A stretch of DNA of 55,407 nucleotides from an uncultured Bacillales bacterium. GTDB lineage: Bacteria; Bacillota_I; Bacilli_A; RF39; UBA660. A model generated the notes under the pieces. It was given only the letters and a program-made list of their open reading frames with translations. It was not told the DNA's origin and did no database searches. This document shows, in pieces, positions 1-55,407 of the stretch. The position numbers were made by a program, and so were the translations under genes. The stretch is taken from positions 1 through 55,407 of the forward strand of contig CAMVAN010000001.1 of assembly GCA_947165475.1 (NCBI GenBank), read 5' to 3'. How positions within the stretch are numbered: the stretch's first letter is position 1; each line of letters begins with the position of its first letter.

Positions 1-1145
1 TCACGCAAGCTATTTAATATTAAATCTTCTAACTTGTCATAATTATTAGAATGTGAAGTACATAAATGTTCTTTCATATATGTTCTATAGTAATTGCATA
101 ATGTATATGCTTTATTATCTTTTTTTCTTCTTGCTTGTACTGATATTCTATGACCACAATCTCCACAATATAATAAGCCATCTAATAAGTTATTTTCTTT
201 TTTTTCTTTTCGACCTACATTTTTAGGTAATCTCTTTTGAACCTCATAAAATACATCTTTATCGATAATTGCTTCATGAGTATTTTCTACAACAATATAA
301 TTATTTGGATTATTATTAACTATCTTTTTTACCTTATAATTAACTTTACACCTTCTCCCCTGTACTAAATCACCTGTATAAATCCTATTTTTTAAAATAT
401 CATAAATAGTTTTCACATTCCATTTGTTAAATGTAGGATTATAATTGCCACACCATTCAAATCCATAATAAGCTGCTGGTGTTTTAACTCCTTCACTAGT
501 TAATATATCTGCAATTTTATAATAAGATAATCCATCTAGTGCCATATCAAATATTCTTCTAACAATAATAGCTTGTTCTGAATCAACGATTAATTGATTC
601 TTATTATTCTTGTCTTTAGTATACCCAAACGGAGCTCTACCACCAACATATTTACCATCTTTCATTTTTGCTTTAAGACTAGACTTTATTTTCTTAGATA
701 TATCCTTTGCATAAAAATCATTCATAATTGCTTTAAAAGGAGCTATATCATTATTAGTTGAATCTAGATAAGTATCAATATTATCAGTAACTGCAATATA
801 CCTAACATTATGTTCTGGAAAGAACTTCTCAACGAGTTCTCCTGTGCCAATATAATCTCTTCCAAGTCGAGACATATCTTTTGTAATAACCATATTGATT
901 TTCTTATTCTCAATATCTTTAATTAATCTAATAAAACCTGGTCGATCAAAATTTGTTCCACTATATCCATCATCAATATAAAAATCATAAACTCTTAAAT
1001 TGTTTTCTTTTACATATTGGAGCAATAAACTTTTCTGATTAGTTATACTTTCACTTTCATAACTTTTATCATCATCCTCACGAGATAATCTTATATATAA
1101 GCCAACATTATATATATTATTCACACTTTCTAAATGTATAATCAT
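1..1145 (-). CDS. Large serine recombinase (resolvase catalytic domain + recombinase domain + zinc ribbon); C-terminus runs off the left window edge
   Basis: Absent from the ORF track because there is no stop in the window. Minus-strand translation from ATG 1145: MIIHLESVNNIYNVGLYIRLSREDDDKSYESESITNQK..YIDDGYSGTNFDRPGF..MVITKDMSRLGRDY..GGRAPFGYTKD..LLYCGDCGHRISVQ. It shows the catalytic-Ser motif RLSRED, the SRLGRD motif and a CxxC ribbon, typical of phage/ICE/skin-type large serine recombinases. Confidence 0.9.
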   Translation of the reverse strand, partial: MIIHLESVNNIYNVGLYIRLSREDDDKSYESESITNQKSLLLQYVKENNLRVYDFYIDDGYSGTNFDRPGFIRLIKDIENKKINMVITKDMSRLGRDYIGTGELVEKFFPEHNVRYIAVTDNIDTYLDSTNNDIAPFKAIMNDFYAKDISKKIKSSLKAKMKDGKYVGGRAPFGYTKDKNNKNQLIVDSEQAIIVRRIFDMALDGLSYYKIADILTSEGVKTPAAYYGFEWCGNYNPTFNKWNVKTIYDILKNRIYTGDLVQGRRCKVNYKVKKIVNNNPNNYIVVENTHEAIIDKDVFYEVQKRLPKNVGRKEKKENNLLDGLLYCGDCGHRISVQARRKKDNKAYTLCNYYRTYMKEHLCTSHSNNYDKLEDLILNSLR

Positions 1146-1153
1146 TACCTCAC

Positions 1154-1261
1154 TTACTTTTTAAAATTTAATTTACTAATCTCTTTCAACAATACTTTTA
1201 TAAAAATATCATTTAATGACTTATTATCTTCAAAAGTAAAAACAATATTATAATTTGTCAT
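1154..1261 (-). CDS. Small 35-aa ORF immediately upstream of the recombinase (function unknown)
   Basis: MTNYNIVFTFEDNKSLNDIFIKVLLKEISKLNFKK, preceded by AGGTGA 4-5 nt upstream. Its stop lies 8 nt before the recombinase ATG. It is below the ORF-track length cutoff. Confidence 0.25.
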   Translation of the reverse strand: MTNYNIVFTFEDNKSLNDIFIKVLLKEISKLNFKK

Positions 1262-1285
1262 AACTTCACCTATTAAAAATTATGA

Positions 1286-1495
1286 TTAGTTAATGAAAAA
1301 TATTAAAAAAGTTTCACGAATTTTGGGAAACTTTTTATTATCAAAAATTGCTCTTTCCAACTCTTCTACATTCTCTGTTTTTTCTTTTAAACTAATTGCT
1401 TTTATTTTTACATTACCATTATCACAAGTTTGAGCATTTACCATGAATGGAAATAGTAATACAAGTAACAACAATAATATGTTATGTACTTTCAT
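1286..1495 (-). CDS. Small secreted protein (signal peptide, about 69 aa)
   Basis: The internal Met gives MKVHNILLLLLVLLFPFMVNAQTC.., a classical signal peptide with a VNA-Q cleavage-like site. The longer track ORF (to 1543) adds an implausible N-terminus. Confidence 0.35.
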   Translation of the reverse strand: MKVHNILLLLLVLLFPFMVNAQTCDNGNVKIKAISLKEKTENVEELERAIFDNKKFPKIRETFLIFFIN

Positions 1496-1559
1496 AAAAA
1501 ACACCCTATTATTTATTAATATCATTATAAAGCACACAATCACTATTTACAAATCAAAA

Positions 1560-1586
1560 AAATATCTAACAATTTGTTAAATATTT
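1560..1586 (-). terminator. AT-rich 13+13 bp near-perfect palindrome; possible intrinsic terminator of the 198-aa gene or an operator upstream of the 69-aa gene
   Basis: aaatatctaacaa-t-ttgttaaatattt has one mismatch. On the minus strand it is followed by a TTTTT run. It lies 69 nt downstream of the stop at 1655 and 65 nt upstream of the ATG at 1495. Confidence 0.3.
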
Positions 1587-1654
1587 TTTCTAATATCTAT
1601 TTATTTTTATTCATCATAAAGAAACAATCTTAATTATAATATGAAAAACAAATC

Positions 1655-2251
1655 TTATTCATATGAACAATCATTTGGATCTATAAACACTACCTTTTTT
1701 ACTTTTTTATAATTAGATTTAATAAAACTCTTCAATGTCTTTGATAAATCATTTATAGAATATTCCTTATTTCCTGTAGATTTTTCTTTATAATTATCAA
1801 TAAACTCTTTTATTGAATTTTTATTTTTCTTATCAATCTTATTATAATCATAAGAAAAGAAATCTTTTTGAGTAATCAAATCTATTGCATAATTTTTTTC
1901 ATCTTTTGAACCAACAGAATACAAATACTCCTCTCCATTAAAATATACTCCTACATAAATATACTTCCATGAATTACCAAAAGGACTATTCAATATATTA
2001 TCTGAAACACACGTAATTTTATTACCTGCAGGTATAAAAAGCATAGTATCTGTTGAATTATATTTATATTCAATACCATCATTTATCTTAACCATAACAT
2101 CTCGCACATACATAGAAACATTATTATAATATTCCTCTTTTCTATTATCAACTGAATTATCTTTTTCATTATTGAATAAGAAAAGACAACCAACCGATGT
2201 TAGCACTAATATAAATAAAATAATTAAAAAAATCTTTTTCACAAGTGTCAT
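1655..2251 (-). CDS. Hypothetical membrane-anchored or lipoprotein-like protein (198 aa)
   Basis: Track ORF. The N-terminal hydrophobic segment KKIFLIILFILVLTSVGC is followed by a soluble domain. AAGGAG abuts the ATG, so a downstream GTG start is possible. Confidence 0.6.
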   Translation of the reverse strand: MTLVKKIFLIILFILVLTSVGCLFLFNNEKDNSVDNRKEEYYNNVSMYVRDVMVKINDGIEYKYNSTDTMLFIPAGNKITCVSDNILNSPFGNSWKYIYVGVYFNGEEYLYSVGSKDEKNYAIDLITQKDFFSYDYNKIDKKNKNSIKEFIDNYKEKSTGNKEYSINDLSKTLKSFIKSNYKKVKKVVFIDPNDCSYE

Positions 2252-2296
2252 CTCCTTATATATTATATCATCTAATAATTTAATATTAAAGACTTA

Positions 2297-2320
2297 GAGA
2301 CTATGATTTCCCATAGTCTC
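2297..2320 (-). terminator. Hairpin downstream of the last gene of the large operon (candidate intrinsic terminator)
   Basis: gagactatg / catagtctc form a 9-bp perfect stem with a 6-nt loop, 21 nt after the stop at 2341. The downstream tract UAAGUCUUUAAUAUU is only moderately U-rich. Confidence 0.4.
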
Positions 2321-2340
2321 CAGCCTCACAAACATTTATA

Positions 2341-2904
2341 TTAATATAGTCCTTGAATCTTTTTTAAATCAGCTTTTGATAAATCAGATAATATCCATTT
2401 ATCACCTTGCTTATATAAGTTAAATGTTATTTGGTATTCTTCTCTAAGATTATATTTTGATATAACATCCAACTTATATTCAATTTCATCAGACACAGTC
2501 TTAAATTCTTCTTTATGATTCTCAACATATGTAGAAGCTTTTTCATATGCAGCACTAATATCTATAGTACTAATTTGAACATTTAAAACTGCATCATGCT
2601 CACTAATAGTAGTATCTTCATTATCAATAATATTATAATTGATTTGTTCATATTTAAACTTAACGATTCCCTCATATCTTTCTTTTTGTATATTACTTAA
2701 CTCATCATCAAATGGATATTTAATTTCTTTAACAATAGATTCATCAAGTTTCTTATACTTTTCCATATATTCTTTTACTAATTCTCTAGGATTCTTATTT
2801 TCACCAAAATGCTTATTGTTTAGTAAAAAAACAATTAAAACAATCATTAATATAATTATTACAATTAGCGCAAATAGAATTTTAGGTTTCTTTTTCAAAT
2901 TCAT
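2341..2904 (-). CDS. Single-pass membrane protein with a ~150-aa extracytoplasmic domain; last gene of the operon
   Basis: Track ORF. The TM segment is ILFALIVIIILMIVLIVFLL. The start overlaps the stop of the 3245-aa gene by 4 nt (ATGA), and a GGGAGAAG RBS lies upstream. Confidence 0.7.
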   Translation of the reverse strand: MNLKKKPKILFALIVIIILMIVLIVFLLNNKHFGENKNPRELVKEYMEKYKKLDESIVKEIKYPFDDELSNIQKERYEGIVKFKYEQINYNIIDNEDTTISEHDAVLNVQISTIDISAAYEKASTYVENHKEEFKTVSDEIEYKLDVISKYNLREEYQITFNLYKQGDKWILSDLSKADLKKIQGLY

Positions 2905-5900
2905 CTTCTCTTCTCCCTTATAACAAACTTAATATTAAATAACCATAGTACAAAGAATACTACTATACCTAATGTTATAAAACCAAATATATAAAGAATA
3001 CCGATAGCTACATTGGCTTTTGTATTCTTACTATCAATATAAAAACTTATTAACTCTGGTCTACTATATATTTTTTCATTTTCAGTTTCTTGATTATTGT
3101 CTTCAATCAACTGTTTCAAATCAACAACTTCATAATTATCAGATATACTATTATAATAAGTGATATACTTTCCTTTTTGAATAACATATCCTTCAGATGA
3201 AGAATTCTTACTATTATTACTATCACTCACAACTTTTTTAGAAGAATCACGTTCAGTAATATATCTTCCATGCTTATCTTTTACAATAGAATTATTTTGA
3301 AGAAGCTCTTTTAAATTAACTGCATCTTGATAATTACTATTATTCTTCTCAATCACTCCTAAAGTAGTATATGAACTTTGATTTTTCTTTGCATAAGTTG
3401 CAAAAGAAATCTTTTTAGTAATCTTTTCACTTAATATTTCTTTACCAGTTCTATAATCAAATACCAATACTTTACCGGATTCATACATCATCACAACATA
3501 ACTTGAATCCGTATTTAAGTTATTACTCATATAAACAATTTCTTCATTTTTAAACTTGTCAGGAGTTAAAATTTTATCTTTAATATTTAAAAGTTTATGA
3601 TTATCTAATAAAACAGTAGATATTTCTTTTCCTTGATAACTATCAATAATTATTCCATATAAATTTCTATCTAAATCTTTATCAATTATTTCAATTCTAT
3701 TATCTTTAACATATATTATATTATCATATACATTACTAGAATCTTTAGATTCAATTATAGAATACAATCCATATGTATTAATCTTTGTTTTTTCATATTT
3801 AAATTCATATAAAGGTTTTGACTCATCATACATAGAAAATTCCAAACCATTTTGATTAGATAACTTTTTATTTGTACTTAAATCATAAACATCTAAGCTA
3901 TTTGTTAATAAATAATGATCATAAACATGTAAAGCATCAGAATATTCATTAGTATTACCTTTTAACTTTCCTTCGTAAATATAAGCATACTTATCATCAA
4001 ATGTGGTAACCAAATTCTTAAGTTCATCTGCAGTCCAAGTTTCTTCCTTTGTATTTAATCCATCAGTTATCACTAGTCTTATATCATCTTTATAATTATA
4101 CCTAAAAGTATAAGTCCTTTTTGATATTGGTTGATCTTCTAATTTAATCTTTCCTGAATAAATAGAGAAATACGTAGATTCATCTAAATTACTAAAATCA
4201 AGATTAATAGAATCAACTCCACTAGAATAAACTTTAAATTCTGGCATAATATGTAAGCCATATCTAGAAACTCCTGTACTTTTAAAATGAACTTCAGCAG
4301 TTGGTAAAGGTATATCATCATAAGTTGAGTAATAGCTCTTTAATCTTGGATACATTCCAGAAGAAAGTGTTGAAAAATCATAATAAGATGTGGAAAGTCC
4401 TGCATTAGTATAATTCTTTTGAACTTTCATTTGTTCCGATGTTAAAGTCTTACCAGCTTGAATAGAGTTTATTCCTGGAACATTCATAACAGGGACATCA
4501 TTAATTGTACTACCTTCATATACAGAAAATCTAGATACTGTTTCAGTATATTCCTTATCAAATGGAGTATATATACCAACATGACTATCTTCTCCAGTAG
4601 AATTAACATTTACCGCAATAACAGTATTATAGAACATTTTGTCTGTTAATTGCATTGGAGCATATCCAGTATAACCACCAACAAAATCCTCACCAGTAAC
4701 TTCAGTATTTGCAAGTAAAAACTGATGAGTAATACCTGAATAAGAGTTATTAGTTGGATCTACATTATTAATATATCCATAAGCACCACCAACATAGTTT
4801 TTACCTTTAACTTTAGCATTCAAAACAGTATAATACGTACGGAAAAATGTTCCATACCCAGTATAACCACCAACTTTTGTATTTCCATTTACTTCAACAT
4901 TATATCCATAAGAATAATTCATGTTAGCACCATAATTATATCCATAGAATCCACCAGTTGAATCTCCAACACTATTAACTTTAGTATTTTTTACCGTAAT
5001 TCTATTTATAGTATTACCTTGTTTAATACCTGCAACACCACCAGTATACTGTCCACTTGCAGATAATTGATTTACTTCTACATTCTCAACTAAAGCTCTA
5101 TCAACTCCATAATATAGATTTCCAGTAAGACCACCAACATACATCTGACCATTAGCATTAACGACCGTATCTAAAATATCGACATATGCTACTCCATGTT
5201 CATAAATATATCCAGAAAATCCGCCAATATTATATCCAGAAGATTCCTCAGGTAACGGAAGACCATTTATTGTAGAATTCTTTATAGAAGAATGGCTTGA
5301 TCCTCCCAAACCAAATACACCACCAACAAAAGACAAACCAGATACGTTCATATCTTCAACAGTATAATAAAAATCACGAACTGGATTAGAATAATTTTTA
5401 GATCCTATAACCCCACCTACATAGTTATTACCAGTAACAGTACATCCTTTTGCATTAACAGTACTAATATCAACTGTATTTGCTTGACCAATAAATCCAC
5501 CAACATAATTTGATCCAGTTATGTTATTACCTTCAATACTAACATTTTTAATATCTAAACCACTATTTCTAGCTATTGGACCAACAAATATAATATTTGG
5601 AGCATTTATAGTTACATTTTTAAATTTAACATTCTCAACATCACCATAATTAATAACAACTAATCCAAAAGAAATTCCATCTGCATCATCAATTTTTTGA
5701 TAAGTACTATTTAGGGTAATATTTTCAAAAGATACATTACTCATATTATTAGTAATGGAAGAAATAAGACCAGAATAATCACTAGAAATTGTTACATTAA
5801 TATTTTTAATTGTATGCATCTCACCATTTATTCCTTCAAGTCTTCCAAAAGAAACATTAGTTTTTACATTTGTTTTTCCAGCAAAATCGATATCATTTGT

Positions 5901-8900
5901 CAAACGATAATTTTCGTGAGTATGTTCATCAACTGCTTGCCAATCTTCAAATTTTGCTAAATCTCTATAAAATCTTAAGTTCTCAATTACTACTGACTTC
6001 CGATAGTTTTCCTCTTTTCCATTTTCTTCATAAACAATATTCTTTAATACATAGTTATCATAGTATCTCGTAGGTTTTACTCTTAGGTTTGCAACGGTTG
6101 TTCCATCTGCAGTAGAAATATTACTGCTTAATATTTGTAAATAATCAAACTCTAATTCTTTAACTTCTAAATTATTAGGATTATTAATTACCATATATAA
6201 ATAAGCATTATCTGCAGAAACTTCTTTTTGAACATCCAAAACATTAAACTTTTCTAATACCAACGGAATATCCCTCTGATTTGCAAGTAACTCTCCAGTA
6301 CCTGAATTTATTAATTTTGGTAAAGATTTATCTAAATCTTCATAATAAAACTGATCACCAAAATCTAAAACATCAATATATGTATCCCTCTCTTGTAATT
6401 GTTCAGTAGTTAAAAATTTTTCATAGTCAATATGACCAGAAATATATCCATTAAATGGTTGATATTCCCATACATAGTTATTTTGAAAGTTGCTCAATTT
6501 CATTCCTGTAGTTCTTCCTACAAGATCTCCTAAATAAGGAGAACTAACTGCTCCAATAGCTAATGTATAGCTTACATCTGTCGAATTTGGTACTCCAACG
6601 ATTCCTCCAGTATATGGCATATCAGTTGTAACATCAACTGCTGACCACACATGACTTACGATTCCACTATTTGAACCTACTATTCCTCCAGTATATATAG
6701 TAGAAGATTCAATTCTACCAGTAGCATAAGAATAAGATACACTTCCACTTCCAAGTTGTCCTACAAGTCCACCAATACCAAATGAAGCATATATATCTGA
6801 AGCATCAATAAAGACATCATTAGCAAAACAATTTCTTACCTGAAGCATACTTCCAGTACCAACTAAAGCCCCAATTCTTATATTATGCTTATTTGCCGTA
6901 TTAATATTTTGAAAATCTGTAACTGAGCTATTATCTATCATCGTATCATAAGCATATCCAATAAAGCCACCAACATAATATCGTCCACCAACTCTAGCGT
7001 GTTTCATATGAACATTATTAATTCTTGCTCCACTAGTTGAACTATAAACAAATCCACCATAATCAGTACTATCTGTTTTAGTAAAATTTTCGATATTAAG
7101 ATTTTCTAAAGTACCTGCAAGAATATAAATCAAACCTGTTCCAACATCTATTCGAACATTTTTAATAGTATGTCCATCACCATTTATTTTTCCTACGAAA
7201 GTCTCTTCGATTACAAAATTCGATGCATCAACTTCACTAAAATCAAGATCGTTCTTTAATATGTAATTTTGTTCACGATTATTATTAATATTTTTCCAAT
7301 CATTTAAATTATAAATAGGATAATACAATGAAAAATCAATTGATCGTTCAAATTCACCATAATCTCTTGTAGTAGAAAAATTTAAACTTCCGACAGATAC
7401 TATCTTTCTTAAATAATATCTTGAGGTATATTTAATTGGATCAGATACCTTAATTTGTACATTTGATATTTCTCTATCATCCTCTTGAGATAAAATCTCT
7501 ACTGTTCCAATATCTTTTATACCAATTTCTGTAATTTTTTCATGAGCTGGATTATTAACTCTTACTTCAATAATTGCAGAGTCACCATCATTACTAATTT
7601 CTTTTGCCGAAGTAACATCTAATAAATCTCTATCCTGTACCTCTGGTAAAGGAATCCAATCTTGATTAGGCATACAATCATTCAATATTACTTGTGGATA
7701 ATATCCTAAACGAACAAACTTATCTACTTCAAATCCTTTATTATCATTCAATACTTTATCTTGGAATTCAGCATCATATAATGCTAATTTACTAATTTTT
7801 GTACTATAAACTCCGTCTCCACCATATGTTTTATCAGAAGCATAAAACATATTATCTACACTAATATTACCACTATAGCCACCAATATTAGGATCTTCAG
7901 TAATTGGATTTGTATTAACCTTTTTAGGATCCTCAACAGAATATACATTTTTAATAGAACCAGCATATGAGAAACCAATTAAATTTCCTACTCCCTCATT
8001 TTGTATTGAACCGTCTTTTTCAACTGAAATAAGTGAAAAAATATTTTGAACAAAAGAAGAACTTGAAGAATATGTAACAAAAACTCCTACTTCCTTATGC
8101 TCATAACTACTAGGCTTCTCAAAATAAGCATATATGTTTTCACCATAGGCATAGCCATTCATTAATAATCCACCATTATAATTAACAAGTAAGCCACTCC
8201 AAGCACTTGCAGACATTTGAGCCTCTGTATGTATAACAAAGTTTTTGATTGTTCCATAATTACTATGTGCTAATAAACTATTATTTACATTAGGAACTTT
8301 TGTCGCTTCTTTTAATGTCACAAACACATTATCAAACGTACCATAACTATACTGAACAACCCCATATAAGTTTGACTTTGATGTCTCATTATCAGCATAT
8401 ACATCTAAAACTAGGTTTTTAATAATTGAACTACTCCTAGTTCGATAAATTACGTAATTCGGTCTATTCACAACATTGTATATCAATTTATGTCCTTGAA
8501 AATCAATTTCGCCATAAAAATCATATCCTATATACCTATTTATATTTCTTATATCCAAATCATTTAATACGATATATCTTCCATTTGTATGCATTTCAAA
8601 AAAGTCAGTAACTGTTTTAATACTTCTTATTTCTGCATTTGCATCAAATTCTACAAAATCAATATTATAAAAACGATTTCTTACTTTTACTGATAAATAT
8701 ATCTTATACTTTTTATATTTAGTAACAGCATATTTTTTAGTTTCATTAATTGCTCGATGATTTGTTAAATCATAATGAAGTGTGTCAACAAGTTTATCAC
8801 CTATATAAACTCTTAAATAATAATCATTAGTTGGTATTTCATGTCTAGTATCATCCATATTTATATTAAGATTAGCCTGATAAGTATTATTTTCTTGATA

Positions 8901-11900
8901 AGGAATATATTTATTATCATAACTATCACTAAATTCATTACCATAAGCAACACAACCTAAATGACCAGATATATATGATGAACCTCCAGAACCTCCTCCA
9001 GAACTATTGTTAGAAGGGAATCCTCCATAGAATCCACCACCTGCTCCTCCAGTATCAGTCTTAGTTGTTACATTAACTGCATATCCAAAAGCAGAACCAT
9101 ATGTCTGTGTAGCAAAATAAGAACGAGTTAGAACACCATTTATATAAGTACCATCACTAGATAAAGCACCACCTGCTCCTCCTGAGCCATCATTAGTACC
9201 CCATAATGTTCCAGTAAGATCATCAGTTCCACCACCACCGGCGGCTACCATTATTCTTGACTTCAACGATTCAGATTCATTCCATTCGCCACCTATAAGT
9301 CTAACATCAGTAGCACCACCTCCTGAACCAGAATTGGCGTTACCTCCGTTTCCACCACCATTATATCCACCAAGAGGGCCTTTATAAGAATTGGTTCCAG
9401 AGCCATAAACTCCTGCTCCTCCTACGTAAATATATATTGGAACATGAACTTTTAGTTGTATATCACCTCTTGTATAAGCACCACGTCCAGCATGACATGC
9501 AATACTTTGATCTTCTCCAGATGTGTTGGTACCATCTCCTCCTGCCGCACCCCATAATTCTATTCTATAAGTAGAAGTACTTGGAGGAGTAAACATTTGA
9601 TAACTCCCTGTATAATCAAATTCAAAAACCTGATTTGTCTTCAAATTAGTTATTCTAGCATGACCATTACCATAATTACCAACAGTAGTTACCTCTCCAG
9701 ATCTATAAGATGGCATAATCTCATCGCCTGACATCATCATTGTATTAGTAAACTTCATTCCTGATGAATGATAAGAAAGAGATTCATCTTTCGCAGCATC
9801 TATAGCCAAATCATAAGATCTAATTTGAATATTTTTAAATAAAACATCAGTTCTGGTATTTGTAGTATTAGTCTCTGCTATTAAAAAACCAATATATGGA
9901 TTTACCATCATTATTTCCATACTATAACTAGTCCAATCAGTTTTAGATAAATTATCAAGCTTATATGATTGTGTGTTTTGAAAATTATTACTAATATATA
10001 CTGGTGCAGTATTTTCAGTATCTTCATGATACTTAGCTTCAAAAGTAATTTTTATAATATGTTTATGTGCCTCAGGTAAATAATAAGAATAATTTACATA
10101 ACCAGCTTTTGCTGAAAACCTTATTATATTGTTTTCAAAATCAAATGTTTTATTTGCCGTATATCCTTCTGTTCGAAACCTAGTTATATCATTTATATTA
10201 AACAAGTTTGCAGATAATGGTTGCCTTGAAATATCATTTAAAGAAATACTTCCGATTATTCCTTCATCAGTTCTAATCTTATCTTCTAATATTGCATAAT
10301 CTCCATAAAATGTTGAATTATCATATCCAATATTATAAGAATCTACATAATATCTAAAAGTATAAACCATTAAAGGTTCAAGTTTTTCATACGTAAGTCT
10401 AACAAAATCATCATTTTTATTTAATTCCGTTTTATCAATCATCTTACCAGTACTATCTCTTACTTCAACAGCAACAATATTACCATCTATTGCACCATCA
10501 ACATCAATAACTTTTACATCGAAATCAATAATAGAAGAATTAACAAATCTATTTTTAACCTCAACTCTTGCTTCTTTTTTATAAGTTTTAAATTTTTGTA
10601 CAGTTGAAATAACTTTTATAGATTCCTCTTTTTCACCCTGTGTAACACCAGATATATATTCAATCTTATATTCACTCTTAGAATATAATCCATATATATT
10701 AACATTAACATATTCATCATTAGATATTTTTACCAATTCACTTGGACTATATGAATGTGTAAATACTACCATCCCATCAGAATCATAAACATTAATAGTC
10801 ATACTAGTTAATAATTCTATTAATAAAGGACTTGTTGATCCTCTATCAATACTAGTTCTTATTGTAACACTTCCATCCGTTAAATTTTTAATAGAATTAT
10901 CAACCCTAAAATAGCCTAAAGAAGAAAGTGGTATAGTTGAAAACTTAAAGGACCCCAAAAGATTATTTTTTGCATTTCCTTTCCCATCATTTAAATTATA
11001 ATCACCATATACGTTAATTGTATAGTTTTGATTAGTATTTAATGTTGTCAATGAAATTGAATTTGTCTTTTTAGTTGGATCCATCAATCCACTAGCTATT
11101 TCTTTTCCAATAGCATCATAAATCACATATTTATAATTATTAATATTAATTTCATCTTCATTATTCAACACAGCAGTTAATTCTACTTTATTAACATCTA
11201 TAGAAACAATTTTAACTTGAGCAGATGGTGGTTTATTAGAAGTATACGTCTCACCATCAGCAATCTTTGATTTCAATATATTACCATACGAGTCAATTAA
11301 CTGAAAACTATATTTAATTTTACTCTTACTTGGTAATGAAGTAGGAGATTCATAACCAATAGTTTGCCCAGCTCTTAGCTTACTATTACTAGATGACGAG
11401 AAATAATAATCAGCATCATTTATTATTATTTTTATTTTATTAAGTCCATACAAAGCATCAGTTTTTAAATCTGATATTATTTTTACATTTTTCAATTCAA
11501 TTTTATCTGGATATATATCACCATTTTCATAAACAATTTCTATTGGAGCCAAATCATCAATAGAGCCCATTTTTATTTCCTGTTCGAAAAAACTCTGCTC
11601 AATTTTCTTATTCTCTTCATCATAATACTTAAAACTTCCTACTACATTATACGTAACACCTGGTTCAAGCGGTGAAACTATTATTTTTCCACCAGAGCCG
11701 TATACTTTTCTAAGAGAAATTTTACCATTTTTATAGAAATGAAAATTTATTCCTCCAATTATTCGATTAGCAGGATCATTAATCGTAATTTCTGAAGTAG
11801 CTGTATATGTCTTAGTTTCAAAAGGAATTACAGAAACCTTAGGCTTAACATACTTAACCTCCGGTTTTGGAGGTGCTGGAGTAGTTGTATTTTTCTCATC

Positions 11901-12638
11901 CTCTTCTTTAACTTCTTCAATAGCAGATTCTTCCTCAAATTCCTTCTTTATTATTTCAAATTTATATAATAGTGTTCTATATTTATATTTGTTATCGCCT
12001 ATCTGAATATAATCATTGAGATCAATTCCATTTATTTCCTTATATATTAATTCTTTTTCTTTTTTCTCATAATAATAATACTTAATTATACCTTCTTTAA
12101 AACTTAAAATACTATTTACAGGTATCGTATAAGCTTTAGAATTAGTTGTTAATGTCATCTCAAATAAATTAACAAATTCACCATTAACTAACTTTAAAAA
12201 CAAATAATCTTCAAGACTAGCTTGTTCATTATCATTATAGTTATATAGTTTACCATCAGTTATAGTTGCGTTTAAATAACAATCTTCTATATCAAAATTA
12301 GTTGTAAATAGTTTAGATTTTTCCGAAATATTAACTATTGCATCACCTGAATTTGTATATATAGGATAAGAATTATCCACATATGTCTTCTTATCTTCAC
12401 CAATATATATTTTATTCAAATTCTTATAAAAAACATCTTCATATTCAACTTTTTTTAAACATACTTTCTTTGCATGAACATTTTCATCTTCATTAAATAG
12501 TATATTTCTAATTTCATTAGTTGATATAAAATAACCTTCTGTAGATAAAATAGATGACATCGAAAATTTAGTTAGAACATAAACTACTCCAACAAAAATG
12601 ATTAATAATATACTAAAAATCAAATATTGTTTTTTCAT
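2901..12638 (-). CDS. Giant (3245 aa) bitopic surface protein: N-terminal TM, juxtamembrane domain, acidic/PAPPKP linker, FN3/Ig-like array, jelly-roll-like domain, ALK/LTK-type glycine-rich domain, three GLUG-type beta-helix modules, C-terminal beta-rich region and C-terminal TM
   Basis: Uninterrupted 9.7-kb ORF with an AGGAGG RBS. The N-terminal TM is YLIFSILLIIFVGVVYVL. The C-terminal TM VAIGILYIFGFITLGIVVFFVLWLF is followed by an IREKRR tail, and there is no LPXTG. The Gly-rich block is YRIELWGAAGGDG..IYIYVGGAG..GGGNGGNANSGSGGGATD..AAGGGGTDD..GGAGGGFYGG. More than 15 (V/T/I)GG(F/I/V/L/Y)xG repeats are present. Three module caps are LNDLDIRN..FQGHKL, LKNDLDFSEV..GDGHTIKN and LTNDIDFAGK..GEMHTIKN. 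Confidence 0.9.
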   Translation of the reverse strand: MKKQYLIFSILLIIFVGVVYVLTKFSMSSILSTEGYFISTNEIRNILFNEDENVHAKKVCLKKVEYEDVFYKNLNKIYIGEDKKTYVDNSYPIYTNSGDAIVNISEKSKLFTTNFDIEDCYLNATITDGKLYNYNDNEQASLEDYLFLKLVNGEFVNLFEMTLTTNSKAYTIPVNSILSFKEGIIKYYYYEKKEKELIYKEINGIDLNDYIQIGDNKYKYRTLLYKFEIIKKEFEEESAIEEVKEEDEKNTTTPAPPKPEVKYVKPKVSVIPFETKTYTATSEITINDPANRIIGGINFHFYKNGKISLRKVYGSGGKIIVSPLEPGVTYNVVGSFKYYDEENKKIEQSFFEQEIKMGSIDDLAPIEIVYENGDIYPDKIELKNVKIISDLKTDALYGLNKIKIIINDADYYFSSSSNSKLRAGQTIGYESPTSLPSKSKIKYSFQLIDSYGNILKSKIADGETYTSNKPPSAQVKIVSIDVNKVELTAVLNNEDEININNYKYVIYDAIGKEIASGLMDPTKKTNSISLTTLNTNQNYTINVYGDYNLNDGKGNAKNNLLGSFKFSTIPLSSLGYFRVDNSIKNLTDGSVTIRTSIDRGSTSPLLIELLTSMTINVYDSDGMVVFTHSYSPSELVKISNDEYVNVNIYGLYSKSEYKIEYISGVTQGEKEESIKVISTVQKFKTYKKEARVEVKNRFVNSSIIDFDVKVIDVDGAIDGNIVAVEVRDSTGKMIDKTELNKNDDFVRLTYEKLEPLMVYTFRYYVDSYNIGYDNSTFYGDYAILEDKIRTDEGIIGSISLNDISRQPLSANLFNINDITRFRTEGYTANKTFDFENNIIRFSAKAGYVNYSYYLPEAHKHIIKITFEAKYHEDTENTAPVYISNNFQNTQSYKLDNLSKTDWTSYSMEIMMVNPYIGFLIAETNTTNTRTDVLFKNIQIRSYDLAIDAAKDESLSYHSSGMKFTNTMMMSGDEIMPSYRSGEVTTVGNYGNGHARITNLKTNQVFEFDYTGSYQMFTPPSTSTYRIELWGAAGGDGTNTSGEDQSIACHAGRGAYTRGDIQLKVHVPIYIYVGGAGVYGSGTNSYKGPLGGYNGGGNGGNANSGSGGGATDVRLIGGEWNESESLKSRIMVAAGGGGTDDLTGTLWGTNDGSGGAGGALSSDGTYINGVLTRSYFATQTYGSAFGYAVNVTTKTDTGGAGGGFYGGFPSNNSSGGGSGGSSYISGHLGCVAYGNEFSDSYDNKYIPYQENNTYQANLNINMDDTRHEIPTNDYYLRVYIGDKLVDTLHYDLTNHRAINETKKYAVTKYKKYKIYLSVKVRNRFYNIDFVEFDANAEIRSIKTVTDFFEMHTNGRYIVLNDLDIRNINRYIGYDFYGEIDFQGHKLIYNVVNRPNYVIYRTRSSSIIKNLVLDVYADNETSKSNLYGVVQYSYGTFDNVFVTLKEATKVPNVNNSLLAHSNYGTIKNFVIHTEAQMSASAWSGLLVNYNGGLLMNGYAYGENIYAYFEKPSSYEHKEVGVFVTYSSSSSFVQNIFSLISVEKDGSIQNEGVGNLIGFSYAGSIKNVYSVEDPKKVNTNPITEDPNIGGYSGNISVDNMFYASDKTYGGDGVYSTKISKLALYDAEFQDKVLNDNKGFEVDKFVRLGYYPQVILNDCMPNQDWIPLPEVQDRDLLDVTSAKEISNDGDSAIIEVRVNNPAHEKITEIGIKDIGTVEILSQEDDREISNVQIKVSDPIKYTSRYYLRKIVSVGSLNFSTTRDYGEFERSIDFSLYYPIYNLNDWKNINNNREQNYILKNDLDFSEVDASNFVIEETFVGKINGDGHTIKNVRIDVGTGLIYILAGTLENLNIENFTKTDSTDYGGFVYSSTSGARINNVHMKHARVGGRYYVGGFIGYAYDTMIDNSSVTDFQNINTANKHNIRIGALVGTGSMLQVRNCFANDVFIDASDIYASFGIGGLVGQLGSGSVSYSYATGRIESSTIYTGGIVGSNSGIVSHVWSAVDVTTDMPYTGGIVGVPNSTDVSYTLAIGAVSSPYLGDLVGRTTGMKLSNFQNNYVWEYQPFNGYISGHIDYEKFLTTEQLQERDTYIDVLDFGDQFYYEDLDKSLPKLINSGTGELLANQRDIPLVLEKFNVLDVQKEVSADNAYLYMVINNPNNLEVKELEFDYLQILSSNISTADGTTVANLRVKPTRYYDNYVLKNIVYEENGKEENYRKSVVIENLRFYRDLAKFEDWQAVDEHTHENYRLTNDIDFAGKTNVKTNVSFGRLEGINGEMHTIKNINVTISSDYSGLISSITNNMSNVSFENITLNSTYQKIDDADGISFGLVVINYGDVENVKFKNVTINAPNIIFVGPIARNSGLDIKNVSIEGNNITGSNYVGGFIGQANTVDISTVNAKGCTVTGNNYVGGVIGSKNYSNPVRDFYYTVEDMNVSGLSFVGGVFGLGGSSHSSIKNSTINGLPLPEESSGYNIGGFSGYIYEHGVAYVDILDTVVNANGQMYVGGLTGNLYYGVDRALVENVEVNQLSASGQYTGGVAGIKQGNTINRITVKNTKVNSVGDSTGGFYGYNYGANMNYSYGYNVEVNGNTKVGGYTGYGTFFRTYYTVLNAKVKGKNYVGGAYGYINNVDPTNNSYSGITHQFLLANTEVTGEDFVGGYTGYAPMQLTDKMFYNTVIAVNVNSTGEDSHVGIYTPFDKEYTETVSRFSVYEGSTINDVPVMNVPGINSIQAGKTLTSEQMKVQKNYTNAGLSTSYYDFSTLSSGMYPRLKSYYSTYDDIPLPTAEVHFKSTGVSRYGLHIMPEFKVYSSGVDSINLDFSNLDESTYFSIYSGKIKLEDQPISKRTYTFRYNYKDDIRLVITDGLNTKEETWTADELKNLVTTFDDKYAYIYEGKLKGNTNEYSDALHVYDHYLLTNSLDVYDLSTNKKLSNQNGLEFSMYDESKPLYEFKYEKTKINTYGLYSIIESKDSSNVYDNIIYVKDNRIEIIDKDLDRNLYGIIIDSYQGKEISTVLLDNHKLLNIKDKILTPDKFKNEEIVYMSNNLNTDSSYVVMMYESGKVLVFDYRTGKEILSEKITKKISFATYAKKNQSSYTTLGVIEKNNSNYQDAVNLKELLQNNSIVKDKHGRYITERDSSKKVVSDSNNSKNSSSEGYVIQKGKYITYYNSISDNYEVVDLKQLIEDNNQETENEKIYSRPELISFYIDSKNTKANVAIGILYIFGFITLGIVVFFVLWLFNIKFVIREKRR

Positions 12639-12648
12639 AATTTACCTC

Positions 12649-13354
12649 CTAAGAATAATTCTTTAATTTACCCACCTTTTTTATAAATAATCTTGATGTT
12701 CCATTGTAGTACATTAAGTCAAGTGTTCCATTTACCGTAAAACTTTCATTCTTAATTACAATTTCCTCATTTGTTCCTACAACTTCCATTTTATCATTAT
12801 CATAATCATATATTTCCACATATTCATTATAGTTATCGATTCTCAAATAAGAGAAAGAAGATAAATTATATATTTGTCCATTAACACTTACTGTATAATC
12901 ACCAACTAAAAAATATAAATCATATCCATCATAAATAATACAATCATTCAATTGCTTATCAACAACTCGATCTTTTAATTTAACATCATTATACTCATTT
13001 TTAGTCATATAAGAAAAGTAATTTATTTTAAACTGTTCACCAGTTCTTGGAAAAATAATTGCCATATTTTTTGGAAATACAACTTTTTTTTCTTTAGCAT
13101 AATAAACAGGTGTAGTATCTAATGTCACTCTTTTCTTAAGACCATCAAAATTAATAGTAGTAATATCATTGTTCTTATTTAACTCAACATTTCCCACATA
13201 TTTAAGCTTGGTATCACCTGTATACTGAAACAAAGATGTTTTCTTTATAACAATTTTATCTTCTCTCTTTATTAAAAATTGGAATACTGCTACAACAACT
13301 ACAATTAATAAAATAGATACCATCACAATTATCCTATAGTTAAATTTTATTTTT

Positions 13355-13362
<8 letters not shown>
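12649..13362 (-). CDS. Single-pass membrane protein (237 aa) with a beta-rich extracytoplasmic domain
   Basis: Track ORF. The TM segment is IIVMVSILLIVVVVAVFQFLI, with an AGGAGGAT RBS. It overlaps the upstream gene by 8 nt and ends 10 nt before the giant gene. Confidence 0.75.
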
Positions 13363-16251
<2,889 letters not shown>

Positions 16252-16254
16252 ATT

Positions 16255-17592
16255 CTATTCTTTTTGGAATAAATCCTGAAATAAGTCAATCATTTCTTGA
16301 TGTGTTTTAGTTGAAAATTTATATTGTCTTAACTTTTCAAGAATTTGTTCTCCCTCTTTAAAACTATTCTTTAATTCTGCGGACATTTCATCTTCATTTA
16401 CTAATTCATAAACAGATTTTCTCTCAAGATAAGATAAAAGTTTTCTTCTAATTTGTGTACCCATCTCTTTAAGCTCTTTTGTTTGTACTGCACCACCAAG
16501 TCTTGAAACAGATAATCCATAATTAATGGCAGGTTTTTCTCCTTTTTGAAAATTCTTGCTAGACAAAACTATTTGACCATCCGTTATAGAAATAACGTTA
16601 GTCGAAATATAATCTGTAATATCATTCCCCTTTGTTTCCATAACCGGAAGAATAGTAATAGATCCTCCGTTTTTATACTGACATCCTTTTTCCAACAATC
16701 TTGAATGTGTATAAAAAATATCTGCCGGATACGCATCACGACCAGGTGTTTTATTAGAAAGCAAACTAATTTCACGATAAGCTTCTGCATGACGTTTCAA
16801 ATCATCAATACAAACCAAAACATCACGGCCTGATTTCATAAACTCTTCTGCGATACTTAATGCAAAATAAGGAGTTAAAGATATAACTGGTGGCAAATCA
16901 TCATTAAAAGCAGCAACAATAATAGTATAGTTTATTGCACCTTTTTCTACCAACTCTTTATAGACTGTTTTAACTTCTTTTTTAGTCTTACCTAAAGCAA
17001 TATAGATACAAAAAACATTCTTATTCTTCTGATTAACAATAGTATCTAAAAGAATTTGAGTTTTACCAGTTCTTTTATCACCTATTATTAATTGTCTTTG
17101 TCCTTTACCGATTGGGTAAAGCATATCGATTCCAGTTATACCGGTTTCAAGAGGTCTATTAACAGTTGTTCTATCCATTATTGCTATAGTAGGACGTTCA
17201 ATGGGAAGATCAATAAGTGACGAAAATTTTTTAGAAGATAATATATCAACACCAAAGATATTTATAATTCGGCCAAAAGCATCATTTGAATACTTTCCTT
17301 GAAATAAAGTGTTTGTTGAATATGACATATCTCCCACAATAATTGGAGTCTTAATATCAACAATAGCTACAATTACATAGTTTTCGTGAATAGCGCTGAC
17401 ATATCCAATTGCTTTATCACCAATGTTAATTTTCTCATAAAACATAACACGATCCATACCATCAACTCTTATTAAAAAGTTTTTAACACCAGTTACTGTT
17501 CCTACACTATAAACATTTGAATTATCACTAATTTTTTCAATTTTCTCGTCAACAATTCTAGTTAAATAATTATCTTCTTCCATTTTTATCAC
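16255..17592 (-). CDS. F1 alpha-like subunit (445 aa)
   Basis: Walker A is GDKRTGKT (canonical GDRQTGKT). CIDDLKRHAEAYREISLLSNKTPGRDAYPADIFYTHSRLLE matches the alpha signature. ITDGQIVL..PAINYGLSVSRLGG keeps the Arg-finger context. An AGGTGA RBS lies upstream. Confidence 0.9.
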   Translation of the reverse strand: MIKMEEDNYLTRIVDEKIEKISDNSNVYSVGTVTGVKNFLIRVDGMDRVMFYEKINIGDKAIGYVSAIHENYVIVAIVDIKTPIIVGDMSYSTNTLFQGKYSNDAFGRIINIFGVDILSSKKFSSLIDLPIERPTIAIMDRTTVNRPLETGITGIDMLYPIGKGQRQLIIGDKRTGKTQILLDTIVNQKNKNVFCIYIALGKTKKEVKTVYKELVEKGAINYTIIVAAFNDDLPPVISLTPYFALSIAEEFMKSGRDVLVCIDDLKRHAEAYREISLLSNKTPGRDAYPADIFYTHSRLLEKGCQYKNGGSITILPVMETKGNDITDYISTNVISITDGQIVLSSKNFQKGEKPAINYGLSVSRLGGAVQTKELKEMGTQIRRKLLSYLERKSVYELVNEDEMSAELKNSFKEGEQILEKLRQYKFSTKTHQEMIDLFQDLFQKE

Positions 17593-18363
17593 CTATTTTA
17601 TACAAAAATCATACATTTTGTTTTTATACTTTATCATAATTCCACGATAAATTTTATTATCATATATGGTTTGTATTTTATCGCTTATATAATCATAATT
17701 CTTATTCTTATCACTTACATATACATAAACAAATGGATCCTCATTAGCAAGCATCTTATCTAAGTATGGTCGAAATGCAATAATATCCATCTTTTTATTT
17801 TTGTTAATAAAACCATTTACTATTTCTTGATTATTTTTAAACAAATCCCTTAAAATCTTCTCTTGTTCTTTAGCATTTTTAGAAGATATTTCATAGCAAT
17901 ACTTGCTATTTAACTTATCTTTATAACTCTTAAGTTCAATATACTTATCAAAGTTTTGATTATTGGATATTTTCTCAATAAATCTTTTTATTAAAGCCTC
18001 TTCATTTAAATTAAATCTTTCATCAATAGTTTTTACTTGTTGTAATATATTTTCGTCTAGATAATCAACTTTTTTAATATTAACTTCATATTCAGATGAA
18101 TCGGCATTACTTTCTATTATCTCTTCCCCACTATTATCTTCTTCTTTTTCACTATTCCTTTTTGCTATTTCTTCATTTAACTCATTTAACTGATTTTCTT
18201 TTTCTTGTATAACATTATCATAAACTTGCACCTTATCCAAATAGTATTCTTTTGAAGCCTTATTAATCTTTTCCACTATCCTTCTTAAAAAAGAAAACAT
18301 TAACAATATAAGCAAAAGAATAAATATAAATAATATTACTAAAACAACAATCTCAGTATTCAT
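17593..18363 (-). CDS. b-subunit-like peripheral-stalk candidate: N-terminal TM, coiled coil and an extra C-terminal globular domain (256 aa)
   Basis: It occupies the atpF/atpH position between c and alpha. The TM segment is IVVLVILFIFILLLILLMFSFL, followed by a charged helical region QEKENQLNELNEEIAKRNSEKEE. I see no recognisable delta/OSCP sequence, so the call rests on position and architecture only. Confidence 0.6.
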   Translation of the reverse strand: MNTEIVVLVILFIFILLLILLMFSFLRRIVEKINKASKEYYLDKVQVYDNVIQEKENQLNELNEEIAKRNSEKEEDNSGEEIIESNADSSEYEVNIKKVDYLDENILQQVKTIDERFNLNEEALIKRFIEKISNNQNFDKYIELKSYKDKLNSKYCYEISSKNAKEQEKILRDLFKNNQEIVNGFINKNKKMDIIAFRPYLDKMLANEDPFVYVYVSDKNKNYDYISDKIQTIYDNKIYRGIMIKYKNKMYDFCIK

Positions 18364-18369
18364 AAACTA

Positions 18370-20048
<1,679 letters not shown>

Positions 20049-20050
20049 AT

Positions 20051-23000
20051 TTACGCTCCTAAAGCAATATATTTATGCTCTATATTAGTATCCATAACTG
20101 TTATATTTCCTGATGCGAATTGCATTTGAACTAAATATATGCCATAACCCTGTAAAGAAACATCAGGAATTGTAAACGTATATGCTTGACGTCCACCAAT
20201 AGAAACTTCTTTTGGAACAAAATCACTTGATCCTGAATAAGTAGCGCCTGTCTCTTCGTTATAAATTGTATAAGATATTTTATCAATCTTTGTCAATTTA
20301 GTACTATTCATAAATATTAAATCAATATAAGATGAATTATTTGAATTTTGAATTGAAGAAATATCTCCTACGTCGATACCAGTAGAATTTGTCACTCTTG
20401 TTGAAAATTTTGAAACCATCATAGTAGGATTACCATTATTTTCTGTGTCAGCTGAATAATAAATACATAATGTATAAGATTCTTGTGAATTGATTCCCTC
20501 AAATACAAATTTATGTGCACTATCATAAATGCTAGTTCTTACATCTACATATTTTTCTGGAGTTATATTTTCTCCTTTAGAATTATAAAATTCAATTGTA
20601 TAATCTTCACTATTTATAATCTTCCAAGTATCATAAATAGTCACAGTAAATTCAACATAATCATCATCACTATAAATAGAACTTCTTACATTAAATACTG
20701 GATTACTTAATTTTCTTAAATTAAATACATAATCACCTGGATTTTCAAGTTTAATTTCATGATCTCCATCATCTGAATTAGTAATAACAATTGGTTGAAT
20801 TATCAATTCATAACTATCTCCAAAAACAAATGGTCCTCCTGGATTACATGGAACTTTTACTGTCATAAGTTCAGTAAATCTTGTACTACTTGGAATTGTT
20901 ATATCCATTAGTTCTTTATCATAATTTCCAGTTTCAGGATTACGTGTTAATTTATATAATTTATACTCAATTTTATCATAACCTACTAATTTACCTAATC
21001 TATACGTAAATACCAAATTCTTTTCATCGTATTTTACGAAATTATAATTAAGACCAATATTAGTAATTGGAACAGATGTCAAAGTATCAAAATAATATGT
21101 CCTTCCTTCAACATCTTTGTCTAAATCATATAAATAATGCTTTTCATAATCACCGTTTTTATTCTTTAAATTAGCATATATTTTTATTGCATATCTCTGA
21201 TTTGGTAATAAACCATCAACATCAAAACCAGAATCAAATTGATCTACAGTAAATGAAACAGTTTTTAATAAATCCATTTTAGTTGCATATTCATCTGTTT
21301 CATAAATTTCTGCATACATTTCATTATTTTCTAATTCAGAATGTTCAAAGCCAAACATAGATCCTTTAATTAAAACATCTCTAATTCCAGGAACAAGTGT
21401 TGATTTACCTTCTTCATCACTTAAACGAATTCCGGGTATTAATTGATCAAATACAAATGAACTTTCTCCAGAAGATACAGCCCTATTCACAGATAATCCC
21501 TTAGGTAAATAATAAGTATAATTATAAGAAATACCTTGCCTATCAGGAATAAAAGGAATAATTAAATTATAATTATTGGTAAAACTATTAAATTTAATTT
21601 CTTTTTTACCAATCTCTTTACTAATCAAACTACCCATTGCAATCTTTCCATTATTATATAAACTTTGATTATAATTAATATAATAATAATCACCAATTCC
21701 ACTATTATATTCATTTCCAAGAGATTGCAAAGCAAAAACATCTCCAGGTAAATCAAAACCTATACGTTCATCATCATAGTAAACATCAACTAACATATTT
21801 ACTTTTTTACCTCTGAAAGCAGCAATTTCATACAAATCTACAATTGCGAGATTACTATCAGAAATAACTCTATAATCTTTAACTACTTTTTTACCATCAC
21901 ACTCAAAAGTAATCTTTAAACCAGCAATCTTTTGATATAAATAATTAGATCTATCATAACCAGCAATAGAAATAAGAGCCCTATTCGTTTCCATATCTAG
22001 AGTATAAGAATATTCATTGTCATATCTCGGATTTGCAAAATACTGAAATAAAACCTCTTTATCACTTATAGAATCAGCTTTCTTAATTAATGCCTGAGAA
22101 GCATAAACATATAAAAAACTTGAATGTAAATTATCTAATGTTACCTCCTCATAAGTACTAGTCTTTTTTACCCTAGAGGAACTAACTGGTTCTAGTGTTT
22201 CTTTTGAAGTACCAACTTTAGCAAAAAATTCATCTTTATACAAAGCATTATCAACATCATTAAGTGTATATTTTAATGTTATTTCTCCGATATCAGAAGA
22301 AGAAGGATAAGTAGTAATAATAGCTTCCTGCTTAGGAACTTCAATAACTTTTGATTTTAATATAACATCTTCTTCAACTGGATAATGAGTCAATTCATCA
22401 CCATCACCAAGTTTTAAATATGCCTCATAAGTGAAATAATAATTATGTCCCCTTCGTAAATCAGTATCTTCCGTATCATATGGAGTACCATAATCAAAAT
22501 ATATTTCAGTAAAATCAATAGTACCATCAGCACTAACAACATACCTAAAATCGGCATTTTCAATTTTTTTCTTAGTATCTGCATCATACACATGATAATC
22601 AATATATTTAGCATAACGTCTAGTATTATCGTATAGTGCCTTAATCTTAATGCCTACAATAGTATTACCATCCAAATTAGGATCTTGATGCTCTGAATCA
22701 GCATTTCTGTTTCTTATATATTGATATTCAATTGCATCATCAGTATCCACAGGATTATCAGGTGCTAAATTATTAATCTTAACAGTATACACATTGTTAA
22801 TTATTTCTATAGGATTCTTAAAATCAGAATAATCATACGCCTCAGATATAAGTATAGTTATATATTCACTCTTAATATCAGAATTTGAAAGTCCGAAAAA
22901 TGAAGGAGATAATGCAAATCCTTTATCATAATAGTCTTTCTTTAAATCACTATAATATTCACGTAAATCTCTATCAACAAGTTTTAATGTTTTAATTATC

Positions 23001-25318
23001 TTTCCATTTACGCTTCTTCCTTCAAAAACAGTAAAAGTAATACCAGTTAAAGTTTTTGCCTCAAGAGTATTATCATACCCTATTCCTTGCATTAACTGTG
23101 CAGAAATCTTAAAAGCTAATGTAGGACTTTCAACAGAAGAAAAAGTAGCTTGTATAGGATTTGTTGGATTAGTCACTACCGTAACACTTCCAATATAATA
23201 AGAATCAATTATTTCATTTCCATCCTGAAAATCAACAGTTCCATAAACAGCTATATTATATGATTCATTCTGTCTTAAATTATTAATATCAATTGGAATA
23301 ACCAGATTACCCTCAGTATTAAATTGTTTTGTTGTTCCAATAGAATTTGTATATACAATTTTCATTTTTTTAGTTAAATCAATTGTATTAGCTAAATCAG
23401 TTATTAAAATTGTTCCTTTTATTCTTTCAAAAGTTACCTCTTCAGGTCTCCAAGTTAAATAAGCACCTTCAACTCCATCTAACTGCATAGTACCACTTAA
23501 TGGAGTAACATACTCAATATATTTTTCATTATCATAAAATTCAGTAACAACACGATAAATATATGGTACACCTCTTTGAAGTGATTTTCCATCAACATCA
23601 ACATCAACAGATCCCTTAGCTTTCTTTTCAATCACTTTAACAGGTTGTGCATTTTCATTATAATTTCTAGCATCATATATTTCATATAAATAAGACTCTA
23701 TTCCATTATCAGGATCCTTTATATTATTAAGTGTTAAAGAGAAAGTACTACTTTTCTTATCTATAGAAAAGGATACATTTCCAAAAGTTGGTCTTGATTT
23801 TAATGTCTTAAAACTAGTTTCAATATTATTTTCAGCACCAATTACATAATTATCATATAGAATATTATCAATTAATATTCCATATTTTGTATTTCTATCT
23901 AAATCAGTAAAAAGGGCAGAATAACCTGTACCTTTTTTTGCAGTCTCTGCATCAACAACCTTTTCTTCAAGAACTTCACCATTTTTATTAAGTAATGAAA
24001 TATTACAACTTTTTACTTTTGAGTAACCATCAAATTTAACATTAAAAGATACTTCATTACTTGTTACATATTCTTTTTCAAGATTAATTCCAAGTGATTC
24101 AGTAGTAAACAATTGTGATATCACATCTGAAACATATTCAACATCATCTCTTGTATAACTAACTCTAGTAGTTAAACTATATGTTAAATTAGGTTCCAAA
24201 TTAGGAACTTCTATATCTATACTATATTGACCACTTTCAAATGTCTCTTCATAAACATGTTTTCCTGTAGCATTTTCTGTAACCATTACAATTGTCTTAC
24301 CTCTCATCAAAGAATCCGGATCCTTTATTTTTATACTAGCATTCATCATATTTGACGAAATTTCAATATCTTCAATTGTAGCAGTAGGAACAGTAGAAGA
24401 TTTTTCATCAACTGCAACTTCTTCTCCAATAGTTGTTTCCCCACCTGCAACCGAATCACCACCATTATTAATGCTTTCAGAATTTTCATTTTTATCATTA
24501 TTAATGATATTTCCAAATTCATCATATTGAACATCTTCATCTTTAGTTTCTTCTTTTTCTTCAACATATTCAGAAATATTTATATTATCTTGTGAATTAA
24601 TTATCATTTGATCCAATGTAAATATAGGTTCTTTATCTTTTAAAATATAATGATTATCAAGTTTTAAAACAATACCTTCCCCAATAACCAAATAATTGTC
24701 TTTTCCAATCGTTTGAACATTTACTTTTTTATTATCAAGTCTTACAACTTCTTCATCAATAATACTTAATTCAATATAGTTATCACCAACTTCAACTTCT
24801 CTACTATCATCTAGTCTTAATTTCATTCCATCGGCAACAATTAAATACTTATTAGTATCAGACTTAACAATAAACCTTTTAAATTTTATAATATTATTTA
24901 AATTTTCTAATGAATAATAAGATTCTTTTTTTTCTAACAAATTATTTTGAAAAATATTATAATATTTTAAATCGTTACTCAATATATCATCTATACTTAC
25001 AATAACAGCTTTTTTTAAAACTCCAATTGAATCATTTTCATAATGAACAAAAGAAGAAATAGGTACCCTTGTATTTTTACCTTCTGTATTCGAAAAAACA
25101 ATATTATCATCATAAGATTTAGAATATTTAGTTTCAGCATTAAAATAAGAAATCTGAGCATTATTATCAACATTTCCTGTTAACTTTTGACTATTGATAA
25201 TATAACCTGATTCCTTCAACACTTGAACATTCTTATTGTTTTTTTCAATTGCAGCATAAAACATAACACCAGTAATAATCAAAAATAAAACCACAATAAC
25301 CATTATTTTACTCTTCAT
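20051..25318 (-). CDS. Giant (about 1755 aa from Met-23) N-terminally anchored surface protein made of tandem FN3/Ig-like beta domains; first gene of the operon
   Basis: Uninterrupted ORF. I prefer the start at 25318 (MKSKIMVIVVLFLIITGVMFYAAI) because the track start at 25384 lies inside the predicted -35 box. An acidic linker EEKEETKDEDVQYDEF..GGDSVAGGETT follows the juxtamembrane domain. Repeated ~100-aa units carry the L(E/N)PN(L/T)xY signature. There is no C-terminal TM and no LPXTG. Confidence 0.85.
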   Translation of the reverse strand: MKSKIMVIVVLFLIITGVMFYAAIEKNNKNVQVLKESGYIINSQKLTGNVDNNAQISYFNAETKYSKSYDDNIVFSNTEGKNTRVPISSFVHYENDSIGVLKKAVIVSIDDILSNDLKYYNIFQNNLLEKKESYYSLENLNNIIKFKRFIVKSDTNKYLIVADGMKLRLDDSREVEVGDNYIELSIIDEEVVRLDNKKVNVQTIGKDNYLVIGEGIVLKLDNHYILKDKEPIFTLDQMIINSQDNINISEYVEEKEETKDEDVQYDEFGNIINNDKNENSESINNGGDSVAGGETTIGEEVAVDEKSSTVPTATIEDIEISSNMMNASIKIKDPDSLMRGKTIVMVTENATGKHVYEETFESGQYSIDIEVPNLEPNLTYSLTTRVSYTRDDVEYVSDVISQLFTTESLGINLEKEYVTSNEVSFNVKFDGYSKVKSCNISLLNKNGEVLEEKVVDAETAKKGTGYSALFTDLDRNTKYGILIDNILYDNYVIGAENNIETSFKTLKSRPTFGNVSFSIDKKSSTFSLTLNNIKDPDNGIESYLYEIYDARNYNENAQPVKVIEKKAKGSVDVDVDGKSLQRGVPYIYRVVTEFYDNEKYIEYVTPLSGTMQLDGVEGAYLTWRPEEVTFERIKGTILITDLANTIDLTKKMKIVYTNSIGTTKQFNTEGNLVIPIDINNLRQNESYNIAVYGTVDFQDGNEIIDSYYIGSVTVVTNPTNPIQATFSSVESPTLAFKISAQLMQGIGYDNTLEAKTLTGITFTVFEGRSVNGKIIKTLKLVDRDLREYYSDLKKDYYDKGFALSPSFFGLSNSDIKSEYITILISEAYDYSDFKNPIEIINNVYTVKINNLAPDNPVDTDDAIEYQYIRNRNADSEHQDPNLDGNTIVGIKIKALYDNTRRYAKYIDYHVYDADTKKKIENADFRYVVSADGTIDFTEIYFDYGTPYDTEDTDLRRGHNYYFTYEAYLKLGDGDELTHYPVEEDVILKSKVIEVPKQEAIITTYPSSSDIGEITLKYTLNDVDNALYKDEFFAKVGTSKETLEPVSSSRVKKTSTYEEVTLDNLHSSFLYVYASQALIKKADSISDKEVLFQYFANPRYDNEYSYTLDMETNRALISIAGYDRSNYLYQKIAGLKITFECDGKKVVKDYRVISDSNLAIVDLYEIAAFRGKKVNMLVDVYYDDERIGFDLPGDVFALQSLGNEYNSGIGDYYYINYNQSLYNNGKIAMGSLISKEIGKKEIKFNSFTNNYNLIIPFIPDRQGISYNYTYYLPKGLSVNRAVSSGESSFVFDQLIPGIRLSDEEGKSTLVPGIRDVLIKGSMFGFEHSELENNEMYAEIYETDEYATKMDLLKTVSFTVDQFDSGFDVDGLLPNQRYAIKIYANLKNKNGDYEKHYLYDLDKDVEGRTYYFDTLTSVPITNIGLNYNFVKYDEKNLVFTYRLGKLVGYDKIEYKLYKLTRNPETGNYDKELMDITIPSSTRFTELMTVKVPCNPGGPFVFGDSYELIIQPIVITNSDDGDHEIKLENPGDYVFNLRKLSNPVFNVRSSIYSDDDYVEFTVTIYDTWKIINSEDYTIEFYNSKGENITPEKYVDVRTSIYDSAHKFVFEGINSQESYTLCIYYSADTENNGNPTMMVSKFSTRVTNSTGIDVGDISSIQNSNNSSYIDLIFMNSTKLTKIDKISYTIYNEETGATYSGSSDFVPKEVSIGGRQAYTFTIPDVSLQGYGIYLVQMQFASGNITVMDTNIEHKYIALGA

Positions 25319-25355
25319 AATTTCACCATAATCCCATATTATCTTATACATAATG

Positions 25356-25384
25356 ATTATAAATAAAAAGCAAAAAATTATCAA
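25356..25384 (-). promoter_or_regulatory. Sigma-A-type promoter of the large operon
   Basis: On the minus strand: TTGATA (25384-25379), a 17-nt spacer, then TATAAT (25361-25356). This lies about 38 nt upstream of the ATG at 25318. Confidence 0.55.
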
Positions 25385-25429
25385 CAGATTTTCATAAAAA
25401 AGGACATTTTTGATAGAAGAACCTTTCTA

Positions 25430-25657
25430 TTATTCTATCAAAAAAGGACAAACATGTGGAACTTCATGAACAAAAGTCCTATTAATAACTCTTTCTTGTA
25501 CCCCTTCATTCAATGGTTGTTGAAAATTAGTTTGATTCATCATCCCACTGCTTGGCATCATAGTAACATCAACATCCATATCATTTTGAATAGTATTATT
25601 ATTTCCTGTAATAGTAGAATCCACATTAACGTCTTGATAAAAACTATTATTATACAT
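25430..25657 (-). CDS. Small CotD-family-like spore coat protein (75 aa), apparently C-terminally short
   Basis: Start MYNNSFYQD with AGGAGG 6-7 nt upstream; the track start at 25696 has no RBS. The C-terminal RTFVHEVPHVCP resembles the His/Pro-rich CotD repeat. The ORF ends right after this motif. Confidence 0.4.
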   Translation of the reverse strand: MYNNSFYQDVNVDSTITGNNNTIQNDMDVDVTMMPSSGMMNQTNFQQPLNEGVQERVINRTFVHEVPHVCPFLIE

Positions 25658-25705
25658 ATCAATACCTCCTAAAGTATTGTATGATAAAACAAACATTTAT
25701 GAAAC

Positions 25706-25732
25706 AAAAAAAAAAGATATAAGCAATATCTT
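25706..25732 (-). terminator. Intrinsic terminator after the lipoprotein gene
   Basis: On the minus strand: aagatat-tgctt-atatctt (7-bp stem) followed by T10, starting 3 nt after the stop at 25735. Confidence 0.6.
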
Positions 25733-25734
25733 AA

Positions 25735-26166
25735 CTAGTTTATATTACACTTATATCCTTGTTCTTCAAGACCTTTTTTAGTTGCCTCTGGAGTACTCAT
25801 CTTAGATAGAACATTTTTAGCAATTTTATCAACATCTAAAGTAGCAGAAACATGTAAATTTTTATCATTTCTTTTATGCTTACAATCTGTAAAAGCGCTT
25901 TTATACTCACTCATTGAATCTTTAACAAGAGAACACCAATCTTGTTTATCAACATATGATAACGATTCTTCTGGATAACTAGACAAATCCATATCGTAAG
26001 AAAAATCCATAGTGCTAATTGTATTTCCATCAAATCCAACATTAAAAATAATATCAACACCATTTGAAGATTGAGTACATTTCAATGTAGACTTCTTTCC
26101 ACACCCGGTAACAAAAACTGCTAAAATTACTATAGAAAAAATAAGCAAAAAATTTTTTCTCATCAA
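25735..26166 (-). CDS. Lipoprotein (143 aa)
   Basis: The signal peptide has the lipobox LAVFVTGC-GKKS. This is a track ORF. Confidence 0.75.
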   Translation of the reverse strand: MMRKNFLLIFSIVILAVFVTGCGKKSTLKCTQSSNGVDIIFNVGFDGNTISTMDFSYDMDLSSYPEESLSYVDKQDWCSLVKDSMSEYKSAFTDCKHKRNDKNLHVSATLDVDKIAKNVLSKMSTPEATKKGLEEQGYKCNIN

Positions 26167-26216
26167 AATACCTCCTATAAGATTATACTACCACTAATAT
26201 AATAAAAACACAATAT

Positions 26217-27524
26217 TTAAAAAGGCAATTTAAAATTTCCATTAGTAACTTGTTTCATCATTTTTTTCATTTGATCAAATTGTTGCAGTAACTGATTAAC
26301 TTCTTGAACAGAAGAACCACTTCCTTTAGCAATTCTAGTCTTCCTACTTGCCTTTATAATAGATGGATTTCTTCTTTCCTTAGGAGTCATAGACAAAACA
26401 ATTGCTTCAATATGAGCCATTTGTTTAGGATCAACCTTAATGTTAGTTAATCCCATTTTCTTAGCACCAGGTAACAATTTAATTAAATTTTCAATAGGTC
26501 CTAATTTTTTCATTTGCTTCATAGTAGATAAAAAATCTTCTAAATCAAATTTTCCTTCTTGCATACGTTTAGCAGCTTTTTCTGCCTCTTTCTCATCGAT
26601 AGACTCAGTAGCTTTTTCAACTAAAGAAATAATATCTCCCATTCCAAGAATTCTTCCAGCCATACGCTCTGGATCAAAAGAATCCAAACCATCAAGCTTT
26701 TCAGAAACACCAATAAACTTAATTGGAACATGAGTTAAATGACGAACAGATAAAGCCACTCCGCCTCTTGTATCACCATCTAATTTTGTCAATACAACAC
26801 CAGTTAAAGGTAATTGATTATGAAATCCAGTAATAACATTAATAGCATCTTGACCCATCATAGAATCAATAACTAATAATGTTTCATCAGGATGAATAGT
26901 AGACTGAATATTATCCAACTCTTCCATTAAATTTTCATCAATATGAAGTCGTCCAGCAGTATCAATTAAAACATAATCAAATTTATTATCTTTAGCATAA
27001 ACAATTGCATTTTGAGCAATTTCAACAGGATTTTTTTTCCCTTCCTCAAACACATCAATATTTAATTGTTTGCCCAATTGAACTAATTGGTCAATAGCAG
27101 CAGGTCTATAAACATCACAGGCAACTAACAATGGTTTTTTATGATGCTTTTTTCTTAAATAATTAGCAATTTTAGCAATAGTGGTAGTTTTACCTGATCC
27201 CTGTAAACCAACTAGCATCAAAGTAGCAGGTTTCCCTTCTAAATTTAGTGGACTACTTTCCCCACCTAATAATTCAGTTAATTCATCTTTTACAATTTTA
27301 ACAAATAAATCACCTGGATTAATACTAGAAACCACTTCCTCACCTAAAGCTTTTTCCTTAACAGAAGTAGTAAACTCCTTAACAACAGTATAATTAACAT
27401 CAGCTTCCAACAATGCTAATCTAATTTCACGCATCATATCAGAAATATTATCTTCAGTAATTTTTCCATATCCTTTTATCTTATGAATAGCATTTTGTAA
27501 ACGATCGCCCAAACTTTCAAACAT
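26217..27524 (-). CDS. ffh: Signal recognition particle protein Ffh
   Basis: MFESLGDRLQNA.. N domain, GLQGSGKTTT, DTAGRL and TKLDGD GTPase motifs, and a Met-rich M domain. Start moved to the Met at 27524 (GGGTGA upstream). Confidence 0.95.
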   Translation of the reverse strand: MFESLGDRLQNAIHKIKGYGKITEDNISDMMREIRLALLEADVNYTVVKEFTTSVKEKALGEEVVSSINPGDLFVKIVKDELTELLGGESSPLNLEGKPATLMLVGLQGSGKTTTIAKIANYLRKKHHKKPLLVACDVYRPAAIDQLVQLGKQLNIDVFEEGKKNPVEIAQNAIVYAKDNKFDYVLIDTAGRLHIDENLMEELDNIQSTIHPDETLLVIDSMMGQDAINVITGFHNQLPLTGVVLTKLDGDTRGGVALSVRHLTHVPIKFIGVSEKLDGLDSFDPERMAGRILGMGDIISLVEKATESIDEKEAEKAAKRMQEGKFDLEDFLSTMKQMKKLGPIENLIKLLPGAKKMGLTNIKVDPKQMAHIEAIVLSMTPKERRNPSIIKASRKTRIAKGSGSSVQEVNQLLQQFDQMKKMMKQVTNGNFKLPF

Positions 27525-27616
27525 ATTCTTCACCCATAAATATTGTACCAAATAAGAGGAATGAAGTCCATTGATAAATAAAATATATAAAAAAAGAATC
27601 CTAAAAAGGAATCTTT

Positions 27617-29977
27617 TTAATCACTAAAATCATTCTCAATATCATCTTCATCAACCAATTCAATCAAAGGAGAACCACTATCATCAATTAAAATGGGCTC
27701 ATTATAGGATATCCCCTTGTTAACATTAACTTCAGAAATTTCAGCTAACCCACTGCTTGGACTATTGCTCACTGGCGCAATAGCAGTAGGTCCAGCCATA
27801 GGTGAAGTTGGTTGCCCATTATCCCCTGAAGAAGTAGTAGAACTATTCATCACGATAAATGAATCATCAAATTTTTCATCCACATCATCAGAATTAGAAG
27901 AAATAGACTTAGATGGAGAATTATTATCTGATGGTGTTGCAGCTACAATAGATAAACTTGGATTTTCCTCTAATTCATTGCTATTATTTATAGAATTATT
28001 ATTACTTAGCTGACTATTTTCAGAAGATGCTGCAGTTGATGTTGTTGCTGTTGGAGATGGAGTAGCAATATTATCAGTTACGATAGATAAGCTTGGATTC
28101 TCTGATTGAGAAACCATAACAGGAACAGTGCCATAATTAGTATTAGCAACTAAATTTTGAGAAACATTCATAGTATTTTGTGGCATTTTTGCATTATTAA
28201 CAGCACTATTTGAAATTCCATTAGATGAACCATTCCATATAGTAACTACATCACAGTTTCCAGAAAGTGGTGCAGGATTAGGCATTTCCATTTTTATTAC
28301 TAAAGGTATTTTAAAACCAAGACCAAATCCTAAACAAGTTCCTGACTGTAAAGCTTTTTGTTTTTCTATAATCTCATCTGTAATATGAGGAACCATTTTA
28401 CGAATATAATCTACATCCATAGGGTGATTAATTTTAAAAATCAAAAAATTAGTACATTGGGAAATAACAGTATCACTAATTTCAACAGGTCTTTGCGAGA
28501 TCAAACCAAGTATCACTCCATACTTACGACCTTCTTTTGCAATTCTCTCAAAAATATTATAACCAAATAAGAAACGATCATGATCACTTTGAATATAACG
28601 ATGAGCTTCCTCCAGAACAATATGGAAAGGAATGCTACCACGCATTTTTAGTCCTTTACAAAAATCAAAAATTAATCTTGAATAAATCTTAGTTAAAACT
28701 TTAGCAAAATCATCATCTATGTCATTTAAATTTATATTAACAATTTGATACTTTTTTCCATTTGTTATCAACAATGAAGATAAATAAGACTCTAAAGAAA
28801 CATATTCTTTAACATCAAAATATTTAGCATTATCACCAACCAATAAAGAATGTAATCTAACTCTTAATGTAACAGAATCACCATATGTTTGTTCATTTCT
28901 AAGCCATCCTTCACTAATTAATGTAAAGTTAAGAGCCTTTTCTAATGTATTTAAATCATAAAAAACTCCTGTATGTGGTTCGTAATCATCATACTCTTCC
29001 TTAATAAAAGAATTAAGATATTCATTCATTAATACACTTTCAGTAAAATTACCAGAATTATCAATCAAAAAACACTCTCTAAATTTACGAACATATCCTA
29101 TTCCTTGAACAGGAGCCTCCATATTAAACTCATCTGTAGAACAACTTGCTAAAATCGAAAAAATTTCATTACGTTTGTTAGGAGCAGTCTCATTTGTATA
29201 CAAAATAGTCATAATAGCTTTAGCAATCAAATGATTCTTATAAGAATTTGAATCAATATCATTTTGACTAAAAACCAAAGCAAGTTTAAGCATTCTCTCA
29301 ATAATAGGTAATTGAGAATGACTTGTACATTGAAGTAAAAGAGCTAAGTCATCTTTATTTAACAAATATACAGGTAATCTTAACTTTTCACCAATACCAT
29401 CAGTTTCATTTGTACTTAAATAACGATAATTATATTGACTATTAATCTGATTTAAATTAGAAAACGCATTGTAATATTCACCAGAAGAATCAAAAATAAA
29501 TATATTAGCTTTATATGGATTTAATCTCTCATCATGAAACATATTTTGAAATAAACGAGTAGTACCACATGATTTACCTGACCCAGTATTACCAAATATA
29601 GCAAAATGATTACTAAAAAAGCTATTTACATCCAAAAAAACAGGAAAATCATTGTAAAATGGACTAACTCCTAATTTCATATAACCATCAACATCCGAAC
29701 CTGTTATCAAAGGTATTTCGCTCTGTTCAATAACCCGAATCTTAGCATCTAAAGATGGCTTACGAATCGTACCACCAATTAATCTATCATTAACAATTTC
29801 TCCCAAAAAACGAGCTTTTACCAAGTTTCCATCCAAATCATCAACTTCACCTAAAATTTTTTTAGTATCATCTTCAAAAACTAAATGTAAATTCATTAAA
29901 TTCATTGTAACTTCAGCGTTATCCAATAACTTAATGGTACATGAATCATCACTAATATAGGTTATTCTGTCAAACAT
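27617..29977 (-). CDS. HerA/FtsK-like (DUF87-type) P-loop ATPase with a ~210-aa low-complexity S/N/T/P-rich acidic-ended tail (786 aa)
   Basis: There is an N-terminal barrel-like region, Walker A FGNTGSGKS and Walker B-like HIVLEEAHRYI, followed by GLISQRP. The tail runs from about residue 575. Confidence 0.8.
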   Translation of the reverse strand: MFDRITYISDDSCTIKLLDNAEVTMNLMNLHLVFEDDTKKILGEVDDLDGNLVKARFLGEIVNDRLIGGTIRKPSLDAKIRVIEQSEIPLITGSDVDGYMKLGVSPFYNDFPVFLDVNSFFSNHFAIFGNTGSGKSCGTTRLFQNMFHDERLNPYKANIFIFDSSGEYYNAFSNLNQINSQYNYRYLSTNETDGIGEKLRLPVYLLNKDDLALLLQCTSHSQLPIIERMLKLALVFSQNDIDSNSYKNHLIAKAIMTILYTNETAPNKRNEIFSILASCSTDEFNMEAPVQGIGYVRKFRECFLIDNSGNFTESVLMNEYLNSFIKEEYDDYEPHTGVFYDLNTLEKALNFTLISEGWLRNEQTYGDSVTLRVRLHSLLVGDNAKYFDVKEYVSLESYLSSLLITNGKKYQIVNINLNDIDDDFAKVLTKIYSRLIFDFCKGLKMRGSIPFHIVLEEAHRYIQSDHDRFLFGYNIFERIAKEGRKYGVILGLISQRPVEISDTVISQCTNFLIFKINHPMDVDYIRKMVPHITDEIIEKQKALQSGTCLGFGLGFKIPLVIKMEMPNPAPLSGNCDVVTIWNGSSNGISNSAVNNAKMPQNTMNVSQNLVANTNYGTVPVMVSQSENPSLSIVTDNIATPSPTATTSTAASSENSQLSNNNSINNSNELEENPSLSIVAATPSDNNSPSKSISSNSDDVDEKFDDSFIVMNSSTTSSGDNGQPTSPMAGPTAIAPVSNSPSSGLAEISEVNVNKGISYNEPILIDDSGSPLIELVDEDDIENDFSD

Positions 29978-30088
29978 AACTATCCCTCTTATTCTTTCAC
30001 TACTATATAAAAATTATACAAGTAAATACAATCTTTTTCAAGAAAAAAATACTACAATTAAGTAGTAAATTAATATCAGGTACAAAAA

Positions 30089-31336
30089 TTACTTATTAAC
30101 CCTTTTTTTAGAATACTCATCACCTTTTTTTGTTTTTTCTATCTCTTCAATAGATTCAATTTTATGAAGAATATTTTGAGCACCATCTGAATAAAAATCT
30201 TTTCTATGCCCTAATGCATATTTAAAAAGATCTCTTTCATCATTATTATAATTAGTATAACGATGTAATATCCAATCTTCAATATTATCATCAATTATAA
30301 TATTATCCATATAAATTAATTGAAAAATTGGTGAATTATAATCTTCTCCCAAATCCTCTGCTCTTTCAATTGCGTATAATACAAAAGAAGAATTATTTTG
30401 AGGCTCAATATCGAAAAAAAACAATTTAATTATATTATAATAATCTTTTAATTCAAAATCCTCTTTCTTAGCAAATCTACTGATAATTGCATCTAATGCC
30501 TTAAATCTTAAACAAATTTTTTCAGCTCTAAATATATTATCAACAGTCACTCCATATTTTTCAAAATCATCATCAGTTACTTTTCCAGCAATAGTTTCTA
30601 ATATATCTTCAATAAAATAATACTTATGGGAAAAATCCATTCTTTTTAATCTAGGAATAGTTTCTAATAATTGAATAGTAAATTCTGTTATAAACTTCTC
30701 ATATTGTTCATTAGATAATTCACCTTGTCCTTTTTTATCTTTTAAATAATCTATCAAACTATTATGATATTTATTACAATAACTTCTTATATTCCAATAA
30801 AAAACATCACTAAAATTACATTTATTAAATTCTTGAAATATCCTATCTTTAGATAAAGACAACAGCTCACTACTCCTTAAGAGAGCCTTATCAAAATTAC
30901 GAAATTCATCTACTAATTCAATATCTTTTAACTCTTTTTCTATCTCAGAATAGATCTCCACTAATAAATAATTATTAATTATTCCAAAAGAAGAATAATC
31001 ACGATAATTATTATCATACATACAAGTAGAAATAATCTTTTTTAAAATTATATTTAGTTCATCTTTATAAATATTTTCAGCATTTTTTTCGCTTGCTTCA
31101 TTTAAAGTATAATTAGAGGATAATAAATTGAATACAGAAACAGAAATATCATTATCTATTAAACTATACTGTATTTTCTTCATACTTTCATTTAAGCCAT
31201 CATCTGAATCATAATACTTATTTTGAACTAAAAAATATGATAATAAACTATTATAATAATCTAAAAAAACTCTATATTTTTTTATTTCTTCTAATAAATT
31301 ATTTTTTTCTTCTAAACTTATTTCTTTTAATTCCAT
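30089..31336 (-). CDS. Hypothetical, predicted all-helical cytoplasmic protein (415 aa) upstream of the HerA-like ATPase
   Basis: Track ORF. I recognise no TM, no P-loop and no nuclease or Sir2 motif. Confidence 0.7.
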   Translation of the reverse strand: MELKEISLEEKNNLLEEIKKYRVFLDYYNSLLSYFLVQNKYYDSDDGLNESMKKIQYSLIDNDISVSVFNLLSSNYTLNEASEKNAENIYKDELNIILKKIISTCMYDNNYRDYSSFGIINNYLLVEIYSEIEKELKDIELVDEFRNFDKALLRSSELLSLSKDRIFQEFNKCNFSDVFYWNIRSYCNKYHNSLIDYLKDKKGQGELSNEQYEKFITEFTIQLLETIPRLKRMDFSHKYYFIEDILETIAGKVTDDDFEKYGVTVDNIFRAEKICLRFKALDAIISRFAKKEDFELKDYYNIIKLFFFDIEPQNNSSFVLYAIERAEDLGEDYNSPIFQLIYMDNIIIDDNIEDWILHRYTNYNNDERDLFKYALGHRKDFYSDGAQNILHKIESIEEIEKTKKGDEYSKKRVNK

Positions 31337-31421
31337 TCTATTACTCCTAAATATATTTTCCCTTTATTATAATTATTAAATAGAATTAGTCAATAAAAAA
31401 AATATATATTTAAATAGTATT

Positions 31422-31715
31422 TTATATAATCTCCTCTAATTCTTTCTTCAAAGAATCATTATCTATCTTAGATAAAACACTTAATATAATATTTTTTTTC
31501 TTTAAAAGCATTAATTTTTCTTCATATTCCTCTAATTTTAAAATAACAGAATGAACTTGATTAAAAATAGCATTTCTACTCACTCCATAGTCTTCTGCCA
31601 TTTCAGAAAAACTCAAATTATTACAATAATAATCCTCAAAATACTTTTTTTGTTTATCAGTTAGTAAAGAACCATAAATATCATACAAAGAATTATAATA
31701 AACAACTGAATCCAT
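31422..31715 (-). CDS. ylxM: YlxM/UPF0122 small HTH protein of the SRP operon
   Basis: LYDIYGSLLTDKQKKYFEDYYCNNLSFSEMAEDYGVSRNAIFNQV matches the YlxM signature, and the gene sits downstream of ftsY. Confidence 0.85.
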   Translation of the reverse strand: MDSVVYYNSLYDIYGSLLTDKQKKYFEDYYCNNLSFSEMAEDYGVSRNAIFNQVHSVILKLEEYEEKLMLLKKKNIILSVLSKIDNDSLKKELEEII

Positions 31716-31976
31716 TTAAAACACTCCAATAATTCCAATAACTAAAACAATTATACCAAAAATTAAGTAATATAATGTAAGCTTTTCTTTTTGAAAAATT
31801 TTTTTATTATTATAAGCCATAATCATCAAATCTATTCCCATAATAATCTCAAAATAAGGAAAGATATTATGATTCATAATACTAACTATTGCTAAAACAA
31901 GAACAATTATAGTGCAAAGAGCCTGCAAAAAAGCTCCTAAAATATTAAACTCATGAATTTTATTTTTTTTCTTCAA
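31716..31976 (-). CDS. Small membrane protein (86 aa, about 3 TM)
   Basis: Track ORF packed between ftsY and ylxM with 1-nt and 0-nt gaps. Confidence 0.6.
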   Translation of the reverse strand: MKKKNKIHEFNILGAFLQALCTIIVLVLAIVSIMNHNIFPYFEIIMGIDLMIMAYNNKKIFQKEKLTLYYLIFGIIVLVIGIIGVF

Positions 31977-31977
31977 A

Positions 31978-33267
31978 TTACATCATATCCTTAAATAGAC
32001 CATATATATATTTTTCAATGTCAAATGTTTGTAAATCATCCTTAGTCTCACCAAGTCCAATAAATTTAACAGGTAACCCAACTTCTTCTTTTATTGCTAG
32101 AACTATTCCACCTTTAGCAGTTCCATCTAGTTTTGTTAAAACAATCCCAGTAATATTTGTAATTTCCTTAAAGGACTTAGCTTGGCTAATTCCATTTTGT
32201 CCAGTAGTAGCATCAATCACAAGTAGAGTCTCACAAGCCCCACCATCTACTAAACTATCGATTACTCTATTAATTTTCTCTAACTCTTTCATTAGATTAA
32301 CTTTATTTTGAAGTCTTCCTGCAGTATCAACTAACACAACATCATATTTTTCATCTTTAGCTTTACAAATACCATCATAAACTACACTAGCAGGATCGCT
32401 ATCCTCTTTACCAAAAAAGCCAACTTCTACTTTTTCACTCCACTCCTGTAGCTGCATAACTGCTCCCGCACGAAAAGTATCGGCTCCAACTAATAAGACT
32501 TTTTTTCCCTCATCCTTTAATTTATTAGCAATCTTTCCAATTGTAGTCGTTTTTCCAACCCCATTAACACCAATAAACAAAATGACTGACAAATCACTTT
32601 CATTAAATAAAATTTTACTACTTAAAACATCATCATTAACATATATAATAAACAATTCATCTACAATTATTTCTTTTAAATCAGATGGATTAGTAATATT
32701 TTCATGATTAACTCTTTCTCTTAATCGATCAATAAAATCCATTACTGTTTTAACACCAATATCAGCCATAATTAAAATTTCTTCCAACTCTTCGAAATAT
32801 TCATCAGTAATTTTACTATACTTATTAGTAAGATTAGCTAACTTAGAAACAAACCCTTGACGAGTCTTAGACAATCCTTTTTCATATATCTTAACAGACT
32901 TTCTTTCTTCCTCTTTTTTCTTTCTACTAAAAAGAAAACCTTTTTTCTTTTTGTTTTCTTCTTTTTTATTATCTATTATTATATTTTCAACAATCTCTTC
33001 TTCAGCCTCTACTTCCTCTGTCTCATCTTCAACAGCCTCTTCTTCCTCTATCTCATCTTCAACAGTCTCTTCTTCAGCCTCTTCTTCCTCTGCTTCTTCT
33101 TCAGTAGTCTCTTCTTCTTCAGCCTCTTCTTCCTCTGCTTCTTCTTCAACAGTCTCTTCTTCAGTAGTCTTTTCTTCCTCAGCTTCTTCCTCAACAGTCT
33201 CTTCTTCAGTAGTCTCTTCTTCATCATAAGACTTAAACATACTTTTTATTTTACTAAATAATCCCAT
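31978..33267 (-). CDS. ftsY: SRP receptor FtsY with an acidic repetitive N-terminal A-domain
   Basis: The NG domain shows GVNGVGKTTTIGK, DTAGRL and TKLDGTAKGG. The N-terminal ~80 residues are an E/T/A/V repeat. Confidence 0.95.
   Translation of the reverse strand: MGLFSKIKSMFKSYDEEETTEEETVEEEAEEEKTTEEETVEEEAEEEEAEEEETTEEEAEEEEAEEETVEDEIEEEEAVEDETEEVEAEEEIVENIIIDNKKEENKKKKGFLFSRKKKEEERKSVKIYEKGLSKTRQGFVSKLANLTNKYSKITDEYFEELEEILIMADIGVKTVMDFIDRLRERVNHENITNPSDLKEIIVDELFIIYVNDDVLSSKILFNESDLSVILFIGVNGVGKTTTIGKIANKLKDEGKKVLLVGADTFRAGAVMQLQEWSEKVEVGFFGKEDSDPASVVYDGICKAKDEKYDVVLVDTAGRLQNKVNLMKELEKINRVIDSLVDGGACETLLVIDATTGQNGISQAKSFKEITNITGIVLTKLDGTAKGGIVLAIKEEVGLPVKFIGLGETKDDLQTFDIEKYIYGLFKDMM
32986..33225 (-). 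repeat. In-frame tandem repeat encoding the acidic (TTEEE(T/A)VEEEAEEE)n tract of FtsY
   Basis: Imperfect ~45-nt units (ctcttcttcagcctcttcttcctctgcttcttcttcaacagt...). Residues 15-94 are almost exclusively E, T, A and V. The repeat generates two spurious plus-strand ORFs in the track. Confidence 0.8.
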
Positions 33268-33446
33268 TAACTATCACCTAAGAATTATTATATCAAATTT
33301 TTCAACAAGAAATCAATTATATTCTTTCTACCATACTAAACACCATATTAAAAAACATTGACAATTAAAAAGAAATAATATAAAGTAAAGAACAATTTCT
33401 ATTAATGAATTCAACTAAAAAAGATTGTATTTTAGGGAGGCAAAAT

Positions 33447-34436
33447 ATGAATATTAATTATGTTGATAAAGAAGTACAATTAAAATTATGTAATTTATTC
33501 TTGATACCCAAAAAAAAGACATTTATAGATATCTTGTTAAAAAGAGAATCAATAAATGAAGAGCAAATTTATCAAATAGATAAATACTTAACATCTCTTT
33601 TTAAACAAATGGGATATGAAAAAGATATAGAAATAAGTAATTATGATGATAAAAAAATAAATGGAGAGTTAAAAGATACTAATATAACTTTTCAAATGTC
33701 TATAAGTGAAAACAATAGATTTACAATAGACACAATTGAAAAAGATGATACAAATTACTATTATAATTATTATTATATTTATTTTGTTAATACAACATAT
33801 GATGAAAAAAAATATAGAAATATAAAATTAAATAAATATAAAAGTATACATAAAAGCTTAATAAAAACAACTATAAAATTTGATTTAAACGAAGAAGATA
33901 ACTATTTCATAATGATAAAAAGAAAAGAAAATGTATTAGATTGTAGTATGTATTATTCAAATAAAATAACTCTTAAGAAAGAATGTTTAGATGATTATTT
34001 TAATAAATTAGAACCAGGTAAAAGCATATTTCAAATATATAATGATATAATAAAACTAACAGATTTAACAATTGAGGAGCTAAACCACTTCCATATTTGC
34101 AAAAAGAAAAATATTAGACAGAATGATAATCAAGAATACATATCATTTAATGATGGTAAATTAGCTTGCTTAGGAGCAGCAAAAGATGGTACAGGGTATG
34201 ATATAAGAGACGGAAAATATAAAATTATAACAAAAGATACAAATAGTCTAAATAAGTATAATATAGAATTTGAAGAAAATAATGCTATTTTAACAATAAA
34301 CAATAATAAATTTTTAATACCACTAGATATACTTACATATTCGAATTCAGATTTTACAAACAGAATAGAAACATACAGAATAGGAAGTGCTATTGAAAAG
34401 CAATTAGCAATGAGAAAGAAAGATATTCCAAAGTAA
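33447..34436 (+). CDS. Hypothetical soluble protein (329 aa), no recognisable family
   Basis: Track ORF with the start moved to MNINYVDKE, which is preceded by GGGAGG. Confidence 0.6.
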   Translation: MNINYVDKEVQLKLCNLFLIPKKKTFIDILLKRESINEEQIYQIDKYLTSLFKQMGYEKDIEISNYDDKKINGELKDTNITFQMSISENNRFTIDTIEKDDTNYYYNYYYIYFVNTTYDEKKYRNIKLNKYKSIHKSLIKTTIKFDLNEEDNYFIMIKRKENVLDCSMYYSNKITLKKECLDDYFNKLEPGKSIFQIYNDIIKLTDLTIEELNHFHICKKKNIRQNDNQEYISFNDGKLACLGAAKDGTGYDIRDGKYKIITKDTNSLNKYNIEFEENNAILTINNNKFLIPLDILTYSNSDFTNRIETYRIGSAIEKQLAMRKKDIPK

Positions 34437-34482
34437 ATATCTTTTTTATTTTTACAATAAAAAAAGAAATAGTGAAAGGGAA

Positions 34483-34511
34483 TAGACAAAATCTATTTTT
34501 TATTGTATAAT
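34483..34511 (+). promoter_or_regulatory. Sigma-A-type promoter with extended -10 upstream of rnjA
   Basis: TAGACA, a 17-nt spacer, then TG-T-ATAAT read as TGTATAAT (-10 at 34506-34511). This is 43 nt before the ATG at 34554. Confidence 0.45.
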
Positions 34512-34553
34512 TTCATAGTTAGTTCTAAAAACTTAAAAAAGAAAGGAGTAAAT

Positions 34554-36263
34554 ATGAACAATAAAAAAACCAATGAAACAAAAATAATTGTTTTAGGTGG
34601 TTTAGGAGAAGTCGGAAAAAATATGTATTGTGTAATGCACAATGATGCTATTGTTATTATTGATGCCGGGGTAAGCTTCCCAGAAAGTGAATTAATGGGA
34701 GTGGATTATGTTCTACCAGATTTTACATTTTTAAAAGAAAATGAAGATAAAATCAAAGCATTGTTAATTACACATGGGCATGAAGATCATATAGGAAGTA
34801 TTCCCTTCCTTCTACAAACTATTAATATTCCAGCAATATATGCACCAAATCATGCCAAAGAATTAATTGCTGTAAAATTACAAGATAGGAATATTCGTTA
34901 TGATAATTTATTTGTATATACGGATAAAACAAAACTTAAATTTAAAGAAATCGAAGTAGAATTTTTTAGAATCACTCACTCCATTCCAGATTCACATGGA
35001 ATAAGCTTAAAAACCCCAGATGGAAGAATAGTTACAACCGGAGATTACAAATTTGATTTAACTCCAATTGGTCCAATGGCTGATTTATACAAAATGGCAA
35101 AATTAGGAGAAGAAGGAGTTGATTTATTAATTGGTGATTCAACAAATGCGCTTAACGAAGGTTTTTCAAATAGTGAATCAGTTGTAGATGAAACCTTAAA
35201 TGAAATGTTTGCAAAATGCAAAACAAATAGAATTATCATAGCAACATTTGCTTCCAATATTTATCGAGTAAAACATATTTTTGAAACCTGTTATAAAAAT
35301 AAAAGAAAAATATGTATTTTTGGAAGAAGTATGGAAAATAATATTAACATTTCCCTAAATGGTGGATATATAGATCACAAAGAACTATTAATTTCACCTG
35401 AAGAAGCCAATAATTTAAAACCAAATGAAGTTGCAATATTATGTACAGGAAGTCAAGGAGAACCTTTAGCAGCTCTATCAAGAATTGCAAATGGAACACA
35501 TAAGCAAATAAAATTAAGACCCGATGATGTAGTAATATTCTCATCATCTGCTATTCCAGGAAATGCACTAAGTATTTCAAAAACAATCAATAAATTATAC
35601 TTAAAAGGAGTTAAAGTTTACACAAATAATGTTCTTCAAGATTTACATACATCAGGCCATGCAAATGAAGAAGAAATAAAATTAATGATTAGATTAATAA
35701 AACCAAAATATTTAATGCCATTCCATGGAGACTATAGAATGCTAAAAAAACAAGCAAATATAGGAATAAATTGTGGAATCCCAAAAGAAAATACATTTAT
35801 ATTAAAAAATGGTGATACATTAGTTTTAAAAAACCACATAATAACTCGAGGAGATAGTAAACCAGGAGCAGATATTTACGTTGATGGAAACAGAATCGGA
35901 GAAATAGGAAGCGCAGTAATAAAAGATAGAAAAATAATGTCCAATGATGGTATATTAGTAGTAATAATTAATGTTGATATGAAAAAAAGAGAATTACTTA
36001 TAAAACCAAATATAACAACAAGAGGTTTTATTTTAGTAAATGAAAATGAAGAACTAATTCATAAAATTGAAAATAAAGCAGAACAAACAATACAAAATGC
36101 ATTATCAAATCCTAAATCAACCTTTGCAACCCTAAAATCAGATATTACAGATGCATTATATCCGTTAATAAACAACTTAACTGGAAGGAAACCTATAATA
36201 TTACCTGTAATAATAGACATAAAAAGGGAAAAAAACATCATATCCGATAATAATAATGATTAG
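34554..36263 (+). CDS. rnjA: Ribonuclease J
   Basis: IIVLGGLGEVGKNMY, the metallo-beta-lactamase motif THGHEDHIG, a beta-CASP region and HTSGHA. An AAAGGAG RBS lies upstream and the start is moved to 34554. Confidence 0.95.
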   Translation: MNNKKTNETKIIVLGGLGEVGKNMYCVMHNDAIVIIDAGVSFPESELMGVDYVLPDFTFLKENEDKIKALLITHGHEDHIGSIPFLLQTINIPAIYAPNHAKELIAVKLQDRNIRYDNLFVYTDKTKLKFKEIEVEFFRITHSIPDSHGISLKTPDGRIVTTGDYKFDLTPIGPMADLYKMAKLGEEGVDLLIGDSTNALNEGFSNSESVVDETLNEMFAKCKTNRIIIATFASNIYRVKHIFETCYKNKRKICIFGRSMENNINISLNGGYIDHKELLISPEEANNLKPNEVAILCTGSQGEPLAALSRIANGTHKQIKLRPDDVVIFSSSAIPGNALSISKTINKLYLKGVKVYTNNVLQDLHTSGHANEEEIKLMIRLIKPKYLMPFHGDYRMLKKQANIGINCGIPKENTFILKNGDTLVLKNHIITRGDSKPGADIYVDGNRIGEIGSAVIKDRKIMSNDGILVVIINVDMKKRELLIKPNITTRGFILVNENEELIHKIENKAEQTIQNALSNPKSTFATLKSDITDALYPLINNLTGRKPIILPVIIDIKREKNIISDNNND

Positions 36264-36594
36264 CAATTAATTCTTTAGTGTGGTATAAATCACTATGAAA
36301 AAATAAAGAAAGAGAAAAGTAAAAAACTCTTTCTTTTTTATTTGGAATTAACAATAGAATCTGATATTGTTCCCATGTAATAGAATTTAAATTAAAGGTA
36401 AAAATAGGAAAATTTAAATAAAACCTTTTCATGAAATGAATATTTTCTCGAGTATATAGTTTACTATTACCATAATAATAAGAATAATAATCAGCATATT
36501 TTTGAAAAACATTATCATATAACAATTCATTTTCATATGCTTTTTTTCCAATATTCCAAAATAAATATAATTTTGAACAACTCATCAATATCAC
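36238..36594 (-). pseudogene. Truncated DUF1016/YhcG-type gene: N-terminal domain only, PD-(D/E)xK nuclease domain missing
   Basis: LFWNIGKKAY.., YTRENIHFMKRFYLNFP and ITWEQYQILLLIPNKKERVFYF match the DUF1016 N-domain pattern (LYWxIGK / NLxxMRxFY / LxWxHYxxLL..R.FY). The ORF stops after 118 aa inside the 3' end of rnjA. Confidence 0.5.
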
Positions 36595-36656
36595 CTCCTA
36601 ATATATTATTCTTATAAAACAAAAAAAATCTAATAGAAACTAATAGACTTTTTTAT

Positions 36657-36848
36657 TATTTTTTTGTAAAATACCCTGGTAAATTATCTTTACCATCTAT
36701 CCTTGCATATTCATCATCTATTTTATTTGAATCATACGTTGTTCCATTTCCACCAACTAATTTTATATCATTTTAAAACATAAAACATATATTGCATATT
36801 TTTTACATTTGAACTATCAAAGTTACTTAAATCAATTTTTTCTGCCAT
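36657..36848 (-). pseudogene. Two out-of-frame fragments of a DUF285/BspA-like surface protein gene
   Basis: Fragment 1 (36848-36768) reads MAEKIDLSNFDSSNVKNMQYMFYVLK*, which has the DUF285 signature LSxxDxSNVxNMxYMF. Fragment 2 (36760-36657) reads LVGGNGTTYDSNKIDDEYARIDGKDNLPGYFTKK*, a typical C-terminal end of such proteins. The two are in different frames with stops between them. Confidence 0.45.
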
Positions 36849-36979
36849 AGAATAATAGAACATAAAACATAAAAAAAACAATAAAATATAAAAATATATA
36901 TCAAAAAGATTGAACTATTATAAAAAAGATATAAAGACCAATAATAATTTATAAATATAATAATAAGAAAAAAAAGAAG

Positions 36980-38533
36980 CTATTTTGCTTCTTCTATAGC
37001 CCTTGTTTCACGAACAACAGTAATTTTTATTGTTCCGGGATATTTCATATTAGCTTCAATTTTCTCTTTTATTTCACGAGCTATACGATGAGATTCTAAA
37101 TCATCAACATCATCCGGTTTAACAACAACTCTTAATTCACGTCCAGCTTGAACCGCATAAGTTTTATCAACACCCTTTATCTCATTACCAATTTCTTCTA
37201 ATTGAGATAAACGCTGAATATAATTTTCTAAAGAATCATTTCTAGCTCCTGGTCTAGAAGCAGATAAAGCATCCGCAATTGCAACAATAACAGAAATAAC
37301 TGAAGTAGCAGGAACATCTCCATGATGAGACGCAATAGCATTTATAACAACTTCATTTTCCTTGTATTTCTTAGCAATATCAACACCAATATCTACATGG
37401 CTACCCTCAACTTCATGATCAATTGCTTTTCCTATATCATGTAATAGTCCAGCTCTCTTTGCCAACGCAACGTTCTCACCAAGTTCTCCAGCAATAATTC
37501 CAGATAACTCAGCAACCTCTTTTGAATGCTGTAATGCATTTTGACCATAGCTTGTACGAAAATGTAATTTACCAATTATTTCAATCAATTCTGGATCAAA
37601 TTTTGTAAGCCCTAATTCAAAAGTTGTATTTTGACCAAACTCAATTATTTTTTGTTTAATTTCTTTACAAGTTTTATCATATAATTCTTCAATTCTAGTT
37701 GGATGAATTCTACCATCTTTAATTAAGTTTTCTAATGTAACTCTAGCAATTTCTCTTCTTAAAGGATCAAAACTTGATAAAACTACAGCTTCAGGAGTAT
37801 CATCAATAATCAAATCAACACCTGTAATTGCCTCAATAGTACGAATATTTCTACCCTCTCGTCCAATAATTCTTCCTTTCATTTCATCATTTGGTAAGTC
37901 AACAACAGTAACAGTTTGATCACTAGCAATATCTGCAGCATATCTTTGCATAGAAGAAATAATCATTTCTCTTGCCCTCTTATCAGCTTCCAACTTTGCT
38001 TCATTTTCCGCTTCACGAATATACTCAGATATCTCCTTAGACATGCTCTCCTTAACCTTACTCATAACAAGTTCTCTAGCTTTTTCCTTACTAAACTTAG
38101 AAATTTTTTCCAATAAATCTAGTTGTTCCTTTTTTATTTCTTCCACTTTACTTTTTTCTTCTTGAATTTCATCTTGTTTTAAAGAAAGTTTATTTTCGCG
38201 TTCATCTAAAGCAGTCTCACGTTTTTGATACATCTCATCACGTTTATCAATACTAGCTTCTCGTTGTAACAATCTATTTTCACTTTCTTTTAGCTCTTCT
38301 TTTTTCTCACGAATCTCTTTATCCAATTCCATCTTTGCTTTATGAGCTTCTTCTTTTTGTTCTATTGCAGCATCTCTTTTAAGTTTTTCAATTTCTTTTT
38401 TAGCTTGAGCAATCATAATTTCAGCTTTTTTTGATGCCAAATTACTACGTAAAGAATTAACTATAAAAGAAACTACAAATCCTATAATTAAACCAATAAT
38501 AACAAGTAAAATGGAGAATAATAAGTTATTCAT
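36980..38533 (-). CDS. rny: Ribonuclease Y
   Basis: N-terminal [20 protein letters not shown], a coiled coil, KH domain ([12 protein letters not shown]) and HD domain (LLHDIGKA). A GGAGGA RBS lies upstream and the start is moved to 38533. Confidence 0.95.
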
Positions 38534-38578
38534 ATATTCCTCCATTCTAGATTAATCGATTACCACTAATCTAGTTCT

Positions 38579-38607
38579 ATTTTAGTTGGATTTTAAACCC
38601 TTGTCAA
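38579..38607 (-). promoter_or_regulatory. Sigma-A-type promoter of rny, followed by a 5'-UTR hairpin
   Basis: On the minus strand: TTGACA, 17 nt, TAAAAT. An 8-bp perfect inverted repeat ctagatta..taatctag (38547-38574) lies in the leader just upstream of the RBS. Confidence 0.5.
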
Positions 38608-38644
38608 GTAAAACAAAAATCAGATGAAATCAAATAAATAAAAA

Positions 38645-40033
38645 TTATATAAAATAATTTTTAATAACATCATAATCAGAATAAGGTATTTTTTTATTTT
38701 CAATTGCCATATAATTATCTCTTCCTTTTCCAATTACTAAAACAGTACTATTGTCATTTGCTATAGAAAGAGCATATTCAATAGCTTCCTTTCTATTTTT
38801 TATTCTAATATAATTTTTATTATCACCCACCATCTGATTAATAATATCATCTACATCTTCATATCTAGGATCATCCATAGTAAAAATGGCAACATCACTA
38901 TTATCAATAATCATTTGACCAATTATTGGTCTCTTATCCTTATCTCTACCACCAGCTGCCCCAGTAACAACAATTAAACTATCATTTTTATAAGCATCTA
39001 AAATACTATCTACAGCATGAATTGTATGAGCGTAATCTAATACTATTTTAAATTTTTGTCCATAGTTTAATTCCTCACATCTACCTTTTACTCTATTCAA
39101 CTTTTTTATTTTTTCAATAATAAGACCTTCATCAATTCCAGCATTTCTCGCAATTAAAAAAGCTAAAACAACATTATAAATATTAAACTTTTCAAAAAAA
39201 GGAGACAATATTTCAATATTTTTATTATTAAATTTATCAACCAAAACGATTAATAAAAAATTATCTTTTTTTTCAACTTTTTTAATACAAAAATCACACA
39301 TTTTTGAAAACCCATACGTATAATATTTATTTTTTATTAAAATATTTTTTAAGTTTTTATCATCTCCATTAATTAACACTATTCCATCATCTTGAACAAA
39401 ATCTACAATCTTCAACTTACATTTTAAATAATTTTCAAAAGACCCATGAACACTCAAATGATCACCTGTAACATTAGTTATACCAACAACTTTAAAACAA
39501 AAATCTTTTATTCTATCATGTAGTAAAGCTTCACTAGATACTTCCATAGACACATTTTTTATATTATTTTTTTTTATTTTATCTAAACTATCATATAGTT
39601 CAGATATACAAGGAGTCGTATTGGACAAAGGATACTCTTCACTACCTATAACTAGTCCATTTGTCCCTATATATGCACAAGAATCAATAAGCTGACTAAC
39701 AATAAAAGCAGTAGTAGTTTTCCCATCTGTCCCAGTAATACCATAAAAATTATAATTATCTAAATCTATATCATAATATTTTTTACATAAATCATTGTAA
39801 TAATCATTAATATTATCCACAATAATATGTGGAAAATCTATTTCTATTTTTCTATCAACAACTAAAAAAACACAACCATTAGCAATAGCTTCATTTATAT
39901 ATTTAAAATGATCAACATAATATCCACTTGTTGCAACAAAAATATACCCATCTTTTATACACTTATAATCATCAGTAATCCCATAAACATTAACATCTAA
40001 ATCATAATTAATTATAGCATTTAATTTTTTCAT
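38645..40033 (-). CDS. Mur ligase, MurE-type (UDP-MurNAc-L-Ala-D-Glu : diamino acid ligase)
   Basis: The ATP-binding motif is GITGTDGKTTTA, with a central Mur ligase domain and a C-terminal MDDPRYED (DNPR-like, Arg retained). A GGAGGG RBS lies upstream and the start is moved to 40033. Confidence 0.8.
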   Translation of the reverse strand: MKKLNAIINYDLDVNVYGITDDYKCIKDGYIFVATSGYYVDHFKYINEAIANGCVFLVVDRKIEIDFPHIIVDNINDYYNDLCKKYYDIDLDNYNFYGITGTDGKTTTAFIVSQLIDSCAYIGTNGLVIGSEEYPLSNTTPCISELYDSLDKIKKNNIKNVSMEVSSEALLHDRIKDFCFKVVGITNVTGDHLSVHGSFENYLKCKLKIVDFVQDDGIVLINGDDKNLKNILIKNKYYTYGFSKMCDFCIKKVEKKDNFLLIVLVDKFNNKNIEILSPFFEKFNIYNVVLAFLIARNAGIDEGLIIEKIKKLNRVKGRCEELNYGQKFKIVLDYAHTIHAVDSILDAYKNDSLIVVTGAAGGRDKDKRPIIGQMIIDNSDVAIFTMDDPRYEDVDDIINQMVGDNKNYIRIKNRKEAIEYALSIANDNSTVLVIGKGRDNYMAIENKKIPYSDYDVIKNYFI

Positions 40034-40096
40034 AAATCCCTCCAATTAAATATATGATTTTTTTAACACACTAATTATCACAAAAAAAAGAAGTTA

Positions 40097-41143
40097 TTAA
40101 TCTTCTTTTCCTTTTTTAGAGTCCTTATCAGTAGATATTGCAATATCATAAAAATCACGAACCTTTTTCTCTAGCTCTTTACATAAATCAGGATTATCTT
40201 TTAGTAAAAGCTTTACATTTTCTTTTCCCTGTCCAAGTTTCTCACCTTGATAAGAATACCAAGCTCCTGTCTTTTCAACAATTCCTGCCTCACTTGCCAA
40301 ATCAATAACTTCTCCCTCTCTAGATACTCCTTCACCATACATAATATCAACAACGCATGACTTAAATGGTGGAGCAACCTTATTCTTTACAACTTTGACA
40401 TTTGTTTTATTACCAACCACTCCATCTCCCATTTTTAATTGTTCACTACGTCTTATTTCTAAACGAATACTAGAATAAAATTTTAATGCTCTTCCGCCAG
40501 TAGTCGTTTCAGGATTTCCAAACATAACACCAACTTTTTCACGTAATTGATTAATAAAAATAACTGTTGTATTAGTTTTACTAATAGTTCCATTAAGTTT
40601 TCTAAGTGCTTGCGACATTAATCTTGCTTGTAATCCAACATGAGAGTCACCCATTTCACCATCAATTTCAGCTTGTGGAACAAGAGCTGCAACAGAATCT
40701 ATAACAATGATACTAATCGCTTCACTTCGAACTAACGCATCACATATTTCTAAAGCCTGCTCCCCAGTATCCGGTTGAGAAAGTAACAATTCATTAATAT
40801 TAACTCCCAATCGTTCTGCATAAACTGGATCTAGAGCATGTTCTGCATCAATAAAAGCTGCTCTTCCCCCTAATTTTTGATGTTCAGCGATAGCTTGAAG
40901 AGCGAATGTAGTTTTTCCACTAGACTCAGGTCCATAAATTTCAATTATTCTACCTTTAGGATATCCACCAACACCTAAAGCAATATCTAGTGATAAAACC
41001 CCACTAGAAATAACATCAACCTTCATATGCTTATTATCCCCAAGCTTCATTATAGATCCTTTTCCAAATTGCTTTTCAATATCATTTAATACTTGTTCTA
41101 AAGCCTTATCTTTATCTTTAACAACTTCCTTACTTGCTGCCAT
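40097..41143 (-). CDS. recA: Recombinase RecA
   Basis: GPESSGKTT, the L1/L2 loops and [28 protein letters not shown]. Confidence 0.98.
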
Positions 41144-41177
41144 AACAAATCCTCCCTCGTAAATAACTTACAAAATC

Positions 41178-41206
41178 ATTGTATAATAACTTTATTATTT
41201 TTGCAA
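41178..41206 (-). promoter_or_regulatory. Sigma-A-type promoter of recA
   Basis: On the minus strand: TTGCAA (41206-41201), 17 nt, TACAAT (41183-41178). Confidence 0.5.
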
Positions 41207-41215
41207 TACCATTTT

Positions 41216-41229
41216 CGAACAAATGTTTT
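41216..41229. promoter_or_regulatory. LexA (Cheo/SOS) box candidate upstream of recA
   Basis: CGAACAAATGTTTT versus the Gram-positive consensus CGAAC-N4-GTTCG. GAAC-N4-GTT is conserved, with mismatches at the last two positions. It lies 9 nt upstream of the -35 box. Confidence 0.5.
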
Positions 41230-41320
41230 TTATAAATCACCAATATTTTAATATCAAAAATAAAAAACCTCTTACCAAAAAAGAGATTTTTAAAACTTTA
41301 AATACCAAAAATATATATTT

Positions 41321-41914
41321 TCATTTTTTTTCAAATAATAAGCCCTTATTTAAATGAAAATATTCAAAAGCACTTATAATAGATAAAATACAAGCCAAAT
41401 ATACTAGCAATAAATCAACTCTTAAACCAATAAATTCAAAGGGTATATTATAAAAAAATACTAATACGAGTCCAATCATCATAGAAGCAGTCTTATATTT
41501 ACCAGATTTAATAGCAGCAACTACAACACCCTTACTTGCTGCCTGCATTTTAATAGCATCAACAACAATATCTCTAGTAATATAAATAACTGGAACAACA
41601 GGATTAATAAATCCATTAGTTGAAAGTAAAATTAAAATAGGATTTACTAAAACTTTATCAGCAATAGCATCCAACATTTTTCCTGTATCAGTAACCATAT
41701 TATTCTTTCTAGCAAGATATCCATCTAAAAAATCGGTTAGACTTGCTATGATAAAAATAATACCAGCAATAATATATTTCAAATCAACAATGACTCCAGC
41801 AACTAAATAAGTAGGAAATTGTATTCCAAAACTAGAAAATGGTAGCCACAATAATAAGACAATAAATATAGTTAAAATCAAACGTAAAACCGTAATCTTA
41901 GTAGGTAAATTCAT
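41321..41914 (-). CDS. pgsA: CDP-diacylglycerol--glycerol-3-phosphate 3-phosphatidyltransferase
   Basis: The CDP-alcohol phosphatidyltransferase motif is DGYLARKNNMVTDTGKMLDAIADK. Start moved to MNLPTKITVLR (41914). Confidence 0.9.
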   Translation of the reverse strand: MNLPTKITVLRLILTIFIVLLLWLPFSSFGIQFPTYLVAGVIVDLKYIIAGIIFIIASLTDFLDGYLARKNNMVTDTGKMLDAIADKVLVNPILILLSTNGFINPVVPVIYITRDIVVDAIKMQAASKGVVVAAIKSGKYKTASMMIGLVLVFFYNIPFEFIGLRVDLLLVYLACILSIISAFEYFHLNKGLLFEKK

Positions 41915-42392
41915 AAATATAATTCCTTTCTTCAAAACCTTTAAGTTCATCAACCCTTCGAGGAACTTTATTAACATTACTAATAATTATATACAACAAT
42001 AATGTAAATAATAATAAAGCAATTCCTCCATAAATAAAAGGCCAATAATTAAATTTTTCTTTATATTCTTTTGTATAAGGAGATTGTACTTTTTTCTCAT
42101 TATCATTTTTTTTCTTCTGTGCCTCTATTATATCATCTAAAGAAATTTTAGAAGTATGTTGAAATAAAAAACAATTAAATTCATCCACAATTTTATCAGA
42201 ATCTAATCCTAAATATTTAGCATAAACCTTAATAGAATCTTTTAAATCGTAAACATCCTTGAATGCTCGAACATTCCCACTCTCTATATTCTCTAACTGA
42301 GAAGTAGAAAACTCAAGATCTTCGCACGCTTCAGTAATGCTAACTCCATTTTTTATTCTAGATTGTTTTAAATATTCACCAAGTTCTTTCAT
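41898..42392 (-). CDS. rodZ: RodZ-like membrane-anchored XRE-type HTH protein
   Basis: MKELGEYLKQSRIKNGVSITEACEDL..QLENIESG is an HTH, with one TM (WPFIYGGIALLLFTLLLYIII). It sits upstream of pgsA as ymfM/rodZ does in Bacillus. The track start at 42476 is rejected because it runs into rnpB. Confidence 0.7.
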   Translation of the reverse strand: MKELGEYLKQSRIKNGVSITEACEDLEFSTSQLENIESGNVRAFKDVYDLKDSIKVYAKYLGLDSDKIVDEFNCFLFQHTSKISLDDIIEAQKKKNDNEKKVQSPYTKEYKEKFNYWPFIYGGIALLLFTLLLYIIISNVNKVPRRVDELKGFEERNYIYEFTY

Positions 42393-42420
42393 ATCACACC
42401 TCATAAAAATAATAACAATA

Positions 42421-42764
42421 AAATATAAATAAGCCATGTTCTGTACCCAGTTGGGCGACAAACATTTATCTACCAATTTCTTGGTCCCTAAATCCGTTCG
42501 TTTCCTTCATTAGGACTCCCCTACCAAATTTGGGTTTCTCACTCGTGGGGTTTACCGCGTTTCATTCTTCCTTTTCAGGAAGCATCGTTTCTGTGGCACT
42601 TTATGGACTTTTCCATATCAAAAGACACAGGAAAATAATCCGCCGTTAGTAAAAACTACCCTAGGTTATTTTTTCCCTAGGCACGAACACTACAATCATC
42701 ACAGATTGTGTGAGCATGGACTTTCCTCAAGAATTATAAAATCCCAGCGTTTGTCTATATATTT
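42421..42764 (-). ncRNA. rnpB: RNase P RNA, type B (ends approximate, +/-15 nt)
   Basis: The minus strand contains GAGGAAAGTCCATGCTCACAC, AGTGCCACAGAAACG, AACGCGGTAAACCCCACGAGTGAGAAACCCAAATTTGGTAGGGGA and GGGTACAGAACATGGCTTA. These are the conserved P4, J11/12, P15 and P4' blocks of Bacillus-type RNase P RNA. It lies next to gpsB as in B. subtilis. Confidence 0.85.
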
Positions 42765-43128
42765 AATTGTTATCACTTAAATCATCATTTCCCAAATTAT
42801 CACTTTGTAAACCATAAACCATTTTCTCTAATTGAGATAATCTTCTAATAATATCAACATTAGTTACATCACTATGTGATCTAGTATTAGAAACAACCTC
42901 CATATTTAATTTAGAATTTCTAAGTTGTTGTTTTAAATTCATAACTTCAGAAAGCAAATCAGCTTTTTCTTTCTCTAAATTATTGATAATCTCAAGAAAC
43001 TGCTCATAATCACTTATAATATCATCCAAGAATTGATCAACTTCTTTTAAACGATATCCTCTCGTATCAATCTTAAAATTTTTCTCAAGAATATCTTGAG
43101 GAGTAAGTTTAATTTTATTTTGATACAT
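42763..43128 (-). CDS. gpsB: Cell-cycle protein GpsB (DivIVA-domain)
   Basis: LTPQDILEKNFKIDTRGYRLKEVDQFLDDIISDYE is the DivIVA/GpsB N-domain, followed by a coiled coil; 121 aa. Confidence 0.85.
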   Translation of the reverse strand: MYQNKIKLTPQDILEKNFKIDTRGYRLKEVDQFLDDIISDYEQFLEIINNLEKEKADLLSEVMNLKQQLRNSKLNMEVVSNTRSHSDVTNVDIIRRLSQLEKMVYGLQSDNLGNDDLSDNN

Positions 43129-43410
43129 TTTATCACCAATCCCTTATAACAATATTATGTCATTACTTCTGTCTTTTGTCAATTCTAATGGTATTTATTA
43201 ATATTTTCCTTTCAATATAATTAGTCTTTAAAAGCATATCATTTAGTATTTTATTTATTTCCCATGAACTCATTTTAATCACCAAATATATAATAATTTA
43301 TTTTATATAAAAAAAAACAAAAACGACAAAACTAGAAATAAAAATACAAGAAAATGAAAATATGTAGAAAAAAACAAAAGAATATAGTATAATGAATGAT
43401 AGGTGATGAG

Positions 43411-44004
43411 ATGAACTACCCAAACGGAATAAAAAAAAATCTCTCTATAAATAATAACCTTATTCATACAAATATTAACTATGGAAATAGAGGAATGACT
43501 TTAGAAGGAGAGTTAAATCTAACAAATGAATATTACCGAGAAATAGATAAAGCATACATATATAAAAAACCCACACCTATCAAAATAACGAAAGTTGATT
43601 ATCCATCAAGAGATAAAGCCGTAATAAAAGAAGCTTTTTTTACAATTCCATCAACTACAGATTATAATGGAATATATAATGGTAAATATATTGACTTCGA
43701 AGCAAAAGAAACAGCAAGTAAAACAGCATTTACCTTACAAAACATTCATCCACATCAAATAAAACATATTGAAAACATATATAAGCAAAAAGGAATTGTA
43801 TTTTTAATTATAAGATTTACTACATTAAACGAAACTTATTTATTACGAGCAAAAGAATTTTTAGAATTTATTAGTAAAGAAAAAAGAAAATCTATTCCAA
43901 TCCAATATTTTAGAGAAAAGGCACATATAATAAAAGATGGATATAAACCAAGAATAGATTATTTAAAAGTAATTGATACTTTTTATGGATATGGAGGTAT
44001 ATAA
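43411..44004 (+). CDS. recU: Holliday junction resolvase RecU
   Basis: MNYPNG..NYGNRGMTLEGELN..YKKPTPIKI..DYNGIY.GKYIDFEAKET. Start moved to 43411 (AGGTGA RBS). The stop overlaps the ponA ATG by 1 nt. Confidence 0.9.
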   Translation: MNYPNGIKKNLSINNNLIHTNINYGNRGMTLEGELNLTNEYYREIDKAYIYKKPTPIKITKVDYPSRDKAVIKEAFFTIPSTTDYNGIYNGKYIDFEAKETASKTAFTLQNIHPHQIKHIENIYKQKGIVFLIIRFTTLNETYLLRAKEFLEFISKEKRKSIPIQYFREKAHIIKDGYKPRIDYLKVIDTFYGYGGI

Positions 44005-46709
44005 TGCAAAAAAAAGAATTAAAAAGAAGGACACAAATTAAATCAAGAAAGAAAAAAATAAAAAAAGACAATTTAAAAATATTATTATTAGTATTAGCAA
44101 TTATAATACTAATAATATGTTTTTCAAGTTTAGGAAAGACTATAACCCTACTCTTAACAGTTTTAGTTGGAATAATTATTGGTATATGGTTCATATTATC
44201 AAAAAAAGGAAAAAAGAGAAAAAAAATAATAAGTATATTATTAATGATATTTTTCCTTTTGGGAATAGCAGGACTAATTGCATTTAGTGGATTTGTAATA
44301 TATATTAAAACACAGGCAGATCCAAAATATGATAAAAAGAAACTAAACACGTTAGAAATATCAAGAATTTATGATATGAATGGAAAAGAAATAGCAAAAT
44401 TAGGTTCAGAAAAAAGAGAAAAAGTTAGTTATAACGAATTACCAGAAGTTTTAGTAGATGCAATAATAGCTACAGAAGATTCAAGATTTTTTCAACATAA
44501 TGGACTTGATGCTCCAAGATTTTTTAAAGCAACGATTGGTCAATTAACACATGGTTCTGGAGCCGGTGGAGCATCTACTTTATCCATGCAAGTTGTAAAA
44601 AACAGTTTTACAGATAAATATGGCAAGTTAACCTCAGGCCTTCCTGGAATAATACGTAAATTTGAAGATATTTACCTTGCTGTTTTCCGCCTAGAAAAAG
44701 ATTATTCAAAAGAACAAATAATTGAATTTTATGTTAATAATCACTTCTTAGGAGGAAACATCTATGGTGTAGAAGAAGCAAGCAATACATACTTTGGAAA
44801 AAGTGTATCAGATTTAAACTTAAGTGAAGCAGCCATCTTAGCAGGAATGTTTAAATCCCCTAACTTCTATAGACCAACAGTTAATCCTATAAATGCAACA
44901 AACAGAAGAAAAACAGTACTATATCTAATGCGAAGAGCTGGATATATAACAAAAGAAGAAGAAAAAGCAGCAAATCAAATACCAGTTGAATCACTTACTC
45001 ATGAAACAGCTGCTATCACAGAAAACCCATTTCAGGGATTCATTGATACAGTAGCTGAAGAACTAGAAGATAAATATGGAATTGACCCATATACTACCCC
45101 TTTGCTTGTATACACTACTCTAGATCCAGATAGACAAAATGCTGTAAACTCTGTTTTAGATGGTGGATACTACTCTTGGATAGATGACAAAGTTCAAAGT
45201 GGTGTTGCAGTACTAGAAAGTGACACTGGAAAAATTTTAGCAATTGGTAATGGAAGAAACATAGGAACAAGAACCAATAGTAATGCAAGACTTCTTAATT
45301 ATGCAACCCAAATAAGAAGACAACCAGGAAGTACAGCCAAACCATTATTTGATTATGGACCAGGAATAGAATACAACAACTGGTCAACATATGAACAATT
45401 CAATGACTCTCCTTACTCATACTCCAATGGCCGTTCTATCAAAAACTGGGATGGTGGATACTATGGACAAATTACATTAAGACGTGCCTTATCTGCATCA
45501 CGTAATATACCAGCATTAAAAGCCTTCCAAGCAGTAGACAATGAAAAAATAAAAGAATTTGTTACAAACTTAGGTATTACCCCAGAAATATGTAATACCG
45601 GGTATAAATATAATAGAGAAGCAAATAATTGTACTAACAAAGAAGATGAAACAGACGTAAAAGAAACAATACCCCTACATGAAGCACATTCGATTGGAGC
45701 CTTTACAGGAGTTTCTCCATTAATCATGGCAGGAGCATATGCAGCTTTCTCAAATGGTGGATATTATAATGAACCATATTCAGTAGAAAAATTTGTATAT
45801 CGACAAACCGGAGAAACAGTAGAACATAAAGCTGATAAAAAGCAAGTAATGTCAGACTCAACTGCTTTTATGATTTCTAGTGTATTACAAGACGTATCAT
45901 TGACAGGAGGAACGCCAGCAAATGTTGCTTGTAAAACTGGAACAACAAACTATGATGAAAATATCATGAATGAATACAATATGCCAGGAGATGCAATTAG
46001 AGATTCTTGGGTAGTTGGTTATTCAACAAAAACAACTATTGGTATGTGGTATGGATATGACAGCTTTACAAAAGAATCAATTAGAGAAGGATATGTACTT
46101 CACAACGTACCAGCAACAATACAAAAAGATAGATTGTTCAATGCATTAGTATCTGCCGGAGCAATGGAAGCAAGTCGTGATGCCTTTGTAATCCCCGAAA
46201 GTGTTACAAAAGTTGCTATTTCGCCAGGGTCAAATCCTCCAAAACTAGCTTATCCAGGAGGCTCAGCAGTTTATGAATACTTTAAAAAAGGAACAGAGCC
46301 TACAGAATATGACATATCAAAATATAAAATTAGTGCTCCAGGAAACTTGAAAGCAACAGAATCTAATGGAAAAGTAACTATTTCATGGTCAAGTGTATCT
46401 CCAGGACCAATAGGAGATTCTTCTCATGGGAAATTTGGTTATAATGTTTATAAAGATAATGTATTAATAACCTGGACAGATAAAACATCATATAGTTACA
46501 CACCAAATGGAAGCCCATATGGAACATATAAAGTAATAGCAACATATAAATCTTATAGTGACATCCAAAGTGATCCCGCAACAGTAGTTTTAGAAGAGAA
46601 AAAGAAAGAGCCAGTAAAAGAAGAGCCAAAAGAAGAACCAAAAGAAAATCCAAAAGAAGAACCGGGTGAAGAAGAACCGATAGTACCTGTAACACCAAGT
46701 ACACCATAA
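44004..46709 (+). CDS. ponA: Class A penicillin-binding protein (PBP1A): GT51 glycosyltransferase + transpeptidase, with an extended multi-TM N-terminus and a FN3-like plus K/E/P-rich C-terminus
   Basis: GT51 motifs are EDSRFFQHNG and RKFEDIYLA. Transpeptidase motifs are STAKP, SRN and KTGTT. A GGAGG RBS lies upstream. Confidence 0.95.
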   Translation: MQKKELKRRTQIKSRKKKIKKDNLKILLLVLAIIILIICFSSLGKTITLLLTVLVGIIIGIWFILSKKGKKRKKIISILLMIFFLLGIAGLIAFSGFVIYIKTQADPKYDKKKLNTLEISRIYDMNGKEIAKLGSEKREKVSYNELPEVLVDAIIATEDSRFFQHNGLDAPRFFKATIGQLTHGSGAGGASTLSMQVVKNSFTDKYGKLTSGLPGIIRKFEDIYLAVFRLEKDYSKEQIIEFYVNNHFLGGNIYGVEEASNTYFGKSVSDLNLSEAAILAGMFKSPNFYRPTVNPINATNRRKTVLYLMRRAGYITKEEEKAANQIPVESLTHETAAITENPFQGFIDTVAEELEDKYGIDPYTTPLLVYTTLDPDRQNAVNSVLDGGYYSWIDDKVQSGVAVLESDTGKILAIGNGRNIGTRTNSNARLLNYATQIRRQPGSTAKPLFDYGPGIEYNNWSTYEQFNDSPYSYSNGRSIKNWDGGYYGQITLRRALSASRNIPALKAFQAVDNEKIKEFVTNLGITPEICNTGYKYNREANNCTNKEDETDVKETIPLHEAHSIGAFTGVSPLIMAGAYAAFSNGGYYNEPYSVEKFVYRQTGETVEHKADKKQVMSDSTAFMISSVLQDVSLTGGTPANVACKTGTTNYDENIMNEYNMPGDAIRDSWVVGYSTKTTIGMWYGYDSFTKESIREGYVLHNVPATIQKDRLFNALVSAGAMEASRDAFVIPESVTKVAISPGSNPPKLAYPGGSAVYEYFKKGTEPTEYDISKYKISAPGNLKATESNGKVTISWSSVSPGPIGDSSHGKFGYNVYKDNVLITWTDKTSYSYTPNGSPYGTYKVIATYKSYSDIQSDPATVVLEEKKKEPVKEEPKEEPKENPKEEPGEEEPIVPVTPSTP

Positions 46710-46710
46710 A

Positions 46711-46738
46711 AAAGAAGACTATACAGTCTTCTTTTTTT
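46711..46738. terminator. Bidirectional intrinsic terminator between convergent ponA and nth
   Basis: aaagaagact-atac-agtcttcttt forms a 10-bp perfect stem, flanked by an A-run on one side and a T-run on the other. It overlaps the last codons of nth. Confidence 0.6.
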
Positions 46739-47345
46739 CGAGGCAATAATCAAACAGTTTACAATCCTGACAAAGAGGTTTAATCGCTTTACAATAATAT
46801 CTACCAAATAAAACAATTTGAAGATGACGCTTTCCCCATACTTCCCTTGCAAACTTTTTCATTGCTTTTTTCTCAATTATATAAACATCATCGTTATTCT
46901 TAGCAATTCCAAGTCTTTTTAGTACCCTAGAAACATGAGTATCCACAGCAAAACATGGTTCATGATAAAATTCACTTAAAAAAACATTGATAGTTTTTCT
47001 TCCAACACCAGGAAATTCTAATAAAGACTCTCTACTTTTTGGCACACTACCATTCCAATCATTTACTAATTTATTAGCTATTTCTTTTACATAAATAGCT
47101 TTCTTATGATAAGAACCTACAGGTCGAAGAATGTTTTCTAATTCAACAAGATCTGCATTTCCAAGCTTTTTTAAAGAAGAATAATTCTTAAATAAAACTT
47201 TAGTAACCTTATTAACTTGTCTATCTGTAGATTGTGCACTTAATACAGTAGCAATCAACAATTCATAATCTTTTGAATAATTTAATTCACATTTCGGATT
47301 TGGAAATAGCTCGTCTAGATAATCTTCAATTTTATTCATCATCAA
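46719..47345 (-). CDS. nth: Endonuclease III
   Basis: The HhH-GPD region is LLEFPGVGRKTINV. The 4Fe-4S cluster loop is CKAIKPLCQDCKLFDYC. Confidence 0.95.
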   Translation of the reverse strand: MMMNKIEDYLDELFPNPKCELNYSKDYELLIATVLSAQSTDRQVNKVTKVLFKNYSSLKKLGNADLVELENILRPVGSYHKKAIYVKEIANKLVNDWNGSVPKSRESLLEFPGVGRKTINVFLSEFYHEPCFAVDTHVSRVLKRLGIAKNNDDVYIIEKKAMKKFAREVWGKRHLQIVLFGRYYCKAIKPLCQDCKLFDYCLEKKKTV

Positions 47346-47997
47346 ACCAATTCCAATCTACAATATCCATATCAATATCATCATCACTATCATTTTTACT
47401 ATTTCTCTTTTTTCTCATATCCTCAACATCACTAACAGTTTTTATACCTGATTTCCCCCATTCATATAATATCTTATCAATATATCGCAAATTAGACACA
47501 CCATTAAATACAGCTTCTTTTACAGCTTCCTTAATCAAATCTTCACTCATATTATTAGATAACCATGCCTTAATAATTTCAATCTCAATAGGCCCTAAAG
47601 TTCTACCAAACTCACTTTCAATCATTTCAAATACTGTAGAATTAAGTTCCGTGTTGTCAGAAACATCCTCCATCATAAGAAGAGAAACTTTTTGATAAAA
47701 ACCATCGAGAAGAACAACTTCTTCTGTATAACCTTTTTCATTTTTTAAAACATCTAAGGAAATGAAGCCTTTATTAGTTAAAGTATCAACATATCCCATA
47801 ATTTTAGATAAATCTAAGTTTAAATCATTAGAAAACTTGGAAGGATCAAATAAAAAATTATTTCCCATCCCATTTAAATACATTAAAAATAAGAATTCAT
47901 CAACAGTAATTTTTAAATTATTAAAATGTTTTAATAAATAAATAGGTATAATAATATTACCATCTTTAAAAAAAGAAACTAAATTAGAATTATTCAT
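47332..47997 (-). CDS. dnaD: DnaD-domain replication initiation / membrane attachment protein
   Basis: The C-terminal DnaD/DnaB-2 domain is FGRTLGPIEIEIIKAWLS..LIKEAVKEAVFNGVSNLRYIDKILYEWGKSGIKTV. The gene is adjacent to nth as in Bacillus. Start moved to 47997 (GAGGTGA RBS). Confidence 0.8.
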   Translation of the reverse strand: MNNSNLVSFFKDGNIIIPIYLLKHFNNLKITVDEFLFLMYLNGMGNNFLFDPSKFSNDLNLDLSKIMGYVDTLTNKGFISLDVLKNEKGYTEEVVLLDGFYQKVSLLMMEDVSDNTELNSTVFEMIESEFGRTLGPIEIEIIKAWLSNNMSEDLIKEAVKEAVFNGVSNLRYIDKILYEWGKSGIKTVSDVEDMRKKRNSKNDSDDDIDMDIVDWNWFDDE

Positions 47998-48103
47998 ATA
48001 ATGGTCACCTCTTTTCAAAATACACTAGCTTTAATAATTTGTCAAATAAGAAAAAAATCAAAAGAAGAAAAAATCCATAAATAAATTACAGATTTTTTAT
48101 AAT

Positions 48104-49387
48104 TTAATGAAAAAACTTAGATAAATCAGAATCATCAGTTTCATTATTATTATTATTATTATTTTCATTATTAACATTAGAAGATTCATTATTATTTCCA
48201 ATATTTGCTATTTCTCCAACTGATACATTAAACAAATCAGAAGTATTCTCATTTCCTTGCAAAGAAGTCGAATTAGTTATATTCTTATCATCATAACTTA
48301 AATCTAAAACATCACTTTGACTCTCTAGAAAAGGTTGTGCAACACTTGCAGGACTATCAACACCTGATAATTGATTAGTATCATTATTTTTATCTTTATT
48401 TTTCTTCTTAAAAAGCGAAAATTTCTTCTTTTCTTTAGGAACTTCAGCAGTAAAAGCATTATTAGACTCTAAACCTACTGCCTTAATAGATGGCTCAATA
48501 ATAAATAATTCATATTTTTTACTAAAATATTTAAATATATTAATAAGAATAGAAATTATAAATAAAATAACAATAATATACAACAAAATAGGAATACCAA
48601 AATAATATAAAATACATGCTATAATAGATAAAATAAGATAAATTGTTGAAACAATTTTTCCAAATGACATTTTCATAGAAATAAAAAAGTCAACTACTGG
48701 AATAAAAGCTAATATAGTTCTTTTAGCATACATTCTTTCATGCAACATGTTAAGAGCAATTCCAGTTATATAAAGGAAAAATAAAGCTCCTAGTATTTTT
48801 ACAATCAATGGGAATAATCCAAAATCCCCCAAACCAGAAAAGAATTCAAATAAAGAAAAATGAAAGCGATCTTTTTTTGATGTTGTACCATTTATAATTT
48901 GATCAATTGTAAGATCTTTATAATTATCATATCCACCCACATGACAATACTTATTCTCATCATAAACAGAAATATATCTCACATCACTAGGATAATATCC
49001 ATCAACAAAATATTTTGAAACAACACTAATGGAAAAAGGAGCCGTTTGATTGCCAGACAATTTAAAACCAGAATAATTACTTGAATAATCTTTATCAGAG
49101 CAATAAGTAACAAACCCAATATTTTTTTGTTCCTCATTAAACAATAAAATATTAATACTAACGGCAGTTTTAGAAACAGTATTATTAGTAATAGAAGAAA
49201 AACTAATTAATCCATCTTTACTCCCATCAACATAGGTATAATAAAAATCATCATACAAAAATTTATCCGTTTTAACTGTAGCATGAGTATTAATAGGAAT
49301 AAGAGTTTGAACCTCATAATCCTCTGCAAAAACAGAAAAAGGAAACACAATTAAACAAAATAAAATAATAAATAATATTTTTTTCAT
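48104..49387 (-). CDS. Hypothetical membrane protein (427 aa): signal peptide, ~190-aa extracytoplasmic domain, about 4 TM and an N-rich tail
   Basis: Track ORF. The signal peptide is MKKILFIILFCLIVFPFSVFA-EDY. There is a poly-N tract near the C-terminus. Confidence 0.7.
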   Translation of the reverse strand: MKKILFIILFCLIVFPFSVFAEDYEVQTLIPINTHATVKTDKFLYDDFYYTYVDGSKDGLISFSSITNNTVSKTAVSINILLFNEEQKNIGFVTYCSDKDYSSNYSGFKLSGNQTAPFSISVVSKYFVDGYYPSDVRYISVYDENKYCHVGGYDNYKDLTIDQIINGTTSKKDRFHFSLFEFFSGLGDFGLFPLIVKILGALFFLYITGIALNMLHERMYAKRTILAFIPVVDFFISMKMSFGKIVSTIYLILSIIACILYYFGIPILLYIIVILFIISILINIFKYFSKKYELFIIEPSIKAVGLESNNAFTAEVPKEKKKFSLFKKKNKDKNNDTNQLSGVDSPASVAQPFLESQSDVLDLSYDDKNITNSTSLQGNENTSDLFNVSVGEIANIGNNNESSNVNNENNNNNNNETDDSDLSKFFH

Positions 49388-49392
49388 TACTT

Positions 49393-50505
49393 TTACTCTC
49401 CTTCCATATTGAAATTTAACAAAATATAATTTTTAATAACATCTTCACTATTATCGAGTCTTTTATACAAGATTTCTTTTTCTAAAGAATCATAAATATT
49501 TTTCAAATATTTTCCAGGCTCTCTATGTAATAAATTCATAATAGTTAATGAATCAATAGAAATATCATCTCTTGTTTTAATAACTAAAGAATTATAAGAC
49601 TCCGTAATAGTTTTAACATCTATACCTTTAATTTCTCCAGCAACACTATTTACATATAAACCATATTTATATAACACATAAGGATCAAGATTGTTTTGTT
49701 CTAAAGCTTTATTAATATTATCTATTAATTCTAATTCATTTTTATTAAAAGGATACTTTAAAGAAACATCTATTATAGCCCAAATACCCATTAAACTTAT
49801 CGAAGAAGGAGAATCTAATACCCTATCTAAATTAGAGATTTCAAGACAAGTATCTAATCCTAAATCAAGTATCATCTTAATTCCTTTTCTATAATTAGGA
49901 CTAGTAAATATTTTTTCTAATTCCTCTTTTTTTCTATCGTAAGATAATTTATATAATAATTTTTTATTTTTTTTAATAGCAGAAATAATTTCCTTATCCA
50001 ATGAAAAATCTAGAATAGTAGCAAACCGAATTGCCCTTAAAATCCTAAGACTATCTTGAGAAAGCTTTTCTTCCGCATTACCAACTGTACGAATAACTCT
50101 TCTTTCTAGATCAGATTGTCCTCCCAAGTAATCAATTATTTCTTTATTTTCATTCATACATAATGTATTAATAACAAAATCTCTACGAAGCAGATCTTTA
50201 TATAAATCATCAATATATAGAACTTTCATTGGATGCCTATTATCAGAATAATCAATATCACATCGAAATGTAGTTAATTCAAATTGAAAACCTTTTTTAA
50301 CTACGATAACAGAGCCATAATCTTCATTGGGTAAACAATCATTAGAAAACAATTCCTTAATTTCTTTTGGGGTAGCATCTGTAGTAATATCAATATCATT
50401 TGACTCAATTCCTAATAAATAATCACGTACAAAGCCACCTACAATATATGCTTGAAAACCATTATCTTGCAATTCTTTAATTAAAGAAAATGCTATTTCT
50501 AACAT
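49393..50505 (-). CDS. cca: CCA-adding tRNA nucleotidyltransferase
   Basis: The PolyA-polymerase head domain is YIVGGFVRDYLLGIESNDIDITT, followed by RDFVINTL and RILRAIRFA. Confidence 0.9.
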   Translation of the reverse strand: MLEIAFSLIKELQDNGFQAYIVGGFVRDYLLGIESNDIDITTDATPKEIKELFSNDCLPNEDYGSVIVVKKGFQFELTTFRCDIDYSDNRHPMKVLYIDDLYKDLLRRDFVINTLCMNENKEIIDYLGGQSDLERRVIRTVGNAEEKLSQDSLRILRAIRFATILDFSLDKEIISAIKKNKKLLYKLSYDRKKEELEKIFTSPNYRKGIKMILDLGLDTCLEISNLDRVLDSPSSISLMGIWAIIDVSLKYPFNKNELELIDNINKALEQNNLDPYVLYKYGLYVNSVAGEIKGIDVKTITESYNSLVIKTRDDISIDSLTIMNLLHREPGKYLKNIYDSLEKEILYKRLDNSEDVIKNYILLNFNMEGE

Positions 50506-50546
50506 TTCATCACAACCTTATACATTATACAAATCCATTATAACAT

Positions 50547-50572
50547 AAAAAAAAGAATCTATATAGACTCTT
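50547..50572 (-). terminator. Intrinsic terminator after hup
   Basis: On the minus strand: agagtct-atat-agattct (7-bp stem including one G-U pair) followed by T8. Confidence 0.55.
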
Positions 50573-50588
50573 TTGAAACTTATGTAAA

Positions 50589-50861
50589 TTAGTTTACAGT
50601 TTCTTTTAATGCAGAACCAGCTTTAAATCCAATAGTATTTCTTGCAGGAATTTTAACAGTTTCACCAGTTCTAGGATTACGTCCTTCACGAGCAGCTCTC
50701 TTAGAAACATTAAATGTTCCGAATCCAGCAATTGCAGCTTTTCCTTCTTTCTTTAAAGCTTCTTTAATAGTTTCAAAAACTGCATCAAAGGCTTTTGCAG
50801 AATCAGCTTTTGTTAACCCTGTCTTTTCAGCTACGCTTTCGATAAAATCAACTTTTTTCAT
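50589..50861 (-). CDS. hup: DNA-binding protein HU
   Basis: GFGTFNVSKRAAREGRNPRTGETVKIPARNTIGFKAG is the canonical HU arm; 90 aa. Confidence 0.95.
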   Translation of the reverse strand: MKKVDFIESVAEKTGLTKADSAKAFDAVFETIKEALKKEGKAAIAGFGTFNVSKRAAREGRNPRTGETVKIPARNTIGFKAGSALKETVN

Positions 50862-50940
50862 TAAATATTACCTCCCTATATTTAAGCACACATGATGCTT
50901 ACAAATTAAAATTACCATGTTTTTATAGAAAAAGCAACAA

Positions 50941-51285
50941 TTATACACGAAATTTACTAAGTTTTTTCGAAATATCTGTTAATAACACAATTATATGTCC
51001 AATTGCAAAAATAAATATAGATAGCAATAATCCAATTGCCCATATAGCAATCATCAAAGAAAAATTAAATTCAGTAACAGAACATGCTTCATAGTAATAA
51101 AAAGATGAAGGCTGACAAGTAGCAAAAAGATTTCCTAATATAATTCCCAAAAAAAAGCAAATAATAAAAACCCCAATAGCAAAAATCTGATAAAAATTTA
51201 ATTTGTACTTAGATATTTTTTTAGGAAAAGAATGTAATTTAGGAAAGTCCTCTTTCTCTTTTTGAATCTCTTCAAATAAATCCAT
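50941..51285 (-). CDS. Hypothetical membrane protein (114 aa, 2 TM)
   Basis: Track ORF. Its start overlaps the stop of the upstream gene by 1 nt. Confidence 0.6.
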   Translation of the reverse strand: MDLFEEIQKEKEDFPKLHSFPKKISKYKLNFYQIFAIGVFIICFFLGIILGNLFATCQPSSFYYYEACSVTEFNFSLMIAIWAIGLLLSIFIFAIGHIIVLLTDISKKLSKFRV

Positions 51286-52190
51286 TATTCATCCTCCTTC
51301 TTATTATTTTTACTTGATTTTTTTGGTGGCTTTTTTTCTTTTAAATTATCTTTATTATCAACCATCCCAACAACTTTATCAGTTATATTAGAAGATACAT
51401 CTAAAATTTTTTCTTTTACATTATCAATTTTTTTATCAATCTCATTAGTAGATACAAAATTATCTATTTTATCATGAATATCTTTTACTCCATTTACGAT
51501 TTTATCATCAATATCAGTTTTATCTAAAACTTCCTGAAGTTTTTCTCTTACTTCATCAAAGTTCCCATCATTATTACTATCTAATTTTTTCTTATCTAAA
51601 TACTCTCTATATAAAAATATAAATCTGCCTAACAAAATATAGTATAAAGAATCTAAGATAGAAACAACTACTCCATTAATAACAACAGTACTAATCAAAT
51701 TAACTAATAATAAAAAGACAGTTAATATAACAATAGCAGAAAAATACCAATCATTAGTTAATTCATTAAAAGGGGATTTAGAAAAAGAATATTCCCTCCA
51801 AATTCTAGAATCTCTAAATAATGTATGACTCATATAAATCAAAAAAACAAAATTTAAAATAAATGATAATACTGTATACAAAGAAAATGACTGAACAATT
51901 GTAAATAAAGATGTTATAGTTGTTATTAAATAAATAAATACTAAAATAACGTTCATATAATTAAATATTTTTTTTCCAATAGAAAACTTTAACAATATAA
52001 AATACAATAAAACTAAAATATAGATACTATTATGATTAATAACACTACTAAACAACGCAAACGATAATTCTCCATTAGCTAAAGATTGACTAGCAATTAT
52101 AAAAATAGATATAATAACAATAATCAAATTAGTAACAAAATGAGCATTATCATACCACTTCAAAGCACTATTTTTATTTCTTTTTTTCAA
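51285..52190 (-). CDS. Hypothetical polytopic membrane protein (301 aa) with a D/K-rich helical C-terminal tail
   Basis: Track ORF with about 5 hydrophobic segments. The tail has repeated DKI/DNV helical heptad-like motifs. Confidence 0.65.
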   Translation of the reverse strand: MKKRNKNSALKWYDNAHFVTNLIIVIISIFIIASQSLANGELSFALFSSVINHNSIYILVLLYFILLKFSIGKKIFNYMNVILVFIYLITTITSLFTIVQSFSLYTVLSFILNFVFLIYMSHTLFRDSRIWREYSFSKSPFNELTNDWYFSAIVILTVFLLLVNLISTVVINGVVVSILDSLYYILLGRFIFLYREYLDKKKLDSNNDGNFDEVREKLQEVLDKTDIDDKIVNGVKDIHDKIDNFVSTNEIDKKIDNVKEKILDVSSNITDKVVGMVDNKDNLKEKKPPKKSSKNNKKEDE

Positions 52191-52322
52191 AATATCACCC
52201 TCTCTAATATATTATAACACTATTTAACAATAGGAAACATCACGAAAATAAAAAATCTTTAAAAGTTTACAAGATTATGCTATAATAAAGCTGAAAAGTT
52301 GTGTATAAATGGAGGTGAAACA

Positions 52323-53633
52323 ATGAAACTACCGATAGTAGCATTAGTAGGAAGACCAAATGTAGGAAAAAGTACTTTATTTAATAAAATAGTCGGAAAA
52401 CAAGTATCAATTATAGAAGATTCTCCTGGAATAACAAGAGATAGAATATATCAAGAAGCAAATTATAATAATAAAAGGTTTTATTTAATTGATACAGGTG
52501 GAATAGACATCTCCAAAACAGATTTTAATAATGAAATTAAATATCAAGCAGAATTAGCTATTGAAGAAGCTGATATAATTGTCTTTATAGTAGATGGAAA
52601 AGAAGGTTTAACACAAAATGACTATATAGCAAGAGATATCATAAGAAAATCAAATAAAGACGTCATAGTAGCAATAAATAAAATGGATATTAAAGAAGCA
52701 AAAAACAATATATATGACTTTTATGAACTAGGATTTGAAAAATATATCCCAATAAGTAGTATTCATAATATAGGTTATGTAGAACTAATGGATACCATTA
52801 CAATGAATTTCAAAGAAGTAGAAAACCAAACAGATAACAGAGTAAAATTTTCAATTATAGGACGCCCTAATGTTGGAAAAAGCTCTTTGATGAATGCGCT
52901 TTTAAATGAAGAGAGAGTCGTTGTCTCAAACATTGCTGGAACAACAAGAGATTCAATAGATTCAATAATAAAATATCATAATGAAGAATATGTAATAATT
53001 GATACAGCAGGAATGAGAAAAAAAGGAAAAATATGGGAATCAGTTGAAAAATACAGTTTATTAAGATCACTAAAATCAATTGATAGAAGTGACATTTGTC
53101 TAGTAGTAATAAATGCCGAAGAAGGAATAAAAGAACACGATAAACATATTGCAGGATATGCCATTGAAAAAGGTAAAGGATTAATATTTGTTGTTAACAA
53201 ATGGGATACCGTAAAAGATAATACAATTCAAGAATTCGAAAAACTAATGCGAGCTGAATTTCAATTTGTTCCATATGCACCAATTGTATTTTTATCTGCT
53301 CTAACAAAAAAGAGAATTCATACATTAATGCCAGAAATAGTAAAAGTAAAAGATAATATTAAGAAAGAAATAAAAACAAGTATATTAAATGATATCATAC
53401 AAGATGCCTATCAATTAAACCTACCACCATCATATAAAGGAAAAAGATTAAAAATATACTTTGCATCTCAAACAGGAATAAAACCTCCAAAATTTACGTT
53501 TAGAGTAAACAACAAAGGACTAGTACATTTCTCATATGAAAGATACATAGAAAATAAAATAAGAGAAAATTTTGACTTTACAGGTACTCCAATAGAACTT
53601 CAATTTAAAAATAGAAATGAGGAAGAATTATGA
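52323..53633 (+). CDS. der: Ribosome-associated GTPase Der/EngA (two GTPase domains + KH-like)
   Basis: GRPNVGKST..DTGG..NKMD and GRPNVGKSS..DTAG..NKWD. A GGAGGTGA RBS lies upstream and the start is moved to 52323. Confidence 0.95.
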   Translation: MKLPIVALVGRPNVGKSTLFNKIVGKQVSIIEDSPGITRDRIYQEANYNNKRFYLIDTGGIDISKTDFNNEIKYQAELAIEEADIIVFIVDGKEGLTQNDYIARDIIRKSNKDVIVAINKMDIKEAKNNIYDFYELGFEKYIPISSIHNIGYVELMDTITMNFKEVENQTDNRVKFSIIGRPNVGKSSLMNALLNEERVVVSNIAGTTRDSIDSIIKYHNEEYVIIDTAGMRKKGKIWESVEKYSLLRSLKSIDRSDICLVVINAEEGIKEHDKHIAGYAIEKGKGLIFVVNKWDTVKDNTIQEFEKLMRAEFQFVPYAPIVFLSALTKKRIHTLMPEIVKVKDNIKKEIKTSILNDIIQDAYQLNLPPSYKGKRLKIYFASQTGIKPPKFTFRVNNKGLVHFSYERYIENKIRENFDFTGTPIELQFKNRNEEEL

Positions 53634-53872
53634 TAATAGGTAACAATTCCAACAATAGCTTTAAGCATAACCCAATTAATTATAATACCAATAACACACA
53701 AAAAGAATTTAACTCAACACCAAATCAAAACCATTATAATAATCCTCTAAACAAAAATGAAATGGCAGACAAAACATACCAAATGCTAGAAGAAAGATTA
53801 AAAAATGGTCTTATATCATTAGAAGAGTTTCACAAACAATGCAATAAACTATCAAAGTTCAGAAAAGAATGA
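53630..53872 (+). CDS. Small N/Q-rich protein with a SHOCT-like C-terminal helix pair (80 aa)
   Basis: It has an ATGA overlap with the der stop. The C-terminus YQMLEERLKNGLISLEEFHKQCNKL resembles the SHOCT motif. Confidence 0.5.
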   Translation: MIIGNNSNNSFKHNPINYNTNNTQKEFNSTPNQNHYNNPLNKNEMADKTYQMLEERLKNGLISLEEFHKQCNKLSKFRKE

Positions 53873-53913
53873 AATAATCCTCCTAATATACATATATTAT
53901 ATTAGGAGGAATT

Positions 53914-54153
53914 ATGTTTAAAGAATCATTATTTAATAGAATTGAAAAAAAAACTAACATAAAAAAAGAAACAATTCTATCCTTAGCAGATAAATTAAAA
54001 CAAAATAACTTAAAAGATGAAAAATCAATACGAGAAATTATTCAAGAAATAAGTCATTTAACTGGAAAAGAAGTATCAAAAGAAAAAGAAAATAAAATTA
54101 TAGAAGCAATACAAAATAATGAAGTTCCCAATAATATAGACAAAATGTTTTAA
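53914..54153 (+). CDS. SpoVIF (YjcC)-family small sporulation protein-like (79 aa)
   Basis: FNRIEKKTNIKKETILSLADKLKQNNLKDEKSIREIIQEISHLTGKEVSKEKENKIIEAI parallels the B. subtilis SpoVIF pattern (F.NIEKKTGV...L...NFKDE.TVR.VI..V...). An AGGAGG RBS lies upstream. Confidence 0.55.
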   Translation: MFKESLFNRIEKKTNIKKETILSLADKLKQNNLKDEKSIREIIQEISHLTGKEVSKEKENKIIEAIQNNEVPNNIDKMF

Positions 54154-54183
54154 AAAAAGAAGAACAATGTTCTTTTTTTTTAT
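54154..54183 (+). terminator. Intrinsic terminator after the SpoVIF-like gene
   Basis: aaaaagaagaac-aat-gttcttttttt forms a hairpin that runs into a T-run. Confidence 0.55.
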
Positions 54184-54220
54184 TCATTATCATAAAAATA
54201 TAATAAATAAGGAGAGATTT

Positions 54221-55407
54221 ATGGAAAAATATGAAATTATCAAAAATATTGCTAAAAGAAGTGGAGGAGATATTTATTTAGGAATAGTTGGTGCAGTACG
54301 AACAGGGAAATCAACATTTATAAAAAAAATGGTTGAAACATTAATTATTCCAAATATAGAAGATGAATATGAGAAAAAAAGAGCTTTAGATGAAATACCT
54401 CAAAGTGCTGCAGGGAAAACAATAATGACAACAGAACCAAAATTTGTACCAAATAACACAGCAAAAATAAAAATAGAAGAAGTAAATTGCAATATAAAAT
54501 TAATTGATTGTGTAGGATATATGATTAACAATGCAATTGGAGCAGTTGATGAAAATGGTCCAAGAATGGTTAGAACCCCTTGGTATACAGAAGAAATTCC
54601 CTTCACAGAAGCAGCGGAAATTGGAACAGAAAAAGTAATAAAAGAACATTCAACTATTGGAATAGTAATTACAACAGACGGATCAATTGGAGAATTCCAA
54701 AGAGAAGACTACATTGATGCAGAAAAGCGTGTAATTGATGAATTACAATCAATAGGAAAACCTTTTATTGTAATATTAAATACAACCCACCCTAATCTTC
54801 CAGAAACACAAAAACTAAAAGAAAACATGGAAAAAGATTATAATGTCCCAATATTACCAATAAACATTGAATCCATGAATGAAAAAGATATGATAAATAT
54901 TTTGAAAGAAGCACTTTACGAATTTCCAGTAATGGAAGTAAGAATTAATATGCCAAAATGGATAACAATACTAAAACCAGATAATAAAATAAAAGAAGCT
55001 TATATTAATACAATAAAAAAAAGCATTATAGAAATAGATAAAATTAAAGATATAGAAAAAATAACAAATCACTTTACAGAAAATAAATATATCGAAAAAA
55101 GCTATTTATCAGAAATCGATACATCTACAGGAATTATAACAGTAAACTTAACATCACCAGTTGAATTATATAATGAAACATTAAAACAATTAATCGATGT
55201 AGAAATTAATAATAAAACGGACTTACTATCTTTATTTCAAGAATTAAATACAGCAAAAAAAGAATATGATGGAATAAAATATGCACTAAAAATGGTTAAA
55301 CAAACCGGATATGGTATAGCAATACCAGCAATCGAAGATATGAAACTTGACAAACCAGAAATAATTAAACAAGGATCAAGATATGGAGTAAAATTAAAAG
55401 CAGTTGC
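54221..55407 (+). CDS. spoIVA: Stage IV sporulation protein A (spore-coat basement-layer ATPase), 3' end beyond the window
   Basis: Not in the track because there is no stop in the window. MEKYEIIKNIAKRSGGDIYLGIVGAVRTGKSTFIKKM..PQSAAGKTIMTTEPKFVP has the Walker A and is strongly SpoIVA-like. A GGAGAG RBS lies upstream. Confidence 0.95.
   Translation, partial: MEKYEIIKNIAKRSGGDIYLGIVGAVRTGKSTFIKKMVETLIIPNIEDEYEKKRALDEIPQSAAGKTIMTTEPKFVPNNTAKIKIEEVNCNIKLIDCVGYMINNAIGAVDENGPRMVRTPWYTEEIPFTEAAEIGTEKVIKEHSTIGIVITTDGSIGEFQREDYIDAEKRVIDELQSIGKPFIVILNTTHPNLPETQKLKENMEKDYNVPILPINIESMNEKDMINILKEALYEFPVMEVRINMPKWITILKPDNKIKEAYINTIKKSIIEIDKIKDIEKITNHFTENKYIEKSYLSEIDTSTGIITVNLTSPVELYNETLKQLIDVEINNKTDLLSLFQELNTAKKEYDGIKYALKMVKQTGYGIAIPAIEDMKLDKPEIIKQGSRYGVKLKAV

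Follow-up and report, generated by a model that had tools for sequence, protein, structure and literature searches.

A conserved operon in gut Bacilli encoding a divergent F1Fo-derived ATPase together with giant membrane-anchored surface proteins

Introduction

In mycoplasmas, F1-like ATPases referred to as Type 2 and Type 3 act together with surface proteins (PMC11864180, PMC12994834). The Type 3 enzyme (also named "F1-like X0" ATPase, the MSC_0618/0619 family) is required for MIB-MIP antibody cleavage (PMC3369863, PMC12994834); a conformational change of the enzyme, whose F1-like part is labile, has been proposed to reset MIB-MIP (PMC12994834). The Type 3 cluster is composed of seven genes, encoding a 12-TM protein, a small cytoplasmic protein, gamma, epsilon, a large SP+2TM protein, alpha and beta. 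A c gene is missing from this cluster, and the alpha subunit is devoid of the stalk-binding helix. The Type 2 enzyme, i.e., the G1-ATPase of Mycoplasma mobile, is an F1-like motor thought to drive the giant membrane-anchored surface proteins Gli123, Gli349 and Gli521 (PMC11864180, PMC8406192).

Here, we describe a conserved operon of uncultured gut Bacilli in which an F1Fo-derived ATPase is encoded with giant surface proteins, a link that has so far been described only in mycoplasmas. No publication describing this ATPase-giant system was found in the literature. The operon is located in a 55,407-nucleotide stretch of DNA, below referred to as the window, where an earlier note, made from the sequence alone, had pointed to a candidate ATP-driven surface machine.

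Results

Twelve tightly packed open reading frames on the minus strand cover positions 25384..2341, with intergenic distances of -20 to +10 nt, as the earlier note had reported. The promoter upstream and the hairpin downstream that it had listed were both located, as consensus matches. The promoter-like site, TTGATA-17-TATAAT (25356..25384, minus strand), agrees with the consensus at 11/12 positions and lies upstream of gene 1; such matches are no commoner in these AT-rich stretches than in shuffled sequences. The terminator-like hairpin (2295..2322, minus strand), with a 12-bp stem just past the last stop codon, is rare (0.1 expected in shuffles), and the T-run downstream of it is weak. The promoter-like site runs across the TTG that had been taken mechanically as the start of the longest open reading frame. 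This TTG, at 25384, belongs to the -35 box; gene 1 in fact begins with the ATG at 25318, which gives a product of 1755 aa instead of the 1777 aa originally stated. The genes that flank the ATPase core encode five single-pass membrane proteins and one polytopic protein of 176 aa, the twelfth product, whose description had been left out. No sporulation gene was recognised within the window, so that the proposed sporulating host is unsupported; the host does have peptidoglycan genes.

The membrane part of the ATPase differs from that of an ATP synthase. The c-subunit homologue (81 aa; 18370..18615, minus strand; PF00137, 36.5 bits) does not carry the ion-binding carboxylate: where 36/36 canonical c subunits of the reference alignment have Glu, the present protein has Ala and nine relatives have Thr or Asn, i.e., the Glu is absent in 10/10 family members examined. 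The GxGxGxG motif involved in ring packing and the F1-facing RNPE loop are retained. Of 18 family loci, 16 have a c gene that is matched by a canonical c HMM, and the remaining two end short of its position. Six-frame scans of these 18 loci (the window and 17 related loci) did not identify an a subunit. Loss of the c carboxylate and the missing a subunit at these loci together make conventional ion-coupled ATP synthase function impossible. The polytopic 176-aa protein (13355..13885, minus strand) is conserved and has 4-5 predicted transmembrane helices. It resembles none of the canonical subunits, including a, and has no invariant Arg; it is a candidate replacement for the membrane stator.

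The gene that had been read as b encodes a 256-aa protein (17593..18363, minus strand) that profile and fold comparison identify as a b-delta fusion-like peripheral-stalk protein, composed of an N-out transmembrane helix, a long helix, a disordered linker and a delta/OSCP-like domain. It has no sequence match in Pfam, NCBIfam or the PDB. Comparison with canonical delta using hhalign gave P=5.4e-5, and a canonical delta HMM matches, across the 18 family loci, the b-delta gene only. With the AF2 model (pLDDT 79.6) as a query, the 37 best PDB matches found by Foldseek were all ATP synthase entries (E from 5e-3, probability at most 0.92), and the chains recognised among them we take to be delta/OSCP or mycobacterial b-delta. 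The family of this b-delta protein, which is specific to the cluster, comprises 561 representatives at 50% identity.

Pfam matches bear out the earlier assignment of the alpha, gamma and beta genes, as they do that of c. The alpha-like subunit (445 aa by open reading frame; 16255..17592, minus strand; PF00006, 248 bits) probably starts at the ATG at 17583, which would give 442 aa. Its C-terminal domain is shortened and its top PDB matches are F1 alpha subunits, while it scores under every NCBIfam cut-off, including that of atpA; Walker A and the Arg finger are kept in 11/11 family members. The gamma-like subunit (255 aa; 15484..16251, minus strand; PF00231, 84.7 bits) is matched by a canonical gamma HMM in 17/18 family loci. 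The beta-like catalytic subunit (455 aa; 14114..15481, minus strand; PF00006 and PF22919) has F1 beta subunits as its top PDB matches, at 380-400 bits, and just passes the NCBIfam atpD cut-off (476.8 bits, cut-off 462.85); it was deposited under the name "F0F1 ATP synthase subunit beta". Of 120 beta homologues, 117 have Walker A and the catalytic Glu, and in 88 the DELSEED-like loop fits the motif. Judged by these intact motifs, the alpha3beta3-type pair is predicted to be catalytically competent.

Assignment of the epsilon gene is more tentative. The short epsilon-like protein (83 aa; 13882..14133, minus strand), with the N-terminal beta-sandwich domain only and without the inhibitory C-terminal helices, fits epsilon in position and size, and its gene overlaps that of beta by 20 nt. 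It has no Pfam or PDB sequence match; the hhalign alignment with canonical epsilon is colinear (P=0.014-0.039), and in two relatives (L009 and L088) a canonical epsilon HMM matches the epsilon-like gene only, with E ~4e-3. The protein harbors an I(L/M)PG(H/Y)xPLL-type motif, of the kind known from canonical epsilon sequences.

The membrane anchors that had been noted on the flanking proteins of 1777 (read from TTG), 474, 237, 3245 and 187 aa are all found, at the N-terminus in each case. Giant 1 (1755 aa; 20051..25318, minus strand, the open reading frame reaching 25384 if read from TTG) has no Pfam or PDB sequence match. Its orthologues of 1490-2184 aa are found at the same position in all related loci that are long enough, with identities of 31-40% where measured, and a relative has a faint fn3 match. 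The 474-aa protein (18624..20048, minus strand) is composed of the N-terminal anchor, a beta-rich ectodomain, a low-complexity linker and a C-terminal FN3-like region; it is kept in 12 loci with the beta-rich ectodomain conserved, and its family profile matches tenascin FN3 (E=3.4e-5). The 237-aa protein (12649..13362, minus strand), an anchor followed by a beta-rich ectodomain, is conserved in 11 loci and has no Pfam or PDB match. The 187-aa protein encoded by the last gene (2341..2904, minus strand) lies outside the conserved core, being found in L091, one close relative (68% identity), and missing after the giant in L092.

Giant 2 (3245 aa; 2901..12638, minus strand) is anchored at both ends, the C-terminal transmembrane helix being followed by a basic tail. 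The tethering that the earlier note described is thus real, and it is conserved, with transmembrane helices at both ends in 85/105 homologues. From the N-terminal anchor, the chain continues through a beta domain, about five Ig/FN3-like domains, a larger beta domain, ALK_LTK_GRD and a GLUG-motif region to the C-terminal helix. For residues 1-1100, the AF2 model (pLDDT 82.5) gave Foldseek matches to FN3, Ig and macroglobulin arrays; beyond the modelled part, sequence searches identified the glycine-rich ALK_LTK_GRD domain (1021-1251) and the GLUG motifs, on which the putative beta-helix fold of the earlier note is based. The FN3/Ig-like arrays previously assigned to the flanking proteins are accordingly seen in this part of giant 2 and in the 474-aa protein. 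No sequence similarity of the giants to any PDB entry was detected. Such double anchoring sets a limit to how far a protein can be wound, which speaks against a rotary reading.

An 11-gene core that includes both giants is conserved across the genomes of 9 GTDB species and in many metagenome contigs. It persists down to a giant identity of 25-27%, with flanking genes that differ between lineages, and has survived shuffling of the gene order, where c is relocated in L088 and L095 and the large giant in L096. Wherever a locus is long enough, the giant 2 orthologue lies in the cluster. As both giants and the small membrane proteins are neighbours in every such locus, the operon does not represent a chance insertion into an ordinary atp operon, a case that the earlier note had named as one that would overturn its reading. 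Paralogues of giant 2 are also found in tandem arrays at L093 and L094, with no ATPase within 10 kb, i.e., the giant family is not strictly dependent on the motor.

In a tree of alpha and beta with canonical F1 enzymes, the family forms a clade (100/100 bootstrap) outside the housekeeping enzymes, on a very long stem of 0.55 substitutions per site, in line with the divergence claimed earlier. Taken together, alpha and beta share about 40% identity with any canonical F1; between canonical F1 of different phyla, the value is at least 57%. The family adjoins Clostridia-type enzymes in 75/100 bootstraps of the NJ tree, and the canonical Clostridia-type enzyme, to which the beta-like subunit is 45-48% identical, is the nearest sequence relative. 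On the NCBIfam models for mycoplasma Type 2, Type 3 and N-ATPase, alpha and beta stay under the cut-offs, and membership of these groups is not supported.

Discussion

With the c carboxylate lost and no a subunit at the loci examined, the best reading of the operon is that of a machine that is driven by ATP, has no bioenergetic role and is tied to surface proteins. This part of the earlier proposal stands; the kinship with mycoplasma enzymes is not supported. More specifically, we consider it fairly probable that the product of the operon is a rotary ATPase derived from F1Fo, which no longer moves ions and spends ATP on mechanical work on the co-encoded anchored giants. It is from conserved operon membership alone that we infer this putative coupling of ATPase and giants. 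In such a machine, the c-ring with gamma and epsilon would be the rotor, turned by ATP hydrolysis, and the 176-aa membrane protein would form the stator together with the b-delta stalk. The resulting torque, or else a power stroke of limited extent, could then be transmitted to the transmembrane helices of the single-pass proteins and on to their ectodomains, where it may move or tension an adhesin-like assembly, or reset it. Such a machine would work on the principle proposed for the F1-like ATPases of mycoplasma gliding (Type 2) and MIB-MIP (Type 3). The idea of a winch, i.e., a motor pulling on a doubly tethered protein, is speculation.

The same components could instead serve a non-rotary switch, in which an F1-like head sits on an inert c-ring anchor and exerts ATP-dependent, inside-out conformational control of adhesion without sustained rotation. 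Such an arrangement would account for a c-ring that has neither an ion site nor an a subunit to run against; it would resemble the conformational reset proposed for the Type 3 enzyme, and a doubly tethered protein cannot take unlimited rotation. We give it a low probability, as the rotor parts (gamma, the epsilon-like protein and c with its F1-facing loop) and the b-delta stator are under selection, which is hard to explain without torque; a peripheral stalk is needed only to resist torque. That stalk and the c-ring also point away from substrate threading and hence from an export or assembly machine, where the F1-like ATPase would help to translocate, insert or fold the giants in a role like that of FliI/FliJ in type III export. 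FliI/SctN ATPases are homologues of F1 alpha/beta and appear among the lower-scoring matches, the partner proteins are all membrane-inserted and mostly extracellular, and the conserved double anchoring of the large giant could need special handling. Nevertheless, the partners have ordinary N-terminal signal-anchors suited to Sec/YidC, paralogous giants away from ATPase clusters indicate that no dedicated neighbour is needed for making such proteins, and we know of no F1-type (alpha3beta3-gamma) enzyme that exports proteins, all of which makes an export function unlikely.

The canonical gene order c-(b/delta)-alpha-gamma-beta-epsilon, the beta score above the atpD cut-off and the depositors' annotation would fit a divergent housekeeping F1Fo, i.e., the sole ATP synthase or proton pump of a fast-evolving, reduced genome, with a encoded elsewhere and the surface genes as passengers. 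This explanation is very improbable, given the absence of the essential c carboxylate in all ten members examined and of an a subunit from the 18 loci, the failure of alpha at the atpA cut-offs, a branch whose length far exceeds what separates canonical enzymes of different phyla, and giants that stay partners even after rearrangements. Chance adjacency of an atp-like remnant and unrelated adhesin genes is more improbable still: giant adhesin-like genes of the same family do occur elsewhere in tandem arrays, but the gaps of 0-10 nt or overlaps, the single promoter match and the single terminator-like hairpin argue against it, and it is refuted by the conserved synteny of 11 genes that stay together across lineages where the giants are 25-40% identical and the flanks differ.

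Comparison with known systems

The operon shares with Clostridia-type Type 1 F1Fo the subunits c, b/delta, alpha, gamma, beta and epsilon in canonical order and the catalytic residues; some of these canonical operons also have a short epsilon of 83-89 aa. It differs from canonical F1Fo in that it has no a subunit at the locus and no c carboxylate, b and delta are fused, the C-terminal domain of alpha is shortened, alpha scores under the equivalog cut-offs, and the genes are embedded among six extra genes for membrane and surface proteins. N-ATPases (atpDCQRBEFAG) are found in some bacteria as a second divergent F-type operon beside the housekeeping one. Their a subunit is functional and their c subunit still binds ions; their gene order differs from that found here and includes AtpQ/AtpR, and the NCBIfam alt_F1F0 models give 364-411 bits with the present proteins, against cut-offs of about 750.

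Like the Type 3 cluster, the present operon encodes F1-derived alpha, beta, gamma and epsilon-like subunits together with membrane proteins other than the ion-translocating Fo parts. Type 3 genes are linked, often in one operon, to those of surface proteins that need the ATPase, and linkage to surface proteins is seen here as well; the hosts of both belong to the low-GC Bacilli/Mollicutes radiation. Unlike Type 3, the present operon keeps the order c-(b-delta)-alpha-gamma-beta-epsilon, c subunit and membrane-anchored stalk included, has no MIB, MIP or 12-TM protein, and resides in a host with peptidoglycan genes; its scores on the NCBIfam Type 3 models are under the cut-off and also under those of ordinary F1 subunits. 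The likeness to Type 2 lies in an F1-like motor associated with giant membrane-anchored surface proteins, and the proposed origin of GliD in a b-delta fusion parallels the b-delta protein found here. Gli349 and Gli123 are similar in size to the two giants of the present operon. The gli giant genes are found in an operon separate from that of the G1-ATPase. Neither the N-terminal extension of ~300 aa of the G1 beta subunit nor the assembly of the G1 enzyme into dimers and chains with PGK is seen here, while the c and transmembrane stalk genes present here are absent from Type 2. The beta-like subunit matches PDB G1 chains at 322 bits and ordinary F1 at 380-400, and the NCBIfam MMOB1660/1670 models score far under their cut-offs.

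The suggestion that the operon represents a less-reduced relative of the mycoplasma F1-like ATPases thus finds no positive support: on the Type 2 and Type 3 models, the family alpha and beta score below ordinary F1 subunits, and gene order and accessory genes differ. An origin from a Bacillota F1Fo, independent of the mycoplasma enzymes, is no less likely than such a kinship. By analogy, the best reading is that the ATPase of this operon may resemble the mycoplasma F1-like ATPases in function while standing outside their membership.

Operon Architecture and the Conserved Gene Set

Twelve open reading frames (ORFs) are packed on the minus strand of the window between 25384 and 2295, with spacings of -20 to +10 nt, which agrees with the gene set, the promoter and the hairpin described in the earlier note. 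The promoter sequence TTGATA-17-TATAAT (25384..25356) is located upstream of the operon and is the best consensus match in the region, while the 12-bp hairpin follows the stop codon of the last gene. Most genes of the operon are preceded by AGGAGG-type ribosome-binding sites, and the ATPase genes stand in the canonical F-type order. The longest-ORF "start" of gene 1 falls within the -35 box, and ATG 25318 is therefore the true start; for alpha the probable start is ATG 17583, matching the gene call from another contig.

A search with one genome per species identified nine related loci with a beta subunit that is 59-73% identical to that of the window, below which there is a sharp fall to canonical atpD at ≤48%. 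The depositors label the source metagenome-assembled genomes (MAGs) as Bacilli, Bacillales, Erysipelotrichaceae or Bacillota. Eleven genes are shared by every locus that is long enough to display them, i.e., those for a 1755-aa surface protein (giant 1), a 474-aa type protein, c, a 256-aa protein in the "b" position (b-delta), alpha, gamma, beta, an epsilon-like protein, a 176-aa type polytopic membrane protein, a 237-aa type protein and a 3245-aa surface protein (giant 2). The last gene of the operon, encoding a 187-aa protein, is found in one close relative alone and is absent from the related locus L092; because of this poor retention the conserved core is composed of eleven genes.

The proposal that the giants are conserved neighbors of the ATPase is borne out, because the set is kept in distant loci despite rearrangements and despite the low identity of the giants, which are merely 31-42% identical among loci with the eleven-gene set. 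The set is also retained in L092, where giant 2 is 27% identical. The c gene is shifted upstream of giant 1 in relatives L088 (1735-1980) and L095 (818-1063), and giant 2 is shifted upstream of giant 1 in L096 (5796-16088), but in each case the set stays together, while flanking genes vary from lineage to lineage. In another relative (L009) the c gene had at first seemed to be missing, but it was found relocated upstream of giant 1. An exhaustive profile search of 1.84 billion proteins (E≤1e-3) yielded 561 b-delta representatives at 50% identity; judged from sequence data, the ATPase/giant system is widespread across sequenced microbiomes.

The F1 Head and Central Stalk

Of the core homologies proposed earlier, Pfam recovers four: PF00137 for c, PF00006 for both alpha and beta, and PF00231 for gamma. 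In the PDB, alpha and beta match ordinary F1 subunits best, and chains of the Mycoplasma (M.) mobile G1-ATPase score lower. The catalytic alpha/beta pair of canonical F1Fo (Type 1), with Walker A/B, catalytic Glu and Arg finger, is present in the family. Of 120 beta homologues, 117 carry Walker A and the catalytic Glu and 88 match the motif of a DELSEED-like loop, and Walker A and the Arg finger are found in all alpha homologues (11/11). Because Walker A, the catalytic Glu and the Arg finger are conserved, ATP hydrolysis is expected, i.e., the alpha/beta enzyme should hydrolyze ATP.

The gene that follows beta encodes an 83-aa product, probably a short epsilon reduced to its N-terminal domain. 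This assignment is weakly supported, in that the alignments are colinear (hhalign P=0.014-0.039) and the matches of the canonical epsilon HMM are specific but marginal. A short epsilon of 83-89 aa, which lacks the C-terminal helical domain, is also encoded after atpD in several complete canonical atp operons (L014, L016, L017, L027, L031 and L047), mostly from Clostridia-type Bacillota MAGs, with L047 labeled Planctomycetia. Consequently, a short epsilon is not unique to the divergent family. In some relatives, long low-complexity C-terminal tails extend beta (728 aa) or alpha (562-746 aa), e.g., in L086 (10672-12858), L089 (10823-13063) and L002 (7533-9221). These tails are composed of E/K/Q-rich or PEVV-type repeats and are absent from alpha and beta of the window.

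The Membrane Sector and Peripheral Stalk

In an alignment of the family c-like proteins with 36 canonical c subunits from the loci analyzed, the ion-binding Glu of helix 2 is replaced by Ala in the window and by either Thr or Asn in the remaining nine members of the family, i.e., the carboxylate is replaced in 10/10 family members, whereas Glu is found in 36/36 canonical c subunits. Two features are retained in the c-like protein, namely the GxGxGxG packing motif and the gamma/epsilon-facing RNPE loop. No credible match to the a subunit (atpB) was obtained when the window and 17 related loci were scanned in six frames; one 15-bit match to an a-HMM was discarded because of its position antisense to RNase J. 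The 176-aa protein, encoded downstream of the epsilon-like gene, resembles none of the subunits a, b, c, delta, epsilon and gamma, and it carries no invariant Arg. As read from sequence in the window and these 17 loci, the conventional Fo ion path is absent.

The 256-aa protein had been assigned as b in the earlier note. This assignment holds to the extent that the product is a stalk protein, but it is not a plain b subunit because it carries a fused delta. The protein has no match in sequence databases. However, hhalign matches the family profile to canonical delta over its C-terminal portion (P=5.4e-5) and, across the family loci, the canonical delta HMM matches the b-delta gene alone. The AlphaFold2 (AF2) model (pLDDT 79.6) is composed of a transmembrane-plus-stalk helix, a disordered linker, a helical bundle and a small beta domain. 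Its best 37 Foldseek matches in the PDB are all ATP synthase entries, where the recognized chains are delta/OSCP or the mycobacterial b-delta. From the profile, HMM and model-based matches, the 256-aa protein is a membrane-anchored b-delta fusion, i.e., the peripheral stalk in which b and delta are joined.

Surface Proteins

Five products (1755, 474, 237, 3245 and 187 aa) carry a signal-anchor helix at the N-terminus and are predicted to have a large ectodomain. Giant 2 also has a transmembrane helix near its C-terminus, with a basic tail after it, and both of its ends therefore lie in the membrane. This double anchoring is present in 85 of 105 homologues. The AF2 model of giant 2 residues 1-1100 (pLDDT 82.5) displays the anchor helix, a beta domain, a linker, about five Ig/FN3-like sandwiches and a larger beta domain, and its Foldseek matches are FN3, Ig and macroglobulin arrays. 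The FN3/Ig-like arrays proposed earlier are thus found in this part of giant 2 and in the C-terminal part of the 474-aa protein, which is FN3-like. After these domains, the giant 2 sequence has a glycine-rich ALK_LTK_GRD domain and then a GLUG-motif region, for which the beta-helix proposed earlier is a putative fold. The ectodomains other than those of giant 2 and the 474-aa protein have no known match, and PDB sequence searches with both giants and the 237-aa protein returned nothing. A membrane-proximal domain common to the four N-anchored ectodomain proteins was considered but found unconvincing (hhalign P ~1e-3 to 1e-2).

As a caveat to the linkage with the ATPase, paralogues of giant 2 are also found in tandem arrays of two or three genes (L093, 314-27248; L094, 1-18559), which are located on contigs of 1.3-1.6 Mb where ATPase genes are absent within 10 kb. 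These paralogues are ~2400-2950 aa and ~31% identical. Those of ~2850 aa are mostly double-anchored, and a scan of the ~2415-aa P0260 type found no terminal transmembrane helix.

Host and Genomic Surroundings

The window is AT-rich (GC content ~26%), and the operon flanks encode MurE, a class A PBP, RecU, RNase J1, RNase Y, Ffh, FtsY and a DnaD-like protein. The source is a walled bacterium of the Bacillota. An RNase P RNA of class B on the minus strand (42425-42763, 287 bits) is consistent with a host of the Bacillota/Mollicutes lineage. The stop codons in the window include TGA, and there are no tRNA genes anywhere across its 55 kb. The host had been described as sporulating, a claim that does not find support here since no sporulation gene was recognized within the window.

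Three further features are located near the operon, all on the minus strand. A HerA-like ATPase (786 aa; NCBIfam HerA_antiphage_2, 169 bits, under the cut-off) and a 415-aa protein without a family match are encoded at 27617-31336, between ylxM (31422-31715) and ffh (26217-27551). In Bacillota genomes ylxM and ffh are usually neighbors, and the intervening pair may be an inserted defense island. Between ffh and the operon promoter reside two small ORFs of 88 and 143 aa (25430-26166), neither of which matches Pfam or NCBIfam; in Bacillota this position after ffh is often occupied by rpsP and a KH-domain gene. Immediately past the terminator hairpin, the ORF at 1655-2251 encodes a 198-aa protein that bears a signal peptide and may have a lipobox (LTSVGC). 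It has no family match; a 69% identical protein is encoded at the corresponding position in the close relative L091.

Functional Interpretation

Because the catalytic head, the rotor and a torque-resisting stalk are kept while the ion site and the a subunit are missing, the output of the motor would no longer be an ion gradient, and the complex is best read from its sequences as an ATP-driven motor with some other output. The strict linkage to six membrane and surface proteins, which survives rearrangement, points to these proteins as the putative load. A divergent housekeeping enzyme is disfavored because the c carboxylate is missing and because an a subunit is missing from the window and the 17 loci. 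Two other readings compete with that of a motor acting on surface proteins, namely that the ATPase has a role in export or assembly, or that it acts as a non-rotary ATP switch. The observation in the earlier note of an ATPase joined to giants stands with the corrections discussed here, and its interpretation as a surface machine stands in part.

If the complex is a motor, the ATP-driven F1 head would rotate an ion-blind c-ring against a stator formed by b-delta and the 176-aa protein, where the rotor would consist of gamma, the epsilon-like protein and the c subunit with its intact F1-facing loop. The force path that we infer could involve transmembrane helices of the single-pass proteins, engaged by the rotor/c-ring or by the stator such that torque crosses the membrane; alternatively, a limited power stroke could act on the double-anchored giant, or the action could be cam-like. 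The giant could then be moved, as by a molecular winch or crank, in adhesion, gliding or prey/host handling. That the complex is a new class of rotary mechanical actuator in walled bacteria, in which torque moves the double-anchored giant, is a tentative proposal, credible though less likely than not.

Mycoplasmas are the sole group in which F1-like ATPases re-used for non-transport work have been described, and these enzymes were termed mycoplasma-specific (PMC3369863, PMC11864180), and our literature searches did not find a description of a cluster of this kind outside Mollicutes. The same principle of re-use would now extend to uncultured gut Bacilli that have a cell wall, where the family is large and diverse (561 b-delta clusters at 50% identity). 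With c-ring and stalk kept and the ion path lost, force transfer from F1 to the surface becomes testable with recognizable rotor and stator parts, and the family is a candidate intermediate for the evolution of F1-like mechanical motors. Because current genome annotation names the family genes "F0F1 ATP synthase", a proton-coupled ATP synthase may be assigned in error when the metabolism of these gut lineages is reconstructed.

Relation to Known ATPase Classes

In a neighbor-joining (NJ) tree built on an 889-column concatenation of alpha and beta with canonical F1 sequences, the family is monophyletic in 100/100 bootstraps, with a stem of 0.55 substitutions per site, and is found beside Clostridia-type canonical F1 in 75/100. 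It forms a separate, long-stemmed clade rather than being nested among housekeeping enzymes. The identity between family and canonical sequences is ~40%; between canonical sequences from different phyla it is at least 57%. In NCBIfam, beta scores 476.8 bits on atpD (cut-off 462.85) and the beta of relative L010 457, i.e., under the cut-off; alpha is under the cut-off of both atpA models (397.6 vs 484.45 and 421 vs 554), and canonical controls reach 818-858 bits on atpA/atpD. The family shares with Type 1 gamma (PF00231) and a peripheral stalk, here as one fused 256-aa protein, but the c carboxylate is missing, as is atpB with its essential Arg from the operon.

Affinity to the M. mobile gliding G1-ATPase (Type 2) and the MIB-MIP-linked F1-like X0 (Type 3) was judged by NCBIfam model scores with canonical controls. 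On the Type 3 models MSC_0619/MSC_0618, alpha scores 305.9 (cut-off 520) and beta 405.3 (cut-off 570), while ordinary F1 subunits score 315-337 and 444-470, equal to or above the family. On the Type 2 models MMOB1660/MMOB1670 the scores are 376 (cut-off 600) and 378.8 (cut-off 850), and here too ordinary F1 is equal or higher. There is thus no sign of a specific affinity to either type, and the suggested kinship with the mycoplasma F1-like ATPases finds no support in these scores. Scores are also low on the N-ATPase alt_F1F0 models (alpha, beta and gamma: 364, 411 and 24 bits vs cut-offs of 750, 752 and 282), and the N-ATPase order atpDCQRBEFAG differs from the canonical order in the window. 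The FliI/SctN models give 176-231 bits (cut-offs 380-620) and describe homo-hexamers, whereas the operon encodes two distinct subunits.

Type 3 is a seven-gene cluster with 12-TM, small cytoplasmic and SP+2TM proteins next to MIB-MIP, from which the window differs in content and order; none of the operon products is a 12-TM protein, and Pfam and NCBIfam scans of all twelve products identified no protease or immunoglobulin-binding families. The Type 2 beta has an N-terminal extension of ~300 aa, unlike the 455-aa beta of the window, which is without one, and unlike the C-terminal low-complexity tails of its relatives. The mycoplasma F1-like ATPases are without c and without a membrane-anchored stalk, and their alpha is without the stalk-binding helix, whereas the family has both c and stalk. 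GliD of Type 2, a proposed derivative of a b-delta fusion, parallels the b-delta protein. The family may be a living intermediate between F1Fo and the Type 2/3 motors, in which case c and b-delta would match the 12-TM and GliD-like proteins, respectively, of the mycoplasma motors. By analogy, the family would work like the mycoplasma F1-like ATPases yet falls outside these classes, and it is probably an independent or earlier offshoot of a Bacillota F1Fo.

Follow-up and report, generated by a model that had tools for sequence, protein, structure and literature searches.

What might a cell do with a surface protein of 3245 amino acids that appears to be fixed in the membrane at both of its ends, and what, if anything, moves it? 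The question is raised by a gene in the window, the 55,407-nucleotide stretch of DNA from an uncultured Bacillales bacterium (contig CAMVAN010000001.1) that was analyzed here. The gene, hereafter the giant, is one uninterrupted open reading frame (ORF) on the reverse strand that starts with ATG and ends with a TGA that overlaps the ATG of the next gene (ATGA). It has 12 TGG codons and no in-frame TGA, and so, translation table 11 is appropriate for it. The protein called in a first-pass annotation of this DNA is real and its ORF is intact.

That annotation had placed a transmembrane (TM) helix at each terminus. A Kyte-Doolittle scan of the whole protein (19-residue window, threshold 1.6) found exactly two hydrophobic segments. 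The first spans residues 1-32 and has YLIFSILLIIFVGVVYVLT (5-23) as its core; the second spans residues 3207-3242, and its core VAIGILYIFGFITLGIVVFFVLWLF (3210-3234) precedes NIKFVIREKRR. Nowhere else was 1.6 reached. AlphaFold2 models TM1 as a helix (3-23) and residues 3206-3244 as one continuous helix. Both segments are conserved family-wide, being present in 88 of 103 giant homologues (25-80% identity), the others of which are truncated ORFs, and in 73 of the 75 distant, full-length representatives (at least 2800 aa) found in an independent exhaustive search for which residues 1-235 alone were the seed. Chance does not account for the two-helix arrangement, and both segments define the family.

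TM1 could be an uncleaved signal anchor or, alternatively, a long Gram-positive signal peptide whose cleavage would leave the mature giant held by its C-terminal helix only. The giant of the window has a short n-region (MKKQ), a 19-aa core and three loose cleavage sites (SMS/S, ILS/T and TEG/Y) that lie 3-12 residues past the core, and close relatives have LIA/Q or ILS/T at the corresponding place, all of which would fit a signal peptide. However, the family as a whole argues otherwise. Among 162 full-length relatives, the basic cytoplasmic extension before TM1 has a median length of 15 aa (at least 20 aa in 43 of them, with a maximum of about 50 aa), and the uncharged core, with a median of 21 aa, is longer than 17 aa in every case. 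Only 11 of the 162 have an AXA/VXA cleavage-type site, and loose (-3,-1) sites follow TM1 in 71, as compared with 126 at random internal positions, i.e., they are rarer than chance. In the largest subfamily, KYSPIMNF comes directly after TM1 and there is no usable cleavage site. Furthermore, the conserved S-I-L-S-T-E-G-Y runs into the first beta-strand of the N-domain in the AlphaFold2 model (strand 35-38), and therefore, its conservation would be structural. TM1 looks like an uncleaved signal anchor throughout the family and is probably one in the window giant as well; we consider cleavage there unlikely.

At the other end, neither the giant nor any of its 88 full-length homologues has an LPXTG-like motif in the last 60 residues, in agreement with the earlier remark that no sortase motif precedes the tail. 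The C-terminal tail of the homologues has a median length of 10.5 aa and a median net charge of +4, and in many relatives it starts with N-[IVLA]-K, often preceded by K or R. Because both segments are found family-wide, TM1 is anchor-like and the tail is basic with no sortase motif, the comparative evidence supports a topology in which the N-terminus is inside, an ectodomain of ~3180 aa is outside and the C-terminus is again inside. The double anchoring and huge extracytoplasmic span proposed in the first-pass annotation are supported accordingly.

Pfam, AlphaFold2 and Foldseek assign domains within this ectodomain (Table 1), which is beta-rich and of extracellular type, as had been described. 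The N-domain is carried by 301 cluster representatives, and its position is N-terminal in all 150 of those listed; the AlphaFold2 model has a disordered linker (235-260) after it and a pLDDT of 86.9 for the N-domain together with the three FN3-like domains. The glycine-rich domain also matches that of ALK in the PDB (E 1e-5). In the precomputed Pfam annotation, PF12810 is confined to closer relatives (P0001-P0021 within the giant family). The GLUG core matches PDB entries 7uvl_P (E 9e-20) and 3n6z (E 2e-5), and 7UVL is the Gemella IgA1 protease (PMC9637739). In Gram-positive IgA1 metalloproteases, the N-terminal domain is a beta-helix to which this core is related. The giant itself has no protease motif, and HExxH is missing in 87 of 88 homologues. 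The model of the membrane-proximal propeller has an overall pLDDT of 80.2 and Foldseek matches to AztD, WD40 and BamB-type propellers.

The giant is the last large gene of a tightly packed operon of 12 genes (25318 to 2341, reverse strand), a context that the first-pass annotation had missed. Neighboring genes are separated by gaps of 0-10 nt or overlap by 4-20 nt, and such overlaps are typical of translational coupling. The promoter-like site lies inside a mechanical TTG-start ORF, and so, the first gene most likely starts at ATG 25318. The hairpin at the tail is the only terminator-like hairpin of the operon. In the window, the ffh gene lies just upstream of the operon, an adjacency seen in the window only.

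Table 1. Features of the operon, from head to tail, with those of the giant listed below its gene.
Feature	Positions	Strand	Evidence or remark
Promoter-like site, TTGATA/17 nt spacer/TATAAT	25356..25384	-	11/12 matches; head of operon
Giant 1, 1755 aa from ATG 25318, N-terminal TM helix and ectodomain	20051..25318	-	Mechanical ORF to 25384
474-aa single-pass protein, N-terminal TM and ectodomain	18624..20048	-	
c-subunit-like protein, 81 aa, 2 TM	18370..18615	-	Pfam ATP-synt_C, E 6e-9
b-like stalk candidate, 256 aa, N-terminal TM, coiled coil, C-terminal globular domain	17593..18363	-	
F1 alpha-like subunit, 445 aa	16255..17592	-	Pfam ATP-synt_ab, E 1e-73
F1 gamma-like subunit, 255 aa	15484..16251	-	Pfam ATP-synt, E 1e-23
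F1 beta-like catalytic subunit, 455 aa	14114..15481	-	atpD, 476.8 bits
Epsilon-like protein, 83 aa, beta-sandwich only	13882..14133	-	Position after beta
176-aa membrane protein, about 5 TM helices	13355..13885	-	
237-aa single-pass protein	12649..13362	-	Immediately upstream of giant
Giant, 3245 aa	2901..12638	-	
TM1, residues 5-23, after n-region MKKQ	12570..12626	-	Kyte-Doolittle, family comparison
Family-defining beta-rich N-domain, residues 25-226	11961..12566	-	AlphaFold2 block, pLDDT 68-95, mostly >85
Three FN3-like domains, residues 267-560	10959..11840	-	AlphaFold2; Foldseek to FN3 tandems, E about 3e-8
ALK/LTK-type glycine-rich domain, residues 1021-1251	8886..9578	-	Pfam PF12810, E 3e-40
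Conserved core with GLUG beta-helix, about residues 1330-2100	6339..8651	-	Pfam Glug, PDB matches
Membrane-proximal beta-propeller, about residues 2801-3071	3426..4238	-	AlphaFold2 block, pLDDT mostly 85-95
TM2, residues 3210-3234	2937..3011	-	Kyte-Doolittle, homologues
Cytoplasmic basic tail NIKFVIREKRR	2904..2936	-	Homologue comparison
187-aa single-pass protein	2341..2904	-	Start overlaps giant stop (ATGA)
Terminator-like hairpin, 12-bp stem	2295..2322	-	Closes operon

Besides the giant, the operon encodes four single-pass surface proteins (237, 474, 187 and 1755 aa). The largest of these, giant 1, has no match in Pfam, NCBIfam, PDB or PHROG, and its ectodomain is without a known domain. 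Its homologues head the cluster in two related loci (L002 and L006), a third locus (L007) has a cut 2184-aa gene at this position that is only a candidate homologue, and in some genomes the giant 1 homologue comes after the giant. The profile of the 474-aa protein weakly resembles that of the giant 1 N-region (hhalign 81%), and the 237-aa protein has weak similarity to residues 122-194 of the giant (hhalign 73%). The 237-aa protein is the most faithful companion of the giant, its gene being directly upstream in 36 of 41 evaluable loci, and the 187-aa gene follows the giant in closer relatives.

Most of the other genes of the operon resemble those of an F-type ATPase. The beta-like subunit passes the NCBIfam atpD model (cutoff 462.85 bits), and three motifs show no variation in 32 of 32 sequences, namely, Walker A (GGAGVGKT), the catalytic-motif core GERSREG and the Walker B D-N. 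Its best PDB matches are F1 beta subunits (about 400 bits), with Mycoplasma mobile G1-beta (9io5) at 322 bits, and the source databases annotate close homologues as F0F1 ATP synthase beta. The alpha-like subunit scores 397.6 bits with the atpA model (cutoff 484) and is below the cutoffs of every alpha model in NCBIfam; its P-loop GDK[KR]TGKT and its arginine finger SVSR recur in 30 of 30 sequences, with T as the fifth P-loop residue in 28. NCBIfam gamma models match the gamma-like subunit only far below their cutoffs. Across loci, beta is 61-72% and alpha 56-71% identical, which points to strong constraint on the ATPase.

The membrane part is more unusual. In the HMMER alignment, the window c-subunit has Ala opposite E65 of the Ilyobacter tartaricus c-subunit (PDB 1yce), and all 15 members of the c family have A, T, N or S at the position of the ion-binding Glu/Asp, with no acidic residue in helix 2. 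The GRNPE loop, which in F-ATPases contacts gamma/epsilon, is kept and is invariant in the family. In atp operons, the b and delta genes sit between those of c and alpha, and the gene of the 256-aa protein has the same place here; this protein, whose PDB matches are non-specific coiled coils only, is a candidate for a b-like stalk by architecture and gene position. Likewise, the 83-aa protein is probably epsilon by position and architecture, the sole PDB match of its family profile being an ATP synthase epsilon chain that is not significant (E = 2). No separate delta subunit is present in the 12 genes and no a-subunit is recognizable; the only polytopic protein, of 176 aa, has no match in Pfam, NCBIfam or PDB, no detected relative of known function and no invariant membrane Arg, although by eye a K/R is semi-conserved in helix 2 (12 of 17). 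Since the carboxylate of c is replaced in 15 of 15 and no a-subunit was found, the ATPase, as judged from its sequence, cannot work as a conventional ion pump or ATP synthase.

The association of this ATPase with the giant extends well beyond the window. The order giant 1, ~480-aa gene, c, b-like, alpha, gamma, beta, epsilon-like, 5-TM, ~240-aa gene, giant is kept in relatives with giants that are only 27-42% identical. When species-representative genomes were scanned without bias, 30 of the 41 evaluable loci had the ATPase and the 237-aa gene directly upstream of the giant. The remaining 11 have a giant with no ATPase in cis; upstream of it are the 237-aa gene only (six loci), another giant in tandem (two) or nothing recognized (three). 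Therefore, the link is common without being strict, except if the ATPase were to act in trans. The hosts are uncultured gut bacteria, with metagenome-assembled genomes labeled Bacilli, Firmicutes or Mollicutes, and the two named genera among them are assigned to order RF39, relatives of the Mycoplasmatales.

We think it moderately probable that the giant is the double-anchored main extracellular part of a machine in which an ion-uncoupled rotary ATPase mechanically actuates surface proteins, as suggested by analogy with the Mycoplasma gliding and MIB-MIP machines. The giant would be a bitopic "hairpin" with a cytoplasmic N-terminus, an uncleaved signal anchor and an ectodomain long enough to cross a thin wall, in the order N-domain, FN3 stalk, glycine-rich domain, two beta-helical regions and beta-propeller, after which TM2 would lead the chain back into the cytoplasm, where the basic tail would lie. 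The ATPase and the giants would form one complex with a mechanical output. Its core would be alpha3beta3-gamma-epsilon on a carboxylate-free c-ring, with the b-like stalk holding it and the 5-TM protein replacing subunit a. ATP hydrolysis would turn or rock gamma/epsilon and the c-ring against the stator, and the TM helices of the giant and of the single-pass proteins would receive this motion inside the membrane and then move or re-set the giant ectodomain. Possible outputs are gliding, attachment and release, or the handling of a bound host or partner macromolecule. Force transmission, which was speculation in the first-pass annotation, would now have a candidate motor in the F1-like ATPase of the same operon. 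We found no published description of this ATPase-giant system; if the reading is correct, it would be an ATP-driven surface machine of a kind known so far only in mycoplasmas.

We favor this machine because of the operon packing, the synteny, the constrained ATPase, the loss of the ion site, the invariant GRNPE, the dual anchoring and the mycoplasma precedent. Against it, the coupling of continuous rotation to a protein tethered at both ends is not obvious, beta passes the atpD cutoff, 11 of 41 loci are without a cis ATPase, and the b-like and epsilon-like proteins were assigned by position and architecture. Another explanation is that the ATPase is a dedicated motor for export, insertion or assembly and that the giants are its cargo and later serve as passive adhesins. 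Translocation is one of two hypotheses for the mycoplasma clusters (PMC3369863). The giants are also very large and are without classical cleavable signal peptides, the FliI/SctN export ATPases, whose models the operon proteins match too, are homologues of F1 alpha/beta, and the operon is just downstream of ffh. However, SRP/Sec is the normal insertion route of signal-anchor proteins, the ffh neighborhood was seen in the window only, the cluster has no export-gate homologues, and gamma, an epsilon-like protein, c with an intact GRNPE and a b-like stalk make up a full rotor-stator set. We therefore regard an export motor as improbable.

It is very improbable that the ATPase is a housekeeping F-type enzyme with no connection to the giant other than a shared operon, the giant being an adhesin or a structural protein that spans the wall. 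The score of beta, the annotation of its close homologues and the giants that occur away from any ATPase would agree with this, but the missing c carboxylate and a-subunit and the scores of alpha do not. Nor does the interleaved order of surface and ATPase genes, which persists between loci whose giants are down to 27% identical, or the gene overlaps. If the operon ATPase were the only one of these genomes, a housekeeping role with unusual ion chemistry would have to be reconsidered.

The closest parallel to the proposed machine is in Mycoplasma mobile, where gliding has been proposed to be powered by a Type 2 (G1) ATPase that acts through giant surface proteins, with ATP hydrolysis inside, force transmitted across the membrane and a giant leg moved outside (PMC11864180). 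Both systems have an F1-derived alpha/beta/gamma motor that is additional to or diverged from ATP synthase, surface proteins of 1000 to >4000 aa (Gli123, Gli349 and Gli521 in M. mobile) with terminal TM anchors, and related host lineages. They differ in that the operon encodes a true homologue of the c-subunit and a b-like stalk with a TM anchor, whereas M. mobile has a 12-TM protein, a protein with two C-terminal TMs and the soluble GliD. The beta subunit here is without the N-terminal dimerization extension and is nearer to genuine F1 beta than to G1-beta, and the MMOB1660/1670 models of NCBIfam are below their cutoffs on the operon subunits. The giant has a TM at both ends of one chain, whereas the TM of Gli349 is N-terminal and the TMs of Gli521 are C-terminal; no sequence match to the Gli proteins was found in the NCBIfam search. 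The cells here are also walled.

The Type 3 F1-like X0 ATPase, which is required for MIB-MIP function, co-purifies with it and is proposed to transmit conformational energy across the membrane (PMC12994834), is likewise an atypical F-type ATPase encoded beside a surface system. MIB-MIP is an antibody-cleaving system that handles a host macromolecule and needs its ATPase, and the giant has a beta-helix related to IgA1 metalloproteases. However, the gene order and X0 components differ, the MSC_0618/0619 models are below their cutoffs, there are no MIB or MIP homologues here and the giant is without a protease motif. The alpha-like subunit keeps its N-terminal region, in contrast to Type 3 alpha, which lacks the N-terminal helix, and a stalk candidate is present.

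The F1Fo ATP synthase (atpBEFHAGDC) shares the core order c, b-like, alpha, gamma, beta, epsilon-like, the intact catalytic residues and a c hairpin with an R-N-P loop. It differs in having the essential Glu/Asp of c, an a-subunit and a separate delta; in the operon, alpha, gamma and c are below equivalog cutoffs and five surface-protein genes are interleaved. LPXTG adhesins resemble the giant in their large, beta-rich, modular ectodomains and in having a basic tail after the hydrophobic segment at the C-terminus, but none of 88 close homologues of the giant has an LPXTG-type motif and the N-terminal segment is anchor-like; srtA/B have been reported absent from the related orders RFN20 and ML615J-28 (PMC10868615).

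Finally, the operon ATPase is unrelated in sequence to GldLM, the rotary motor that drives the giant adhesin SprB in Bacteroidetes gliding. GldLM uses the proton-motive force and works across two membranes, and SprB is not anchored in the cytoplasmic membrane. Like the proposed machine, however, it is a membrane rotary motor whose output is the movement of a giant adhesin and not ion or ATP chemistry.

The 3245-aa giant protein (hereafter the giant) is the eleventh product of a 12-gene operon that also encodes the subunits of an F1-like ATPase. A promoter-like site heads the operon and a terminator-like hairpin, the only one present, closes it; the genes in between overlap or are separated by 0-10 nt. 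The first gene had been called mechanically as a 1777-aa ORF, and its TTG start overlaps the strong promoter-like site within the stretch 25318-25384(-). Because the promoter-like site covers the TTG, the most likely start of this protein, giant 1, is predicted to be the ATG at 25318 (MKSKIMV...). Giant 1 has no match in Pfam, NCBIfam, PDB or PHROGs. The single-pass proteins of the operon were also considered as paralogues of one another, a reading that was set aside, as hhalign gave only weak signals (73 % and 81 %).

Genes of the operon, its flanking signals and other features of the window
Feature	Length	Position (strand)	Remarks
Promoter-like site		25384-25356 (-)	11/12 matches
Gene 1, giant 1	1755 aa		single-pass
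Gene 2, surface protein	474 aa		single-pass
Gene 3, c-subunit homologue	81 aa		2 TM
Gene 4, b-like protein	256 aa		TM, coiled coil and globular domain
Gene 5, alpha-like	445 aa		F1 subunit
Gene 6, gamma-like	255 aa		F1 subunit
Gene 7, beta-like	455 aa	14114-15481 (-)	F1 catalytic subunit
Gene 8, epsilon-like	83 aa		probable epsilon
Gene 9, membrane protein	176 aa	13355-13885 (-)	about 5 TM
Gene 10, surface protein	237 aa		single-pass
Gene 11, giant	3245 aa	2901-12638 (-)	TM at both ends
Gene 12, surface protein	187 aa		single-pass
Terminator-like hairpin		2322-2295
HerA-type ATPase	786 aa	27617-29977 (-)	PADLOC HerA E 1e-109; NCBIfam anti-phage HerA models sub-cutoff
415-aa protein	415 aa	30089-31336 (-)	no match
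Class B RNase P RNA		42425-42763 (-)	287 bits

The remaining window is an ordinary Bacillota chromosome, with ffh, ftsY, ylxM, RNase J and Y, recA, recU, a class A PBP (PBP1), a Mur ligase and a class B RNase P RNA, the last of which is consistent with Bacillota. The mechanical ORF at 41898-42476 was probably called too long, since its 5' part overlaps this RNA. Normally ylxM and ffh are adjacent; here the HerA-type ATPase and the 415-aa protein are located between them, and the two may be an inserted HerA-partner defence pair.

The giant ORF is intact and begins with ATG. Its gene has 12 TGG codons and a single TGA, which is the stop and overlaps the ATG of the next gene; therefore, the standard bacterial code applies. 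The first-pass annotation described the region between the terminal helices as beta-rich and of an extracellular type, and Pfam domains, family profile matches and structure models all bear this out. The Pfam matches include GLUG motifs and the ALK/LTK glycine-rich domain PF12810 at residues 1021-1251 (139.2 bits vs a gathering score of 24.5, E 3e-40). The family profile of the giants also matches the ALK glycine-rich domain, as well as the N-terminal beta-helix domain of the IgA1 metalloprotease from Gemella (7uvl_P, E 9e-20). The PF12810 kinship is at the level of the domain only; the domain is present in the closer relatives of the giant and missing from more distant members of the family, which makes it an accessory insertion. 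Three phage families of unknown function (PHROGs 5811, 1589 and 18810) match the same domain at residues 1002-1233 (8886-9578(-) of the window). A phage or mobile-element origin was rejected, because the PHROGs match covers the glycine-rich domain only and the neighbours are housekeeping genes. Similarity to the M26 IgA1 metalloproteases (ZmpA-like) is confined to the beta-helix region, and HExxH is missing in 87 of 88 homologues. A protease or toxin function was rejected on the grounds that the motif is missing and that no catalytic domain is matched in Pfam, NCBIfam or the PDB. A recently expanded repeat adhesin was likewise rejected, the gene having no tandem repeats at the DNA level.

Domain-wise structure prediction, which had been proposed in the first-pass annotation, was run with AlphaFold2 on both termini and gave beta-rich domains with a helix at each end. 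In the model of residues 1-560 (pLDDT 86.9), a helix (3-23) precedes a beta-rich N-domain (25-226), which a disordered linker (235-260) joins to three FN3-like domains; that of residues 2690-3245 (pLDDT 80.2) comprises a beta-propeller and a small mixed helical and beta region and ends in a single unbroken helix. Fold searches with the two models returned generic FN3 and beta-propeller folds.

Hydrophobic helices had been noticed at both termini of the giant, and they are confirmed. By hydropathy, the giant has just two hydrophobic segments, residues 5-23 (TM1) and 3210-3234 (TM2), with no internal window at the 1.6 threshold. Among 103 related giants from a search of 5.8 billion proteins, none of which is named in its source database, 88 have both segments; the remainder are ORFs that end inside the beta-helix or are without an N-terminus. 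An independent exhaustive search with residues 1-235 alone gave 301 cluster representatives, and the N-domain is N-terminal in all 150 that were listed. In the 75 representatives of at least 2800 aa, both helices are present in 73 and an internal helix in none. As in LPXTG proteins, the C-terminal hydrophobic segment is followed by a positive tail, here NIKFVIREKRR right after TM2; across the family, the median net charge of this tail is +4, and its first residues are often N-[IVLA]-K. The earlier statement that no sortase motif precedes the tail also holds. None of the 88 full-length homologues, the window protein among them, has the loose pattern [LIVNS]P.[TSA][GNASD] in its final 60 aa; the pattern occurs in 5 of the 75 distant representatives, close to what chance would give (roughly 2-3, estimated by hand).

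Double anchoring requires that TM1 is not removed by a signal peptidase. For the window protein itself, which has a short n-region and three loose candidate sites, cleavage is improbable but conceivable. At the family level cleavage is unlikely, because the features of TM1 are those of a signal anchor. In 162 full-length members, the stretch ahead of TM1 has a median length of 15 aa and reaches about 50 aa, with a median net charge of +4 in the 88 close homologues, and every uncharged core is longer than 17 aa (median 21 aa). AXA or VXA sites occur in 11 of the 162, and loose (-3,-1) sites follow TM1 in 71 of the 162 vs 126 of the 162 at random internal positions. Taken across the family, these features favour an uncleaved signal anchor. 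The two-ended attachment that was first read from the giant is probable for the family, and for the window protein it is qualified by the short n-region and the three loose sites. Anchoring at both ends is an unusual topology among Gram-positive surface proteins and offers a direct route to testing coupling with a membrane motor.

The operon encodes what is needed for a catalytic alpha3beta3 hexamer, with P-loop, catalytic Glu and Arg finger, plus gamma. In beta, Walker A, the catalytic GERSREG core and the Walker B D-N are invariant in 32 of 32 sequences; in alpha (30 sequences), the arginine finger never varies and the P-loop hardly does. The beta subunits remain 61-72 % identical where the giants drop to 27 %. 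Since the catalytic motifs are invariant and beta identity is kept while the giants diverge, the ATPase is predicted to be active and under constraint. Only beta exceeds its curated equivalog cutoff, and just so (476.8 vs 462.85); alpha (397.6 vs 484), gamma (57.9 vs 194) and c (35.7 vs 71) are below theirs. Some relatives have an alpha-like protein that is 120-300 aa longer than the window version (609 aa in loci L002 and L003, 746 in L006, 562 in L039 and 644 in L072), and the beta-like subunit of L036 has 681 aa.

The membrane part is different. The c-subunit homologue keeps the glycine-rich helix 1 and the GRNPE loop, but the position of the ion-binding carboxylate (D61 in E. coli, E65 in I. 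tartaricus) is occupied by Ala in the window protein and by A, T, N or S in 14 homologues, and helix 2 has no acidic residue in any of these 15 proteins. This position was set by a MAFFT alignment with the c-subunits of E. coli, PS3 and I. tartaricus and was confirmed independently by HMMER alignment to PDB 1yce (E65). Pfam and NCBIfam give no ATP-synt_A match for any ORF of the operon. The 176-aa 5-TM protein, the only polytopic protein of the operon, was considered as a cryptic a-subunit and rejected, since it has no PDB match and no invariant Arg. Counted by eye in this protein and its homologues (L002-L082), Lys/Arg is semi-conserved midway along predicted helix 2 (12/17), and the acidic position of a 'YL.[ED]V' motif is conserved (13/17). 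The 256-aa protein occupies the b/delta gene position and combines an N-terminal TM with a coiled coil and a globular C-domain. Against b and delta, its sequence gives non-specific coiled-coil hits and nothing significant, and we call it b-like for its architecture only. The epsilon assignment of the 83-aa protein is weak, its sole match being epsilon at E = 2. To judge from these sequences, the ATPase looks like a complete rotor and stator that would be unable to translocate ions by the known route, because the c carboxylate is replaced and an a-subunit was not found. Two of the 120 beta homologues listed have public names ('F0F1 ATP synthase subunit beta' and 'F-type H+-transporting ATPase subunit beta'), and 118 are unnamed. 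Metabolic reconstructions of such MAGs, RF39-type ones included, may be misled into assigning them a proton-translocating ATP synthase.

Giants with 42 %, 31 % and 27 % identity to that of the window are set in the gene order of this operon too. A scan of a genome collection with a single giant sequence gave no relatives; with a 12-sequence alignment of residues 1330-1720 it gave 117, of which 77 loci in species-representative genomes were kept. Enough upstream sequence to count synteny is available at 41 loci. In 30 of them, the giant has the ATPase and the 237-aa gene directly upstream, in six the 237-aa gene alone, in two another giant and in three nothing recognisable; at one of these three (L009), the scanned upstream content is a dipeptidase, SerRS and two unknown proteins. 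At L026, L043, L044, L080, L083, L084, L009 and L011, no ATPase is found within 6 kb of the giant, which occurs with its 237-aa partner and sometimes with giant 1. L084 has the order [giant 1][474][237][giant], as though the ATPase block had been excised, and in L026 a collagen protein resembling BclA and a bile-salt hydrolase lie upstream. One lineage has three tandem giant paralogues of about 2850 aa each (L001, L004 and L005), and the complete 1.70-Mb chromosome OZ006978.1 has at least five giant loci (L049, L055, L056, L069 and L070), a large share of a small genome. The hosts, all of them uncultured, are labelled Bacilli, Firmicutes, Mollicutes, 'Mycoplasma sp. CAG:956' and the candidate genera Coprovivens, Faecenecus and Pelethosoma. 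Coprovivens and Faecenecus are assigned to RF39, one of several uncultured orders related to the Mycoplasmatales, for which thin walls and, in some cases, sporulation are predicted.

How should an ATPase next to a doubly anchored giant be read? One explanation would be a housekeeping ATP synthase with the giant as a fortuitous neighbour, as the beta score and the two public names might suggest, but this is contradicted by the c-subunit without a carboxylate, the missing a-subunit and the conserved synteny in which the two sets of genes are interleaved. The F1-like ATPase may instead be dedicated to the export or assembly of the giants; however, the cluster holds a full rotor-stator set and no export gate. 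By analogy with the Type 2 G1-ATPase of Mycoplasma mobile gliding and the Type 3 F1-like X0 ATPase of the MIB-MIP system, the best-supported reading, and one that we infer, is ATP-driven actuation of the giant ectodomain by the F1-like ATPase. ATP hydrolysis would move gamma, epsilon and the c-ring against the stalk; in the membrane, the helices of the giant and of its single-pass partners would pick up this motion and actuate the ectodomain. Candidate outputs are gliding, attachment and release, or the handling of a bound macromolecule. The earlier idea that the giant transmits force between membrane components plausibly gains a candidate motor in this ATPase.

A broader proposal is offered tentatively, and we would sooner doubt it than rely on it. 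Gut Bacilli, RF39 included, may own an unrecognised organelle, an ion-uncoupled rotary motor that keeps its c-ring and stalk and drives doubly anchored giants through a thin wall; it would then be a new engine for motility or attachment, or else the ancestor of the Type 2 gliding and Type 3 antibody-clearing machines. If true, a mycoplasma-like machine would extend to sister lineages from animal and human gut metagenomes, some of them predicted to be walled and sporulating, and its simpler membrane partners, single TM helices, could be modelled and tested. The Type 2 ATPase is the proposed driver of M. mobile gliding through Gli521 and Gli349 (PMC11864180), and the Type 3 ATPase is required for MIB-MIP and co-purifies with it (PMC12994834); how the force of these F1-derived machines crosses the membrane is still unknown (PMC11864180, PMC12994834).

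A literature search gave no account of a similar cluster outside the mycoplasmas, Bacilli and RF39 included. With a genuine F1Fo ATP synthase, the cluster shares the catalytic F1 core and differs in having a c-subunit without Glu/Asp and no a-subunit that could be found. Like the clusters of Types 2 and 3, it links an F1-like ATPase genetically to surface effector proteins rather than to ion translocation. However, it has no 12-TM protein as those clusters do, but a c homologue and a b-like protein, and the gene order is different too (PMC12994834). The scores against the Type 2/3 families MMOB1660/1670 and MSC_0619/0618 are all below cutoff (376 vs 600, 378.8 vs 850, 305.9 vs 520 and 405.3 vs 570), and for alpha and beta of the operon they are also lower than the genuine atpA/atpD scores. 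M. mobile G1-beta is the last of 58 PDB matches at E 1e-40 or better, below all F1 betas. The lengthened alpha of some relatives and the L036 beta recall the N-terminal extension of G1-beta, which bridges motor dimers. Since the defining accessory genes and family models of both types are not matched, we would file the cluster as a putative F1-derived ATPase coupled to surface proteins, outside Type 2 and Type 3. If the broader proposal is true, its still recognisable Fo parts, a c-ring without an ion site and a membrane-anchored stalk, would make it a structural intermediate between ATP synthase and the mycoplasma motors.
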